Shown piece by piece: positions 1 to 64,000 of a stretch of 64,000 nt of DNA. A model generated the notes under the pieces. That model made no database searches. It saw only the letters and a list, made by a program, of their open reading frames with translations, and had not been told where the DNA came from. Numbering within the stretch: position 1 is the stretch's first letter; each line of letters opens with the position of its first letter. The stretch spans positions 1 through 64,000 of the forward strand of contig NW_019091357.1 in the NCBI RefSeq assembly GCF_001949145.1, in the 5' to 3' direction. The DNA comes from Acanthaster planci (taxonomy: Eukaryota). Position numbers and translations under genes: made by a program.

Positions 1-36
1 TAACCCTAACCCCTAACCCTAACCCTAACCCTAACC
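1..36. repeat. Telomere-type (TAACCC)n repeat, about 6 units, cut by the window start
   Basis: taaccctaacccctaaccctaaccctaaccctaacc read directly; more degenerate taaccc units at about 275-325. Confidence 0.85.
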
Positions 37-1019
37 AGGGGCTTAGTTGTACATAGTAACCCTATAGAGATAGTCCCTTCGGCGACGTATTGGGGCCTGG
101 CTAGCCAAAAATTGGGTCACATTTAACCCTTCGCCCAGGATCATACTTCTTACCCCTTCTGATTTCTCCACATTGACATCTTGTATTTCTTTGATTCCTA
201 ACAAGCAGAGTCGGGCAGAATATGATTGACAGGTCTTTTCCGTATGGTAGAAAAGGTGCAGCACACTGTCAGAAAAACCCTAACCCCTTTAACTTTTAAC
301 CCTTTCACTCTTACCCCTTAACCCTGGCTTTAGAGGTAATGTAGCCCAAAAGGGTTAGACAGAACATGCGTTTTTACACGTACTACAGGCTACTGATCAT
401 TTTCTGATAGGTCAAAAAGGGACTTTTCCCGAATTATACTTGGGGCAAATCCCTATGCCTTTTGTACACGGCTTATATTTTTTACATGTCGGAAAACTGG
501 GCACATGAAAATCCCTTATAACAACTAAAAACATAAACTGAGACGTCATACGTCTATGTAAACGATCACAAGCAGACACTCCTCCATTCGTATAAATTTG
601 GTTCCCATTGGGGTCCCGATTCAACAGTTATAGCCGATTTAAGTCTTCCCCGTAGGTTGTGTACAAACTTTATACTTGGGGAAAAAAATCATTGATTTTT
701 AAACGTTTTCTTAACACCTATTTTTGGGTCACCAAAAAAAAGGAGTGCCCTCGGCGAAAACGCCACAACTCCATGACCCGTTGACTTATGACCTTCAAAC
801 TCAAACACAAGGTAGACGAAGAGTTCCGCTAGCTTGGCTGAAAGTTTCAAGGTCAAAAATTAAGGGAGTCAAAAGTTATTTGGGGTCACCCAACGGGACA
901 CCCCCTACTAACCAACCCTAACCCGCGCACACATACAAAACAGTGCAAAATCAGATTGAAATAGCGCCGCGTTCTTTACTGGAAATTCAAGACTATGGCC
1001 AGAAGATCGTTCCAATTTT

Positions 1020-2265
1020 ATCAAAAACAAAGCTGATAAACTGACCTTCAATTGATTGTGCAACAGTTACAGCCCCTTTCTCCCACGTTTTCTGCAACTC
1101 CAGATAGAAAATAGTCTCATGAAGACTCGACTGGACCTTCGTAATAGGGACTTTACGTTGACGAGGCGCTGACAAGAGTTTCAAACACTAATAGTATTAA
1201 TGACCCATGAGTGAGTTTTTTATCAACGATGTCATTGAAGGCACGCTGACGAGCGGCTGCGAGGCCCTGGCTAGCAGAGCCAAGAAGAATTAGGCCAGAA
1301 GAAACTAAATCCTGCGCCATGTCCTTGTTAATCTCACTGGGACCTTCAGGGTAGGCAACTGCCTCAAATAAGCGTAGAAGTGGCAGGGCTGCTTTCAGAG
1401 CATAACTTTGAGCAGTTTTAAGTCCGTCAGAAAATATTTCTCCTGCTCAACGGGACCACTAAAGAGGACAATCACCTCCTCAGAAATGGGGTTTATACCC
1501 TTGTCGTTTTTGTGAGGATTGCGCTGCATCTCTTTCGTAGCTGGAAGGGAAATTGCTGCACGCCAAGTACTAGACGTTTCTGGGGTGTCCTCCTCGCTGT
1601 CGCTGACAAGTGAAACAGCGGAGTCAGTGCGAGCCCTGCCAGTGCTGGTGGATGATGACTGCACCGGTAGATCAGTTGTGGTGGGTAAAGTTGTCTGGGT
1701 AGTACTTGACAATCGCAGATTTGCCGGTGGTATCATTGCTGGAAACCACTGGGGAGGAAAACCCCATGGGTTGTACAGGCTTGGCGGTACCGGTCCCAGG
1801 TTTATAGCCGTGGGCAACTGAGGAGTACCCTAGGGGCTAATTCCAAGGCATTGCCAGGTTGAAAAATGTTTGTGGCTGGGACCAGACTGATGCATAACCA
1901 GCCAGGTTTGCTGCAGGTCCGAACAGGCCCTGGGAGTTGGCGGTGCCGCAAGGCGGTGCAGATGTTGTAGGTTCTGATTTAGCTTGAGTAGCAATAGCGA
2001 CTTGTTGATGAGGTGGTGCTGGTTGGAATATGTCGCTAAATGAGGTCGACTTCTGACCTGGAATGGGGGTTGCATTAGTTTTCGGGCATGACGACCCTTC
2101 ACCCTTACCGCTGGGTCCTTCCCTTTCGCTAATCTTTCTTGTAGCCAAAGCTAAAATATCCACAGACGATGGAGGTTCATAAGGGGAGATCGTAGCTGGA
2201 GCTGTGAAAAAACGTAGACGACGGGAGGACATGTTTCCCTTGGATGGAGGACACAGTAAATCCAA
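1020..2265 (-). mobile_element. Decayed DIRS-type (tyrosine-recombinase) retrotransposon fragment: gag-like ORF1 plus start of RT
   Basis: Frameshifted minus-strand pieces: Pro/Ser-rich ORFs 1837-2265 and 1395-1817, then LKAALPLLRLFE...GLILLGSASQGLAAARQRAF (about 1200-1400, resembles the DIRS gag core) and LELQKTWEKGAVTVAQSIEGQFISFVF (resembles the DIRS RT N-terminal ExxxLLxKGAI...FxSxxF). Recognised by motif only. Confidence 0.65.
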
Positions 2266-2899
2266 TGGTAAGTACTATAACTATACGGGCGTGTATACGC
2301 ATGATGTGGTCATATTGCAACACAAAAAAGGAGACAACCCAGTGCTGGAACGAGGGTACACATGGAAAGCCTATCTTCAACTTTGAATAGGGCGGCATTA
2401 TGCGAACTTTGAATACCTATCGAAGACTATTCCAGTACCTTCAAAGGGTGGTCAGATTACAATACAACAAACGAATAAACAGGGTGAGTCTCTCCGGAAT
2501 TGGCGAGATATAAGCTCCCTAGAGAAAAATCTAGGAAGAATGAGTGCCTGACGACGACTTGCAAATTACAGTACCTCTGATACTCAGTGAGAGGGACATA
2601 TCAATATACACTCATCATGCAACCGCGTGTTTGCATTGGTGGTTTCAGTCACTGTCTCATGCAAAAAATACAAACCAAAAAAAGTGCAAAATACGTACAA
2701 TTTAGGACGGAAATAGCGCCGCCTGGCGCTTCTTCAAGTAAAGGTTAGCCCTTCGAGGTTTTTTTTGGGGGGGTGTCAGGTCGGCAAGGCATTCAAGATA
2801 ATGGCCAGAACTTCTAGAAGTGGTTTTCTTTTGAACGTTATAAAAGTTTGTTATGCCATCATTCAATTGGCCCTTTCCCGAAATTACTAAGCATACTTT

Positions 2900-4200
2900 G
2901 CCCAACGTGGATTACAAGTGAATTGGAGAAAGAGGAGAGGCAAGACAGTCGACGGTGGGGGGGGTCACCGTGGAGGAATACGGGCCCGCAAGTAGATGGG
3001 GGTGCCACTGTGTAGATAGGGGAGAGGGAAGGCAGTAGATGGACGCAGACAACTCTGTAGAGATTCAGGCTCACAGTAGACCAAGAGAGTCGCCGTGTAA
3101 AAAGAGACGATTTGTCAGTGACGTAGCCACGGAGGGAGGAGGAATGGATATTGGGCAAGGCTAACAAAAACTTTCCCCAAAAAACACACAACTGAAATCT
3201 GGCGCCCCCTTAAGATGCTGGTGCCCCTTTGTTCCCCGGGTGAGGCTATAAGCCTGGCACTCCGTGCATGACGTCACTACGCAAAACATCACTGCATGAA
3301 AACCCATTTACTTAACACAGATATGGAGGACCGACTACGGACTACTCTGTAAACATGGAGGAAGGAACAACACGCTCACGACTAGGTCACGCGTACACGA
3401 TGAGTTACAATTGGGTATTCGTACATGGGCAATTGAGCGGAGCCACACGCGTAGTGACGTCATGCACGGAGCGCCTGGCTTTTAGCCTCACCCTTGTTCT
3501 CCCACCAGTAAAATCCTAGCTACGCCACGGCGGTTGATAGAGTAGACGGAGGTGGACCAGCGTGTAAGAGAGCCCAGCAGACAGGGGGTCACCCGTCACC
3601 GTGTTGGAGAAGTGCTTTTCGGACAGCAGTTGGAGGCGCCTCACGTAAAGGAGGAGTGGGCCGACAGAAGACAGAGGGGTCACTATGCAGAAAGAGGAGC
3701 GAGAGGAAATTAGAATGGTGAGGAGTCCCATGATTTGACCTGTTCACACACGAGGCCATCTCACATAAAACAAACCTGGATGACATCCGCTCTATAATAT
3801 CAAGGCGACGCCACTCCCTCATTGAACACCTTTGTAGCCAACCGCCCTTAAGCTGGCTGGTCCCCTTTCCAATTGGTCAAAACCACGAAACCGTCCAAGG
3901 CAGACCTGGGTGCGCTAGCCCAAGAAAAAGCATGAAATGTCAGCTCTCAGTCTCTGGCATACATCAACTGACTGGTCAGTATGGGTGGGTATAACGATTA
4001 CGCCCAAAAGTAGACAGAGGGGCACCGAGGCCAAGACCATCGTGTAGCCTACATGTACAAGGATAGCAAGGAATACAGTAGGTGTTGTGGCTTCTGTGAA
4101 GAGAGCGTTCGGCAGACAGTTGAGGGAGGTAGGTCACCGTGCAAGAGTAGAACTAGACCGAGGCGTGCTACCATGTACATTAAGAAGGGTCTCGCCACTG
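2900..4200 (-). mobile_element. Highly decayed Ngaro/DIRS-like RT-RNaseH-YR relic interrupted by insertions
   Basis: GC-richer block with remnants in the expected order on the minus strand: GLGAPLS (RT-like), LTNWKG (resembles FLxxWNG), LLHAGPPPST (resembles YR N-terminal LLxxxLAPST), GPVFLHGDP (resembles YR GPLF..DG.P). No intact ORF. Confidence 0.4.
3238..3493. mobile_element. MITE-like element with 45-bp terminal inverted repeats
   Basis: 3238-3282 gggtgaggctataagcctggcactccgtgcatgacgtcactacgc is the reverse complement of 3449-3493 with 3 mismatches; non-coding interior. Confidence 0.8.
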
Positions 4201-4933
4201 GCATATTATACATAGTGATCTTCTTCGAAATAATGTTTACTGATTTAGAGTCACAAGTTGAAGAGTGGGCTTGTGTTTAATGAACAAACACATTTCTAGG
4301 TCTTTATTACACTATTTCTAAATTATAACTACCAATCAAGCTAATGACTAAGAAAAGGAAGGCAAAAGAAAAGAACATTCATACAAGACATTAGCAAGTG
4401 AATGCCATTTACTCCTTAAACTTTAATTCACAGGAGAAATTGTATTCAATAAGAAATATATCCAGAATATTTCTAAATGCATGGGTTATATCAACATTAC
4501 TTGCAGGAAGCGTATACATGTAGTAGACATGTGACCGCACAGCAGTGTGCCCTTGAGTGGCACGCTTGGCCCAAACCAAAGAACACAGTTGGAGATGTGT
4601 GTACCCAAAGTAATTGCTTCATTGAAAGAAGTTGCAGAAAAGTTGCGTAAAATACTCACATCATTGTCCTCAACTTGTCTGCAACTTGTCCCAGACGAAT
4701 TTTGAAATGACTCCTTATAGTAAGTTTTCTTGATAGTCGTTGAGTTCGGTTTCATTTGCATATTAGGCAGGTCATAATGTTTCTTGGTGTTCTTCATATT
4801 ATTATTCACCATCACCTAATTTGCGCCGAATTCTGGGTCATGCATAGAGCGTTGTTTGCTCAATAATATCGTGGCACACCCTTAATACAGTACGCACTTT
4901 TCGAGAGTCTTTGATATGAGCTGCCTATTTTTG

Positions 4934-7900
4934 TTACAGTTTAGTTGCAGCTGAACTCTCTGGGTCTGTAAAAAAAGCTGAATCTCCATTATCAGAAATC
5001 AAATTTTCCTTTGAGTCCCACTTCTTGCCACCGTCAACTCGATCGTAGAAACTGTCCTCCAGGTCACTATCATACTTTTCGGATGAAGCAGCGTTTGCTC
5101 CAAGGTTTGAGTTCATATTGATGTACACATCTTCAGCTTTCTTAAAGTGAGTCTCTTTGGGTCCATCGGCACTCTCGTAGATCGGGTTCGGTGGGTAGTT
5201 CAGGGGCGACACACTCTTCATATTTGCGTAGGCAGGGGAGTCTTCCAAGGAGGGATTGTCATTCTTACTGCCGCTGTTTTTGCCCATTGAGAACGTGGAC
5301 ATCTCGCAATTTGCTGGGCCGCCTTGGCTGATGTACTCCTTCTCTTCAGTCGAGGGATGATTATTGGATGCACTGAATATGTCTGGTATATCGGTCTCTG
5401 GGTCCTCGCCAGGACTGAAACCTGTATTCAGTAGCGTTACTGGAGCAAGGCCATCCGGTTTCAAGCGAATGTCCTGATTTACAGTTCCCGATTGCTTCCT
5501 GAAATGAGACCCAAGATTCAGGTTTATTTTTCGTTTCAGATTATCAGGGTATAGCCACTTCCCCTTTTTCGAAAATTCTTTACTATATGCAAAGATCTTA
5601 TTTAAGTCTTAGCACAGTCACACAAAACTGAGGTTCCTCTCGATTGCGCATTTTCTTATTTGTCAAATTCACTAAATCTGTGCACCGAAAACAATTTCAC
5701 TGAAGATTTCTAACTTTTGATGGCATTGTCATTCTGTCGGTGTACTAGTGATCGAAGGAAAAGAAGGGAGGTCTCCGTCAAATACATCAGAATGGCTCCA
5801 AATCATGATTGCACTTTCAGAAAAATATGTTAAATGTTGTCTCCTTGAATTACAAACGGACGTTCAAACGGTTGCAGAGTGGTTTATTATGATTATTCCC
5901 TTAAAACCTCGCGTCTCACCTGATTTTACATGCGACTACACAGACCATGCAGATCACCAACAGCAACAGGAGGCCAGCTGCTCCTCCAATTATGTACGGC
6001 AGATAATCTGGTGGGGAAAAGATCGTGTCTGGAATGGATTTCCTAGGTTTGGGCTAATACTTGATGCCAGTGATTCATTGCCTAAAGAGTTTCCACTGCA
6101 AACCGTAGGCTCTCTTGCTGTTCATTCATACAGGTATTTATTTCATTTAGATTTTATATTTTTCCAAGAAAGATTTACTCTCTTCGCAAACTGCACCTGT
6201 CATGGATATCTGGAGCTTGGTTGTCAGTCTGGGCATCTCAGTAAATTTAGAACTCAGTGCTTTGGTGGTTTCTCCATGATCAAATGCTGAACTGGTGGTA
6301 TCTGTAAAGACAATTTATACCTCAATACATCCTGCTTTGATTAATATCCTCAGATCACATTTGGTTTACTTGCAAGGTTGACGACCTCACGAGTATAAAA
6401 GAGACAAATTTCCTATCAATTTATTTCTACTACTATCGATGTAAGTCTGCATGGGCGTAAATCCCACTGGGGGTGGGAGTATTAATGACGATTAAAATGC
6501 ATTCGGTATCACTCAAAAGAGGGAAAACAATTTTCAAAAGCCATAAATATGCCATTCTGAATACACATTACAGATGTACATCAATATTAAGAACATGCAC
6601 CTTAATATACAGTCATATAGTGTCCCCCAACTTTTTAAGGTTTCACGCCCAGGCAAGTCATCCGCCCCACATTTCCCCATCCCTATCCCTTAAGTTCCTG
6701 CACAAATTTACGCCACTGTTAGACTGGTTAATTAACGGTTTATGGACTTTTTCTCCAGAATATGTACATTTGCATCATTGCCAACACAACTCGCCTTGTG
6801 GTAAAGAAGTACTACGAAACACAAGCGAACATCTGTACAACTTACCTTGCACTGTAGTGGCTAGATTTTCAGTTGTCGGTTTCACTGCAGTACTTTTTGA
6901 TGTTTGGATTGGGGACACTTGAGTCGTGTTTGCTATATATCATTGACAAAAAAATTGAGAATTAGCTGTAAACTTCCCTGCTGTGACGTAATAATGCACA
7001 AACTAGACTGTAAGTATTTGTTTTATTTTCAAACAAGAGATGACCGGCGGTGTGGATTTTTATAAAATCACAGAATTTTTATGCATGTCGTCAGAGGATC
7101 CAGTTGGTTTCATAATTTGCGCAAGATAACTACCCTGAAGAATTAAGGAATAATATTTCAACTCGAGTTCAAATAGGAAAGTGATCAAGGCTTGAAATTT
7201 GTAGCCTAAATAACTTGCGGGATTATGGGATCTTTATTTTTGAAATTCAAATGAATTTTATCCCCTTGTGTGGAACGATGGCAAACAAATCTTATAAGAA
7301 AATCAATAAATATAAATGATGTGCCATCAATGTGCGCCTTTTCAAGTTATGATGTCAGTCACTGTAACCCAATGCACATCTAGGCATCAGGGTTGACGGA
7401 TATCCGTGTCAAGTTTCAGGTTTATATCGTCTCAGAGGCACACTGCGGATAATTATTGTCAGGGAAAAAAGGAGACAGATGGGCCACCAATAACAAAAGT
7501 GGACTGCGCCCCGCTAAAATCATGGAGCTATTCCTAAATGGACAAATACAGTAGGATGTGACCAGTGTAACCTTGAGATTTTGGTGTTCAATTGTTGTAA
7601 AAATCCAACGGAAATACGATCTCCACATATACCGGTACGTGTTGCTTTTTTTCCTCCTCCACTGAAAAAAATCAAAGTTCGAACCTGGATACACGCCTGT
7701 GTAGTTACAGATAGGTAAAACATCTGACGACCACGTGCGATTGCCAACACACATCAAAGTAGACTCTCCCAACAACTCAAATCCAGGCTGGCAGGTGAAG
7801 ATGAGTGTTTCGTTGACACCAACACCTACATCCATCACTCTAGCATTAGGGACTGCACCCGGGAAGAAACAGCCAGGGGTCTCAACGGGATCTGTCGATA

Positions 7901-10900
7901 GATAGAGTACAGTCTGAATGTATAAAAATTCAAATAAGAATTTGTTTTCACTTCTGAATTTATTTTCATTTGATGCGGCTCGGGAATGAGTCACGTCCAT
8001 TCTCCTCAGCCATTCATATGCGAATGCTTAAAACTTACCAAGCACATAATTATTCCCATTTTTTGGTGTCTTTTGAACCAGTTCGTCGAAAAAATCGAAT
8101 TTCCTACGATGACCTTATATGTATACGACATGCGCGTGACGTGTACTGCAAGGCGGTGCACGGCCAGCAAGCGCTTTATCAAGTATTGAAAAGGGCCACG
8201 TGACAGGCTTTCGATTATTAACAGTGCCTAAACTGTCTTACGTATTTAATATAAATGAAGAACAAATCGTCAATCCAGGAACGGTGTGAACATATTTTAC
8301 TACAAAAAGTTTAAATTGCAAACCAAAAGAATTATACCGTCGGGTATGATTTTCAAAGAAAGCCTGAAGGCTAAGAACATTTATGAGGTTGGATTCCAAA
8401 ATCTCCATTCTTTGAGAATAGAAAAAAGCTCACGCGTGTGAATGGTAAGGGTATGTTATATTGTACGTTCCAAAGATCGAATTCAAAACATACTAATCGT
8501 AAATCAACTTACCTTGAAATTCATAAATCCCGATTCTAAATTCCCCTCCGCAGGTTTGGCTACCATCGCCTGTGCAAGGATCAGTGCAATTTATCAGATT
8601 GCCATCCAGTTGCGATCCATAAAGAAAAGGATTTGCAAAGGCGCCACCACAGAAGCACTGGTTGCCACCTTCCAGGCCGTAGTACTGGAAGTTTTTAGCT
8701 CTACAAAGTGACTGACAAAAATCGATGGTCATATTGCTGTTGCTTTCGCAATATCTCTCTCCAGGTCCACAAGAGTCCTGGCATACGCCCGCCATGCCAT
8801 CACACTTGATGAGATCCGTCATGATCCGGGCAGAACGATACCCATCACCGTCGAAGTAGCAGCCACGGTAAATACCTGCAGCAAAGGCATGAAAAAGTTA
8901 TGCATAAGATCGTTCAGCAGGTAAACTTCAACCAGTGGCGTATCCAGCGGGGAGGGCAGGGGGCAACTTGCCTTGACCCCCCCCCCCACGGACTTTTGTA
9001 TCATTACTATTTTTCAACTGATATCACTTGATAGGTAATTAGGAAAGAAATTAATCGGTACATTTATTTATTGTAGTAGTCTTGGGACTCCGCCCACTTC
9101 ACTGCTGTCTTGACCTGATCATGCCGTACCGTGGACGCGGGAAACACTTTTGAGTTCGTGGCTTAAGCAAACAGTTTCGTTCTGGTAGTCAATTTGGCCA
9201 ACTGATAAATATCCGCTATTTGTAGGGGGACACTGGGTATCTTGGTGACCTTTATGAACGCCATGTGTTTATTTTATGTGTAAATTGGGGACATTTTGCT
9301 TCTTGTCAGTGACTTCAGTCACGTAACCTCATTTTCTCACGTGTTTCCTGTGTCGTTTCAATGTACATGTACGTGTACGTGCATGTAGTACGGCATGAGT
9401 GGACCGGCGCGTGTGCGCGCCATGGGTGCATGAACTTGTGTACATGTAGTGTATATTGTACTTTTCCGCTGTGACCCCTGACCAAGGACTTGCAGTTTGT
9501 GCGCGTGTGCGCGCACAAACTGCAATCTTTCCAAGCTGTCAATGGGCGACGAAGCTGCACAAATAACGTTACACGTTTGGATCGTTGTGGGTTTACATTC
9601 TACTTTGCAGACAGTCACTCCTTTGGTGCTGTCATTATTGCTATTTTTATTTATGCTAAAATTCAATGTCATATTGCAGAACAGCCTTGAACGCATGCAG
9701 CACGTCAAGTATATGTGATTAATCCAGCGATTGTTGGCGAGGTGCTGGGTGAGTTTAATGCGTGTCCACATCCTTGGACTTTGTGAATTTCTTTGTAATT
9801 TATAATTTGAATCAAATATGATTATATTAATCACAGATAATTACTGTGCGATACATGTTATTTTTACTCAGGATTTGTTTATACTGGGATTTGTTTCTGC
9901 TGGGATTTGTTTCTGCTGGGATTTTGTCACAACCGGATCTTGTTATAGCTGGGATTTTGTTACGGCTGGAAATCAATAAACCCAACATCAATCATCAACT
10001 TTGATTGACTGGTCTCTCTTACTGGAGGATAACACCTCACCCAACGTGGGCTAAGGGCTCACGTACCCCGAACCGACGCACACGCGTCGCTTCACTTCAT
10101 TATCAAATATCTTTTCTTTCCCCATTATTATGTTGACTGAGCCCGAAAGTGCATGTGCGTTTTCAATGTGCCCCTGAAACCAAGAGCTGGATACTCTACT
10201 GAAGTCAACACGCTATAATATTTCATTGCAGGACGTAAGAATTAAAACGTAACACTTGTTTTCACTTAAAAGTATTTTTTCTTCAAAAATTGGGAAATTT
10301 CCAAAACAGGAAAACTATGCACGGTAATTTTACAGCTCAGTGGTAAACAGTATTTAAACAATCATTAAAAAGTGAATTCGAAATTATCTTAAAGCCGTCA
10401 GTGCCAATTTATGGTGGCAAGGATAATACATGGACAAGCTTTCAACAGACCTTATGTTTTGCAATGAAACAAATCAGTTGTGTTTTTCACATTTTAGACA
10501 TTGACCTACACTCAAAACAGACAAATTATTTTACGCCAAAAGCCTGATTCTTCAAATTTGACTTGGAAGATTATGTAGGTGCAAATGTCGAGTTGGTTTA
10601 GTAGCAGAGAGTTGCAATGTATATGAACCACATTGCCAACTTTGTCAACCCGTGGTGTACATTTGGATGGAAAAAAGTGGACCTTAATCATAAAAAATCC
10701 AACAGCATATGTCTACGTAAATCAATATTTATATTTACAGGTTCAGACTGATTCAAGTGTGAATTTATGCCTGACAAAGGGTTCAATTAACTACGAGACT
10801 CGCCGCAACCCAAATTCATGACGCCCACAACCTTGCCCAATTTACAAACCTCAAGCAAAAGATAGTCCTCTCTCAAAACAAGAATAGGTTTTGGGCAGTC

Positions 10901-12146
10901 TCCGCTCTCCGGTTGATAAGAACTGATACGCAAAAAAGGACAGTAGTCATGAAGTATCTCCACAGAGAAGTCAAGCTTATCCTTGAGGGGAAGTTTATCT
11001 TACAAGAACAGATCTCCTTATATTTGTAGGCTCTGAGGGCTGTGCGAGTTATTCGGTATTCTGCTCCCGTTAGTCTCGCAAATTTAATTTCATTATTTGA
11101 TGTTGCAATTTCACAAAATAAGTTTTTAATGGGGAAAGTATATTTACTTTTAGCTATAAATGCCCCGTAGAAACCATTAGAGGTTCCCAACGTACCATTT
11201 ACGGTTACCACTTAATTTGAAAAGTTTTCACTTTTATATTTTTCAATAAAATATATCCTTTTTTCCAGTCAAAAATAAATTTCAAGAGAGACTATTTTTC
11301 CTTGGTTTATTGTGTGAAGGCGTTTTCCTTCTATGCGGCTGCAGCAAATAAAGAATAGAAATTTTTTTTCCACTTTCCTTTATATCTGGACTAGAGGCCT
11401 CGCACCTGAGGTTGAAGTTTTTCAAGATACGATCATATCATTGTTCGAAATGAATGGTTCTGGAATTTGTCATGAATCGCAAAAGCACGTACAAGGTTAT
11501 TTGGTTTCATGGCCAGGACAATATTCATATCAAAACTAGGATTAAAGTGAAGTGATTTAGGCATAGGAATATGTGTGGGTTTTTTTGGCAATAAAATCAC
11601 CGGATTTAAAGACGCATGTTTAGGTTCTCACGTAATTATTATGAGACCTTGAGGGGGAAGTTACATTTCATCCACAAAAATCTCACCTGCAAATTGTTCC
11701 CCCAACCCAATATTCATTGTAAAGGTTTTAAAGACTTTAGATTCTGTGAGAGGTTAATCTCAATGATTTGAACTGGTTTATTGTTAAGAAAAAAATAATC
11801 GACAGTTAAACCCAAGTTAAAACAAAACTCAGAACACTTACAGTACTGACCGTTTCCATTGAAAGCTCAAGTCGGGGATATAGCAATCAGATGAGACCGA
11901 AAAGTATCTCCAAGCTGTACACAAGCCACCAGCCAATAAAGACTTATGACACACGAATGTTTGATACTCGCATAAGATTTTTTTCCCATCCACTTTACTT
12001 CCCCTGGTTGGCTGAATGCAATTTTGACAAAAGTACAGTTTTAGTTTCTTGCATATACACTTACCTGTGGATTTACACTTTCCTAATGAAAGCAGCAAGC
12101 AAGTCACAGCTAGTAAAACAGTTTCGATACCAATTTCTTGTTTCAT
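4934..12146 (-). CDS. Gene A: WSC + CCP(Sushi) type I membrane receptor, about 498 aa, 7 coding exons
   Basis: Exons 12146-12065 (signal MKQEIGIETVLLAVTCLLLSLGKCKST), 8875-8513 (WSC: YRGCYFD...QCFCG...CGGEFRIGIYE), 7891-7685 (CCP: CFFPG...FTCQPGF...CVGNRTWSSDVLPIC), 6932-6846 and 6301-6197 (S/T stalk), 6007-5920 (TM DYLPYIIGGAAGLLLLLVICMVCVVAC), 5498-4934 (tail ending ATKL). All GT-AG, frame continuous (1497 nt). The 6301-6197 and 7685 donors are weaker. Confidence 0.88.
9490..9525. repeat. Perfect 16-bp hairpin
   Basis: ttgcagtttgtgcgcg-tgtg-cgcgcacaaactgcaa, in intron 1 of gene A. Confidence 0.85.
9866..9972. repeat. Degenerate minisatellite, about 6 units of ctgggatt(t)tgtt(tctg)
   Basis: Repeated ctgggatttgtttctg-like units read directly. 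Confidence 0.75.
10292..10302. promoter_or_regulatory. Rel/NF-kB-like site in intron 1 of gene A
   Basis: GGGAAATTTCC fits the kB consensus; motif match only. Confidence 0.3.
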
Positions 12147-13641
12147 ATTTCCACTGTAGATTAGTCAAGATGTACCAAAAACTGATTTCACTCCTACTAA
12201 ATGTCCCGCAGTTAGAAGAAATGATCTCTTTCTCGGTTTCAGAACGTCTGCCGGAAGTAATGGTGCACACCATCAGCCACCGATTGCTTTTGGCAAGTAC
12301 TCGATTATATCGTCACCGCAATGCTAAAAGGTGTTTTTCTACGTACGCACCACGAAGAAAAGTGTAGTACATTGTAATAACAATTTTCTCCCGCCTCGGT
12401 GCTTTCTGACCTGAGTGCTAATCCCACTGTCCTTCTGGGTATACGAGCGGGTCATTTTGACTAATTTTTATCGCGCAACTCGAAAATTGAAAAATTGGGC
12501 AACAAAGCACAGAAATCCAGGATAAAGTCGCCATATTTGACATATTTTCAGTGTGACTCAGTGTGCGCTTTCTAGTAATCTGAAAAGGGTTTAAAATTAA
12601 AAGAAGTGGTGAAAAAAGTAATATTAAACACACTTTTAAAAGAATTTGGAAAAGGAAAGAATAATACAATATTTGACGATCGCAGAAAACAAACGAGTTG
12701 TTCTGACAAAGATAACTTTATTCCTGTAAAGTCTCATTTATAATGCCAAAATGTAGAAACAAATGTAAAACAAACGAGATTTGAGATGCGCACCTGGGTT
12801 CTCTGATGATGGTGTAAGTATTATAACAATAATGTTGAGTCAATGCCATTAGTTTTTGCGGGAACTGCTTTGGTATATCTGGTCTACCCATAAAACGAAG
12901 TGAATTTATAAATATTTATAACGAACAAAATTACAAAAAAATTATACTTGTGACCCAAAACCAATAACCTTATCTAGAATGTCTCCGATTAGAATGACCG
13001 CGCCGGTCGACAGCTTCTATCTCATAATTTCTGTTCATTCATTTGAACTCTAAGTTAAGAAAGAGAAATTTTGAAGAAGTAATGGTCTTCGTTTTTATTT
13101 GTGCTGATCTCCAATGTTACGGTAGTGGTAAATTTAAGCTGTGTTGCATTATACTCGAGGCTCTGTTAGATGAAGCGGGGTGTCATTATTCCCTTTTACT
13201 CATTAGTTGATCGAGCAAGCAACAGTTTCAAGACGACGGTTATGTAGAAATTATTTTTCAATAGTACTTTATGAAGAGTTTATAAGGTTCTTACACTTAC
13301 AATAAAACTGTAGAAACATGGTACCCAAACCATATGTGCTTCCATTTCTAAATTACGTTATTTATAATCTTTAACAATTCTTTTATTGTACTTTTTCAAG
13401 TGATACCTTTCTCGCCATATCATGTAAACATACGGAAAGTGTAACGGAAGAAGGTTGTGAAAACGTTATCCTTGGTCATAATTACTGTCTAAAGGGGGTT
13501 ACCTAACATAAAATTTTCTTCACTACGAATTCCTTTCGTCATCAAGGTCGCTTGCTTTGAGGACAAACTCCCCCGTAAATACTTTTTATGAATATGTACA
13601 ANNNNNNNNNNNNNNNNNNNNNNNNNNNNNNNNNNNNNNNN

Positions 13642-13796
13642 GTGTACTCTGTCCGTCTTCAGGAGTCTTTAGGCAGTCTCCTGAAGACGGACAGAGTACA
13701 CTGTTCGAAACGTCGAGTTATTCCCCGGTTCTTCTCAGAACCACATATACTCAAAGAAGAGATAAATACATGGTGTTACCGCAATCTTTACTATAG
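13642..13796 (+). mobile_element. Penelope-like element terminal-repeat remnant with inverted duplication
   Basis: 24-bp inverted repeat 13642-13665 / 13678-13701 followed by ...ttcgaaacgtcgag; the CTGAAGA...CGAAACGTC core is typical of Penelope pLTRs. The left copy runs into the N gap 13602-13641. Confidence 0.6.
13678..13717 (+). ncRNA. Minimal type I hammerhead ribozyme motif (Penelope type)
   Basis: ctc-CUGAAGA-c-[ggacag/agtaca/ctgttc]-GAAA-cg-UC-gag: conserved core, 6-bp stem II, palindromic ACGT at stem III, only 3-bp stem I. Confidence 0.55.
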
Positions 13797-14646
13797 ATGT
13801 ACAATTTAGTAGCAAAAATGATCCACGTTAAGGGCGAATGACGCACTATGGAGTGGAAAACATCCGTTGTGTTATCATTTCATTAAAACGTGCATCATCC
13901 CCCATAATGCCGTCATCTGGCTCCCTTTAAACGAGCACTTCTTTGTAAACGTTACAGACCAAAATGGGAAATTCAATTACGACCGATGGCTTACATTCAA
14001 GTACAGTATGCCGTCCTACGTGCATGTACAATAGGCTTTTCAGAATCTTTTGGACCACTGTCAACCATTTTTGTTTGATTCCGGTTACTTTCACCGCAGT
14101 AAAAGTTTATGACGGCTGGCTGACTCACTCCCAAATATGGTTAACTCCTAGACGCGCTTTCACAAGCCTTTCTTCCTCTCTTTTCTTTGACTGTTTACCA
14201 ATGCTATTATCCCGTCCTAAAATATGCAACCTTTTCACGCCCTCTGTATACCAAACATATTCAAATAACGCTATTCACATTCAAATATTTAATCTTTTCC
14301 CAGCAAGCACTGAACCGAGAGGCCTACTGACGTACCGCTATTGTAAAGTATTATACCTGCTATGAGCTCTGTTGGGCCTGCATATCAATACTGCGCTTAC
14401 AAGCACAGTCAAGAGAACTCGATTGGGTCAAGAGCAAAAGCCGCCCCAGATGTGTTACCGAATCCTAGCGTAATAGCAACATCAGAATCTGCTCTAGTTT
14501 TCCTAAACAGCGTTAATTGCAAAACAGGTTTCGATAGTTTCGTGTTTGTAAGTACAGAGCACCGTGGTTCATTTCCCCGTGTAATCACAAGAAGCAACTC
14601 GCTGAAACGTGGGCCGCCAGTCGGAGATATTTAGAGAACTGATACG

Positions 14647-17600
14647 ATGTTGAAGGTTGCCGTATGCATTTTGGTTGTGACTTGTTCGTTTGAATCAGGA
14701 TTTAGTCAAGACCCAACAGGTGAGGAATCATCCTGACTAACATGATTTGCAACCAAGACAGTAATCACAACTGGGATATACATTTCTCCATTAAACATTC
14801 GTGCTATGGCATTTCTTATACGTGTATTCACTTTGGTTGCCAAAAGTAAAGTGTCATCAATAAAACTGAAATAAAAACTACAGCCTGTTTTATAAAGAGC
14901 AAAAAAGTGCCACAGACATAGCACTGTAGTTCTCTCCCATTTGGGCCACGCTAAACTATGTTATTAGTCATGGTTAAGATGAATCTTTGGTTAACAAAAT
15001 CATACCGTGCACTGTATGTCCTTTAAATGACTGGTTTGCTTTGTTTTCCTTGGATTTATAGTTATTTCCTGAACATTCATCCGTGTGCAATGTCGATGTT
15101 TTCTAAATCACCGCAATCAATTTTGTTCAGCACCACTCTTTTTACATAGAACTGTCTGGTGGCACCTCCTTTACAAATGTTAACCCTTAAGACTCCCTGA
15201 GTGCTAGGCGAGTCCGCTTGTTCCAAATGTTTTGATCGAACTAATCACAATCCTGCTGTGAACGCTCTATTCATAACTTTATATCAAAGCTCTTTCAAAG
15301 GAGCTCCTCATTGGGTGAACTAAATTTCAATACGCATTTTCCAAAATGTTCGTATTTCGTTTTCTATTTGGAATGAAAAATCATGTACCACACTGTGCTC
15401 AGAAATGTCTGCTTGTGTCATCAAAGCGTGATGGCAATGCTAATGATCATCATTCTTGGATTAACCTTCAAAGCCAATTTACGCGTGAAGCATTCGTTTT
15501 CAGAATGGATTTAATATTAGAGTGCTTAGCTGCTTTCTGGAGTTGACATATGCTCCTAAAAGCTGCATGTCATATTTTTCTTTCAGATATTAACCATGGT
15601 TGTTATTTTGACCATTCTCAACGGGCACTGACGGATCTCATCACCTGTGATGATGCAAGGGATTCGTGTCATTCGTCGTGTGGAATTGAGCATTCTTACT
15701 GCCAAAGCACGGGAATGACCATTGATCTCTGCAGGTCTCTCTGCAGGATAAGAAACCTCCGATATTACGCTCTGGAAGCCGGAAAACAATGTTTTTGTGG
15801 AGGTGCCCTCTCAAATCCATTTGCATACGGAAGGGCAGATGGGGCTACAACCAACTGTTCCCATCCTTGCACTGGTGATGTAAATAAAACGTGCGGTGGG
15901 GAATTCAAAATGCAAGTCTATGAATTTAGAGGTAAGAAGTTACCTTATTATTTTAAACACCATGAAATGTATTGTTTGATAAAAACTGAGGATTCATGAT
16001 CAATGATGCATTAAAAATAAACTTACATGTATAAACTATAATTTGTATGTCCTAATTAATTCACCCAATCTCAAATTCTTCCGATTACATTCAGTAATTG
16101 CTCGAGTCATAAGGCCTCTCAAGGCCCTGGCAAAGATACTCATTCACTTTCAGTTTACATAACATGTCTAATTCATCGCTTTTATTGCACCATCATGCAT
16201 CCCAATTTTATATCTCAAATGTGTCATTTTTTCACTCTGTAGGTCCAGTGGATGGCGCGGACTGTTTCCATCCAGGTTTTGTGGAGAACTCTTATATATC
16301 GGATGGTGTGGCCATTACAACCGGAAATAGGCTCAATTTCATCTGTCTGCCCTTACATAAGATTACTGGGGAGGCACAACTCCTTTGTCAGTCCAACAGG
16401 ACATGGGTACCTGCTGTGCTCCCAAGCTGTAGCTTCACCGGCGTATCAGAAGGTAGACAAGCCAACACCAAACCCAAGCGGACACGTCCGTTACCCATCC
16501 ATTATGGTAGTACTCATTGTAACAGGTGATATGGTTGGGTGGTGGAAGATCGTGAAATACATGCACAATCCTCCCCACAACTAAACTCGGCCTAGCATTG
16601 TAGGCCCTGTTGTTTTGGAAGGAACGAATTTTTTTTTTAAAAAAGGCCTATACGTATTTGGATCTTAGTCACAGTGTAACTTTCGCCTCACATTTTTGCA
16701 ATCAATGGTGAGGATTGGGCCTTAAGATTTTGATGGTAATGATGTGAGGTAACTGCACGCAAATGTTTACCACAAACAACTTCCAGCACCTGTGTTGAGT
16801 TGATTTGAGTGTCGCTAGCAGTGGTGAAATTTTTAAGGATCAGAGTGGGCTTTCTGTGAGATCGGTTTGTGTGCATAGGTATATAAAAAACTTACTGATC
16901 CTGTTTCCCATATATACAATCACTCATTGACGAAGAGTTATTTTTTCATGACAGATACTACGACGGAGGTTGTAAAGACTACGCAAATTTTGAGCACCGC
17001 TCAGACTACTACGGCATCAGTGCCACTAACCTCTATAACTGGTAAGATTACTCTGTTCATTCCAGATTATTACCAAGGCATTTAATCCTGCAGAAGTACT
17101 CTTCTTTTCTGAATGGAATAAAGTCAGTTCAGTGCCACTGATCCTAAAAGCTCTATATAATCCTTAAGCATACAAAAAGTTGTCAAACGCATGGTGTAAG
17201 GTGTTTATAAGCCTACATGTACTTTATCAATGTTTGGAAAGCCTTTACTTTTACGTCAAACATTCCCATTTTCTAAGAAAACCTTTTAGCACCTTTCAAT
17301 ATGTTTCTCTCTCTGCTTCCGTTCGTCACTTTCTGATTCCACTATCTTTAACTAGGAAACCTTCCACTTGTTTGTTCAAAAGGGTAATCTAGCGAGGGGA
17401 TAGTAGTCCTGAAGACGTAACAGTGAATAATTGAGCCTTTTCCATTTTCTGTGACAAATTGACTCACAAATCTTGAGACGGCATTAAAAGTCGTGACTGC
17501 GTTTTATAACAGTAGTGCTGCAATCACACGTGACAGCCTTTATGTCATGTCAGTGAACTTTGGATTGGTTTTTCAATGATCAACTCATAAGAAGTAGTTT

Positions 17601-19296
17601 TGAAACCTTTATGGAAATCAAAATTCAACTTGTATTCATGTAAGTATTTTCTTTGCAGCTGTCTTTTCCTTTCAAAATTGTATAATTTAGATTTTGTTTT
17701 CGGAAAAATATTTGTGATGGTAATATTCTGCATGTCGCACTTCTAGTTTTATTTTAAACTAGTTTTTCAAGTGAAGCAGCATCGTTCATGTCCTCATGTA
17801 AGTTGGTTGTACTGAAATTACCTATTACCTGAAAACTGTATCTTCCTTGTCAGATTTCCTACCATACATTATCGGTGGCTCGGCTTTACTACTCTTCATC
17901 CTGGTTGTGTGTTTAGTCAGCATATTTGTCTGCAAAGGAAGGTGGGTAAACTGTTTAAGAAACTACATGAATTAGCTTGCAGCTTGAAAAATTTAAACTG
18001 GGATTGGGGGCTTCTGAAGAAGCACAACTAAGCACTGTGGCTTCTATAGTCACTATCTGTAAAAAATACGCATTTCTCTATTGTGGAATTACATGTAATT
18101 CAAATTGTTTCGTTGCTGTATACGAAGAACATAATCATGTCAGGTTGTTTGCATAAGCTTTTGACCCGTAAAATAGGTATTTCTTTCCCTCTAAAATCCT
18201 ATCTGTAAGACCCAAGAATGCAAAACGATGGATTTCAAATCAATTAAAAACTGAGATGAAAATATTCCAAGGCTGCGACATTTTCACCTTTTGTTTGGCA
18301 TTTCAGTGCGTTTTACGCTCCAGTACCAAACCATATTTTCTAAAAGCAATTCTGAGTAAGAGTAGGCGAGTTCTGTTCATGACAAATTGTTTACTAAAAC
18401 CAAATATGGAAAATGTAAAGTTTTTCAGACCTTTTTCAAATAGCAATAGGTTAAATTTTTAATTTTTAACATGTCAATATGGCAAACAAGAAAATTAAAA
18501 CACATTATGGTCCTTTAGCCTTATAATTCAATCACTATTGCTCACGTAATGTGTTACTACCTCTGTTCATTTTTCTACATGCAGGAAGAGGTCTGGTAAC
18601 TCTGGTCAAGATATTCGCCTGAAGCCTGAGGCATCACCTGTTACGTTCATCAACACTGGATTCCATAATGATGAAAACGAAGAAGCTAAAGTGGAAATGC
18701 CAGATATCCTGTCTGAAGCCCGTAATGCATCCTCACCCAGTCCATCCAGCTTTTACCACACGCAACTCTCAACATTCTCAGAGGACCCTGTCTACTCTAA
18801 CAACGATGCAGTCCGTGCAAATGATACAAGTCCCACTACATATGCCAACGTGAATGAGGGAGTACCATCCACAGACAGCCCACCGAGTCCCATATACGCC
18901 AACTTTGAGACAGTCTTACCAGAGAGTAATTCCGGATATACTAAGCGGTATTCTGCTACCACAGATCGACCAAATCAAAAGCGTGGGTTGTCCTCCGACG
19001 ATCCTGTCGCAGTGCATGCCACTGGGAATCGCCGAGCTAAAAAGAATGCCACAGGGACCAAAGACTTGGTTGGGTGGAGTCGACCAAGTTCTCTTTACCA
19101 GCGCACGACACTGGATGACGATGATACTGAGTCCAATGAGGACAACACAACCATACAACCACATGACCTTTCTGCCGCTATCTACGCCCAAATCGACAAA
19201 AGTCGGAGAAGTGATTCCAGAGAAACTCTCAACTCCGAGCATTCAGGAAACTCCTTCTTTGCTGACCCTGCCAAATCATCAGCAACAAGACTATAG
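14647..19296 (+). CDS. Gene B: WSC + CCP(Sushi) type I membrane receptor, about 504 aa, 6 coding exons; paralog of gene A
   Basis: Exons 14647-14719 (signal MLKVAVCILVVTCSFESGFSQDPT), 15587-15931 (WSC), 16243-16452 (CCP), 16955-17041 (Thr-rich stalk), 17854-17941 (TM DFLPYIIGGSALLLFILVVCLVSIFVC), 18585-19296 (tail ending ATRL). GT-AG, frame continuous (1515 nt); 87-nt and 88-nt exons match A. Confidence 0.9.
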
Positions 19297-19956
19297 ATTT
19301 GATGACGATTAAGAATTTCTTGGCAATAAAAGCACTTGTATCCCATCGACATCTGAAAAGTGTAACTTATGTGGATGTGTATCTGTTGCTTATGAAAACA
19401 CCAAGATTCGTCACTGGAAAATGGGTCAATTCGGGGTATCAAACAATTCGGAAAACAACCAAATCCATTTACCATCCATATAGGGATCATTACAACTATG
19501 ACAGGTTTCCTAAGATTTGGAGTAAGACTCCATTCAATTTGTGAAGATTTGATATTCGAATTGTCCGAGGATTACTTGATGATGTTCAAATCGTTTTACT
19601 TGCTGATTTTTGTGCAAATCATTTCCCTGATTGTGATTCCATTTGTCTTTAAAAGTCACGTGTCACGATTCATTGCTGATGACTTTACTGTGGTTATGCG
19701 TGTAACTACTACTCCTTCCTATTCCTTTGTGAAGAATTTATGCACCCATTAGATTTTTTTGGCAATATTTTAAAACCAAGACAAAGAACGGGTGTTCAAG
19801 ATCTATTCTTTGGATGGATCATTGTAACATTTATCACAAAGTCCTTTTTTGTTCAATGTTGCACGTTTTCCCTAGCTCATTGTAAAAAGTAGAGCAATTA
19901 TGTGTTTGAAAATACGAGTGTAAACCTATTGCAAGAAATACTGTATTTCTAGCAAA

Positions 19957-20412
19957 TACACGGCGTATCAAAATATAGGAAATCCAAATTCAACCATAAT
20001 TTGTAGGAAAATTTCAGATGTCTTAATTTGCAATATATGTCCCAAGAAAGGCCTGAATCTATTCTTTCCAATGAAACCTTGATTATGTGCTCAATGTTAC
20101 GGTTAGACGAGTAACAATGCATCGTTGACCAGCAGGTGAAAGTTAGCATATGCTGTACAGTAGATGATACTTAGGCCAACGTACGCGCTTTTGAATGTAT
20201 GTAAGCTAATTTGTCACAGTGCAAATTTCACCCGCTAGTCAACAATGTGCATTGTTACTCGTTCAACCTCGACACGATGAGCACATAATTAAGGTGTCAT
20301 TGAATAGAAGACATTCAGGCCTTTCAGGACATATAATGCATTAAGAAATCTGCAGTTTTCCTTTAACGTATGGTTAAATTTGGGTTTTCTTGATGTTGCT
20401 ACGCCCGGTGCA
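19957..20412. mobile_element. Fold-back/MITE DNA transposon with about 200-bp imperfect inverted arms
   Basis: Arm 19957-20155 (aaaggcctgaat...attatgtgctca...cgagtaacaatgca...gttgac) is mirrored by 20215-20412 (gtcaac...tgcattgttactcg...tgagcacataat...attcaggccttt). Confidence 0.8.
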
Positions 20413-21593
20413 TGTAGATACACCCATCTGTGTCACGAAAGACACAGCTTTTTAAGTTAATGGAATATTTCTTTGTTAAGAGGTATTAAACTTTGAAGGT
20501 TGTACTCTATTACAAATTGCCATAAAATAAACACAAAACACTGGAAAGCTGATACTGAGTAGGAAAAAAGTGCGATCGTAGGTTCGAGAGCTGCCGATAA
20601 TCAACCAATGTAGTTCTATCAAAACCGCAGAGGTTAAGCATTAAGATTTTCTAATGTTCCCATATAATTATTCGTATTATAGTGCATACTTTCAAACAAA
20701 CATAATCGTATTTTCTATAGTCATTTGTTAAATATTTTAATCCTTTCCATAAATGGACATTTATGTAATTATTATAATCAGATCTGCAGATTTCGATAAA
20801 TTTATGGACTTGTGTGTAGAGATAGAGTTGATTGTAAAATTTTAGCATAGCTATCCTTTATTATTTAGGCTTAAATGCATTAATAAGTATTAATATTCGA
20901 TTAATCACAAATGTAATACAAACAGTATTTTACTTCAACCATTTTTATATGAACAATTGAAAGAGTAAAGCTATATACACGTAAAGAGAAAATGAACTAG
21001 AAACTTCACATGTAGCTTTTTTCCTATACATCATGCACCAGCTTCGATTTCCTATATCACCCAATAACTTGAAAACACATCGAAATTTTGGGAAATGTCA
21101 TTTATACAAACGATATTTTTCCCTGCTGAAAATTTGATACATTATCTGATACTAAAAATACCAGGATAAACTGATCACCGCCTTAAAAAGCATCGCACCT
21201 TAAAAGGCGTAGTCTGTCGGTGAATCATTGATTTCCATGGTTTAATTAACTTTACAGCTGTTCGTTTGGCCCTTTGTCAAACAATAAAATCTGATTTCGC
21301 AGTAGTTGCAGAATAAAGTCAGCGCTCATATATCATGTTTGGCTGTAACACCTGTTTGAAACAAATCAAACGGTCACAAGGACATTAATTTTGGTGGTTA
21401 AATATAGTACCACGGTGTTTTGCGATGGAGCAACATTCACCAACGATTACGAACTGATCGAGCATGCCTGAAAGACAAATTTCATTTTTCCTCACATCTC
21501 TCAGTATGATAACATTTTTACAAATAATCAGGGTGGTCATTATCATTTTTATAATTTTCAACAAATTAGTGGCTGGAAATGTATAGGGTGTAT

Positions 21594-21806
21594 CTATCCG
21601 CCCCGAGCTAAAGTGCACCCCCAGTCGGCGAAAGAAAGACGGATGGTTACAAGCGGATTCTTGCACGCGTTCTGCGTGTACACAAAGACCATACAGTAAG
21701 GAAAAATCGTTACGCGTAGTCGGTGTCAAGCGCGCCATTGATAAACGCGCAGCTATGCCGTGAGTACCAAAAAACATGCCCTCTTTAGTTTCGCCCGGAG
21801 CGGATA
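21594..21806. mobile_element. Possible small MITE
   Basis: tatccgccccgagctaaa and tttcgcccggagcggata are inverted (15/18) around a CpG-rich non-coding interior. Confidence 0.4.
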
Positions 21807-23880
21807 ATTAGTTGATGGTTGATATATTGTTTTTACACTCAAGTGAGACAGTACCGAGGAATGTAATTCCTTCGTACGTGTATGTCAACATCCAGTAAGG
21901 GGATATTTTTTCTCCACAGTTGCACTTAAGGTATTTCAGTAAAGGTAATTCCTCATAAATCCACAGTTGAGATACCATTGCTATTTCTACATTGTAATGT
22001 ATGGAACAGGGGCGCAGATGTTCATTTCTAACAGAAAATTCTGACATTTGACAGGCGCCGAGCTTAATTTGATAAAGTCACTGGAAATTTCTCACGAAGT
22101 GGATCCTGCGAGTTTGTAATTGATTGATAATTTCCCCAGGGTGGATTTGTGTCCAACCTTTTATAAATAATGAAAGGCTTTTGATTGAACAAGGTGTGGT
22201 GCGTATAATTCTGTGTACATACCCATCGAGAATGCTTCAGTGGGGCATGATTTATTCTTATCTGCTTAATATGAAATGAAATAGTAATGAGAAAAGATGA
22301 ACGCAGGTCATTTGAGTGACAAAGCAATATGCGCAACTGCGCTATATTTGTTTTGACATGACTTTTACAATAATATTAATAACTGTTTGTGCGGCAACCT
22401 GTACCGCCAAGAGTCCTTCCATATCAAGCTGTCGTAAACTTGTCTTGTAAATGCATTATGACGGGCTTGATCAATATTTCCTCAGACAACAGCGAACTCC
22501 AAGTCACGAAGCGTAAGGTCAACCACTCGAAGAAATCGTTTATATTCAACCTAGTCTACCTATCGAGATAAATTCATTTTTAGACGCGTGACGCATGATT
22601 CATTTCACTAATATTAATAAAGCAGACTGACCATCATGTGGTCTGCAATTTTGAAGATCTCGTTTTGTTTAAAACACCTTGACTGATAAACTTAAAGCTT
22701 TAAGTTGGTTTTCTACAGTCAAAGCGATCCGTATTGATTGATTGTTCTTAAAATAATAAGCACGCATGTTTGGCGATTCATTCAGTACCACTCTCCTAGA
22801 AATCAGATTTGAAATAAGGACTGAAAGCAATACATACACTTTAAACCAGAAACCTAAGCAGGCCTGTCATTGTTAAAGGACCACTACTGAAATAACTTAA
22901 ACGAAAATGCACGATCCAGTGCACAAATGTCGACAAAACATGACTTCTCTTCGCTTCTTTCAACCAGCCACAAAATTGCTAATTTTAGGGGCTACATAAT
23001 AAAGAGATCAGAGTAAAAAACGTCATGGTCCAGTTTGCGCGTCATTACGTACTTCATGGAAATAAAAAGACTGTGCGGGTGGAGCTGCTAATTGTGCGGG
23101 TTACTATCACGATCCGCTATTGTTCTATAGGGTTGTGGCATGACAGTAGGATTGTGTGGGTGACTGAACCCGTTTCATGAAAAAAGCATGAAGGTAGGAA
23201 AACCAACTACCAATTTGAAAGATTCAAGACTACTGTTTGACCTGTTGAGAAATTCATCTCTGTCGACAGTTGTCTTTCATGTTTATCAACCTCCACGTTT
23301 TATTGTTGCTACATCCTGCCTCATTATGCCAGGAGCTACAGCTACCAAAACAACCTGACGAGGCATCCATTATCTACACGTTCGCAAAGGCACGGACAAG
23401 GACAATTCCAACAAGGTGAAATTTCCAGTACCGTCTACTCGTTGTGAATTGCCTGATTTGTGTTTATTTAGCGGGCGCGAAATAGAGTTGTGCAGCAGAC
23501 TGCAAACTTGTCGTCGGGGCAAACGTGCTACATTGCCAAGGTCCTTTGGATATCTAGTTGCGAATCGTCAACATTTGTGATGCACTGTATGTTTGAGTCA
23601 GTATGTGTCCATAGATTATTTAACTTATCCGCACAGGGGAGTTATCTGTGGCTTTCTAATGCATCGGTCAATCACTGGTCATCGATCGCGTGTGGATGAA
23701 ATAACCTGTGGATTTTGCAAGCATTCGATTATACCAGTGGTCACTTTCGCTCTTTGTTTCACGCTGTTGGGTCTTCGTTCAGTCCTTCCATTAAATATTT
23801 GGCGACTGATTCATCAGCAATTTATAAAGCGAATGTTGATCTAGGTTGCTCAGCAAAGTGTTAAGGAGGAAATACAAAGG

Positions 23881-26800
23881 ATGCCTGCCTTCAACTGCTT
23901 CATCGTCGCTCTTCCCGTTACCATGGTGTTCGTCGTTAGCACTGCATATGGTCAAGGTAAAGGGGACATGTCTTACATCCACTCTGTGTTTCTTCCATCA
24001 TTATGATTTGGTGTTGGCTTGATATACCGCTTTCATCCAATCATGGTTTAAATTCACAATTCTTTGTTAATTAAAGGTCAGCAGGGTTACAATGATATAC
24101 TTGCGTGAGCTCTCAAGATTATTTCCCTTAATGCATCTTTTGCATTCTCAGAGAAAAGCAGATTACAATCACAGACACTACAAATTAACATTTAAAAGTT
24201 ACACACCGCACTGAGTGAATAATTTGTGCCTTGTCATAATTTTGCATGTTCCAGAAATCAAAGAACTAGGTTTATTTTGTCTTGTGCTCCGTAGCATTTT
24301 ATTGTAAAAATATATTTGTCTGGATTTTGAAAATCCTTCTTTGAAGTTTTAATGACCAGAAGGGTGTCATGAGGGCATGTTTTTAAACTCAATATGTAAT
24401 ATGCAGCATTTGAGATTATGTGATAACCTCCTTTTTTATGACTTTTCCTTTAATCTTTGAAGACAAATTACTGATTTCATAATTGGAATTCTATCGCAAT
24501 ACGAAAGACGAATGCGCGCGATCTTCTCCACTGATTTAGAGTGGGAATAGGACATCTGCACTGAAACCAAAGGTCCCGAGTCACATTTTCTTGGAAGCAA
24601 TATGATTAAGTAATCCCGTTTTTTAAACGGCAGAGCAAACTATTGTGAAATGAGATTTAATAATTCTGTCAACAGTTCTGCATTCTTTCCTACTGCACAT
24701 GGTCTGCTGATTGTTTTTTCCGGTTAGAGCAAGCAGTAATATCGCTTTTTTTTCTTTTCTGTGCTGACTGTGTAACACGCCGGCGCTGAAGGTTCCCCAT
24801 TACCTATGTACAATGCAGATAACCTTTCATTTATTATCTACACGTTCTTCTCTATAGTTTTACCAGATTTGCTTTAAGCTCTTTACGAGTATATTTGTAC
24901 GTTACGTTTCCTTGGAAACGTACCAATGATACATCAGGGTTTCGCACTAAACATTTCGGGAACAATATCCATGCTTGTTTTCTGCATCGTTGCCCTATAC
25001 AATGAACAGATTCCAGTGAAAATCTGTGAAAGAATCAGGGGTCGACCTCCCCCCCCCTTGCTCTGGGACAAAAAAAGTAATCAAAAGGGCGAAATAATAA
25101 AAAGAATAACTACAGTAATTACACCAATACCATTGTAAACAATGCGTGTCATCTGATGTTTCATTATCGTTTCTAATCGTCCACAACAATAAGGCATTAA
25201 AAAATCTCCGGCCTGCCCCCCCCCCGAAAAATTCCTGGATCTGCGTAAAAAGCGTTTTATATAGCGGTCTGGAGATGTCCCACCATTCTAGTTTCAAAAA
25301 ACATTAAGACGTGTAATTCATAGCAGAATACTGAAGTAATTAACGAAATGCCTCAAACCGCGAGACGAACATGCTAAGTGAGAATTTCTATACGCTATGA
25401 TGGCCTTAGCAACGGACCAGCCGTAAACAACACAGAGGTACTGGAGTATTTATTTCTCCAACAAGCGCTTTTCTCCATCTCAATTGACCCAGAATGTCTG
25501 GTTAGCCTAATCAACACAAACCCTTCGTGTATTATTTTACGCAGCCTGCTATCACCGGGTGAGCGGTTACGAACCGCTCTGTCACGGTCACGAGACATCG
25601 CCCGCTACGGAGCTAAATTGCTATCATTTAAAGGTGTGGTACACGCCCATTTAATTGAGTCAACCACATGAAGCAATTAAGTGAACTGGTATGCTGGCTT
25701 ATTTAATTCCTTATACTCTGGTGAATATTCTATTGAACGTGCTATGATTGCTAAAATTTTACAGAAAGCGTAATGGGAAATAAGTGGAGTTTCGTTTTGA
25801 ATAGTTGTTCAGGCATGCTGTGTATAGAAAATTATTTCAAAGACTTCCATCGTTCCTTGCTGTAGTATTTAGGGACGCTCAAGTCGGTATCAGGCAAATT
25901 CTAGATGGGGATAGTAACACGACCTGTCAGACTTAAATCGAAACAGTTCCTATCTTTCACCATTTCTTTCAGTCTCATTGTCCTTCATGGACTAGTGGAC
26001 CAGCAACACGTTTTACTATGCTTTTCTAAATGTCTCTCCGAAACTAGCTTAATCAAGGGGCTACCTTTATGCTTATATCAAAGCACAAAAGAAACAATTA
26101 CTGTCAAACTGTCGAGTTGTGAGACAAGAATAATAAATAAAGAACGAATATATTTTGGTCAATGTAAAATATTGAATGCATAGTTGCTCAACGTATACAG
26201 GACCAAGTATATGGTGTTATTATCTAGGGCTAAGACCAGTGAAACCGAGAGTGAGGTTGAGCCTCAGTGCGGGGACTGTTCATGGAATGTATGTGCGATT
26301 CACTATTTCACTATAACTGATTACAAACAGAAAAATCTCCATGAAAAGTTTCATATGACGAAAGAGATGCAGAAAAGGGAGAATTTTCTATGATTTTCGT
26401 AAATACCTGTTGTTTGTCAAAATTTGGAGGATGTTGTTCTAAAATTCCTTTTTTTTAAATGCCGTACTTGCCGTAAATCAAGTCCAACATGTAACAATCA
26501 GTGCTGTCCAGTTCTCACGGCCATAATGTAAAATGTCATACATTTGGATATACATGCACACGTTTGTCAAAAACATATCTTTTCCGAAAATCTATAAATG
26601 AAATGTCATGGTTTCAATGTTCTAAATCTGTTCAGCTGCAAGTAGAAAGTAAAGGCTTTCGAGCCTGCTTACGGATTTAAAGCGATAAGTGTACACGCAT
26701 CCCCACTCCCCCCTCCCATTTCAAATTGCGGGATAATGTCATTATGGTATAAACTGTATATAATCTTATCCTATCTATACCTTTAAATGAAGTAGAATAA

Positions 26801-29800
26801 AAAGATGACAATTGCCATCTGGCGAGATTTGCCGAGAGTTGTCGAGCCTGGTCTTGAAAATAAAATTTACGGGAATCTTCAATGCAAAAAATCTGTGAAC
26901 CATTACTAGATGGTAGAGCCCTTTCCATCCCAATATTTGGATGTTTAATATTGTTCTGGAGATTCCCTTGATAAGAATTTTCCTTATCAAAACATGAATG
27001 GTAATAGACGTGATGTGCGTATGTTTTTTTGTTTTGTTTTGTTTTAATTTGCTTACAATTCTTCACCAACTTAAAGTACAGTATTAAAATTCTGTCGTAT
27101 TAACATGGCGAAGGTCACCAGCACTGAAAGTTATTCACCAATCTGAAAACTATTTTACAAAACATTCTCTCAGAATGATTCAAATATCTTCAAATGCATG
27201 ACGGGCAAAAGTGTTCAAAACACTCAACATTTTACTGAATCCCTACGAACACAGAAGAGGTTAACAGATACAGTACGGCTGGGTCTCATCTGTTTTATTT
27301 TTGTTTTAGACCGACCCACATCATACATCGTTTAATCGACCTATTTCACAGCACCAAGATCAATTTAATTAACACAGTGATTAGAAATGTCTTCAACCTT
27401 GGAAGACTGTAGTCTTCCTTACTGATTTGCTCCCTAAAGAAGGGGCCACTTGTAGTGAGGAAATTAATTTTTGTGGCCGTGAACCGCCTTTTCGCCTGAG
27501 GTGTCCATTGTAATGCTCATATGCAGACGATAGAGTACATATACAGCGATTTTCCTTCCTCCATGGTTAGATTACAATGATTCATCCTATACATAGGCCT
27601 AAGTTTCTCGAAACGCAAATTGAATATGGCTTGCACATAATGAACTGATTTAAAATAACAGCGATGTGCGATCTATGTCCTTTAATCATTTCAAACATTT
27701 GCAAAACAAGTTAACACAATAGTCGAAAAAATTATAAATTCTTTCATTTCTCTCCTTTTTAAACGTCCGTCATTAATATACGTCAATTGATGAGATACGC
27801 AAGTCATCTACCCTCATAAGCTCAGTTTACCCAACTGGAACAAATGACCACCAATGCTGGTACAATAAACATTGAGCCAAGATCCCGGCTAATGATAAAT
27901 GTAAACAAAAAATGTACAGGACGTGTATTAGTCTTTTGTCAAAAAATGCTGTGATTAGCGAGAGTAACGATACTTAATTACTTCCCGCTGAATATCACAA
28001 CGTAATAAGAAGGTGTGGTCCTTGACAAACTGAAATGTTGTGTGTCCGGATAAACGGAGAAAGGTAGGTTTAGTAAGTCTTGAAAAGGTTACAATGGAAA
28101 AAAAACTATTTTTCAGGCGAAGAAACGTTTCCGGTTTAACTGATGACTTGTCAATCAAAACCAAAGTCGTGCATTTTGTGCATCGGGCTTTCACTGTCAA
28201 ATTAATGAAGTTAATCGTGGACTGAACTGATCTCGTAAAAGCAAAGGTAACTCAAATTTTGGCGTGAAACTAGGATACCGTGTCTTGACTCTTTCAAAGT
28301 CTGAATGAACATTTTTTTAGATTCCTCTACGAAGATTAGACAGGGGAGCGAATGCATCATGAGTCAGATCTAAGTGAAACACTGCAGAAATCTCGGTCTC
28401 TACAGCGTTTGTTTCAATCACTGACGATTGCTCACATTTCTTCACGCAGATTCCCGCTACCTAGGCTGTTTCTTTGACTCTATCCCAAATCGAGTACTCC
28501 CAAATCTGACCTTTTGTGGTGATGTCATGGAATTATGCAACAACTACTGCAGTACTACAGTTCCCTACTGTCAGAGCTCTACAAACATGTCCGTAACAAC
28601 CTGTCTGGGCCTGTGTTCTGGCAAAGACTTCATTTTCGCAGGGGTTCAAGCTGGCACGCAGTGCTTCTGCGGCGATGGAACGGCTGCGTACGATATAAAT
28701 GGCGAGGAAGACAACGAGGACTATTGCAAGTCTAACTGCAGAGGAGACATAACTCAAAATTGTGGAAGCGACTTCCGAATGCGAGTCTACGAAATCGGTG
28801 AGCTATAATGATCGATAACAAGCTAGTATGAAGGGATGAGTCCGTCTTAGTTGACAACGGGTGGAAATATCTATAATTAAAAGCCAATGTCTAGACACTT
28901 ATGCGAATCAATTTCCGACAAGTACATTGCTTCATGAAGGTAATATTAGGCCCTATCAGTTTCTTGGCAATGATTGCCTTATAAGTATAAGAGTTGATCG
29001 CCAAAACTAAGCACTCAATCAAATGCGTGAACCCATGCGACTAGCGTATTTGAGTTTTCATGTATGCGCCTGTGCATTGTAAGTGTTCCCGTGAGCCATT
29101 TTTCGCAAGTCTTAACGTTACAGTGATTGAAATCTAGAAAGTCAGTAACTATTAATAAAAACTTCATCATTTGACAGGATGCCTGCCCATCGACGCACGA
29201 CCGCACACTACAGTCTTGCCGGCCAACGAGAACTTTTTTGAGGTTGGTCAGACTGTGAGTATTTCGTGTCAAAAAGATTTCTTCGCAACCGGTCCAGGCA
29301 ATCTGACGTGCCTGCCACTTGGAAGATGGGATCTTGCACCGCCATCTTGTCTCCCGAATGTTTGCAAGGCACCAGAGCCGCCACCGGGCACTGTCGACCA
29401 GGGAAATACAACCCAGGGTAGTTTGGAGTTCCGTGGAGGAGACACGCTGGCTTACAATTGTTCAGATTCAAACATCGCAGTTAGCATTAGCTGCATCAAG
29501 GGCGAATGGGTGGCAGACTCAATGTGTCCAGGTTAGCGGAAAGATGAGAACATGACAAAAAGGAGTTCACCTAAAAGATTTCTCAGAAGAAACGCCAAAG
29601 TTGTGCAAGAACACATTTCTTGTGAATAATTGAATCCAACAGAGCATGCAAATTTGGAGGAGTCACTTGAGAAACCTTGTTTCCACAATAAGGACCCATA
29701 TACAACGACGAGAGCATTAAACTGAATGTAGAGCGAAAGCAGTATGCAGGCGGTATGTTACTTTTACACACATGACGGAATCCCACGTTTAGTTCACAGA

Positions 29801-32800
29801 TTAGTGAACGTCCAGAAATAGTAGTAGCATCCATGGGAAGAATGGAATTCCTTATCGCCCAGAAGTTTGTTATTATTTGTCTGTTCATTAGCCCAAACGT
29901 GGCTACGATCGGGATTAACACGAACGTTTCTGACAAATAGAAGTCTATGAGCCGCAATTGCATGTCTGGATTTACCGCCGATATCACGATAAACTTCAGT
30001 TTATGTAAACTAAGTGAGAAGAAATCTTCTCAATATCTTAATTCCTAACATTAACAGCCCGTATATATGTATATTTAAGGTTTTTAGCTTGTTTTCAGAA
30101 GCTTTTATTTTTTATTTCTCGAATTTTCAATTCATTCTGCCTCATTCTTATTTCTTTGCAGGTACTCAACCAACCAGCGAGCCAACAACAATGATGACGT
30201 TCATGGTTACCGAAATGTTTGACGGTAAGAGTAGGAAGAGTTTGTATTTCCTTTTCTGAATTTTCAAGAACACTTATTAAAGAAATCATTTCTGTCTTTT
30301 GTTTACAGCATTATTTTAGTTATTGTGATATTATTCACGTACTTCTGCGTATTCTATCATGAACTGTTCGAGACGCGTCTTAGTTTGGGAAGAGTCCAGC
30401 TATTTTTTTTTTCAGAAAACTTATTCCATCAATTATGAACAGTAATTAAGCAAATTTTCAAATCGTCAATATTTGAGCTATGGTTTGCTTTCGCCAAATG
30501 CATGAAACCACTACAACAAACTGCCAACTGTGACCACGGAGGCATAAAAGTCAAATGAACGATAAAATTATTCAAATTCAAATTTCATATTGTGCAGCCT
30601 TGATGAGTTCAGTTCATCAGTACAGCAATTACATGGTGTGTTAGAGAGACATCAAAATCAATATTATTCTCTTATTTTTTGTTTTGTTTTAAGCATCATC
30701 TTTGAGTTCTGTGCCCGACCAGATGACTACAGATGAAGGTAGCATCTTCCTCGATTATACACTTGTGTTCTCGTGTCCTAGGTTAGAACCAACTGGTTTC
30801 AAATGACAGTGAGACCGAGAAGAGTTATTTTTCTAATTTTAGTTTTCTCGGCCATTTTGTAGGAACTGTCGCAGCATCTTCTTTTCATTGAAACATTATT
30901 TCTCCGCAGGCAATACATGCAATGTTATTTTAATTACAGATATTGCAAGTGTCAAACATTATAAAGTTTTTATAGAAAGATAGTTTGTCTTCAGAAATAT
31001 TTTGCAACCGATTAGGAAATTTAAGAATATAATAATGAATGTAGAACAGCATTGTTAAAAGCCTATTAAGAAAAATTCGCTACACTCAACTGACAACCGT
31101 AGCCAAGGAAATATAGAAGCCAAGCGGACAGAAAAGGATTTTAATAAAGCTTGCATTCTTGCTAATTTCCACAGACAACGGCGTTCATTTCCATCAAAAT
31201 GTGAACTTTCACTTCAAAATTTGTATATTTTCCCACCCCTGTAACATTTATGTCACGTCATATATTTTATATCACCCTTTTAAGCAACAGGACAAAACAG
31301 AACAAACGAGCTGTGGGCAACAAATTCAGGCAGTACAGGTAATTTGTCTTTTTTTCCAAAAGAAACAAGAGCAAGAAATGACAGTGCAATTTTTTCAGCA
31401 GACCTTTTTATATACTAAAAGATGAGAAAACGCATGTTCTTTCAACACATGTATCAGGGAGTTTTAAATCGTCAGTAATACCTCCGTTCAGAACTAATTT
31501 AGTGAATTTCATCACTTCTTCGATTTAGATATAAGAAGCAAAAAATAAACTACTCAAATTCATGCCTGTTTATAAAACGGCAGAGATGGTGTCCTTTGCT
31601 TGATCTTATAAAATAAATCATGCATTCATGTGCAGCCTTTCGTTATGTTGATGTCTTTATACAGAATTTGCGAGTTCAACTCAAGCAACGGTAATACATG
31701 TAGATGTCATGACAACACCTCTGGGGGATGTCACAACCTTGACATCGTCGGTCACATCTTCTCGAGAACGTAAGCTAAACCTATTTGACGCTGCAGGTGC
31801 AATGGAATTTACTTGATTTGCTTTGTGTGCAAAGTAACATTTATTACAAGTTAGTAGCTTATCTACATCAGTGCATGGTGCAGGCGAGAGTTCAATTAAA
31901 TACACGGTGAATGAGCCTGCGAAATTATAGAGGGCGCTTTGTTGCTGAGACTGGCTACTATCTGCATGTAAATAGCCCAATCAAGCCAGCAAGAATAAGG
32001 ACAATGCATGCAAGACACGAACAAACAAGGACAATGCCTTCACGCTTATCAATAATTATGTCAAACTGACTAACATTGATCCACAGATGGCGCCCCATTA
32101 TTTACCTCCTGCTAATCCATATAGCACAGTATGCTTGTATGTACAGTACATATGCAGATACCTACAAAGTTTAGTAAATGTAAAACGCTCGCTGTGTGCA
32201 TACCGAGCTTGACACACTAGCGATCGAAACTCAGATAATTGCACAGGGTCATTTGTTTGGAGGCAGCTATTATGAAAAATTCACGCCGTCGTCACTTGAA
32301 TGCGCAACACTCGTTAACGTCGTTTGTTCCTGACAGGCCGTTTGCAGAATTCAGCATTTTCCGGTAATTTTCATTGCCTGCATCTCTTCATGTAGTTCAA
32401 ATATATAAACAGCTGTAATTGGAACGTACTTTTTAATTTGTCATTTTTCTCTTTTTATTTTATTTTTAGAGACTGTACGCATGTTGTGGTTAATCATCAT
32501 TGTGGGTGCCGCCCTGTTTTTCTTTGTTGTTGTCTTGTTCATTGCTATCATCACAGTATGTAGAAAGTAAGTACATCTTTAAATGAATCAGCAATAAATA
32601 TCTATTCCCATTCATGACGATGACGTCCCGGTTGACCAAATAGATTATGTCCTCGTCTATTATCTATTGCAAGCGTTATGTAAACTTGTCTTTATGATCT
32701 GGAATGTCCCAGCACTATCCCCATGCTCAGATTAGTAATCATATTCGTTTGGACCGCCAAATTATTTGTTTTCATCTTCACAGCAACTAGTCCTGAAGAT

Positions 32801-34018
32801 ATTGCTGCCTTTTTTAAAGAAAAAATGTTTCTAATTTCTAATATAGCCTAAGCGGGATTTTCCCCGCTTAATCTCGTGCGCACAGGAAAACTTACGATTG
32901 TAAAATCTTTTTTACAGAGCACTTTGATTTTGAAATAGCAAAAACGATTTATTAGGCTTTTCTGAAGAAAAAGTGGGCAAAGCCAGAAAACCTGCGGGAA
33001 AAATGATCAAAATCGCACCCCTATACATTTCCAAAGGCCCAAAAGGCTATTTGTGCGCATGCGTGTATAATTATGAATTTATTANNNNNNNNNNNNNNNN
33101 NNNNNNNNNNNNNNNNNNNNNNNNNNNNNNNNNNNNNNNNNNNNNNNNNNNNNNNNNNNNNNNNNNNNNNNNNNNNNNNNNNNNNNNNNNNNNNNNNNNN
33201 NNNNNNNNNNNNNNNNNNNNNNNNNNNNNNNNNNNNNNNNNNNNNNNNNNNNNNNNNNNNNNNNNNNNNNNNNNNNNNNNNNNNNNNNNNNNNNNNNNNN
33301 NNNNNNNNNNNNNNNNNNNNNNNNNNNNNNNNNNNNNNNNNNNNNNNNNNNNNNNNNNNNNNNNNNNNNNNNNNNNNNNNNNNNNNNNNNNNNNNNNNNN
33401 NNNNNNNNNNNNNNNNNNNNNNNNNNNNNNNNNNNNNNNNNNNNNNNNNNNNNNNNNNNNNNNNNNNNNNNNNNNNNNNNNNNNNNNNNNNNNNNNNNNN
33501 NNNNNNNNNNNNNNNNNNNNNGTGAAAAGGTCTATCACGTGTACTTTATTTGCCACCTTCACCATGAAACCTTCCAATCGCATCATTTGAAAATATTTAC
33601 ACTTTGCAGGAAAGCTGAAAGAGATAAACCGATCAATTTCCAAAGAAATTCCGAATTTCCGAAAATCGAGGATATATCACAAGTAAACTATGCGTACGAG
33701 GGTGACAGTGAAGACCAGCCACACCAGAATGGTCGCCAAACAACCGGATCACCAATCAGAATCAGTACTTTGCACTCACAACGGGAGATCACGGTAAACA
33801 ATAATGATAACACCCATAACTATGCAAACCCTGTCGCCCCTGCCTACACCATTAACCATTCGGGAACTGTTCCAAATGAATGTTCACCAGCTACGCATAA
33901 CCATATCATTAACGCCGAGGCGAGAACTGGATCGTGGGTGGACTTACCTGATATTCCGGAACCAGACTACGATATGGCATCGAGGGAATCATATGTAGAA
34001 GTTGTGACAAAACTTTGA
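23881..34018 (+). CDS. Gene C: WSC + 2xCCP + S/T stalk type I membrane receptor, about 516 aa, at least 9 coding exons
   Basis: Exons 23881-23956 (signal MPAFNCFIVALPVTMVFVVSTAYGQ), 28450-28797 (WSC), 29178-29531 (two CCPs), 30162-30224, 30694-30738, 31285-31338, 31665-31769 (stalk), 32470-32566 (TM MLWLIIIVGAALFFFVVVLFIAIITVC), 33610-34018 (tail ending VTKL). Frame continuous (1551 nt). Small stalk exons are less certain; the gap 33085-33521 could hide an exon. Confidence 0.85.
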
Positions 34019-36249
34019 ATAATGTTCATCACAGTTGTCTGGGAGGTATCTTTTCACCTGGTTCCTTCCCCGGGCTGTGTCTCAACGCTGAGTTATTGTA
34101 CAGAGCATAAGTATAAAGAACATCAAATGTTTCAATTTATTCCAAGCACAAACTCAAGACGGAAGACTAGAGTTCAGATTTATGGAAGCAACAAACTTAA
34201 ATTGTTTTCCAGCATTTTGAGTAACCATTGCCAAGTTAATGTGAAACTTGTAGACTACCTTGTTTTCAACAAGTACAAGAACAAAATAACAAAATATTTT
34301 GTAAAGCAACTGCATATATAGGCCCTAGTTGAATTTAATAATGAAATTTTGTAACTATACTGACATTTGTGCATAATGTAAACTGTGTTATGAATCTAAG
34401 GATTACGTTTCGCTTTTGATAATAACAAGTTTTTAACCCTAACAGTCCCAAATCCTCGGATTTCAATATGATTTTACATACACCCTAGGGGGTTAGGGTT
34501 AATGGACGATTTTCATTCGTTATCAAAGATACTGTGAACTTTTGAACTGTTGGCAAAGATTGCATCGTACATAGTTTGTTACTTGTTTTGTGCTATACAC
34601 TTTACTGTAATTTGACATTTGTGAAGGCGACGAGCAACTGATGTACTCTGAGCCATTCCGCTCCACGGCCTTAAAACTGAACAGTTACGAGAAAAACAAC
34701 ATACGCTTTATGCGAAATCAGCTTACAAACAACAAATGGTTATAACATTAATAAAATGGGCAAGGTGTAAGTTGCACATTTTTTTATTTTTTTAATGAAT
34801 CCTCGAAGAGCCGGAACTGTTAATAGAGTTTCCTTTCAAGGTACATGTGGATAGCACGCTTCTTTTCAATTTTTTTCAATAAACAATATTTAACACAAAA
34901 CATGTTTTGCCTCATGACGACATAAGTATAAGTTGGATAATAACTTGGAATAGGTCACCAAGCATTGATACTGGACGATCTTGAGCTTATCATGTCACTT
35001 TTGATGGGAGTTTTAGTAGATTTGAACGTTTTTACTTTGCTCTATTGTAGTTATTTTCAAGACTTCCTAATATTAAAATGTTCAATACACAAAGGTAATT
35101 TTTAAATAATTTTATGTGGAAATTATGACTTGATCCGTCAAATGGATGGAAGCGATATAACAGAAAGTCTTCAGAAATATTAAATGGTTAAATTGTATAG
35201 CTCAACTTACGAATTCAAATAGGATACTTCAAATCGGAAATAATGATAAAATATTCACGAAAACAGTAGCCACTTTTACACGTTGACAATTTGTAAAAAA
35301 ACACCTGTAGGTAGCAACATTTGTAAAACTACCTGTAGCAACGTTCCCCTTTGCATGATCTACAGAAGCAAAGTCAGATGAAGGAGATGATCTATCACAT
35401 TGCATTTATAGATGATTTGATGATTATTGAATTTATTTATGCTGACAATTATTTACCCTCCTTTTATATTTTGTTGTTTCGGTTCTTATGGATTAAATTA
35501 TATTTTCCACAAAATGAAAAACCAATAGATCAACAGGAGGAAAACTTTGAACGATACATTGTTGCTTCTTGATATCTTGGCAACAATTAACTTTACAAAC
35601 TATTAAATGTGAATATGAAAATTAAATTGTAAAGAATAAAGCTGTGCATGCATTTCATATGGTTCTGAATAAATCAGAAAAACAAGTCATTCGTCCAACA
35701 TGCTTCTTTAATCATAAGCACCAGTTGAAGAGCCCCTCCCCTTTGTCTACAAGGTGCATTGAATGCTCAAAATTTACTGTGAAACTGAAAGGAGTATGAA
35801 AATGTGTTTTCACTTAAAATCCCATCAGACAAATTTCATTGACAGTTTGGAAGCTTCAATATATAACCCAAATTGCGAGCAGTTAAATGTAACCTACATT
35901 CGTCTGCACACAATACCTACCGGCATACTAAAGTCAAGCATAACTAATGAGCTTGTGAAAAACAGAAAATGATAATTATGTCTAGGATCTTGACGTCTCC
36001 TTGCTTTGCACAACAGCATTTCTTGCCGACGCAAACATATTTTTGTGTCGTATTTTATGAGTGCGTCCCTCTGTCATAAGCGAGCCAGGCTTATGCAGTG
36101 TACATTGAACACTTAAATTGTACGGCGTACGACTTTATGTAGTGGTTTACATCGAGGCAATTAACACACGAGTTTATTGTGGCTACGACAGAACAAGGAT
36201 GCAGAACAGGCGTGCGAGCGTAGCGCAGGTCAGACACATCGTTCAAGCA

Positions 36250-39200
36250 ATGGCGGTCACAAAGGATCCATTCACTCATTATGTTTCCTGCTGGCTTTGT
36301 GGCTTATTAATACTGAATCTACACTGTCTTCCCGTTATTTCACAAGGTGAGTAATTTACCTCTCTTTTGAGAACAAAAACTCGCCGATTGCAGTGTTGAT
36401 TCCAAAGACTGATTTGATTACATTTGATGCATTTACGACGCCTTATAAAACTCCCGTAATTACGATTGAATTCGAAATACAAGCACGAATATACTTTTTA
36501 CACAAAATTGTAGGCAGGCTGAAATTTTCGACGTCTAGACTGCTAAAAATGTAACCGATTTAAAGGTAAAACAATCGAGAAAGATCCGCATCCGAGCAAA
36601 CAGACTCAATAACATGATTTACTGCCAAAAAACAGGTTAGGCTATTCGTAGGTGAGGATACACAGCATACAGATGTCCCTTTAAACATCATTAAGTATTG
36701 TTTAATAAATAATTTTCCATTGTAAAGTATCATGCGTGTTACGTATGTACTTATCCTGTTTGAATTTTGCCTGCTTTAATTAATCAAAACTCTTGTGTAC
36801 TCGACCCGTACTGACAAGACGATCAAGGCTGAGGTGTGAGGCCTTGCAAAGAGTAAACCGGTACTCCTTTCATTCATGTGGCCATTAGTACACTTATTAT
36901 TCAAATGTCTCGTTTCGGGAAGCATTCAAGGTGAGCAAAGAGCTTCTCATTTACTAGTTTATTTGACGGCTGCACGCATGCATCCACGCGATACCAGTCC
37001 CGATTGAAACATGATTGATCCTTCGTCGAAGACCCATCAACCCATTATATAATATTGAACATCTTGGCTAAAACCTTCAATGTGGACATTGATTTCATTA
37101 GGAACATTTTGAGTAAGTTTTACGACATTAACCTTCTTGATTAAAGTGGAGTATTTTGGGAAAACGGCCAATGAATTAATTACGCAAAATATCAGATTCT
37201 CTTCCTTTAGAGAAATTACCCACTCCTAAAATGAGCATTGAGAAAAATACTTAAGCAAAATACAGAGTGAAACCGTTTCTTGGTTCATTGATTCCCCGTT
37301 GCTAATTCCTCTCAAACAAAATTTAAAAAGTCTAGCAATCTTGTTTTAAACTTCATTCTTATTGAGAACTGACGAAGCAGATGTGGTATAACATCAACAC
37401 GACACACGACTTGCTCTGGAATTTCCTTTAATGCCTAGCTATTGCGTGCCAAAACCTTGTGTAAATTACATATTTTCTGAGGTGACGCCCTTTCTCCGGG
37501 CGCATCTCAGTATTTTCTTTCCATGACAAACACCCACATAACAATTCATCTAATATTATCATCTCTTCTCGTGCATTGGTGTTTCCTGCAGAGGCCTGGT
37601 GGACAAAAAATCTGTCATTAGTCCAAAATATAGGAAATTGATCTTTCTTATATGATGTTTATGGATTTCCTATCTGTATTATGTATCGTATAGAGTTACT
37701 AGTATTTAGCGTGCCCTCACCAATTATTGTCATTTGAGATAGATGACTTGACTTGCCAACAGTTTCGAATAGCTTTCCATCGACTGTCAGTATTATACCC
37801 ATGAAGTAACCGCACGAACGTTAACATTTTGTCATATAAGCAGGAAGGCCTAGACTGAAAAGTTGCAACAGTATGGAGATACTGTTGCAATAAATCAAAA
37901 CCATAAAGGGCATTAATGAGAGACGACTCTCTCATTTCGCTGTTAACAAAAAAAACAATCATACGTTTCTCACCTTTTTGCTGAGTGTTTATTATAAGGA
38001 AATGAATGTATGTACAGCTGCTATACTTCAGGGCAACAAGGAAGTTGATGGTCAATTAGGTTTTGTTTTCCTCTAAAAATAAGTTTTATGGTTATACGCA
38101 TCTGCATGTTACGGTATATACCTAACTAATTCTGGCCCATTTTTTTATTTGTTCGTTGGATTAAATGAACTAAAAACCCCTTTTTAAAATGTATTAATTA
38201 CATTTTGTACTTTCTCTGTAAACTTTGTTCATAAACTAATTATTTCCAGAAAACGCGACGGAGACAGCTACAGAAACCACATTCGCCATATTATCCTCAA
38301 CAGAAACGAATTACACGGGTGACGCAACTATGACATCACTTACTATTAATTCTACCACTGAGCCAAGAGGTCAGTGAGTTTATCTTATTACGAGTCATAA
38401 GGACAGAAACAGATGAGAGAAATGGATAGTAATCTTTATTCTTCTAAAGACTGCTTAAGGAACAGTCACTGGATACTGTAATCTGAGTTGTGTTAATTGT
38501 TGTTGGTTTATATTACTTTAAGTTAAATCTCACTTTAATTAAAGACTGTAAATTTATATTATTTTTTTGAATGTTATTATTCATTCAGAAGTTCAAACTG
38601 AAATGGTTACAGATCTGGTGACAGCGTTGGCGAACGCCACAACGGCCCAAGAAGGTAAGTGTGTGTTTTTAATGTCCACGTCAGTGGAGATTTCTTAAAT
38701 TGAATTCTGTGTTTATTCCAATAAGGCCTACATTTGAAACCCTTTAACATATGGAATAGTTTGCTTATCGTCTTTTTTCTCGATATATTGTCATTCTTCA
38801 GAATTTCAAACAAACTTGCTGACAGTGGAGGGAACGGAGCTGCAGAACACGACAGTATTCCAAGAGGGTAATTTCTCTTTAATCTTTATAATCAATTGCT
38901 AGAGTGCTGGAAGTGCTCCAATTACATTTTGTACTTTCTCTGTAAACTTTGTTCATAAACTAATTATTTCCAGAAAACGCGACGGAGACAGCTACAGAAA
39001 CCACATTCGCCATATTATCCTCAACAGAAACGAATTACACGGGTGACGCAACTATGACATCATTGACTATTAATTCTACCACTGAGCCAAGAGGTCAGTG
39101 AGTTTATCTTATTACGAGTCAGAAGGACAGAAACAGATGAGAGAAATGGATAGTAACCTGTATTCTTCTAAAGACTGCTTAAGGAACAGTCACTGGATAC

Positions 39201-41708
39201 TGTAATCTGAGTTGTGTTATTTATTGTCGGTTTCATTCCTTTATGGATGGTCTTTATATTGCTTTAAGTTAAATCTCACTTTAAGCAATGACTGTAAATT
39301 CATATTAATATTTGAATGGCATTCTTCGCGCAGAAAGTCAAACTGAAATTATTACAGATCTGGTGACAGCGTTGGCAAACGCCACAACGGCCTATGAAAG
39401 TAAAATGTGTGTGTATATTTTTAATGTCTACCGTATGTCAGTGGGGGTTTCATTCATTAAATTCTGTACTTCATTATAATTAGGCCTACATTTGAAACCC
39501 TTTAACATATGGAGTAGTTTGCTTATCTTCTGTTTTTTGTTTTTTGTTTTTGATATATTGTCATTCTTCAGAATTTCAAACAAACTTGCTGACAGTGGAG
39601 GGAATGGAGCTACAGAACACGACAGTATTCCAAGAGGGTAGTTTCCCCTTAATCTTTGTAACGGATTGCTGGAAGTGCTCCAAATTTAAGATTGTATTAA
39701 TTTGTTAACAATCATTTGAGGTGCCTTACTGTATTATTGATATTTTTTTAATTAAGTACTTTTATTGTTTATTTCACAGTAAACCAGACCACTCAACCGT
39801 CACGAAATGTTACAGACACAATGACGATGACGATGGAAGTTACAGGTGACGGTGAGATTAACTAACACACTGATAAAATTTCTTATAAATGTAATTCAAA
39901 ACTGCAAATTTTGATAATAAATTAGCTGTTTCAGGAAAGAGTAGCAAAGGCAGATAAAAAAATAGTTACACATGCTTTATATAAGTAATGATTTATTTAA
40001 ACAACCGAGCAAAAAGGTTTGTGTGCAGACCGACCTCTTTCAGATGTACCAGCCAGACATTTTACTTGTAATTATTACAGTTAACCAGATAAAAATGGCA
40101 ACAAAAACAACTACAGTCACAGAGGAATCAACGAGTGAGTTATACTTGCATTTATCAACAGCACTAAATACTTTTCTTTTCAGTTTCGGACAAAAATTGT
40201 AAAGAAATTAGCGCAAATCATTTATTTCAATCAAACAAAAAGGGAACTCTTCAAATTGACGATATGGGCTCTTTTTAGTTTATATGTAATTAAATACTAA
40301 AACGTCAGAGAGTGACAATTGCCTCGTTTTATGGATTTCAGATAACGATAACACTTCCCTTTCCGCAAATGTAACGGAGGACTTCCCGCCTCTTGGCACA
40401 GTGGTCGTACCAGCAACAATCGTTCTATCAACCCCCGATCTGTTCAATCCATCCAGGGCACCGACTCCTCTAATCAGTCGTAAGTGTTCAAGTCAGCAAA
40501 AGTGTAAACGGAAAGCCGTTTATCCATTTATACTGAAAGGTAACAGTCTTGAAGATTGTCGATAACGGCGTGAAAAGAGATTGTATATCTTTTCTCATTT
40601 ATCCATTACTTCACAGCTATCATTCCAGTCTTGATATTCGCCGGTCTTCTTTTCCTAATGACTATTATGATATTCATCGTTTTATATACAAAATCAAGGT
40701 AAGCATCTCCCTTGTCATTTTTATTTATTCGGTTATTCGTTTATTTGTATATTTTTTCATTTATCCAGGGTAACCCTGTCAACAGCTGGATACTGAATTT
40801 TATTAGGATCCCGCATTAAAAAAAAATAAACTAATGAACAGAAAAAGAAGAGTTGAAAATTTACATATTCCCATAATATAAAGTTAAACACATTAAGCAA
40901 GAATGCATAAAACATCAACAAGTATATTGTCTGGAAACATCGCACCAAGTCATAATCCCATGAGTACTTTTTGACGTATAATTCATCTGAAGTGTAATCA
41001 ACTTCAAGTGTTCACCTGTCATTCAACTGTTGTTATCATTTATTAATTCTTTAGTTGGTTTTGTTTGTCTTGTTTTGTCTAATATTGTTGGCCATTTTCA
41101 CAACAAGCTTTGACTTTTAGGATGATACAATCAAAGTGTGGAAATAAAATGTTACTGGAATATGACTGAACTGAAGGAAGGGCGCCCTCTGAGGGCCAGG
41201 CATCATAAGTTATGACGTAGGTTATGCAGAGGATCAGAAATACATGCATTGGGATAATAGTTGTGTACAAAGACAAGTATACACAGGAACGGAACTGGAA
41301 AAACAAACTTCTTTCAATATCCACACTGGCTGAAGTTTTCTAATACGGTGTAATGTAACTGGACCTATCACTTAGAATTCGTAAGACCCTGCCGAGATTT
41401 CGATTTTCAAAGCAACCTCTGAATTCTTAGTTGCCTTATGAGGCAATTCTTTTTTCTTTTCTTTTTTTTTTGACCTCTTTGATTTCAACAGAAAAAAGCG
41501 GAGCATATCGACCTATAACCTTACTCCAGCCGCAAATGGGAATTCCTCCCAAATCGGCTACCGTAACACGGCCTACGAACAAGGCGATGTCGCCAACGAC
41601 ATAGACGTCGAATGCAGCATGCAGGAAATACGGCTGGAAGGAAAGCCTAGGAACGAAAATATTTTACAGAACTATGAAGGCTTTGAAGAAGAACTGACGC
41701 CACTTTAA
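36250..41708 (+). CDS. Gene D: mucin-like (Thr/Ser-rich, N-glycosylated) type I membrane protein, about 387 aa, 12 coding exons
   Basis: Exons 36250-36346 (signal ...CWLCGLLILNLHCLPVISQ), 38250-38369, 38589-38654, 38802-38867, 38974-39093, 39334-39399, 39572-39637, 39780-39851, 40081-40134, 40342-40479 (all phase 1-1, Thr-rich, many NxT/S), 40617-40698 (TM IIPVLIFAGLLFLMTIMIFIVLY), 41492-41708 (tail RKKRSISTYNL...GYRNTAYE...EEELTPL). Mostly missed by the ORF track; frame continuous (1164 nt). Confidence 0.82.
38196..39682 (+). repeat. Tandem duplication (724 bp + about 760 bp) of a three-exon block of gene D
   Basis: aattacattttgtactttctctgtaaac starts at 38196 and 38920; both copies end tgctggaagtgctcca. 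Confidence 0.92.
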
Positions 41709-42608
41709 CGAGGTGTGGCTTCCGAGTGACCTGTTTTGGGTGATGCTGGAAGCTTTGATGGTAATTATAGAGTCAATTGTATGCTTCACAACTTTGCAAC
41801 CTTCTTTTTTTAAAACGTTGGACGAGACGCTACGAGAGCTGCAAGTGTAGCTTATACATGTACAAAAACTCTGGGATTTTGTACCCGTGCTTTGTCAGGG
41901 ACAAGTATAAGTCACATTTATTTGATGGTACCTAAGAAATGTGGTCAAGTATTCTGAACATCTCACCGTGAGAAAGTTTTTATGCGCAAAGTCCATCTGC
42001 AAAAGTGCACGTAGGGATTCATCCCTGTATCTGTGTGCACAAGTCTATAGTGTCCATCACTAGCAAATCAAAGATGCAGACACTTTTTTGTTCCATTTAA
42101 AAGGAATGGATTCGAATTCGAAGGTCTGGAAGAATTCCTTTACATTCTTTTGAAGGCCCTCGCGTAATTGCAATTTTCCATGGGTAATGATAAATATTAA
42201 CTCACTTGTATCATTTGGCTACGTACATTTTACTAGTTATGAAATGTCTTTTAAAGTAGCCAGAGTACAAATGAACTACACAAAAAAGGCAATTTATAGA
42301 GGTCCGTTTTATTTGCATGCACGCTGATCCTTACAGCGCCTCGCATAGTTTGGCTTACTCATTGTATTGTATTTAATAGCCGTCGACAGGGCGTCAAGGT
42401 TTGCTTACGTAGTAAGCTGGTGGAGGTATGAAACAATCCTACATATGCAGCAAGGTACGAGACGGAGAGAACCCCCTCCCTGCTTTGTGTTGGTCATTGT
42501 CTCGCAGGAATCTGGGGAATTCCTTTCAGACATCTTGGGGGGGGATGTGTTAAGTAACAATAGTCTGGAATATGTATAGGGATTGGACATGTTGGAAGTG
42601 ACTAGATA

Positions 42609-42894
42609 CTAACCCGTGAAACCTGGTCTGCTATTTTTCTCAAGACTCTTAGCGGGTTCATGCTTGGACTCTGTTTCTGCATCAATTGAAAAATGAATAG
42701 CACAAATGGGTCGGATTCGAACCAGGGTCTATGGATCTGTAGTTCAAAATCACTACCAACTAAGCTATCGAAGCGACGTAATGGATTCCCGTTTTTGAAA
42801 TGTCTTAAATGGTGTATTGCATTGTCCCCTCTTCATGAATCATTTGTCACCCCAGCTACTGAAAAAAAGTAGCGCACCAGGTTTCACGGGCTAG
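42609..42894. mobile_element. TA-flanked MITE containing a tRNA-derived SINE head
   Basis: TIRs ctaacccgtgaaacctggt / accaggtttcacgggctag flanked by TA; inside, on the minus strand (about 42705-42770), A box TAGCTTAGTTGG and B box GGTTCGAATCC. Confidence 0.75.
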
Positions 42895-45800
42895 TATTAA
42901 GTTGCTGCCGGACATGTTGGGGGGTACCCCTCAGTCTCATTTCTTGCTCCCTATAGAATCCTGAGATTGAACAGAATTAAACCACTATTCTAAACATCAC
43001 GCTATTTACAAAAAGTGTAGAGTAATTTTTAAGAATGTACAATAAATTGCATATTCTTTTTTAAGAATCCATACTATTAACTGCATACATTCTTTGTTAA
43101 AGCACGCATCGCTGTACATTCTTAAAAAAACTGACGGATCACATTGGCTTGACCGACACAAAACCTGTAATTTTTAAGTACACCGTTTAAGACGTTTGAC
43201 CCATCTACTTCCAAGTTGATCTCAGTTTTAACTCTTCTGTCATTTCAAGTTAAAACTTTCCAAATAACTATGACAATAAAAATGTAAGTAGGCCCTGTAA
43301 GCTTAAGGAATGGATTATAATTATCTAGAAACTTACCTTTCAGTACTTCTCAGATGATATTCCAACTGCATGGTTTTGCCAGACAAATAAACGGCCACCG
43401 AGTTGCTTCGATGTGTTGGGCAAGTATATTCCAAGGTTATACACGTGGTCTTCATTTGAAGAGACTGTGAACCGTGCGCCAATCTAGCTTGCTGCATGGT
43501 GGTGTTAAAAATCCCCAATTCCGTACAGTCATAACGATATAATTTGATAGCTAGTATCCAGCACATTTTCCGCAGCTGTAATACCAACTTACTTAAATCC
43601 ATTTAGGAGTTGGATGCATGGCAAGTGTCTTCGCACCATGGTCCACTGATGGTGACTGCATATGTCTCTGTGTGTGACTTAATGTACAAGACTGTACTGT
43701 GCATCATGGTGAAAGAAAAAACATGCAGAATAAGCCAACACTGAACAATGGACCGAATTCCTCTAACATCTCAAAGCATTAGTAAAAGCTCACTGTTCCC
43801 TTGTTAAATGGAAAGCAGCGGGACTAGGTTTACATTGGGAAAACGACCATTTGGTTCATTCTTTCTTTGATTCAATTCTTTGATTCTAATAGGCAGAGCG
43901 TCCTCGCCAATTCGAATCGAAGATTCTCGATTTCTTCGGACTTGTAAAATGGTCCTGACAGTTTTGATTTCTATATATGACAACGCAACCTCTGCATTTT
44001 ACTCTTTCGTACAAATTGAATCTTGCGTGCACCATGTTTCTTTTTTCAGCGGTGTCGGTAGAAACTAATTCCCTAAGAATGTATCAATTTCGTCGAAACC
44101 TGTATCTTCAATAAGTTACATTATCATTACGATCAATACTTAATTACTTCGGATATTTAATAAATAATGAGGCTGTTTCATTTTTATAATGCTGTAATCT
44201 TTTTGCGAAGAGTTGAAATGTTTGACTTCGTCAATGTCATTGAGTCTTGTCTGAGTCATGAAGGTGACACACGCCCTTGACAAATAAAGCTACCAGTGAC
44301 TGATTCTTACTTACTGACACAGGAATATTTGCGCTGTTTAAGAGCAAAAGCGCTTAAGTTGTTTTAATACCAAATGCTGCAAATAGTATCCGTTACACGC
44401 GTCCCCTCCACCTTCTCCACATTTTTTGCAGGCAGTCCGGGGCGAAATCCTATGACATTTTATTCCTACACCTCGAAACCATTAATGTAATTTTGACACC
44501 GTTGACTTCCATAAAGAACACCAGTCCAGTGTCGTAATATGTGCAAACATGGCGTATTAATTCAACACATTAGTGTTTGCTAAGTACGCATGCCAGGAAC
44601 TATTGGGCCAAGTGTTCACACTGTTAAATAAAAGAACACCTGACTGGCATAACACGACCCTGATCCTGGCCTCAACCTTGAGTAGGCGTGAAATAACATT
44701 CCCGTTTATGTTTACTTTGCAAGTTTTGCCTTAAGTTTCAGGTTTAAATGCAGTCATCGGGCAAAAACTCAAATCTTATGTAACATGTTTTTCTCCAAAA
44801 CGAGGACATTTCTTGAATATAGCCAGGCATCAATATTTCGGGTGTGTCTGAGGAAACCATGTATGATTCACAGTTAATTCACTGACGGGTGTTTCCCAGC
44901 GAAGAAGCCAAGTATCAAGTTTATCTGATGGCCCCACCCAAACACTCACGTACAACACAACGGGAGGTGGCAATGTCCTATACCCGCAACGACACAAACA
45001 GTTGAGAACACTCACGGGATATGTACCGCCTCAGTTTTTTTGCGGAGGAGGGAACTGGAATTATCTCCTACAAGATTTTTGTGCCGAACAGAAAATGACG
45101 TCCATCTCTCCTTCCTTTGCGTGTTTTTGCCCATGGCATTATCCTGAGCATTTACAATTTTGAACAGTCAATTTCGCTGATTTTATCACCCCCCCCCCGC
45201 TGTAGGCTCAAATCTACACCTATGGAAAAATTTGCATATTTTGACTCATATGCAACCGCTTATGGGGGGATCCCAAAGTACATTACTCGGTGTTGCAGAA
45301 AGTCTATTACATTACAAGACATTTCCTGATTCTATGATTCGATTGATGTATAAATGGGCACTCATCTACTTCCGTGAAGTCTGATTGAAAATTTAAATTC
45401 TAAACCAAATCAAACTCTATCGACTGCAATCCATTATAAACTCTGACCAAGTCGCTTTGCCATACAATGAGTTACAATGTACAACTTTTATTTTAGGGAG
45501 GGAACCAAACTTATCCTAGGTCAAACATACACTCAACATACACTCAACGTGTTCTCTCCATAACCAAGTGCGACAGTAAATTTCACCCCTAAAAGTTCTT
45601 TGTCGGTGTCAGTTCATATGGAAATCCTTTCATGTCGCACACAAAGGCAAAACCCAGTAAAAACATTCTTTTATGAGAACTAAATTCCACAGACTTACCA
45701 GACTGTATATGCATGTCCTCTGACCCTAAACTGTGAACGAACAGAAAGTCCCAGTTATCACAACAGTTTGAAGGGTATCTTAATATATCCCACAAATGTA

Positions 45801-46410
45801 AAATCACTTTAAGATAATGTCTGACAGCCTGTCACGTGACTCTACTTCATGCAGGCAGAGCCAATAGCAAGTACAGAATATGATTACTGTGTGACGTTAA
45901 AGTGTACTTACACTTCCATGAGATAAACTTAATTGAATAAACGAACAATTGACTACGTCGAGTAGGAGGAGCCGAAGCGTTCGACTGGCCTTTTGTCTGG
46001 CACCAAACCTGCTCAGTCCTGAAAATTTATTCTAAACCAACATCGTACTTTCATACGCATTTCAACAAAAGCCGAGTACTGACCTACCACCTTGGACCGT
46101 CTGCCATGCGAAACTGCCGACAGTAACCCAGAATAGTCGGAAATTGTGACGAGTTTAGAAAGCAACAACTTAATTCAAAAGGTGCTATACACCGGTAAAA
46201 AAACCCGCTTGCATTGGAGTAACAAGCTTAATCCTAACTCCGCTTTGACTATAAGTTTAGCATTCAGCATTTTTGTTGTGTTCTGGTATTTCCGCTGTTT
46301 CTAAAAAAATAATTGAGCCCTCCGATTTTATGACTCTGCTAACTATGGATGGACTGGGATCTGGAGTGGATATTTTCTTGGCGTTTGACTATTTGATCCC
46401 CTCAACGACG

Positions 46411-49400
46411 ATGAACCGATATTTTAAGACATTTTCTACACTGCTTGTTCTTTTTTCCCTTGTCGAGTCAGGTAAGTGCTACAGTTTCGGCCATTTTTAA
46501 TATTTATCCCCTGTAATGGATGTTGGTGCTTCAATAAGATTGGATCAAAGCATGCAGTGTCTGCAGTGCCTGACTATAGGTTTGTGATCCTATTACGACC
46601 AACATTCAGCTGTACAACGCAAATGCTAGAATAATTCATGTCAATCTTCGCCTTCATTGGGAAATGGATTCCCCCTATATATATCATCCTTAGTTGAGTT
46701 TTCAAAGTTAATTTTCTGACATCACTTCATAATATCTTCACTCATTCCATCATACCTCGCGTCATTTGTGCATGACTGACAAGCTAACAACCTCCATTGT
46801 GTTGAGACTATAGATTTCGTAAAAATTTTATCATAGACAGCTGGAGGTAATATTCCGGGTAGGTTGGTGACCATTTGCAATGAAGCCTTAAAAATAAATT
46901 GTCCTCTAGAAACCAGACTAAGGAGTTTGATAGTTGTCCTTTGTTTTCTCTTCCTCCTCTGTGCAGTGAATACTTCTTGTCCAGCACCGCCCCGGCCTCC
47001 AGGCACCGAATATTCGGGCGGAAACTACGTACAATTCAATGAGGGTCAAACTATCACCTACAACTGTACATTTGGATACCAAGTGATAGGCCCCACCACC
47101 AGAAGATGCACAGAGAACGGCACATGGACGGGCACTGACAATGTGTGTCGCATTGGTAAGAGATTGAATCTACAGCATTCAGGATGACTGATTAGCACTC
47201 TCTGAGCAGAGCTATCCTCTTAAAAATTGTCAAACACTTAAGAAAGATATAGTTCCATTTCATCCATATGACACCTCGATTACCACATACACATGCTCAT
47301 TTTCGGCCTGTATTGCATTCCGTGTACCAAATAAACATTTTCATCAGTTATGTTTCCGTATTCACACACGTGTGTGCAGTCTTTTCCACATTGCTGACAA
47401 CGATCATACATCAAATAATGAAATATTTAAAAGGCAAAACATAAAACTTGAGTTCAGTCTGAAAGCATTATTTTCAGAGTGAATTTAGTTGTCATGCTTG
47501 ACATTTCACTTTTCCTTTTTGCCAGCAATTGAAACAATATTTGCAGTTCCCAGGCAAGATCTGAGGACTGCTTCGCTTTTCAAAATACGCGTACAATACA
47601 ATTGAATGATCAAAAGTACTGTTGTCATTTCATTCCTAATGAGCCCTGGGAAAAGCAAATTTTCTAAGTCGTATGGGGAAATTCTCTCACTGGCGGAACG
47701 TGATACAATGCAGTAGGTTCAGTGCGATGTAAGATAAGGCGGCAAGGAGTCTCTGTTGAACGAAGGATTTCAGAAGCCACTGTTTATTAACATCACTCAA
47801 AATTCAGAATGTTCTCAAGGAGCAACATAGGACAGGTCTGAACTGGGCATCTACTCCTATAACTCACTGATGATTCAGTACACTCGCCCATCCGCATTCC
47901 ACTCTTGGAATTATAAAAAGTACACGTTCCAGAACAAATATTCCTGCACAATGCACACGTAATGAATATCCTTCAGTTTTTGATTAGGTATTCCAATATG
48001 AGTATCCATGGTAAGGTCAATTTGTTTGTCAGTCTCCAAAGTGAGCTTGCAATAGAATTGTTGTATTATAACGTTCTTGTCGAAAATTTTGACACGTATA
48101 CATCGCTAATCGCTCGACTTCCCAAGTGTGAAAACAATATCCTGCAATGCCGATCAGACAGGCTATTTTTCTGTTTTTATGAATGTTGCAGTTGAGAAGT
48201 AATCATAATCAGTTTTAAATAGTACGCTTGATTGATTTCCATTCTGTTGTACTTTACCTCCAAACGTTTGTCGTGCTTCCTGAAATTTCGTGTATTTTTA
48301 ATCTTTTCAAAACACAGATGCGGTCTCCCTTGCCATAGCCTGCTTTGTTGGCTTGTCGGCCATTGTTATCTTCATATTTTTAACATGTTGTTTGTGTACC
48401 AGGTAAGCAAGCCACGCAGCTTTAATAGTACATTCTCCGTACTGTAATCCTGTACAATCAAGTGTCCTTCATGCAGCTGTTTGCATCTGTCTAGATGTAA
48501 ACCGCTTCAACTTTCATTGCGAATTGCTCAATGAAAAACAAATGAGGGAAACGGTCAATCAACCCCGATCCAGTGCCTAACTGGGAACCAAAATGACGTA
48601 ATAGTGATCCACGTGAGTGTAGAATGGGGCATCATTTGAACGACTTTTCTATTTAATAAAAATGCAGGTTTCTCAATAATTACATACATGTAGGCCCATT
48701 GATAAGTTCAAGAAAACAAGAAGGGAATGGTCACATACAGATGATATTACAGCTGTTTATTATTGCAGTCGGGAATATCTGGGTTAAAGAGTAAGTGTTC
48801 TAATGTGCAAGGTAAAATCACATAAAATCTCAAATGTCAGCAAATGTTGGCATGCTGCTCGTTACCAATTTAGATGTAAGGGCGGACGCATATGTTATGA
48901 CGCATATGTAGGTTGAGTAATTTCAACATCCGACTGTTTTTTTTAAACAGCAGAGTTCATGAGGTGCTATCAATTGTTTTAGGATGCTTACAAGTAAACT
49001 AGCTCCTGAGGAGGGCATTGACCTTGGCGAAAAATACCGAAGCGCGTGGCATTACTTTTTTGGCGCAAAATGTTCTACTATAGCTCAAAATCTTCTCTTT
49101 TTTGCCTCAAAAGCGGACCTTTTAGTCGCGCGGGGGTCGCGGACGCACCCCCTGCACTCCCCCAAAGGACCTGAAATGTGGTGAAGCAATAGTTCTCTGG
49201 ATCTCTCAATCTGCTATTTTATCCCATACCCACAGGAACCGGCGTGCCAGACGTAGGGCAGAGCATCATCTGACTATTCAACGGCAAGGCAAAGAGGCGG
49301 GAGATGATGGATTGAATGGCCTGGGCGACCAGGAACCTAACCCTTACAAGATGGTTCAGGTGTCAAAAGAACGGGTTGATCGCAGTGACTCTGGACTACA

Positions 49401-49518
49401 GACAGATCTCGATATGGAGGAGATCGACCTGAATAATTTCGATATGGGGGAGCAAGTGGATAGTCCCACAGATAACAACCCACCTCAGGGTAATGGCCTC
49501 ATGTTCATTGAGGAATAA
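46411..49518 (+). CDS. Gene E: single-CCP type I membrane protein, about 205 aa, 4 coding exons
   Basis: Exons 46411-46471 (signal MNRYFKTFSTLLVLFSLVES), 46967-47155 (canonical CCP CPAPPRP...YNCTFGY...RRCTENGTWTGTDNVC), 48318-48402 (TM AVSLAIACFVGLSAIVIFIFLTCCLC), 49236-49518 (tail RNRRARRR...NPYKM...FIEE). 618 nt in frame. Confidence 0.88.
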
Positions 49519-52500
49519 GTGTTATTGCAAAAGGTTAATCCTAAAATTTCTCTCTAGGAAAACAAGCACCAGAACATGAATACTTCGAACCTTGATTTAT
49601 ACGGGTGTCGAAATGCTTTCAGATGAGACTACCTGTGTCAAAGGTGTCTGTTATTGTAAAGATGTTTTGAACTGAGAGTATAAAATACCCCACATTGGAA
49701 AATATTTACATCAGTGACGTTGTTTATATTTTTAATACAAACACTGCAAACCTGTAAATACGCCTTAACAAGTACCTGAAACAAAAGAAAATAGTCAACT
49801 GTCAGTTGTACTGCTTCATACGTTTGTTTGCACAAATTGGTGTCAACTTCAAATGTAAATTTAAGCGCCTTTCAACGTAATCAATTCAATTTGGCTGAAG
49901 GGAAACTGCTATGAGAGGAAATCGACACAGTAACATGTAGTTTATCTGTAGCTTAAATTAGATATATGTCTTCTGTGAAAGTATCAAAAGGCGTTTTACT
50001 GATAAAAATCGTGCATAGTGCTATGTTTGAGAAAGATCGTCCCAAAAATATAAAACAAAATAAAACAAGCAGGTACATGAAGTATACAGAGACATATCCG
50101 GTTCCTAGGGCCTGTTTTATCATCTTCATGTCACTCTGCATTGTAACTTGTATTTCAGGGAATCGCTAANNNNNNNNNNNNNNNNNNNNNNNNNNNNNNN
50201 NNNNNNNNNNNNNNNNNNNNNNNNNNNNNNNNNNNNNNNNNNNNNNNNNNNNNNNNNNNNNNNNNNNNNNNNNNNNNNNNNNNNNNNNNNNNNNNNNNNN
50301 NNNNNNNNNNNNNNNNNNNNNNNNNNNNNNNNNNNNNNNNNNNNNNNNNNNNNNNNNNNNNNNNNNNNNNNNNGTTTTCACTGATATACTGACGAATGAT
50401 TTCACTTAGGACAAACACACTCCAAGATGGCGTCAAATGTGTGAAGCTTGCTCATTTGTGCAATATGCATCACATTAGCGAGAAAATATAATCAATTGAA
50501 GATTTTGAATTGCACTGAATATCAATTTAATTCTAGGATATTTCTGGTCATTACAATCTAAAGTGTCAATTTACATCTTATTATAAATTTACTCAAATAC
50601 TTCAGAATTTTGCATTAAACTTTCGTTCTCGCCCCCAAAGTACGGAAGCTGACGTATTGATATGATCAGGTTTTACATGTTTGTTGATTCCATCACTTAC
50701 GCTATACATGTGGTTATCGGACACTCTTTAACAACAAAAAATTCTCATTAAGATTTTTGCAATATTGTTTCAATTAATGACATGTAATTAATCATTATCT
50801 TAATATGTCCACTTACACCTCTATCAAAACCTTTCTTATGAAAGATTTTAACCGCAGTTTTGGCCATTTTTTTAATTGCATGTACGGTTTAAGAAGTCGC
50901 AAATAAACAGGGTAAAAAACGTTATGAATGTCAAATTTTGCTTCGCTGTGCTTGGCTCTATACGGTTTGAATTTGTCATTTTTTGTCCGGTTAGAGGGCT
51001 CGACGGGATGGGTATAGGATCGATTAAGATTCTGCGTGAGCGGGTCATGTTGAAGTAAGGTGAAACAGTGATATTAGCTACAGCAGGAAAATACTGTGTT
51101 GTGAGCAAAGCAAAGCAGCCTAAACTAAGGGCAAACAAAACTGCCTATTGTACCAAAACGAGCAACTACCCCGCCACCTTGAAACTTTGAAAAGTACACA
51201 GTGCATGTACGAGCTACAATTCATTTGCTTTCAGTGGTTCTTTCTTAAACATGTATGTGCCCCTTGGGATAACTGTCAAAGATTTTCCCCCAGTTACGTT
51301 ATGATCAAAATGCTAAATACGTGTATTGCCAAGACGACGCATGGCAAATAATTGTCAATTTCGAACCATGGAGCTGGGTTTGAAAAACACACGCCCACAT
51401 AAACTACTTTGGCTAAGTGTTTTCCCGTGATAAAATGTGAGCCCTGAGGCAGAAGAAAACATACCAGCTATAAGCTCCCCATTCTATTCCACACAACAAA
51501 AGACTAAGTTGCAGCCCCTCAAAACGGTAAAGGATTTTCCATTTTCTGTCGGGAACGTGAGGCTTTTCAAATTTAGTTTTCATTCGCTCCACACCTTGAA
51601 TATTGTTATCAAATGCCGAAATATTTAGCACTTTGGAGGGGCGACCCTGGGAAAAAGCAGCGTTCCCGTTTCTAAACTCCCTTTTCGGGGCAATGAATTT
51701 AAAAGAATGTATCATGCGTGAGAAAGTATAGCTTATGCCTCAAGCACAAGGTATTTTGGCAGGAGAGAAAGAAAGAAACACCCACTTCAAAGAAAATGTT
51801 TAATTCCTCGTTATCTCACATCATTTCTTTACGGTTGAGGGTAAAATTAATCAGAAAAACAAGGCAACACTCTTAATCATCGAACAGGCAAGATCCGCCG
51901 ATTGTTCACTGTAATTGGAGCAGTGACGTTATGCTTTAGTGAAGGAAGGCATTACATAAATTTATGCTGGAAAATATTTTAATTGTGAATGACTCTGGTC
52001 GGATTAACCTTTCCAAAATCCCTGAGGATATTAGTTTGTTACAGTATCAAGTTGAAATGTACAAAAATATAGCAGGTGTGATGAGTCATTGAAGTAAGCA
52101 CAATTGAGACGAATTTCAAACTCCTTTCATTTTATCGCATTCATATCGATAACCTTTCACTTTCAAGGAGGAGTTAAAGTGTTCATGTAATATGACACTT
52201 GCTAAACTTCAAGTCATTCGAGAGTCTAAAGGAGGCAAAGATGTTGCAACTTCTTTTCCATTAACATGGGTCGCAATCAGCTAACACAGAGTGTCCTCTG
52301 CGAATACTTTTCTCCTTGGTTACGAGCGTACCCAGTCACCACAAATACTCTACTTTTCTGTAGTCAACCGAACCATCTTGGACAATGATTGTAACTTTAT
52401 GAGCAAACTACTGCACATGCTTATTGTAGGCCTAAAACCTAGGCAGAGTACATTTTTGCAATCGTAAAGATACGTAATTATTCACCTGACTGCATTGTGA

Positions 52501-52770
52501 ACATATCAGGCCTATTTATTACATACATTTCATGGGAGAAAGGGAGAACTAAATAGGATTTATACTGACATTTCAAGTGAAACTTGGTCCCGAGCCCTCT
52601 TTGTCTCGTTGTCCCAAAACAATTATTGTTCAGTCAAGCATGACCGTGTGTGAATGAATAACATATCATTGGAAAGAAGGACTCTGTGGCTTTAAGGTGT
52701 CACTAGGCATTTTGGTGTGAAACTAATACAATCTCCAAAAAATCAAAAGAAATTTTGTTGCGTCTTTTCT

Positions 52771-52816
52771 TTGGTTTGGTTTGGTTTGGTTTGGTTTGGT
52801 TGGGTTGGGTTTGGTG
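52771..52816. repeat. (GGTTT)n microsatellite
   Basis: ttggtttggtttggtttgg... read directly. Confidence 0.9.
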
Positions 52817-53803
52817 GGATGCGCTCTGTATAACCTTGCGCCAACTTTCGCATTTATAATTCCTGTATACATGAATGCATGAGCATGCATTTTGCCACTA
52901 GAGATCATAAACATCTATGGATATGATTTCCCTAAACTGTCTCTGAATCTGGGTTATACCTTGACTGTATGATGTATCGTCATAGTTTTGGCATTCACAT
53001 CATGTTTGTTTACCTCCCGACAGTTGAGACAACATTAAAAATGTTGCATGGAACTATGAAACAGGTATTTTCTCCCAACCCTTATCCAAACAGGTATACC
53101 TAAACCCACATTATGTAAACACTAACACGGTTTGCTTTCAAACGTATGTAGAGGGTGTGGAAACTTTAGAAAGGTTTTATCGGTCGACCTATTCCTTTTT
53201 AATGGTAATCTAGAACCTGAACCAACCAAAGTAGGTGAAAGGTATTTACGCGACACAAACACTATCTGAAAGAGAAGTTTCTGAGACCCATCCTGGCTCA
53301 TTGTTGAACTTACCCGCCAAATAATGTACCATACACAATGGTTTTTCCCAGGTCATTTATTAGACTTGACCCAGTCTCTTCAGACAGATTCTACATACCG
53401 GTACACTCTAATCTGAAGGTCAAACGTTTTATTTTAGGCTGTTTATCTACAGCTAAATAAGTGAAAATCGCCAAACTGACGTCTAAATGTATATTACATT
53501 AGAAGTCGTAAATGGCACTGAACACTAAATTAAGTCTAGTCCCCGCTAAATCAATTTCGACTATGGAGTCACTGCAGTCACAGGAGAGAGAGGGAGAGAC
53601 ATTGACAAGTGCCAGTAAAATAAAAAGCAAACTTGAACGACGTCTAAGTATGTATATAAGCATGCGCACATGACATTAGGTGATATCAAGTTGGAACAAC
53701 AGTGTTTCGTAAAAGTTCAGTCGGCCTTATTTTCACATGTAGACTACTCAGAGCTTTACCTTAATCACTGCTTCGTTTGGTTAATTTTTTCGCCATCTTC
53801 AAC

Positions 53804-55461
53804 ATGTTTTTCGGGTTCTGTAGACATTGGCGGAGTAGGAGAGTTTTCGGGGTGCTGCTACGAACTTTGGTATGGCTACAACTCTATGAAGTCATCATGG
53901 GTACGTCTGGAAACCCTTTCAATTGACTAGGATCACGGTCAGAACATAATCTGCTCAACACGAAATTTAAATCATTAAGCTGTACACACACATACGTACA
54001 TTACAAAAGGAGGGATACAGACATTGCTACACACTTCCACTTGTATGTGCAAGTATCATCAGATTTTTTTTAAGGAATGCTGCTTCGTTTTGTTCCTCGT
54101 TCGGAGAGTTTTATAAACCTTTAACATTTACAAGACACAGTGCTTTTTATCTTCTGTTTTGACAGCACAAGCAGACAAAGGATGCCCAGAGTTTACGTGT
54201 AGTCCTCCTCCATCTTCCTTCTCGACCAGACCGAGAATCGGTGAAGAGTCATGCTATCAATACGGTACGTTACTCACAGTGGATTGCCAGATTGGGTTTG
54301 AGCCACGACGGGGACCTGAAAGCGCATTCAACGTGGTTTGCTATCGAGACAACACATGGCAATGGTCGGATTCCTGTGTAATAGGTAGATTCTTTATCAG
54401 ATTTTGACTATGGTCATTATATTAAAAAAAAATACTGTGAGTAAATTAACAGTTAATATTTCAGATTTTTTTGAGCTTGTAATGTCGCCGTTAGGTATTT
54501 TCCTTTGATACCAACATGTCAAACAGGTCAAGAGGTTCTCTTTCAGGGAAGCCGATTTAAAAAAAGAAATTCAAAGCTGGGCTTTTTAACTTTACAAAAA
54601 AGCAGCCTGCGTTTACTGACCGAGGGTTTGGATCTTCTGCCATTGTGAAGTCACTCTTTAGGGATAAGTCACATGGTATGAGTCCGGGGTAAGTCTGGTG
54701 GTGCAAAAGGAATTACTTCTAAGCCTAATGTGTGACTATTGTCTTACAGATATTTTCTCAGTCATCATAGCCGGTATAGTAACATCCCTTGTGGTCTGCA
54801 CCTTCTTTGTGGTTATGTACTGCATCTTCTGCAGGTAAACAACTTCTTCATTCAGGTCATCATGTTGTGTAGAATAATCAACAAACTGGTCATACAAAAA
54901 CCCCAAATAACTCAACCCAACTATCACCCATATTGGGACAATTTGTGATTAGCATACATGACTGTGAATTTGCCATTTCAACTGCATACCCGCACCAACA
55001 ATTTGTCATACTTTCAATCGTCCCTTTTTACATAAAAGGTTTCTGTAAATTGTAACTGAGCTACAAAAATGTTGTTAAACAAATAACTTTGATGAAGGAC
55101 AGTCTATTTAAGACACAAGTTAGCAGAATTGGTACAGACTACTCTAGCATTGGATGCATTAGATAGGGCAACAATCGTGTAGGTTCGATTTGTATTTCAC
55201 GTTTAGTGCATGTGATACATTTGCATTAATTTTGTCTTGAGTCAGATAACTGAATTCATTCCTAGGAAAAAACAAATCAAACCATAATCTTTTTGATACT
55301 AATAACTTCTGATAACTGAAACAAGGAAGAAGATGATTTCTATGAACACATGATTGTTGAACAGTTTTCCCTCTTTTTCATTGTTTCTTTTTAGGAGAAA
55401 ACGTACAGGAAAGGGCAAGGATGCAAAGAATGCTCAAGACCAAATTGTGGATGGCACATAG
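53804..55461 (+). CDS. Gene F: single 6-Cys CCP-variant type I membrane protein with short Tyr-free tail, about 155 aa
   Basis: Exons 53804-53900 (signal-like, less certain), 54166-54384 (GCPEFTCSPPP...SCYQYG...DCQIGF...CYRDNTWQWSDSC), 54750-54834 (TM DIFSVIIAGIVTSLVVCTFFVVMYCIFC), 55395-55461 (RRKRTGKGKDAKNAQDQIVDGT*). 468 nt in frame. Confidence 0.82.
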
Positions 55462-56390
55462 GAAGTTGCACAGAAATCTTAATTGCTTCCTTTCCACATT
55501 ACAGTGGTTTTCATTGATATTAAAGTGCAAAGGTCACATCAGCTTGATCCTTTGACAATATATGTATTTTAATAAGCAATCCGGAAGCTGTTATATTTTA
55601 TTTTAATTTGAATGTAAAACCAGTCTTTTATGTGGAGCTCCTCAAACCTAAACAATGGTATGGTTATCCAATCTTAGACTCAAAATATAGCTATGCTTCA
55701 TTTTCTTTGCGAAATATACCTGTAAAGTTCAATACGAATTATGTAATTTAATTGAGGTCTAGTGCTAGTTCCGATATATGTCTTGTTTAACCTACTTTTC
55801 GTTTTGTATTAATCTCATGCTGGTGTAAATTCCATATTAACGAACAAAAGTGCGATGTCATCCAACGCAGTGATACAGCGACTTTTTCATACACGGGAAT
55901 TGGTTATAATTTATAAAAAAAGACACATTGAGAAAAGAAAGTTGCACAAAACATCTGTCATGTTCCCAAATAATATTCAAATCATGGACCCTTTCGATAA
56001 GCTACTGTTGTCATAGGTGTACTTGGGTGACCCACACATTTCTCTGCAATGTAATTTAGAGTATCCAGTAGAAGAAATTTGTTCCTGTGTTTGTTATGTA
56101 AAATTTCGATATTTTCGAAGAAAACAACAAGCGTTCCTGGGTGTACACAAGCAAAATCTTGTTCCCACATTACGGAAGAAAAATATTGGATTAGCACCCT
56201 CATTCAGCTAACAAATTTTAAACTTTTTCTAAAAATATTGTTCCATAATTTTTGTTCTATAATGGGCGATATAACTTTGGATTGGTCTCTAACGAACAGT
56301 CTCAGATCTCATTTCGAAGTCGGGAGATCTCCGACAAAGCTACTAACACTCCTGACAAGGCGATTGGCAAAACGTGTTCGAATTTAAACT

Positions 56391-56650
56391 AAGCCTGTCA
56401 AGGTCAGCTTGATGGAGGTTCGAATCCAGCTGCGGTAGTAAGTTGTGACCGTTGGCAAGCCACTTCACCCCGCGGCTTGCCTCTCTCCATCCAGGAGTAT
56501 AAATGGGTACCGGCATTAGCTGGGAAGTAACCTGTGATGGACTGGCGTCCAATCCAGGGGAATGGAAATACTCTCAGTCGTTTCATGCCAAGAAACCGGA
56601 TATAAACACCGGCCTGATGAGCCAAACTGGCCTCGGACTAGACTTGCTTT
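56391..56650 (+). mobile_element. tRNA-derived SINE
   Basis: B box ggttcgaatcc, central catccaggagtataaatgggtaccggc block, and a tail ggcctgatgagcc...agacttgcttt of the kind seen in metazoan SINEs. Confidence 0.8.
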
Positions 56651-57136
56651 GTCAAGCCATCGTACCGACTAAAAGGTAATGGAAGGTTCCTGTCATAAAG
56701 CGGTCCATTTCCAAATCTGCTGGGCATTGAGGAGTGGTTCTATGGTTCTGCTTTCACTTCAGAAGTTGTGAAGTGACTGATAATCACATCACCCTGAAAA
56801 GACAAATGAGTTTTATGATCCACGCTTACTCTATTTCGATGCTCATAACAACACAACTTCGAAAAACCCTTCGTATTAATGGAATATCCTGCCTTTTCAA
56901 TCGTGAATAGACGGTTTTTTAATGGGAAGTACGACGTGTTTTTGTTAGGAAATTGTTATTATAATGATTTAATGCAGCGACGTGTTTGCTTGGTTGAGGC
57001 TGTGGACAAAATTTAATATCAGACACGTCTATAGCTATCCTAAGTAAGCCCATGGAAAAGAGAAATTATACACGTCAAATTATCAAATAACAAAACACAT
57101 CCATACACTGCAGCGGCACCACGAGGAAGTGTACAG

Positions 57137-60100
57137 ATGCAGGTCATGGCAGAAAGTCGACCCGGGGTTGGGCGAGTATTCGCCCGGTGGAATCCGGCGG
57201 CGTTTGTTACACTTTACCTTGGACTTTTGTGCATGGATTCGGGTAAGTTTTTGGTAATTGGTGGCCATTTTTCTTTGATACTAAATTTTGTCCATGTTGA
57301 CAATGATGTAGGAAACCCATCACTGCCGAGTATTGGTCTGATGTGCTTGCACTTGAGACCTGTTTCTAATTAATTAGTTCCCAATGTAATTGCCAAAGAG
57401 CTTCAAATACGGAAGTGGAGTGTTTAATTCAATAGTGTGAACTGACACAGAGAACTAGACAAATTCATACGTGAATTGAAAGGTATTGTGGTTTCTGACA
57501 CTAAAATACTCAACAACATTCAGCAGTCGTCAACTTCAGTACAGAACCTACATGTTAATTCTGAAGGAAACATTTCTATTCTAACGGAAAATTAGTTGAC
57601 TCCCGGGTTCTTTCATTCTGCAGCAGGTAAACGTAGATTTCAATTCTCTTCTTCAGAGTTTCGTCCAATCACTTTTTTCGAGAGTTCAAAGTATTGTTGT
57701 ACAGATGAGTTATTGCTCATTGATGAGAATGTAAACAATGTGACTAGTTCAAAGTGTAAAACAAACCCAGGAAAATCGTAAGGCAATCTTGACAATCATG
57801 ATACATGTATCTGGAGATAAAGAGACTCAGTCTCAGAGAGTATCTGAAAACTGCTGCTTAAACTTAAGACTTAAAATAACCTTACAATTATTCAAAAGCA
57901 AAATGTTTTTGTTCTGAGTAGCAACCAATGTTTCAAATACTAACACTATAATTATGCAGCAGTGTTCTCAACAATTACCGGTGATGAAACGCTGTCCTGA
58001 TCCTATCCCCATGCTATGTATGCAAAACCAAAAGGAAAATTGTCAACACTCCAACTAAGCCTAGATCCCTTGTCAAATCTACATTAATTTTGCAACAGCA
58101 TGAGTAAGCCAGTGTCCACCTAATGTGTCCTCGTTCAAAGGACATCATTTCCCCTTAAGTTTGTTTTTGTGTGACTCTTGAGCTCTTATTTATAAGTTTA
58201 ACTAACTGTCAAAGTTCTGCCCGTAAAAATAATTTGTTCTACTTTTCTTTCTCATAATAGCAAATTCGCAATGTCCTGCCGGCATGTGTGAGCGCCCTCC
58301 ATCAACGACAAGCACCCAACCCACGAAAGATAGCATGTGCTACAAGTGTGGTGATTCTTTACTTATAAACTGCAATCCGGGATTTCGGCAGAATGGGGAT
58401 AATTACATCGCCAAGTGTGAAAACGAAGTCTGGACACCAGACAACGGTTGCCAAATAGGTAGGAACAGTTTGAGTCCAGAACCTTTTTTATCAGTGTTGG
58501 ATTTTTCTCACGTCGCAAGCATTGATCCTTCAGTGGGAATCTGATGAAATCACCAGGAGGTATATTAAATGGTCTTATGACATCAACCTATTCAGAATTG
58601 TCCTTTCGTAAGAATGCACAGGAAATTGTAAATTTGTTTTTAAGAATGCAACGTTAACTGTACATTCAGTTAAATAAATGGACAGTTTAACCGTCATTTT
58701 ATAAACAGAGACTTGGCAACGTAAGGTTTGGAGCAAATGGAACATAAAGGCGTGTTTGCTCATTATTTCGTACCCGCAGGCTGTTTCCAACCATGATATA
58801 CGTTTCCTTGTAAACCCTTTTTTTAGATCTCTTCACAATACTGGTAGCCTCCAGTGCGTCTTTGGTAGCGATTCTGATCTTTGCCTTATTCGTTCTGTGC
58901 ATTGTGGAATACAGGTAAGATTCAGTCTCATGACGCTGTGAACAATATTTTATTGAAATATATATAAGGCAGAAAACGCGCCAAGTAAAATTCAAATAGA
59001 GATTTGTCATAAATGGAATAGACTCTAACGTATCTAACTTCAACTTGACAACATTTAACTTTGACAAGAGCTTAATCGAATAGAAGCCCCGTTATCAGGA
59101 ATGACGTTTACAGTTAGCTTTTTTGACGCACACTTAATCCGTATCTGATATTGAACGATATGGTTCCATTCCAATGAACTGTATTTGGGCTCTGACAGTT
59201 TTTGAAAGGAGCAAGGAAACTTCAATTTTAAAGGGTAACAGAAATACAAAACATTTAGTTCACGTGAAGTATTTAAAAAACAATAAACACGTAACCATTT
59301 CAAAAACATCGTAAATTTAATGTTTACCCCATTAATTGTGACAACAAAATGAAAAAAAAAACATGCTTCCCCCATCCCCTTTTGGCCGTTTGCGCTCCCA
59401 GGCTGATTGGATGACGTCTCGCCAGAACGTTGCCATGTACAGTGTACATATACATGTACATTGTGAACAGTACATGCAGCATCGCACGTTTCGATATACC
59501 ATAGCTTGGCCCTCAGGCAATACTTCATGTGAACTAAATGTTTTCTATTTCTGTCAGGAAAGGGCATATTCAGTTTACTCTAAAAGTAAAAATTGAAATG
59601 TCGAGGTAAGACAACAGTTACAAGTAAGCAGTCATTTAAGGTACAATGTACTGCACCCGATAGAGGGATGGTCCCACACCTACTATTCAACTTAATAAGG
59701 AAAGAAACCTAAGAAATATTTGGCATGCATACTATATTTGGAAATGATAGGGACGTCTCCTTTAATGCTGAACACTAGTCTATGTATTCTTTCGAGGGAC
59801 TTAAGCACCAAGTAAAAGTAACAGCTGGAGGGGCTCTTACTCCCTCTACATCCGTGGCTAATCTACGAAGGTGTCGACAGGATTGGATACAGTGAAAAAA
59901 GACAACGAAACATAACAGAATCTTAAATTCCGAAATGAGATAAATTGCCCTTGTTTTTCAGATTCTCTCCAAAGAAGCGTAAACATCACGAAGTGTCCAA
60001 AGCCAACGGGGAAAAGAAGAGACGAGCTCACCAAAACACTGGTTGTGAGGTCGCCAATGGACAAAAAATCGGAAAAAAGCCCGTTAATGACTCTGAGGAC

Positions 60101-60172
60101 TTTGAGGACGATTTCACTGATGACGAAGAAACGTACCATAACACCACTGTTTACGAAAATCAACAATTCTAA
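57137..60172 (+). CDS. Gene G: single CCP-variant (7 Cys) type I membrane protein with basic/acidic YxN tail, about 200 aa; paralog of F
   Basis: Exons 57137-57242 (signal ...AAFVTLYLGLLCMDS), 58261-58458 (QCPAGMCERPP...MCYKCG...NCNPGF...KCENEVWTPDNGC), 58827-58914 (TM DLFTILVASSASLVAILIFALFVLCIV), 59962-60172 (tail ...DDEETYHNTTVYENQQF*). 603 nt in frame. Confidence 0.86.
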
Positions 60173-61269
60173 GTCACGTTTTGATAAAGCATACAACTTC
60201 GGCTTCTAGATCATGCAATTATAAAACAAAGATAATTTAAAAGTTGAAATAATGGTCCTATTTTGTCTTTTACATAAATGAATTCATGACATAAGAGCAA
60301 ATACAGTAGGTATTACTTGTGCTAGATTAGAAGTCACAGTATAAAGTGTACGCATAAGACGACCTTTCCCTTATTAATACTGGAAGAGTTGGATGGGAAT
60401 CATCGCTTTTCTCTCGCCATAACGCTCTTGACAACAGCCTCACAGCTACGTCGTTATACTCAAATTCATGAAACAAAACTTACAGCAACCATTAGTATAA
60501 ACAACGACACCATGGGCTTAGAAATCAAGCAACCGGCTCCATTTGAGTGAAAAAAAAGAGACAGACTTAGCTAGGCCGATTTACATGACAACAAATTGAG
60601 CTGGAAGCTCACGGAACGATATAATAATGCTTCTGACAATTCTACAATATCACACATTGTAGCTCATTGAACTTAGTCTGCGTTGACCTTGGTCCTGACC
60701 CAACTTTAAACTCAACACAAAGTGGCATATTATCCCACATTTTTTCAGTCGTTCTGAACAAACTCCAAAAATGGCACCAAGCAACTTGTGCGTCAGCTCG
60801 AGCCGTAAGCACAGGAAAGCTTATGAGAGGTTATTTTGAAGACAGCCTGCGTATGTCAGTCATTGGAAACGAGCGAATTTTGGCTTAGGCAGAAGTATAT
60901 ATTCCTACTACTTGCCCTAGGTTCCTGCAAACGTCTGTGTATGGTATATTACACGGCCAGTCAACAGGTAAACAAACGTGGAATCAGTATAAACCAAAGA
61001 GCAAGCCTACATTACAATCCATGTAACTAGTGTTTAATCGGAAATCAGACACTGGTGAGGCTTACCCCCATATAAAGATACATGTTTATTTCAAATATGC
61101 TCCTGGAGAACTGAAATAAGAGGAACCCTTTAATGTCTATAATTCAGTTGAAAATTTAATAAGTGAAACATAATAGTCAATTACAAGGTAACTGTTTTCA
61201 AGATGTATTTTTGCGTTGGGGAGATGTTAATTTATGTAACGAGTTTTGCCCTTACCCAGCGTATATATT

Positions 61270-61385
61270 AATAAACACTGTTTCCTCATCAGTGCTTGCC
61301 CGAGAGCTTACGAAAAAAGTCACAAGCTTACTTGGGTGAGACTCGAACCCACGACCTCCTGTTTACTAGTGCAGACGTCTGCCTT
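61270..61385 (-). mobile_element. tRNA-derived SINE fragment
   Basis: gactcgaacccacgacctc is the reverse complement of a B-box region (gaggtcgtgggttcgagtc). Confidence 0.6.
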
Positions 61386-61399
61386 ATTTTATATTGATT

Positions 61400-62810
61400 T
61401 TTGAATATTTTATTTTTCCCCCTATGTTTTGTACAGATTTTTCTAATTAACACTAGTGAACGGGTAGTCTCTTTCTTTGGCGCAAGATTACTATAAGAAC
61501 GAAAGAAAATCGGGTACTTTAAGCTCTGTTATTTGATTTAAAATATGCCCAAGAGTCCAGATATGAAATAATATTTCATAAAAATTGTTCAGTTTAAGCG
61601 CAAATGGCGTGACTTCAACTTAAACGAGCAGTGTTTCTGCAAACAAGTTTATTGCCCATAGACTTTGTACATGTTTTAAAGCCACTATTTTGAAACCTTT
61701 GCGATGTTTGATCGCTAATAAAGTGATGGCCAACAAAAACCCGGATACAAAAATTATTGTAAACAAATGACGTCATGATGATTCATCATGTGATTTAGTA
61801 TTGATTTGTTAACATTTGTACACGTTTTCAAGCCATAATTTGGGTAATTTTGAGATGTTTGAGTTAATGACAACAAAGACCCTGATGAATGAGTTTTGCT
61901 AAATTTATGACCTTATGATGATGTCATCAACTGTTTTTAAATTGATTTTTGGATATTTAATCTTCTTTTATAGGTTTTGTACACGTTTGTCAACAGCCTG
62001 TCTTCGGCACTTTGGCCAATCTGAATTATTTCCTTCAATGTTCACTTGAAGTCCCTAATGAAGAGAGGCTCCCAAAGAAAATTTGTCAACATGACATCAT
62101 CAGGGGTCATGTAACATGAGATTAAACTTGCAGTTTTCTCCATAGGTTTTGTACACGTTTTCTGCTACGCAATATTATCGATTTAATGAGAGTTGTCCTG
62201 AAGTTCGGCTGAGGATTACTATGAGAACGAAAGAAACAATTACACCCAAGAGTCCGAATATTAAATGATATATCAGAATTTTTTCAATATATATGCTAAT
62301 CAGGTGACATGACATTAAAGCTGCAGGTTTTCTCCATAGGTTTGTGAACTCATACATCTGAGTGACTTTGTTTTGGGAGCATAGGTAGTCCATCTACCCG
62401 TGGGGCTGTCAAAATAAAATCGTCACAGTGGCGTCATCAGGAGTCACATGACATGAGATTAAACTTGCAGTTGTCCCCATAGGTTTTGGACACGTTTTTC
62501 AACTGCGCAATATTATCGAGTAGTCCTGAACTTCGGCTGAGGATTACTATGAGAACAAAAGAAAAAAAAAATTCGTTTTCGTTCGATTACAAATATACTC
62601 AAGAGTCCGAATATCAAATAAAATTTTAGAATTTTGTGCACGTTTTTCTGAAGTCGAAGACTGGTACACACTCATACATCTTAGCATTTTTGAATTGGGA
62701 GCATAGGTAGTCCATCAACTCGTGAGGCTGTCAAAATAACATCGTCACGGTGACGTCATCAGGAGTCACGTGACCTGAGATTAAAGTAGCAGTTTGTTCG
62801 TGATTACGAA
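61400..62810. repeat. Internally repetitive element with about 330-bp imperfect tandem units
   Basis: tgac(a/g)tcatcagg.gtcac.tgac.tgagattaaa-like blocks at about 62090, 62430, 62750; ataggttttgtacacgttt and caagagtccgaatat recur. Confidence 0.75.
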
Positions 62811-63393
62811 ACAGGAGAGTCACTCAATTTATAGATTATACAAAAACTTAAACAAGTCATCACACTAAGACAAAACTGGCAGACTGAACATCAACTAAAA
62901 AAGACAGGCAAACTATGCGTATGTATCAATTTTTGAACAAAGACTCTTCCCTGAAAAACCACTCTCTGTAATATCCGTAAATAAAATATTGAAGGCTCTT
63001 CAGGCATTAATTTGTTAAAGACTCACGCTGTTTACAAAACATGGACCATACATACAGAATAATCGAGAACGACCGTTTTATGACCAGTCGTTGGCACTTT
63101 CCTAAAGTGCCTTCAGAATCTTGAGAAGTGCGCTCATTGTGCACAGTCACAACACACATTGATCAAATAATATGTGTGCCTACCACATTGAAAACATGAC
63201 GCCATCATGCAGCACCGGATTTTAAGTCTGTTTGCCCGCAAGCAAACGCAGCAGGCCTGGAATCTTCTGTATCACTTTTCTGTTGATACGTCTGTCTTCA
63301 CGAAACAAGTAACTTTGCTACGTAGTTATTTGAAAGCAACTTGCTTTGAGCATACTTTTCCCAACATTGATTGTGTTAATTTTATCATTTCAG

Positions 63394-63796
63394 TCAGAGA
63401 AGCAGAAGTGATATGCCCCTTCAAGACATAAGCCAGATCTCGACAATTACCACAGGGAGCCACACCGGCAACCCAGTTGAAAATTCCAAATTACCACCAG
63501 AACCGGAGGCAAGACTACTGACAAATACCCATGGGCACCCAACTGAGAATGCCCAACTGCCACTCGTATATTTGTACGTGTCAGATGATTCAGATACTAT
63601 GGTAACGTTTGTTTAAATGTCATGCACCTTACTTTGGATATATCAAATATTAACCAACACCTTTTTCAACTGTTTTCCAATGACGCCATTTAGACATTCA
63701 TCGCAGGAAACGGTCTGCCAGACAGATTACGAAGTGATGGTGAGCGAACATACAACAGATCATTTGTCGAACAGGCCAACCTCGGCACCAAAATAA
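63394..63796 (+). other. Possible orphan cytoplasmic-tail exons
   Basis: Acceptor at 63393 opens in phase 2 into QRSRSDMPLQDISQ...; internal repeat HTGNPVENSKLP / THGHPTENAQLP; a second segment (from 63694 or 63707) reads ETVCQTDYEVM...PK*. No dedicated upstream TM exon found. Confidence 0.3.
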
Positions 63797-64000
63797 GCAG
63801 CATCTTTACGAAACAAAGATAAAAGATCAGGATGTGGCCGTAACGACCTTGTCAGTGCTTACGAGGTATAGTCACGCCGTTATGCTGAATTTGCTCGATT
63901 ACTAATGCCAAACCATGTATGCTATAAGATTTGTTGAAGGGGATGAAATGTACATGTACTTTGGTTGCAAGCTGTGGTAAGATGAGATTGTTAGGTTGTT

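What the first reader, a model, noticed from the sequence alone, without database searches (positions are those of the whole stretch)
4934..60172. Cluster of seven WSC/CCP/mucin single-pass receptors: candidate invertebrate receptor complex
Seen: seven consecutive type I membrane genes with no unrelated gene between them, built from signal, WSC, CCP and S/T stalk modules, with divergent ectodomains and very different tails. Known: fungal WSC domains bind cell-wall glycans including beta-glucan; CCP + S/T stalk + TM is the layout of CD46 and IL-15R alpha; Botryllus fester carries a sushi domain; clustered receptors with varied Tyr-motif tails typify immune and allorecognition loci. I know of no characterised WSC-CCP-TM family with such tails. 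Inference: a lineage-specific pattern- or self-recognition complex.
Basis: partly seen in the sequence, partly recalled or inferred. Interest (0 to 1): 0.9.

Follow-up and report, generated by a model that had tools for sequence, protein, structure and literature searches.

The report
Ancient starfish WSC-Sushi receptor cluster
Seven neighbouring crown-of-thorns starfish genes encode or are predicted to encode cell-surface proteins; three belong to an unstudied receptor family shared by starfish, sea urchins and a feather star, and they likely serve adhesion or sensing in tube feet and nerves rather than acting as blood-cell immune or self-recognition receptors.

Summary
The cluster is real and lies in Acanthaster planci. 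RNA confirms all 11 introns of genes 1-2. Genes 1, 2, 3, 5 and 7 match NCBI models; genes 4 and 6 rest on my own models. Only genes 1-3 carry WSC. Gene 4 is a bare mucin; genes 5-7 have one Sushi only. Genes 1-3 belong to an echinoderm-wide family (starfish, sea urchins, crinoid): a WSC domain with a four-cysteine insert, then 1-9 CCPs, an S/T stalk, a TM helix and a tail. Genes 2 and 3 have orthologues in Patiria and Asterias whose tails are conserved (54-67% for gene 2; 36-66% for gene 3). The head has been grafted onto new tails several times, twice independently onto kinase domains. Published tissue tables show no coelomocyte enrichment: gene 3 is below threshold there, and genes 1, 2 and a gene 5/6 model are up in oral tissues. 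No ITAM was found, and ITIM-like motifs occur at chance level. Best reading: non-catalytic adhesion or sensing receptors signalling through phosphotyrosine and PDZ docking (ligand unknown). The immune or allorecognition reading is weakened but untested under challenge. My searches found no paper on the family.

The parts
4934..12146 (-). Gene 1 (LOC110978649, 498 aa): signal, insert-WSC, CCP, stalk, TM, 191-aa tail ending SAATKL. CDS exons 12146-12065, 8875-8513, 7891-7685, 6932-6846, 6301-6197, 6007-5920, 5498-4934
   Evidence: 6 of 6 introns in RNA; NCBI protein P0059; Pfam
14647..19296 (+). Gene 2 (LOC110978642, 504 aa): signal, insert-WSC, CCP, stalk, TM, 240-aa tail ending SSATRL; head-to-head paralogue of gene 1. 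Exons 14647-14719, 15587-15931, 16243-16452, 16955-17041, 17854-17941, 18585-19296
   Evidence: 5 of 5 introns in RNA; identical to P0001; orthologues in Patiria and two Asterias species
23881..34018 (+). Gene 3 (LOC110978773, 516 aa): signal, insert-WSC (28450-28797), two CCPs (29178-29531), four stalk exons, TM (32470-32566), 140-aa tail (33610-34018) ending EVVTKL
   Evidence: identical to P0008; orthologues in Patiria and Asterias; no reads laid here
36250..41708 (+). Gene 4 (my prediction, about 387 aa): signal exon (36250-36346, or alternatively 36876-36930), nine mucin-type exons, TM exon 40617-40698, tail exon 41492-41708 with N-T-A-Y and C-terminal TPL; no folded domain
   Evidence: open frame with GT-AG sites and phases 1...1,2; the duplicated three-exon unit differs at 12 of 252 exon letters with no gaps, against 34 of 365 intron letters plus 48 gap letters; no database or read match obtained
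46330..49518 (+). Gene 5 (LOC110980746): signal (ATG at 46411 or 46330), one CCP (46967-47155), TM (48318-48402), 100-aa tail; SUSD3-like layout
   Evidence: contained in P0065; Atlas feature hit SUSD3-like, score 0.92
54166..55463 (+). Gene 6 (my prediction, 5' exon not found): six-cysteine CCP variant (54166-54384), TM (54750-54834), 22-aa tail
   Evidence: Pfam Sushi 21.3 bits; open frame; a gene 5 to gene 6 read-through has exactly the 346 aa of published model gbr.11.6.t1
57137..60172 (+). Gene 7 (LOC110979561, 200 aa): signal, cysteine-rich CCP variant (58261-58458), TM (58827-58914), basic then acidic tail ending YENQQF; best CCP match is gene 6
   Evidence: identical to P0063; mutual best match with gene 6 among 42 CCPs
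15587..15931 (+). Family-defining WSC exon: the eight WSC cysteines plus four extra cysteines (C45, C52, C56, C63 of P0001) in an insert of about 18 residues before the helix
   Evidence: 12 Cys in 25 of 26 rows that cover the domain; the other row is N-terminally truncated; Kremen1 alignment

Best explanation
Genes 1-3 encode members of an old echinoderm family of single-pass surface proteins with a WSC-CCP head on an S/T stalk, and they likely act as non-catalytic adhesion or sensing receptors in nerve, tube-foot and other body-wall cells rather than in coelomocytes. Shown: architecture, splicing of genes 1-2, conservation across echinoderm classes, and an oral-tissue bias in published tables (gene matching inferred). 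Inferred mechanism: the disulfide-locked WSC-CCP head, held out by an O-glycosylated stalk, would bind an endogenous extracellular partner, most likely a protein as Kremen's WSC does, with the four-cysteine insert as a family-specific surface. Binding or clustering would let a cytoplasmic tyrosine kinase phosphorylate the conserved tail tyrosines (YxN and YAQ[IV]DK types) to recruit SH2 adaptors or phosphatases. The C-terminal T-x-L would anchor the receptor to a PDZ scaffold, and N-x-[AG]-[FY] would direct sorting. The meanings of these motifs are recalled, not tested. That the head signals through tyrosine phosphorylation is supported by its fusion to an intact tyrosine kinase in Patiria. 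Gene 4 may be a head-less derivative. Genes 5-7 are small CCP-TM proteins whose kinship to genes 1-3 is unproven.
For: Family members in Acanthaster, Patiria, two Asterias species, Strongylocentrotus, two Lytechinus species, Diadema and Antedon. Gene 2 against Patiria: WSC 72%, CCP 52%, tail 67%; against Asterias rubens 63, 54, 54. Gene 3 against Patiria: 74, 61, 66; against A. rubens 56, 43, 36. All 10 tails examined carry N-x-[AG]-[FY] and end in T-x-L, including the sea urchin, a crinoid and gene 4. The model matches Kremen1 WSC (Z 9.5, rmsd 2.0, 83 aligned) and CCP modules (Z 7.8, rmsd 1.5, 57 aligned). gbr.11.3 and gbr.11.4 are expressed in 7 of 7 tissues and oral-up; gbr.11.5 is absent from coelomocytes; gbr.11.6 is tube-foot-up. 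[quoted passage not shown] Patiria P0002 keeps GxGxxG, the lysine, HRD and DFG.
Against: No ligand, localisation or phosphorylation was shown. Genes 1 and 2 are also expressed in coelomocytes above a low threshold (0.25 reads per library). Neighbours gbr.11.7 and gbr.11.9 are oral-up too, so the bias may be regional, and the oral list includes a C-type lectin. The animals were unchallenged. Tail swapping in relatives resembles paired immune receptors. All 4 coding differences among the 40 variant rows shown were amino-acid-changing, with 83 rows not shown. Tails of distant members align poorly outside the short motifs (under 6 bits), and those motifs are common in membrane proteins. Only YxN in gene 2 exceeded shuffles (P=0.02, uncorrected, 1 of 9 tests).
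Confidence: 0.5

Rival explanations
1. Pattern-recognition receptors of exposed epithelia: the WSC head binds microbial or algal glycans on tube feet and skin, and the different tails act as activating, inhibitory and decoy partners.
For: Some WSC proteins bind beta-glucan (PMC9024836). WSC and Sushi are among the commonest companions of SRCR domains in sea urchin (PMC10855680 passage). Near-identical heads (81-96% in WSC) sit on unrelated tails in Patiria and Asterias. The window starts with six telomere-type repeats. One ITIM- or ITSM-like motif is present in genes 1 and 2.
Against: No coelomocyte or aboral enrichment. Only 1-3 WSC genes per genome were found, not an expansion (limited searches). 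Single WSC domains lack a pocket and proven glycan binding. ITIM-like counts are at chance level.
Confidence: 0.2
2. An animal analogue of the yeast Wsc1 mechanosensor: the head is anchored in extracellular matrix, the S/T stalk works as a spring, and strain in tube feet or body wall is relayed to the tail.
For: Same order of parts as Wsc1 (WSC, S/T region, TM, tail) apart from the CCP. The fold matches Wsc1 (Z 7.9, rmsd 3.0, 86 aligned). Oral and tube-foot bias.
Against: The stalk of gene 2 is only 41 residues and varies from 12 to 154 among relatives. Kremen is the closer structural match. There is no mechanical evidence.
Confidence: 0.13
3. Kremen-like co-receptors for a secreted developmental ligand, which they clear by endocytosis or present to another receptor.
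For: The closest solved WSC is Kremen1 by sequence (E 1e-13) and by fold. A sorting-type motif is conserved in all 10 tails.
Against: No Kringle or CUB domain. The Kringle supplies the hydrophobic pocket for Dkk1. The long tyrosine-rich tails imply signalling of their own.
Confidence: 0.1
4. An allorecognition complex like the Hydractinia Alr or Botryllus fuhc/fester loci (their features are recalled, not looked up).
Against: One transcript contig from another sample differs at 1 of 913 letters across three ectodomain exons. WSC is 97-99% identical between two Asterias species. No ITAM.
Confidence: 0.05

Closest known systems
Kremen1/2 (Kringle-WSC-CUB-TM)
   Same: Animal type I receptor with one WSC domain; best sequence and fold match among solved structures.
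   Different: No Kringle or CUB; a CCP and a mucin stalk instead; the WSC carries an insert of about 18 residues with four extra cysteines; long tyrosine/PDZ tail.
Fungal Wsc1/Slg1 cell-wall sensors
   Same: WSC head, S/T-rich stalk, TM helix and tail; fold match to 7PZ2; NCBI auto-names a sea-urchin member 'protein SLG1'.
   Different: CCP between head and stalk, cysteine insert, shorter stalk, no cell wall, metazoan tail motifs.
CD46/CD55 and other complement-control proteins; IL-15R alpha (recalled)
   Same: CCP fold on an S/T stalk with a membrane anchor.
   Different: Only one or two CCPs, with a WSC in front; matches are generic to the CCP fold (Z 7-8 for dozens of entries); no evidence of C3 binding.
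SUSD3-type single-Sushi membrane proteins (for genes 5-7)
   Same: Signal, one Sushi, TM, short tail; Atlas first hit SUSD3-like, score 0.92, 175 shared features.
   Different: Orthology not tested; genes 6 and 7 have extra cysteines; tails unrelated.
Echinoderm SRCR/WSC/Sushi mosaic proteins
   Same: The same two modules occur together in a Patiria skeletal protein and in sea-urchin SRCR genes (PMC5460417 and PMC10855680 passages).
   Different: No SRCR domain here; whether those WSC domains carry the insert was not tested.

Membership tests
WSC domain (PF01822) | Pfam score above cut-off, eight conserved cysteines, WSC fold | tested here: met
   44-47 bits against 27.8 for genes 1-3; Z 9.5, rmsd 2.0, 83 aligned to Kremen1
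Sushi/CCP domain (PF00084) | Pfam score above cut-off, four Cys plus Trp, CCP fold | tested here: met
   Above cut-off in genes 1, 3, 5, 6; just under in genes 2 and 7; the gene 2 domain folds as a CCP, Z 7.8, rmsd 1.5, 57 aligned
Kremen receptors | Kringle-WSC-CUB ectodomain | tested here: not met
   Only WSC and Sushi in P0059, P0001, P0008
Fungal Wsc1-type mechanosensors | WSC, S/T rod, TM, tail architecture | tested here: met
   Stalks are 33-41% S+T, with a CCP added
Fungal Wsc1-type mechanosensors | Surface aromatic clusters and force sensing | not testable with these tools
   11-16 aromatic residues per WSC; surface exposure and mechanics not measured
Complement regulators (CD46/CD55 type) | Run of four or more CCPs | tested here: not met
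   One CCP (genes 1, 2, 5, 6, 7) or two (gene 3)
Coelomocyte immune receptors | Enrichment in coelomocytes | tested here: not met
   0 of 4 matching models in the coelomocyte-up sheet; gbr.11.5 scored 0 in coelomocytes; gene matching inferred from name, length, domains and order
Inducible pattern-recognition receptors | Microbe or glycan binding; induction on challenge | not testable with these tools
   No challenge data found; the one challenge paper's supplements searched held none of the ids
Invertebrate allorecognition loci | Extreme allelic polymorphism of the ectodomain | tested here: inconclusive
   1 difference in 913 ectodomain letters in one contig; low read depth; 83 variant rows not shown
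ITAM/ITIM receptors | Canonical ITAM or paired conserved ITIMs | tested here: not met
   ITAM in 0 of 16 tails; at most one ITIM/ITSM per tail in genes 1-3, P 0.22-1.0 against shuffles
Receptor tyrosine kinases | Cytoplasmic kinase domain | tested here: not met
   No family at E under 0.1 in any of the seven tail exons (the gene 6 entry was another frame, and its 22-aa tail is too short for a kinase); kinase domains only in Patiria P0002 and Antedon P0076
SUSD3-like proteins (gene 5) | Orthology to vertebrate SUSD3 | not tested
   Feature-level resemblance only
Insert-WSC/CCP family (genes 4-7) | Homology to genes 1-3 | tested here: inconclusive
   Gene 5 CCP best matches bat and crinoid repeat CCPs; genes 6 and 7 pair; tree mostly unresolved; gene 4 shares two short tail motifs only

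The most novel reading that the evidence does not exclude
Echinoderms own a private receptor kit: one cysteine-augmented WSC-CCP head, as old as the phylum, plugged again and again into different outputs (phosphotyrosine/PDZ scaffold, active tyrosine kinase, tandem pseudokinase, short decoy tail), reading one unknown surface or matrix cue in tube feet and nerves, possibly as the first animal counterpart of the yeast Wsc1 strain sensor.
Probability: 0.15. Interest if true: 0.8.

Novelty: new variant of a known kind. Interest (0 to 1): 0.45.

Why it matters
It defines a receptor family, undescribed in the papers I could search, with a diagnostic four-cysteine WSC variant kept across starfish, sea urchins and a crinoid. 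It is testable in Patiria and sea-urchin models. It shows repeated birth of kinase-bearing receptors by grafting one head onto new tails. Surface receptors of tube feet and nerves in a reef-damaging starfish are of applied interest. It is not, on present evidence, the echinoderm allorecognition or immune complex proposed.

Tried and rejected
No whole genome is held for this window, so the copy number elsewhere in Acanthaster was not counted. No RNA holder is on record as such in the run search. Read evidence for genes 3-7 was not obtained, so their junctions stay open. A single-sequence fold was unusable (pLDDT 32); the 29-row fold gave a good CCP and WSC core but pLDDT near 40 over residues 111-128 and the tail. 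The wide structural search was not run; only Foldseek and its re-alignment were. The Atlas gave no usable feature hit for the gene 2 ectodomain. A word-based search with the CCPs of genes 5-7 returned 3 of 249 candidates (genes 5 and 7 and a bat protein), with no gene 6 protein and no starfish orthologue: weak evidence. No orthologue of gene 1 was found. No holothurian, ophiuroid or non-echinoderm member was named among the 10 of 30 hits looked up; 11 of the 30 hits match in 3-6 stretches and look like ordinary multi-WSC proteins (2 checked), and were left out. The first exon coordinates for genes 1-3 were off by 1-3 bases; genes 2 and 3 were corrected, where the first exon of gene 1 was still 3 bases too long, so its limits are taken from the reads. 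Paper searches for the family or its gene ids gave nothing relevant. Supplements of PMC9759900, PMC11957666 and PMC11688612 held none of the ids. The supplement of the Asterias coelomocyte surface proteome PMC13409769 could not be read and may bear on the coelomocyte claim. No earlier findings of this scan were returned. No tRNA genes.
Full report
Source and observation. The gene 2 WSC exon is 100% identical to LOC110978642 of Acanthaster planci, which names the organism. Pfam finds WSC in three exons and Sushi in six genes, two just under the cut-off. Reads laid on 4800-24799 span all six introns of gene 1 and all five of gene 2: 11 of 11 in X16 (1-13 reads each) and in the contigs of X1, 9 of 11 in X17, none in X13. 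NCBI proteins exist for genes 1, 3, 5 and 7. My exon models reproduce those of genes 2, 3, 5 and 7 exactly, and gene 1 maps exon by exon. Gene 4 is my own model: 387 aa, no cysteine in a 255-aa ectodomain, 31% S+T, 14 sequons. Its duplicated three-exon unit is better conserved in exons (12 of 252 letters differ, no gaps) than in introns (34 of 365, plus 48 gap letters), which argues for a constrained gene. Gene 6 lacks an identified first exon. None of 71 other ORFs reached a Pfam cut-off. All seven genes put the TM helix in its own exon, entered in phase 1 and left in phase 2; this layout may simply be common.

The set is not uniform. Genes 1 and 2 are head-to-head paralogues (WSC 55%, CCP 41%, tail 28%). 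Gene 3 is a distant paralogue (WSC 35%). Gene 4 has no domain. Gene 5's CCP best matches bat and crinoid repeat CCPs. Genes 6 and 7 are each other's best match among 42 CCPs, in a tree that is mostly unresolved. Only genes 1-3 are a demonstrated family.

The family. The three WSC domains have 12 cysteines: the usual eight plus four in an insert of about 18 residues that Kremen1 lacks. A profile of this region against 1.84 billion representatives gave 30 hits. Nineteen match in one or two stretches. Of the 10 looked up, all were echinoderm: Asterias, Strongylocentrotus, Lytechinus, Diadema, Antedon. Of the 15 new hits scanned with the insert, 12 have WSC followed by Sushi, and three short ones have WSC alone. 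25 of 26 aligned domains keep 12 cysteines. The profile was built from starfish, so members in other phyla could be missed. Genes 2 and 3 have orthologues in Patiria and Asterias. They are adjacent in Patiria by accession number and share a contig length in each Asterias species; three crinoid members share one contig length too. This linkage is inferred; I did not see the DNA. The three Acanthaster genes are rejected as a clade (p-AU 3e-36), so this is not a recent local expansion.

Tail swapping. Patiria has a copy of the gene 2 head (WSC 81%) on a tyrosine kinase with intact catalytic motifs, and a copy of the gene 3 head (WSC 90%, CCP 94%) on a 20-residue tail. Asterias amurensis has a copy of the gene 2 head (96%) on an unrelated tail, breaking at the end of the CCP exon. 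Antedon has a member with two kinase-like domains that lack HRD and DFG. The two kinase fusions are independent (p-AU 0.0001). This is the strongest point for a paired-receptor reading, and it also shows that the head can be coupled to tyrosine signalling.

Tails. All 10 tails examined have N-x-[AG]-[FY], 25-31 residues into the tail in nine of them, and end in T-x-L. The gene 2 group, gene 1, the sea urchin and one crinoid member also carry a Y-x-x-[VI]-[DN] motif. There is no ITAM in 16 tails. ITIM/ITSM matches in genes 1-3 are at chance level; YxN exceeds shuffles only in gene 2 (P=0.02, 1 of 9 tests). Reading these as sorting, SH2 and class I PDZ motifs is recalled knowledge.

Structure. 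The 29-row model has a confident CCP (pLDDT 82-95) and WSC core, a moderate insert (65-72) and a disordered tail. It matches Kremen1 WSC (Z 9.5, rmsd 2.0, 83 aligned), yeast Wsc1 (Z 7.9, rmsd 3.0, 86) and many CCPs (Z 7-8). PMC9024836 (passages and Discussion read) states that Wsc1 and Kremen WSC lack an obvious ligand cavity, that direct glycan binding by Wsc sensors has not been shown, that the glucan lectin SiWsc3 uses three repeats, and that Kremen's WSC contacts Dkk1. A single WSC therefore does not imply glucan binding.

Expression. In the supplements of PMC11093393 (rows of files 6, 7 and 8 seen; files 6 and 8 are cut; file 11 not searched; text passages and the methods section read), gbr.11.4 is labelled LOC110978642 (gene 2). 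gbr.11.3 (453 aa, WSC, Sushi, TM) has the length of a gene 1 isoform. gbr.11.5 (WSC, two Sushi) fits gene 3. gbr.11.6 (346 aa) equals a gene 5 to gene 6 read-through in length. gbr.11.3.4 and .6 are expressed in 7 of 7 tissues and are oral-up; gbr.11.6 is tube-foot-up; gbr.11.5 is expressed in six tissues but not in coelomocytes, at a threshold of 0.25 reads per library; none of the four is in the coelomocyte-up sheet. Caveats: the matching is inferred, some models are truncated or fused, the animals were unchallenged, and neighbours gbr.11.7 and gbr.11.9 are oral-up as well. No row could be tied to gene 4; gene 7 may be part of gbr.11.7.

Polymorphism. One contig differs at 1 of 913 letters across three ectodomain exons, and both WSC exons show none. 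Against my reading, the four coding differences among the 40 rows shown all change an amino acid (three in tails, one in a CCP), and 83 rows were not shown. The test is inconclusive, but gives no sign of an allorecognition-grade ectodomain.

Literature. Eight searches found no description of the family; the library lacks most subscription papers. PMC5460417 and PMC10855680 (passages) show WSC with Sushi in echinoderm SRCR mosaics. PMC13409769 (one passage; supplement unreadable) does not name these genes in its text.

Verdict. The cluster is real but mixed. At its core is an echinoderm-wide WSC-CCP receptor family with a diagnostic cysteine insert and recurrent tail exchange. Most likely role: adhesion or sensing with phosphotyrosine and PDZ output (0.5). 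Rivals: epithelial pattern recognition (0.2), Wsc1-like strain sensing (0.13), Kremen-like co-receptor (0.1), allorecognition (0.05). New variant of a known kind; interest 0.45.

Noticed in passing
window 1-36: About six TAACCC telomere-type repeats open the window, so the cluster may begin 4.9 kb from a chromosome end.
   Followed up: partly
window 13642-13800: A multi-copy, heavily transcribed element between genes 1 and 2 (reads run on into unlike sequence): a 24-bp perfect hairpin (fold z -7.4) followed by a histone 3' stem-loop match (Rfam RF00032, 34.7 bits, cut-off 34). It holds CTGAAGA...GAAA, recalled as a hammerhead-like core, but Rfam gave no hammerhead hit.
   Followed up: partly
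window 1153-2274, minus strand: GC-rich interrupted ORFs that look, from memory, like a decayed retroelement gag-type region; no Pfam hit.
   Followed up: partly
window 17827-17865, minus strand: NCBI isoform X2 of gene 1 starts with 13 residues encoded antisense inside gene 2 and lacks a signal peptide; no such joint was among those shown.
   Followed up: no
window 49489 to 54166: A GT donor near the end of gene 5 spliced to the gene 6 CCP exon gives an open 346-aa frame, the length of published model gbr.11.6.t1; probably a prediction artefact, since it would place a CCP in the cytoplasm, but read-through was not tested.
   Followed up: partly
window 38196-39673: Tandem duplication of about 724-770 bp carrying three mucin exons of gene 4.
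   Followed up: yes
window 20046-20325: Inverted repeat (48-nt arms) in the gene 2 3' UTR region, with several A>G differences in RNA at 20037-20335; could be A-to-I editing or alleles.
   Followed up: no
window 63380-63613: An S/T/P-rich ORF at the window end may be an exon of the next gene (candidate gbr.11.7, also tube-foot-up); no Pfam hit.
   Followed up: no

What the first reader, a model, noticed from the sequence alone, without database searches (positions are those of the whole stretch)
8513..28797. 12-cysteine WSC variant with a variable C-x6-C-x3-C-x6-C insert
Canonical WSC has 8 Cys. All three WSC exons have 12, with four extra Cys between C1 and C2 at identical spacing: A CDGMAGVCQDSCGPGERYC (8748-8804), B CDDARDSCHSSCGIEHSYC (15646-15702), C CGDVMELCNNYCSTTVPYC (28515-28571). 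Only the Cys and the Tyr before the last Cys are shared by all three. Inference: a disulfide-stapled variable knob that could set ligand specificity.
Basis: partly seen in the sequence, partly recalled or inferred. Interest (0 to 1): 0.82.

Follow-up and report, generated by a model that had tools for sequence, protein, structure and literature searches.

The report
Echinoderm receptors with 12-cysteine WSC domain
Three expressed crown-of-thorns starfish genes encode predicted cell-surface receptors whose outer WSC domain carries an extra four-cysteine loop, shared with other starfish and sea urchins; it is likely an old, disulfide-stapled family feature, and it changes no faster than another loop of the same domain.

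Summary
Three WSC exons each carry 12 Cys, with C-x6-C-x3-C-x6-C between C1 and C2. The window is Acanthaster planci; the three genes match RefSeq proteins exactly and are spliced in RNA-seq. Each encodes signal peptide, WSC12, Sushi, Ser/Thr stalk, one TM helix and a Tyr-rich tail ending T-x-L.

The insert is no local oddity: 28 of 681 scored WSC domains have it, all named ones from sea stars and sea urchins (nine species). Spacing is not fixed: only 9 of 23 have 6-3-6. A predicted model keeps the Kremen-type fold (Z 15.2, 92 of 114 residues aligned) with the insert as an add-on.

The 'variable specificity knob' is only weakly supported. One Patiria model adds a tyrosine kinase. Ten literature searches found no description. 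Verdict: real, apparently undescribed variant of a known domain; ligand not identified.

The parts
8748..8804 (-). Gene A four-Cys insert (C-x6-C-x3-C-x6-C)
   Evidence: translation
8513..8875 (-). Gene A (LOC110978649) WSC12 exon, phase 1-1
   Evidence: Pfam; exon model equals P0161; both joints in RNA-seq
12065..12146 (-). Gene A signal-peptide exon
7685..7891 (-). Gene A Sushi exon
   Evidence: PF00084
6197..6932 (-). Gene A Ser/Thr stalk exons (6846-6932, 6197-6301)
5920..6007 (-). Gene A transmembrane exon
   Evidence: hydropathy
4934..5498 (-). Gene A cytoplasmic tail exon (YANM, YINM, NPIY; ends ATKL)
14647..14719 (+). Gene B (LOC110978642) signal-peptide exon
   Evidence: exon model equals P0026; joint
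15587..15931 (+). Gene B WSC12 exon, phase 1-1
   Evidence: folded
15646..15702 (+). Gene B four-Cys insert
16243..16452 (+). Gene B Sushi exon
   Evidence: PF00084 just under the cut-off (20.5 vs 20.7 bits)
16955..17041 (+). Gene B Thr-rich stalk exon
17854..17941 (+). Gene B transmembrane exon
18585..19296 (+). Gene B cytoplasmic tail exon (three YxN motifs; ends ATRL)
23881..23956 (+). Gene C (LOC110978773) signal-peptide exon
28450..28797 (+). Gene C WSC12 exon, phase 1-1
   Evidence: 5' joint
28515..28571 (+). Gene C four-Cys insert
29178..29531 (+). Gene C Sushi exon (one Pfam Sushi plus a second Sushi-like repeat judged by eye from its Cys/Trp pattern)
30162..31769 (+). Gene C Ser/Thr stalk exons (30162-30224, 30694-30738, 31285-31338, 31665-31769)
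32470..32566 (+). Gene C transmembrane exon
33610..34018 (+). Gene C cytoplasmic tail exon (ends VTKL)

Best explanation
The three genes belong to a sea-star and sea-urchin family of predicted single-pass signalling receptors whose N-terminal WSC domain carries a roughly 20-residue, four-cysteine insert, likely gained once before the two classes split and likely closed by two extra disulfides. Shown: gene structure, splicing, domain order, 12 invariant Cys, conserved residues flanking the insert, and a rate of change like that of another surface loop. Predicted: the WSC fold is intact; the insert forms a short helix plus an extra strand packed on the strand before the helix, and its last Cys lies about three residues from the equivalent of Kremen1 N140, a ligand-contact residue. 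Inferred: the insert enlarges the edge of the ligand-binding face held out on Sushi plus a glycosylated stalk, each paralogue having its own slowly drifting version; binding of an extracellular protein would cluster the receptor, cytoplasmic kinases would phosphorylate the tail tyrosines to recruit SH2/PTB adaptors, and the C-terminal T-x-L would anchor it on a PDZ scaffold.
For: Exon models equal RefSeq proteins. RNA-seq joints listed for 6 of 6 introns of A, 5 of 5 of B and 6 of 8 of C. Four extra Cys in 28 of 681 scored domains; 27 of the 28 carry a species name and all are asteroid or echinoid. C1-C2 distance 42-48 vs median 24, maximum 38 in 644 domains without extra Cys. Flanks conserved: L17 23/23, D/N16 23/23, Y/F37 23/23, M43 23/23. 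Model pLDDT 79.3 with H20-23, E28-31, E36-39; Kremen1 Z 15.2, rmsd 1.5, 92 of 114 aligned. Rates: insert 1.74, L5 1.51, rest 1.07. T-[KRP]-L ends in 9 of 15 TM-bearing proteins examined, in both classes; YxN motifs in A, B and C (motif meanings are recalled). One relative carries an intact-looking Tyr kinase (P0061). Kremen1 binds DKK1 through WSC residues D125, N140, E162, S163, Y165, D201 (PMC5014086, section read).
Against: No ligand, tissue or signalling data. The model's insert has only pLDDT 67-70, and the tool gives no disulfide pairing. The background set is mostly multi-WSC, often fungal proteins, not a fair sample of animal WSC domains; in 254 of 935 hits C1 or the core could not be located and they were not scored. 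The insert has the highest mean rate of the eight named segments, and A vs B differ more in the insert (4/15 identical) than in L5 (11/20). Unrelated Cys-rich inserts in the same loop (L002, L006, L018) show the site tolerates insertions, which fits a neutral role. 6 of 15 proteins lack the T-x-L end. The WSC surface of yeast Wsc1 shows no ligand pocket (PMC9024836).
Confidence: 0.5

Rival explanations
1. One reading: the insert is a hypervariable, CDR-like knob under diversifying selection that sets ligand specificity in immune, allorecognition or gamete-recognition receptors.
For: Insert rate 1.74 vs 1.07 for the rest (p=0.001). Among seven recent Lytechinus duplicates 10 of 18 insert columns vary vs 25 of 83 elsewhere (p=0.04), with 7 of 9 in the Ca-Cb segment (one of six groups tested, uncorrected, chosen after looking). 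Length varies in Ca-Cb (4-9 residues). One read variant, V to F at 28560, lies in the insert of C (5 of 9 reads in one run). Tandem duplicates exist in Lytechinus and Patiria.
Against: Not faster than L5 (p=0.35; p=0.09-1.0 in all six groups). Insert identical across three Diadema proteins from two species (0 of 20 columns vary). Likely orthologue pairs 28/48 vs 35/59. Only three A. planci genes were returned by the protein searches, a small family for an immune repertoire. dN/dS among A, B and C is unusable because pS is saturated (0.62-0.85).
Confidence: 0.2
2. The receptors work like fungal Wsc1 or WSC lectins: the WSC core binds glycan or matrix, or senses mechanical load through the Ser/Thr stalk, and the insert is a tolerated, self-stapled decoration with no role in recognition.
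For: [quoted passage not shown] WSC domains bind beta-glucan in fungi (passages of PMC9024836). The same loop carries unrelated 2-Cys and longer Cys-rich inserts in other eukaryotic sequences.
Against: The insert and its flanks (L17, Y/F37) are kept in 23 of 23 family domains across two classes, more than a dispensable decoration would suggest. The Sushi domains and tyrosine motifs point to animal-type protein signalling (inference).
Confidence: 0.22
3. The family acts as a Kremen-like co-receptor for Dickkopf, with the insert standing in for the missing Kringle half of the binding site.
For: Equivalents of Kremen1 D125 and D201 are acidic in 23 of 23 and 21 of 23 family domains; the D201 position is acidic in only 3 of 26 canonical domains. 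Sea urchins have Dkk1/2/4 and Dkk3 (passages of PMC12550998). Kremen1 is the top structural match.
Against: No Kringle or CUB in A, B or C. The E162 position is Gln in 17 of 23 and the Y165 position is never Tyr. Kringle residues D88, D90, W94, W106 and Y108 make much of the DKK1 site. Kremen1 is the only animal WSC among the top structural rows, so the match is expected. The 23 sequences are related, so the counts are not independent.
Confidence: 0.06

Closest known systems
WSC domain (Pfam PF01822; PAN/apple-like fold)
   Same: Passes the Pfam cut-off; all eight canonical Cys present with canonical spacing after C2; predicted fold matches Kremen1, a Fusarium glyoxal oxidase WSC and yeast Wsc1 (Z 15.2, 13.5, 12.6).
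   Different: About 20 extra residues and four extra Cys between C1 and C2; 644 of 681 scored domains have no Cys there.
Kremen1/2 (Kringle-WSC-CUB-TM)
   Same: Type I membrane protein with one WSC domain; acidic residues at two of the DKK1-contact positions.
   Different: No Kringle or CUB; WSC is N-terminal and followed by Sushi; tails are 140-240 residues and Tyr-rich against 60-75 residues in Kremen.
Yeast Wsc1/Slg1 cell-wall sensors
   Same: Signal peptide, N-terminal WSC, Ser/Thr stalk, one TM helix, cytoplasmic tail (Wsc1 layout partly recalled).
   Different: Eight-Cys domain in Wsc1; no Sushi; a fungal pathway. The NCBI names 'SLG1-like' are automatic labels.
Drosophila Wsck receptor tyrosine kinase (recalled: WSC-FN3-TM-kinase)
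   Same: Patiria model XP_038056137 joins a WSC ectodomain to a tyrosine kinase.
   Different: Sushi rather than FN3; NCBI names it angiopoietin-1 receptor-like; the three window genes have no kinase. No direct comparison with Wsck was run.

Membership tests
WSC domain PF01822 | Score above the Pfam gathering threshold | tested here: met
   47.3, 44.1 and 46.4 bits vs 27.8
WSC domain PF01822 | Eight conserved cysteines | tested here: met
   All eight present plus four more in 23 of 23 family domains
WSC domain PF01822 | Five-stranded sheet plus one helix wrapped by loop L5 | tested here: met
   Predicted model only: pLDDT 79.3; Kremen1 Z 15.2, rmsd 1.5 over 92 residues
WSC domain PF01822 | CGG motif at C8 (PMC9024836) | tested here: inconclusive
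   CGG in A and B, CGS in C and most urchin members; CG invariant
WSC domain PF01822 | Disulfides C1-C6, C2-C4, C3-C5, C7-C8 | not testable with these tools
   Pattern from PMC5014086 and PMC9024836; the folding tool reports no bonds
Kremen | Kringle-WSC-CUB ectodomain | tested here: not met
   Only WSC and Sushi found in A, B, C
Kremen | Binds Dickkopf with LRP5/6 | not testable with these tools
   Only residue equivalents were counted
Yeast Wsc-type sensors | WSC, Ser/Thr stalk, single TM, cytoplasmic tail | tested here: met
   Layout present with Sushi interposed; a resemblance of layout, not orthology
Yeast Wsc-type sensors | Signals to the cell-wall-integrity pathway | not testable with these tools
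   Animal genes; no cell wall
Receptor tyrosine kinases (Wsck-like) | Cytoplasmic tyrosine kinase domain | tested here: not met
   None in A, B, C or elsewhere in the window; present only in the Patiria model P0061
Known small Cys modules (for the insert alone) | Match to a Pfam family or Atlas cluster | tested here: inconclusive
   1 of 3 inserts gave Big defensin E=0.052, 14.1 bits vs cut-off 25; best Atlas hit 0.83, unnamed; 28-33 residue queries are weak

The most novel reading that the evidence does not exclude
Echinoderms evolved their own recognition-receptor family by grafting a disulfide-stapled, CDR-like loop onto a WSC domain, diversified it by tandem duplication (hot spot between the first two added cysteines), and coupled the same ectodomain either to tyrosine-motif tails with a PDZ anchor or directly to a tyrosine kinase, giving paired receptors for self, mate or microbe recognition.
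Probability: 0.17. Interest if true: 0.7.

Novelty: new variant of a known kind. Interest (0 to 1): 0.4.

Why it matters
The eight-cysteine pattern is treated as the hallmark of WSC domains. Here a 12-cysteine form defines a receptor family kept in sea stars and sea urchins that databases label 'uncharacterized', 'SLG1-like' or 'selectin-like'. It gives a diagnostic motif, shows that the C1-C2 loop accepts stapled insertions, and offers a clean swap experiment on the open question of what animal WSC domains bind. If the kinase-bearing Patiria form is real it is a receptor-kinase architecture worth naming. Without a ligand or phenotype it remains a lineage-specific domain variant of moderate interest.

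Tried and rejected
Single-sequence folding of exon C failed (pLDDT 34.7). No whole genome was held, so the A. planci family size rests on protein searches. Idea that the insert is a duplicate of the C2-x3-C3 helix: rejected; a profile from 852 canonical windows scores the insert -12.9 against -14.3 (sd 7.6) for shuffles and +16.3 for the true helix, and the model puts a strand there. Insert as a known small module: nothing above cut-off. dN/dS among A, B, C: synonymous sites saturated. Polymorphism count from RNA-seq: coverage too low, and 45 variant rows were not shown. The run search listed no holder on record as RNA; expression evidence comes from the raw reads laid afterwards. A fourth WSC exon or a kinase in the window: none. 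Sea cucumbers, brittle stars, crinoids and hemichordates: none returned, but the word-indexed searches are insensitive and the profile search listed only 150 of 5650 hits, so absence is not shown. A homodimer prediction was not obtained, so self-association is untested. Earlier scan findings: three look-ups, nothing. Literature: ten searches, including gene identifiers, gave no description of this variant; the library lacks most subscription papers. The supplement of PMC13409769 (Asterias rubens coelomocyte surface proteome) could not be read and might list the A. rubens member.
Full report
Observation. The three peptides are in the sequence exactly as reported: A at 8748-8804 on the minus strand, B at 15646-15702 and C at 28515-28571 on plus. 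The pattern occurs 3 times in six frames of the window, against a mean of 0.05 in 100 shuffles. Each lies in an exon that passes the Pfam WSC cut-off, though the match begins only at model position 16-21. Inside the insert only four Cys and the Tyr are common to all three.

The genes. Protein searches returned 100%-identical records named Acanthaster planci LOC110978773 (C), LOC110978649 (A) and LOC110978642 (B). Exon models built from window coordinates translate exactly to those proteins, with GT-AG at every intron. Raw RNA-seq reads give joints for 6 of 6 introns of A and 5 of 5 of B (9 further joint rows not shown) and 6 of 8 of C (the joint after the WSC exon of C was not listed at that low depth). 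No listed joint removes the insert. Each protein reads signal peptide, WSC, Sushi, Ser/Thr stalk, one hydrophobic helix and a 140-240 residue tail with 6-8 tyrosines. A and B sit head to head with start codons about 2.5 kb apart. There is no other WSC exon and no kinase in the window.

Range. A profile of nine domains was searched against the large collection, after a profile of the three window domains against the representatives. Scoring every WSC hit in the 195 stored proteins gave 935 hits: 254 could not be scored (no C1 or no core located), 644 had no Cys between C1 and C2, 8 had one, 1 had two and 28 had four. The 28 include isoforms of the same gene. The C1-C2 distance is 42-48 in these against a median of 24 and maximum of 38 in the 644. 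The background is mostly multi-WSC, often fungal proteins, so it is not a fair sample of animal domains. All 27 named carriers are sea stars or sea urchins; with cluster members the species are A. planci, Patiria miniata, Asterias amurensis, A. rubens, Strongylocentrotus purpuratus, Lytechinus variegatus, L. pictus, Diadema antillarum and D. setosum. A metagenome scan gave 40 loci, of which one (L001) is a further 12-Cys exon from an unnamed source. Other echinoderm classes and hemichordates were not returned, but the searches are too limited to exclude them.

Spacing and conservation. In 23 aligned domains (one N-terminally truncated record dropped) all have 12 Cys. Spacing is 5-9, 3 and 6-8; only 9 of 23 have 6-3-6, none of the 13 urchin domains. 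L001 has 4-4-6. The flanks are strongly kept: D/N16, L17, Y/F37 and M43 in 23 of 23.

Structure. Folding exon B with a 50-row alignment gave pLDDT 79.3 and pTM 0.77; the insert region scores 67-70 and shows a short helix (20-23) and strands 28-31 and 36-39. The model matches Kremen1 WSC (Z 15.2, rmsd 1.5, 92 of 114 residues), a fungal glyoxal-oxidase WSC (13.5) and yeast Wsc1 (12.6); PAN/apple domains follow at Z 5 or less. About 22 residues are thus surplus. In WSC topology the strand before the helix is beta-2 (PMC9024836, section 3.2 read), so I infer that strand 36-39, which holds the fourth Cys, is core beta-2 and that most of the insert lies in loop L1, where canonical PAN/apple domains carry hairpin insertions (same paper, passage). 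The tools gave neither residue-level equivalences nor disulfide pairs, so this placement and the two extra disulfides are inferences.

Is it a variable knob? Site rates on a maximum-likelihood tree give means of 1.74 for the 15 non-Cys insert positions, 1.51 for the 19 positions of L5 between C5 and C6 (p=0.35) and 1.07 for the other 87 positions (p=0.001); a 15-position window in L5 reaches 1.75 (columns absent from gene B were dropped, and sites were treated as independent). Three likely orthologue pairs (B with Patiria P0164, C with Patiria P0003, S. purpuratus with Lytechinus P0171) sum to 28/48 identical in the insert and 35/59 in L5. The insert is unchanged across three Diadema proteins. 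The insert is therefore as variable as a normal surface loop, with a possible hot spot in its first segment. Unrelated Cys-rich inserts in the same loop in three GC-rich metagenome sequences (L002, L006, L018) show that the site tolerates insertions. Origin by duplication of the C2-x3-C3 helix was rejected.

Mechanism. The ectodomain layout, tyrosine motifs (YxN in all three; YxxM and NPxY in A) and a C-terminal T-[KRP]-L in 9 of 15 TM-bearing proteins examined suggest kinase-less signalling receptors with a PDZ anchor; the meanings of these motifs are recalled, not tested. The longer tail end [FY]-[FY]-x-D-P-x5-A-T-x-L is shared by A, B and urchin members. One Patiria model, XP_038056137, joins a B-type ectodomain to a tyrosine kinase with intact motifs; it diverges from its kinase-less paralogue near an exon boundary of gene B, so it could be exon shuffling or a fused gene model. 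Kremen1 contacts DKK1 through WSC residues D125, N140, E162, S163, Y165 and D201 plus Kringle residues (PMC5014086, section read). By alignment N140 falls about three residues after the fourth added Cys, and the D125 and D201 positions are acidic in 23 of 23 and 21 of 23 family domains. I therefore favour the insert extending a protein-binding face (0.5), ahead of a glycan or mechanosensor role with an incidental insert (0.22), a positively selected knob (0.2) and a Dkk co-receptor (0.06).

What is known. Ten full-text searches found no description of a 12-Cys WSC domain or of these genes. Seen as passages plus one section each: PMC9024836 and PMC5014086. Seen as passages only: PMC10855680, PMC12784826, PMC12550998, PMC3927609, PMC1934368, PMC13409769 (its supplement could not be read and may list a family member). 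All others were seen only as search listings. Subscription literature is largely outside the library. The domain is a WSC member by score, cysteines and predicted fold; the proteins are not Kremens and the window genes are not kinases.

Verdict. A real, expressed, apparently undescribed variant of a known domain that marks an echinoderm receptor family. Interest 0.4.

Noticed in passing
P0061 (Patiria miniata XP_038056137): Gene model joining a B-type WSC12-Sushi ectodomain to a different TM segment and a tyrosine kinase with intact motifs; either a new receptor-kinase architecture or a fused model.
   Followed up: partly
window 4934-4975 (-), 19255-19296 (+), 34000-34018 (+): All three tails end in T-[KR]-L; the longer end [FY][FY]xDP-x5-ATxL is shared by A, B and sea-urchin members, suggesting a conserved PDZ-type anchor (motif meaning recalled).
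   Followed up: partly
window 12146-14647: Genes A and B are head to head with start codons about 2.5 kb apart; a shared promoter region is possible. A repeat-like stretch near 13660-13800 attracts many partly matching RNA reads.
   Followed up: no
window 46413-49518, 54117-54835, 58233-58541 (+): Three further Sushi exons without WSC; the first belongs to an apparent signal-Sushi-TM-tail gene read by eye, and the second has a TM-like exon near 54.8 kb. The region looks like a cluster of small Sushi membrane proteins.
   Followed up: partly
L001:537-872: Another 12-Cys WSC exon (phase 1-1, spacing 4-4-6) on an unnamed metagenome contig.
   Followed up: partly
L002:255-698, L006:102-560, L018:215-640: GC-rich sequences with unrelated Cys-rich inserts in the same C1-C2 loop of a WSC domain (a long one in L002 and L006, two Cys in L018): apparently independent insertions at this site.
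   Followed up: partly
window 28560: G>T read variant changing Val to Phe inside the insert of gene C (5 of 9 reads in run X22).
   Followed up: partly
window 4700-19600: Coverage of A and B exons differs strongly among four RNA runs (near zero in X14, highest in X21), suggesting tissue- or stage-restricted expression; samples are not identified.
   Followed up: no
P0186, P0172 (Lytechinus): The WSC12-Sushi unit also appears with EGF and CUB domains or a somatomedin B domain in gene models, consistent with shuffling of a phase 1-1 exon or with model errors.
   Followed up: no
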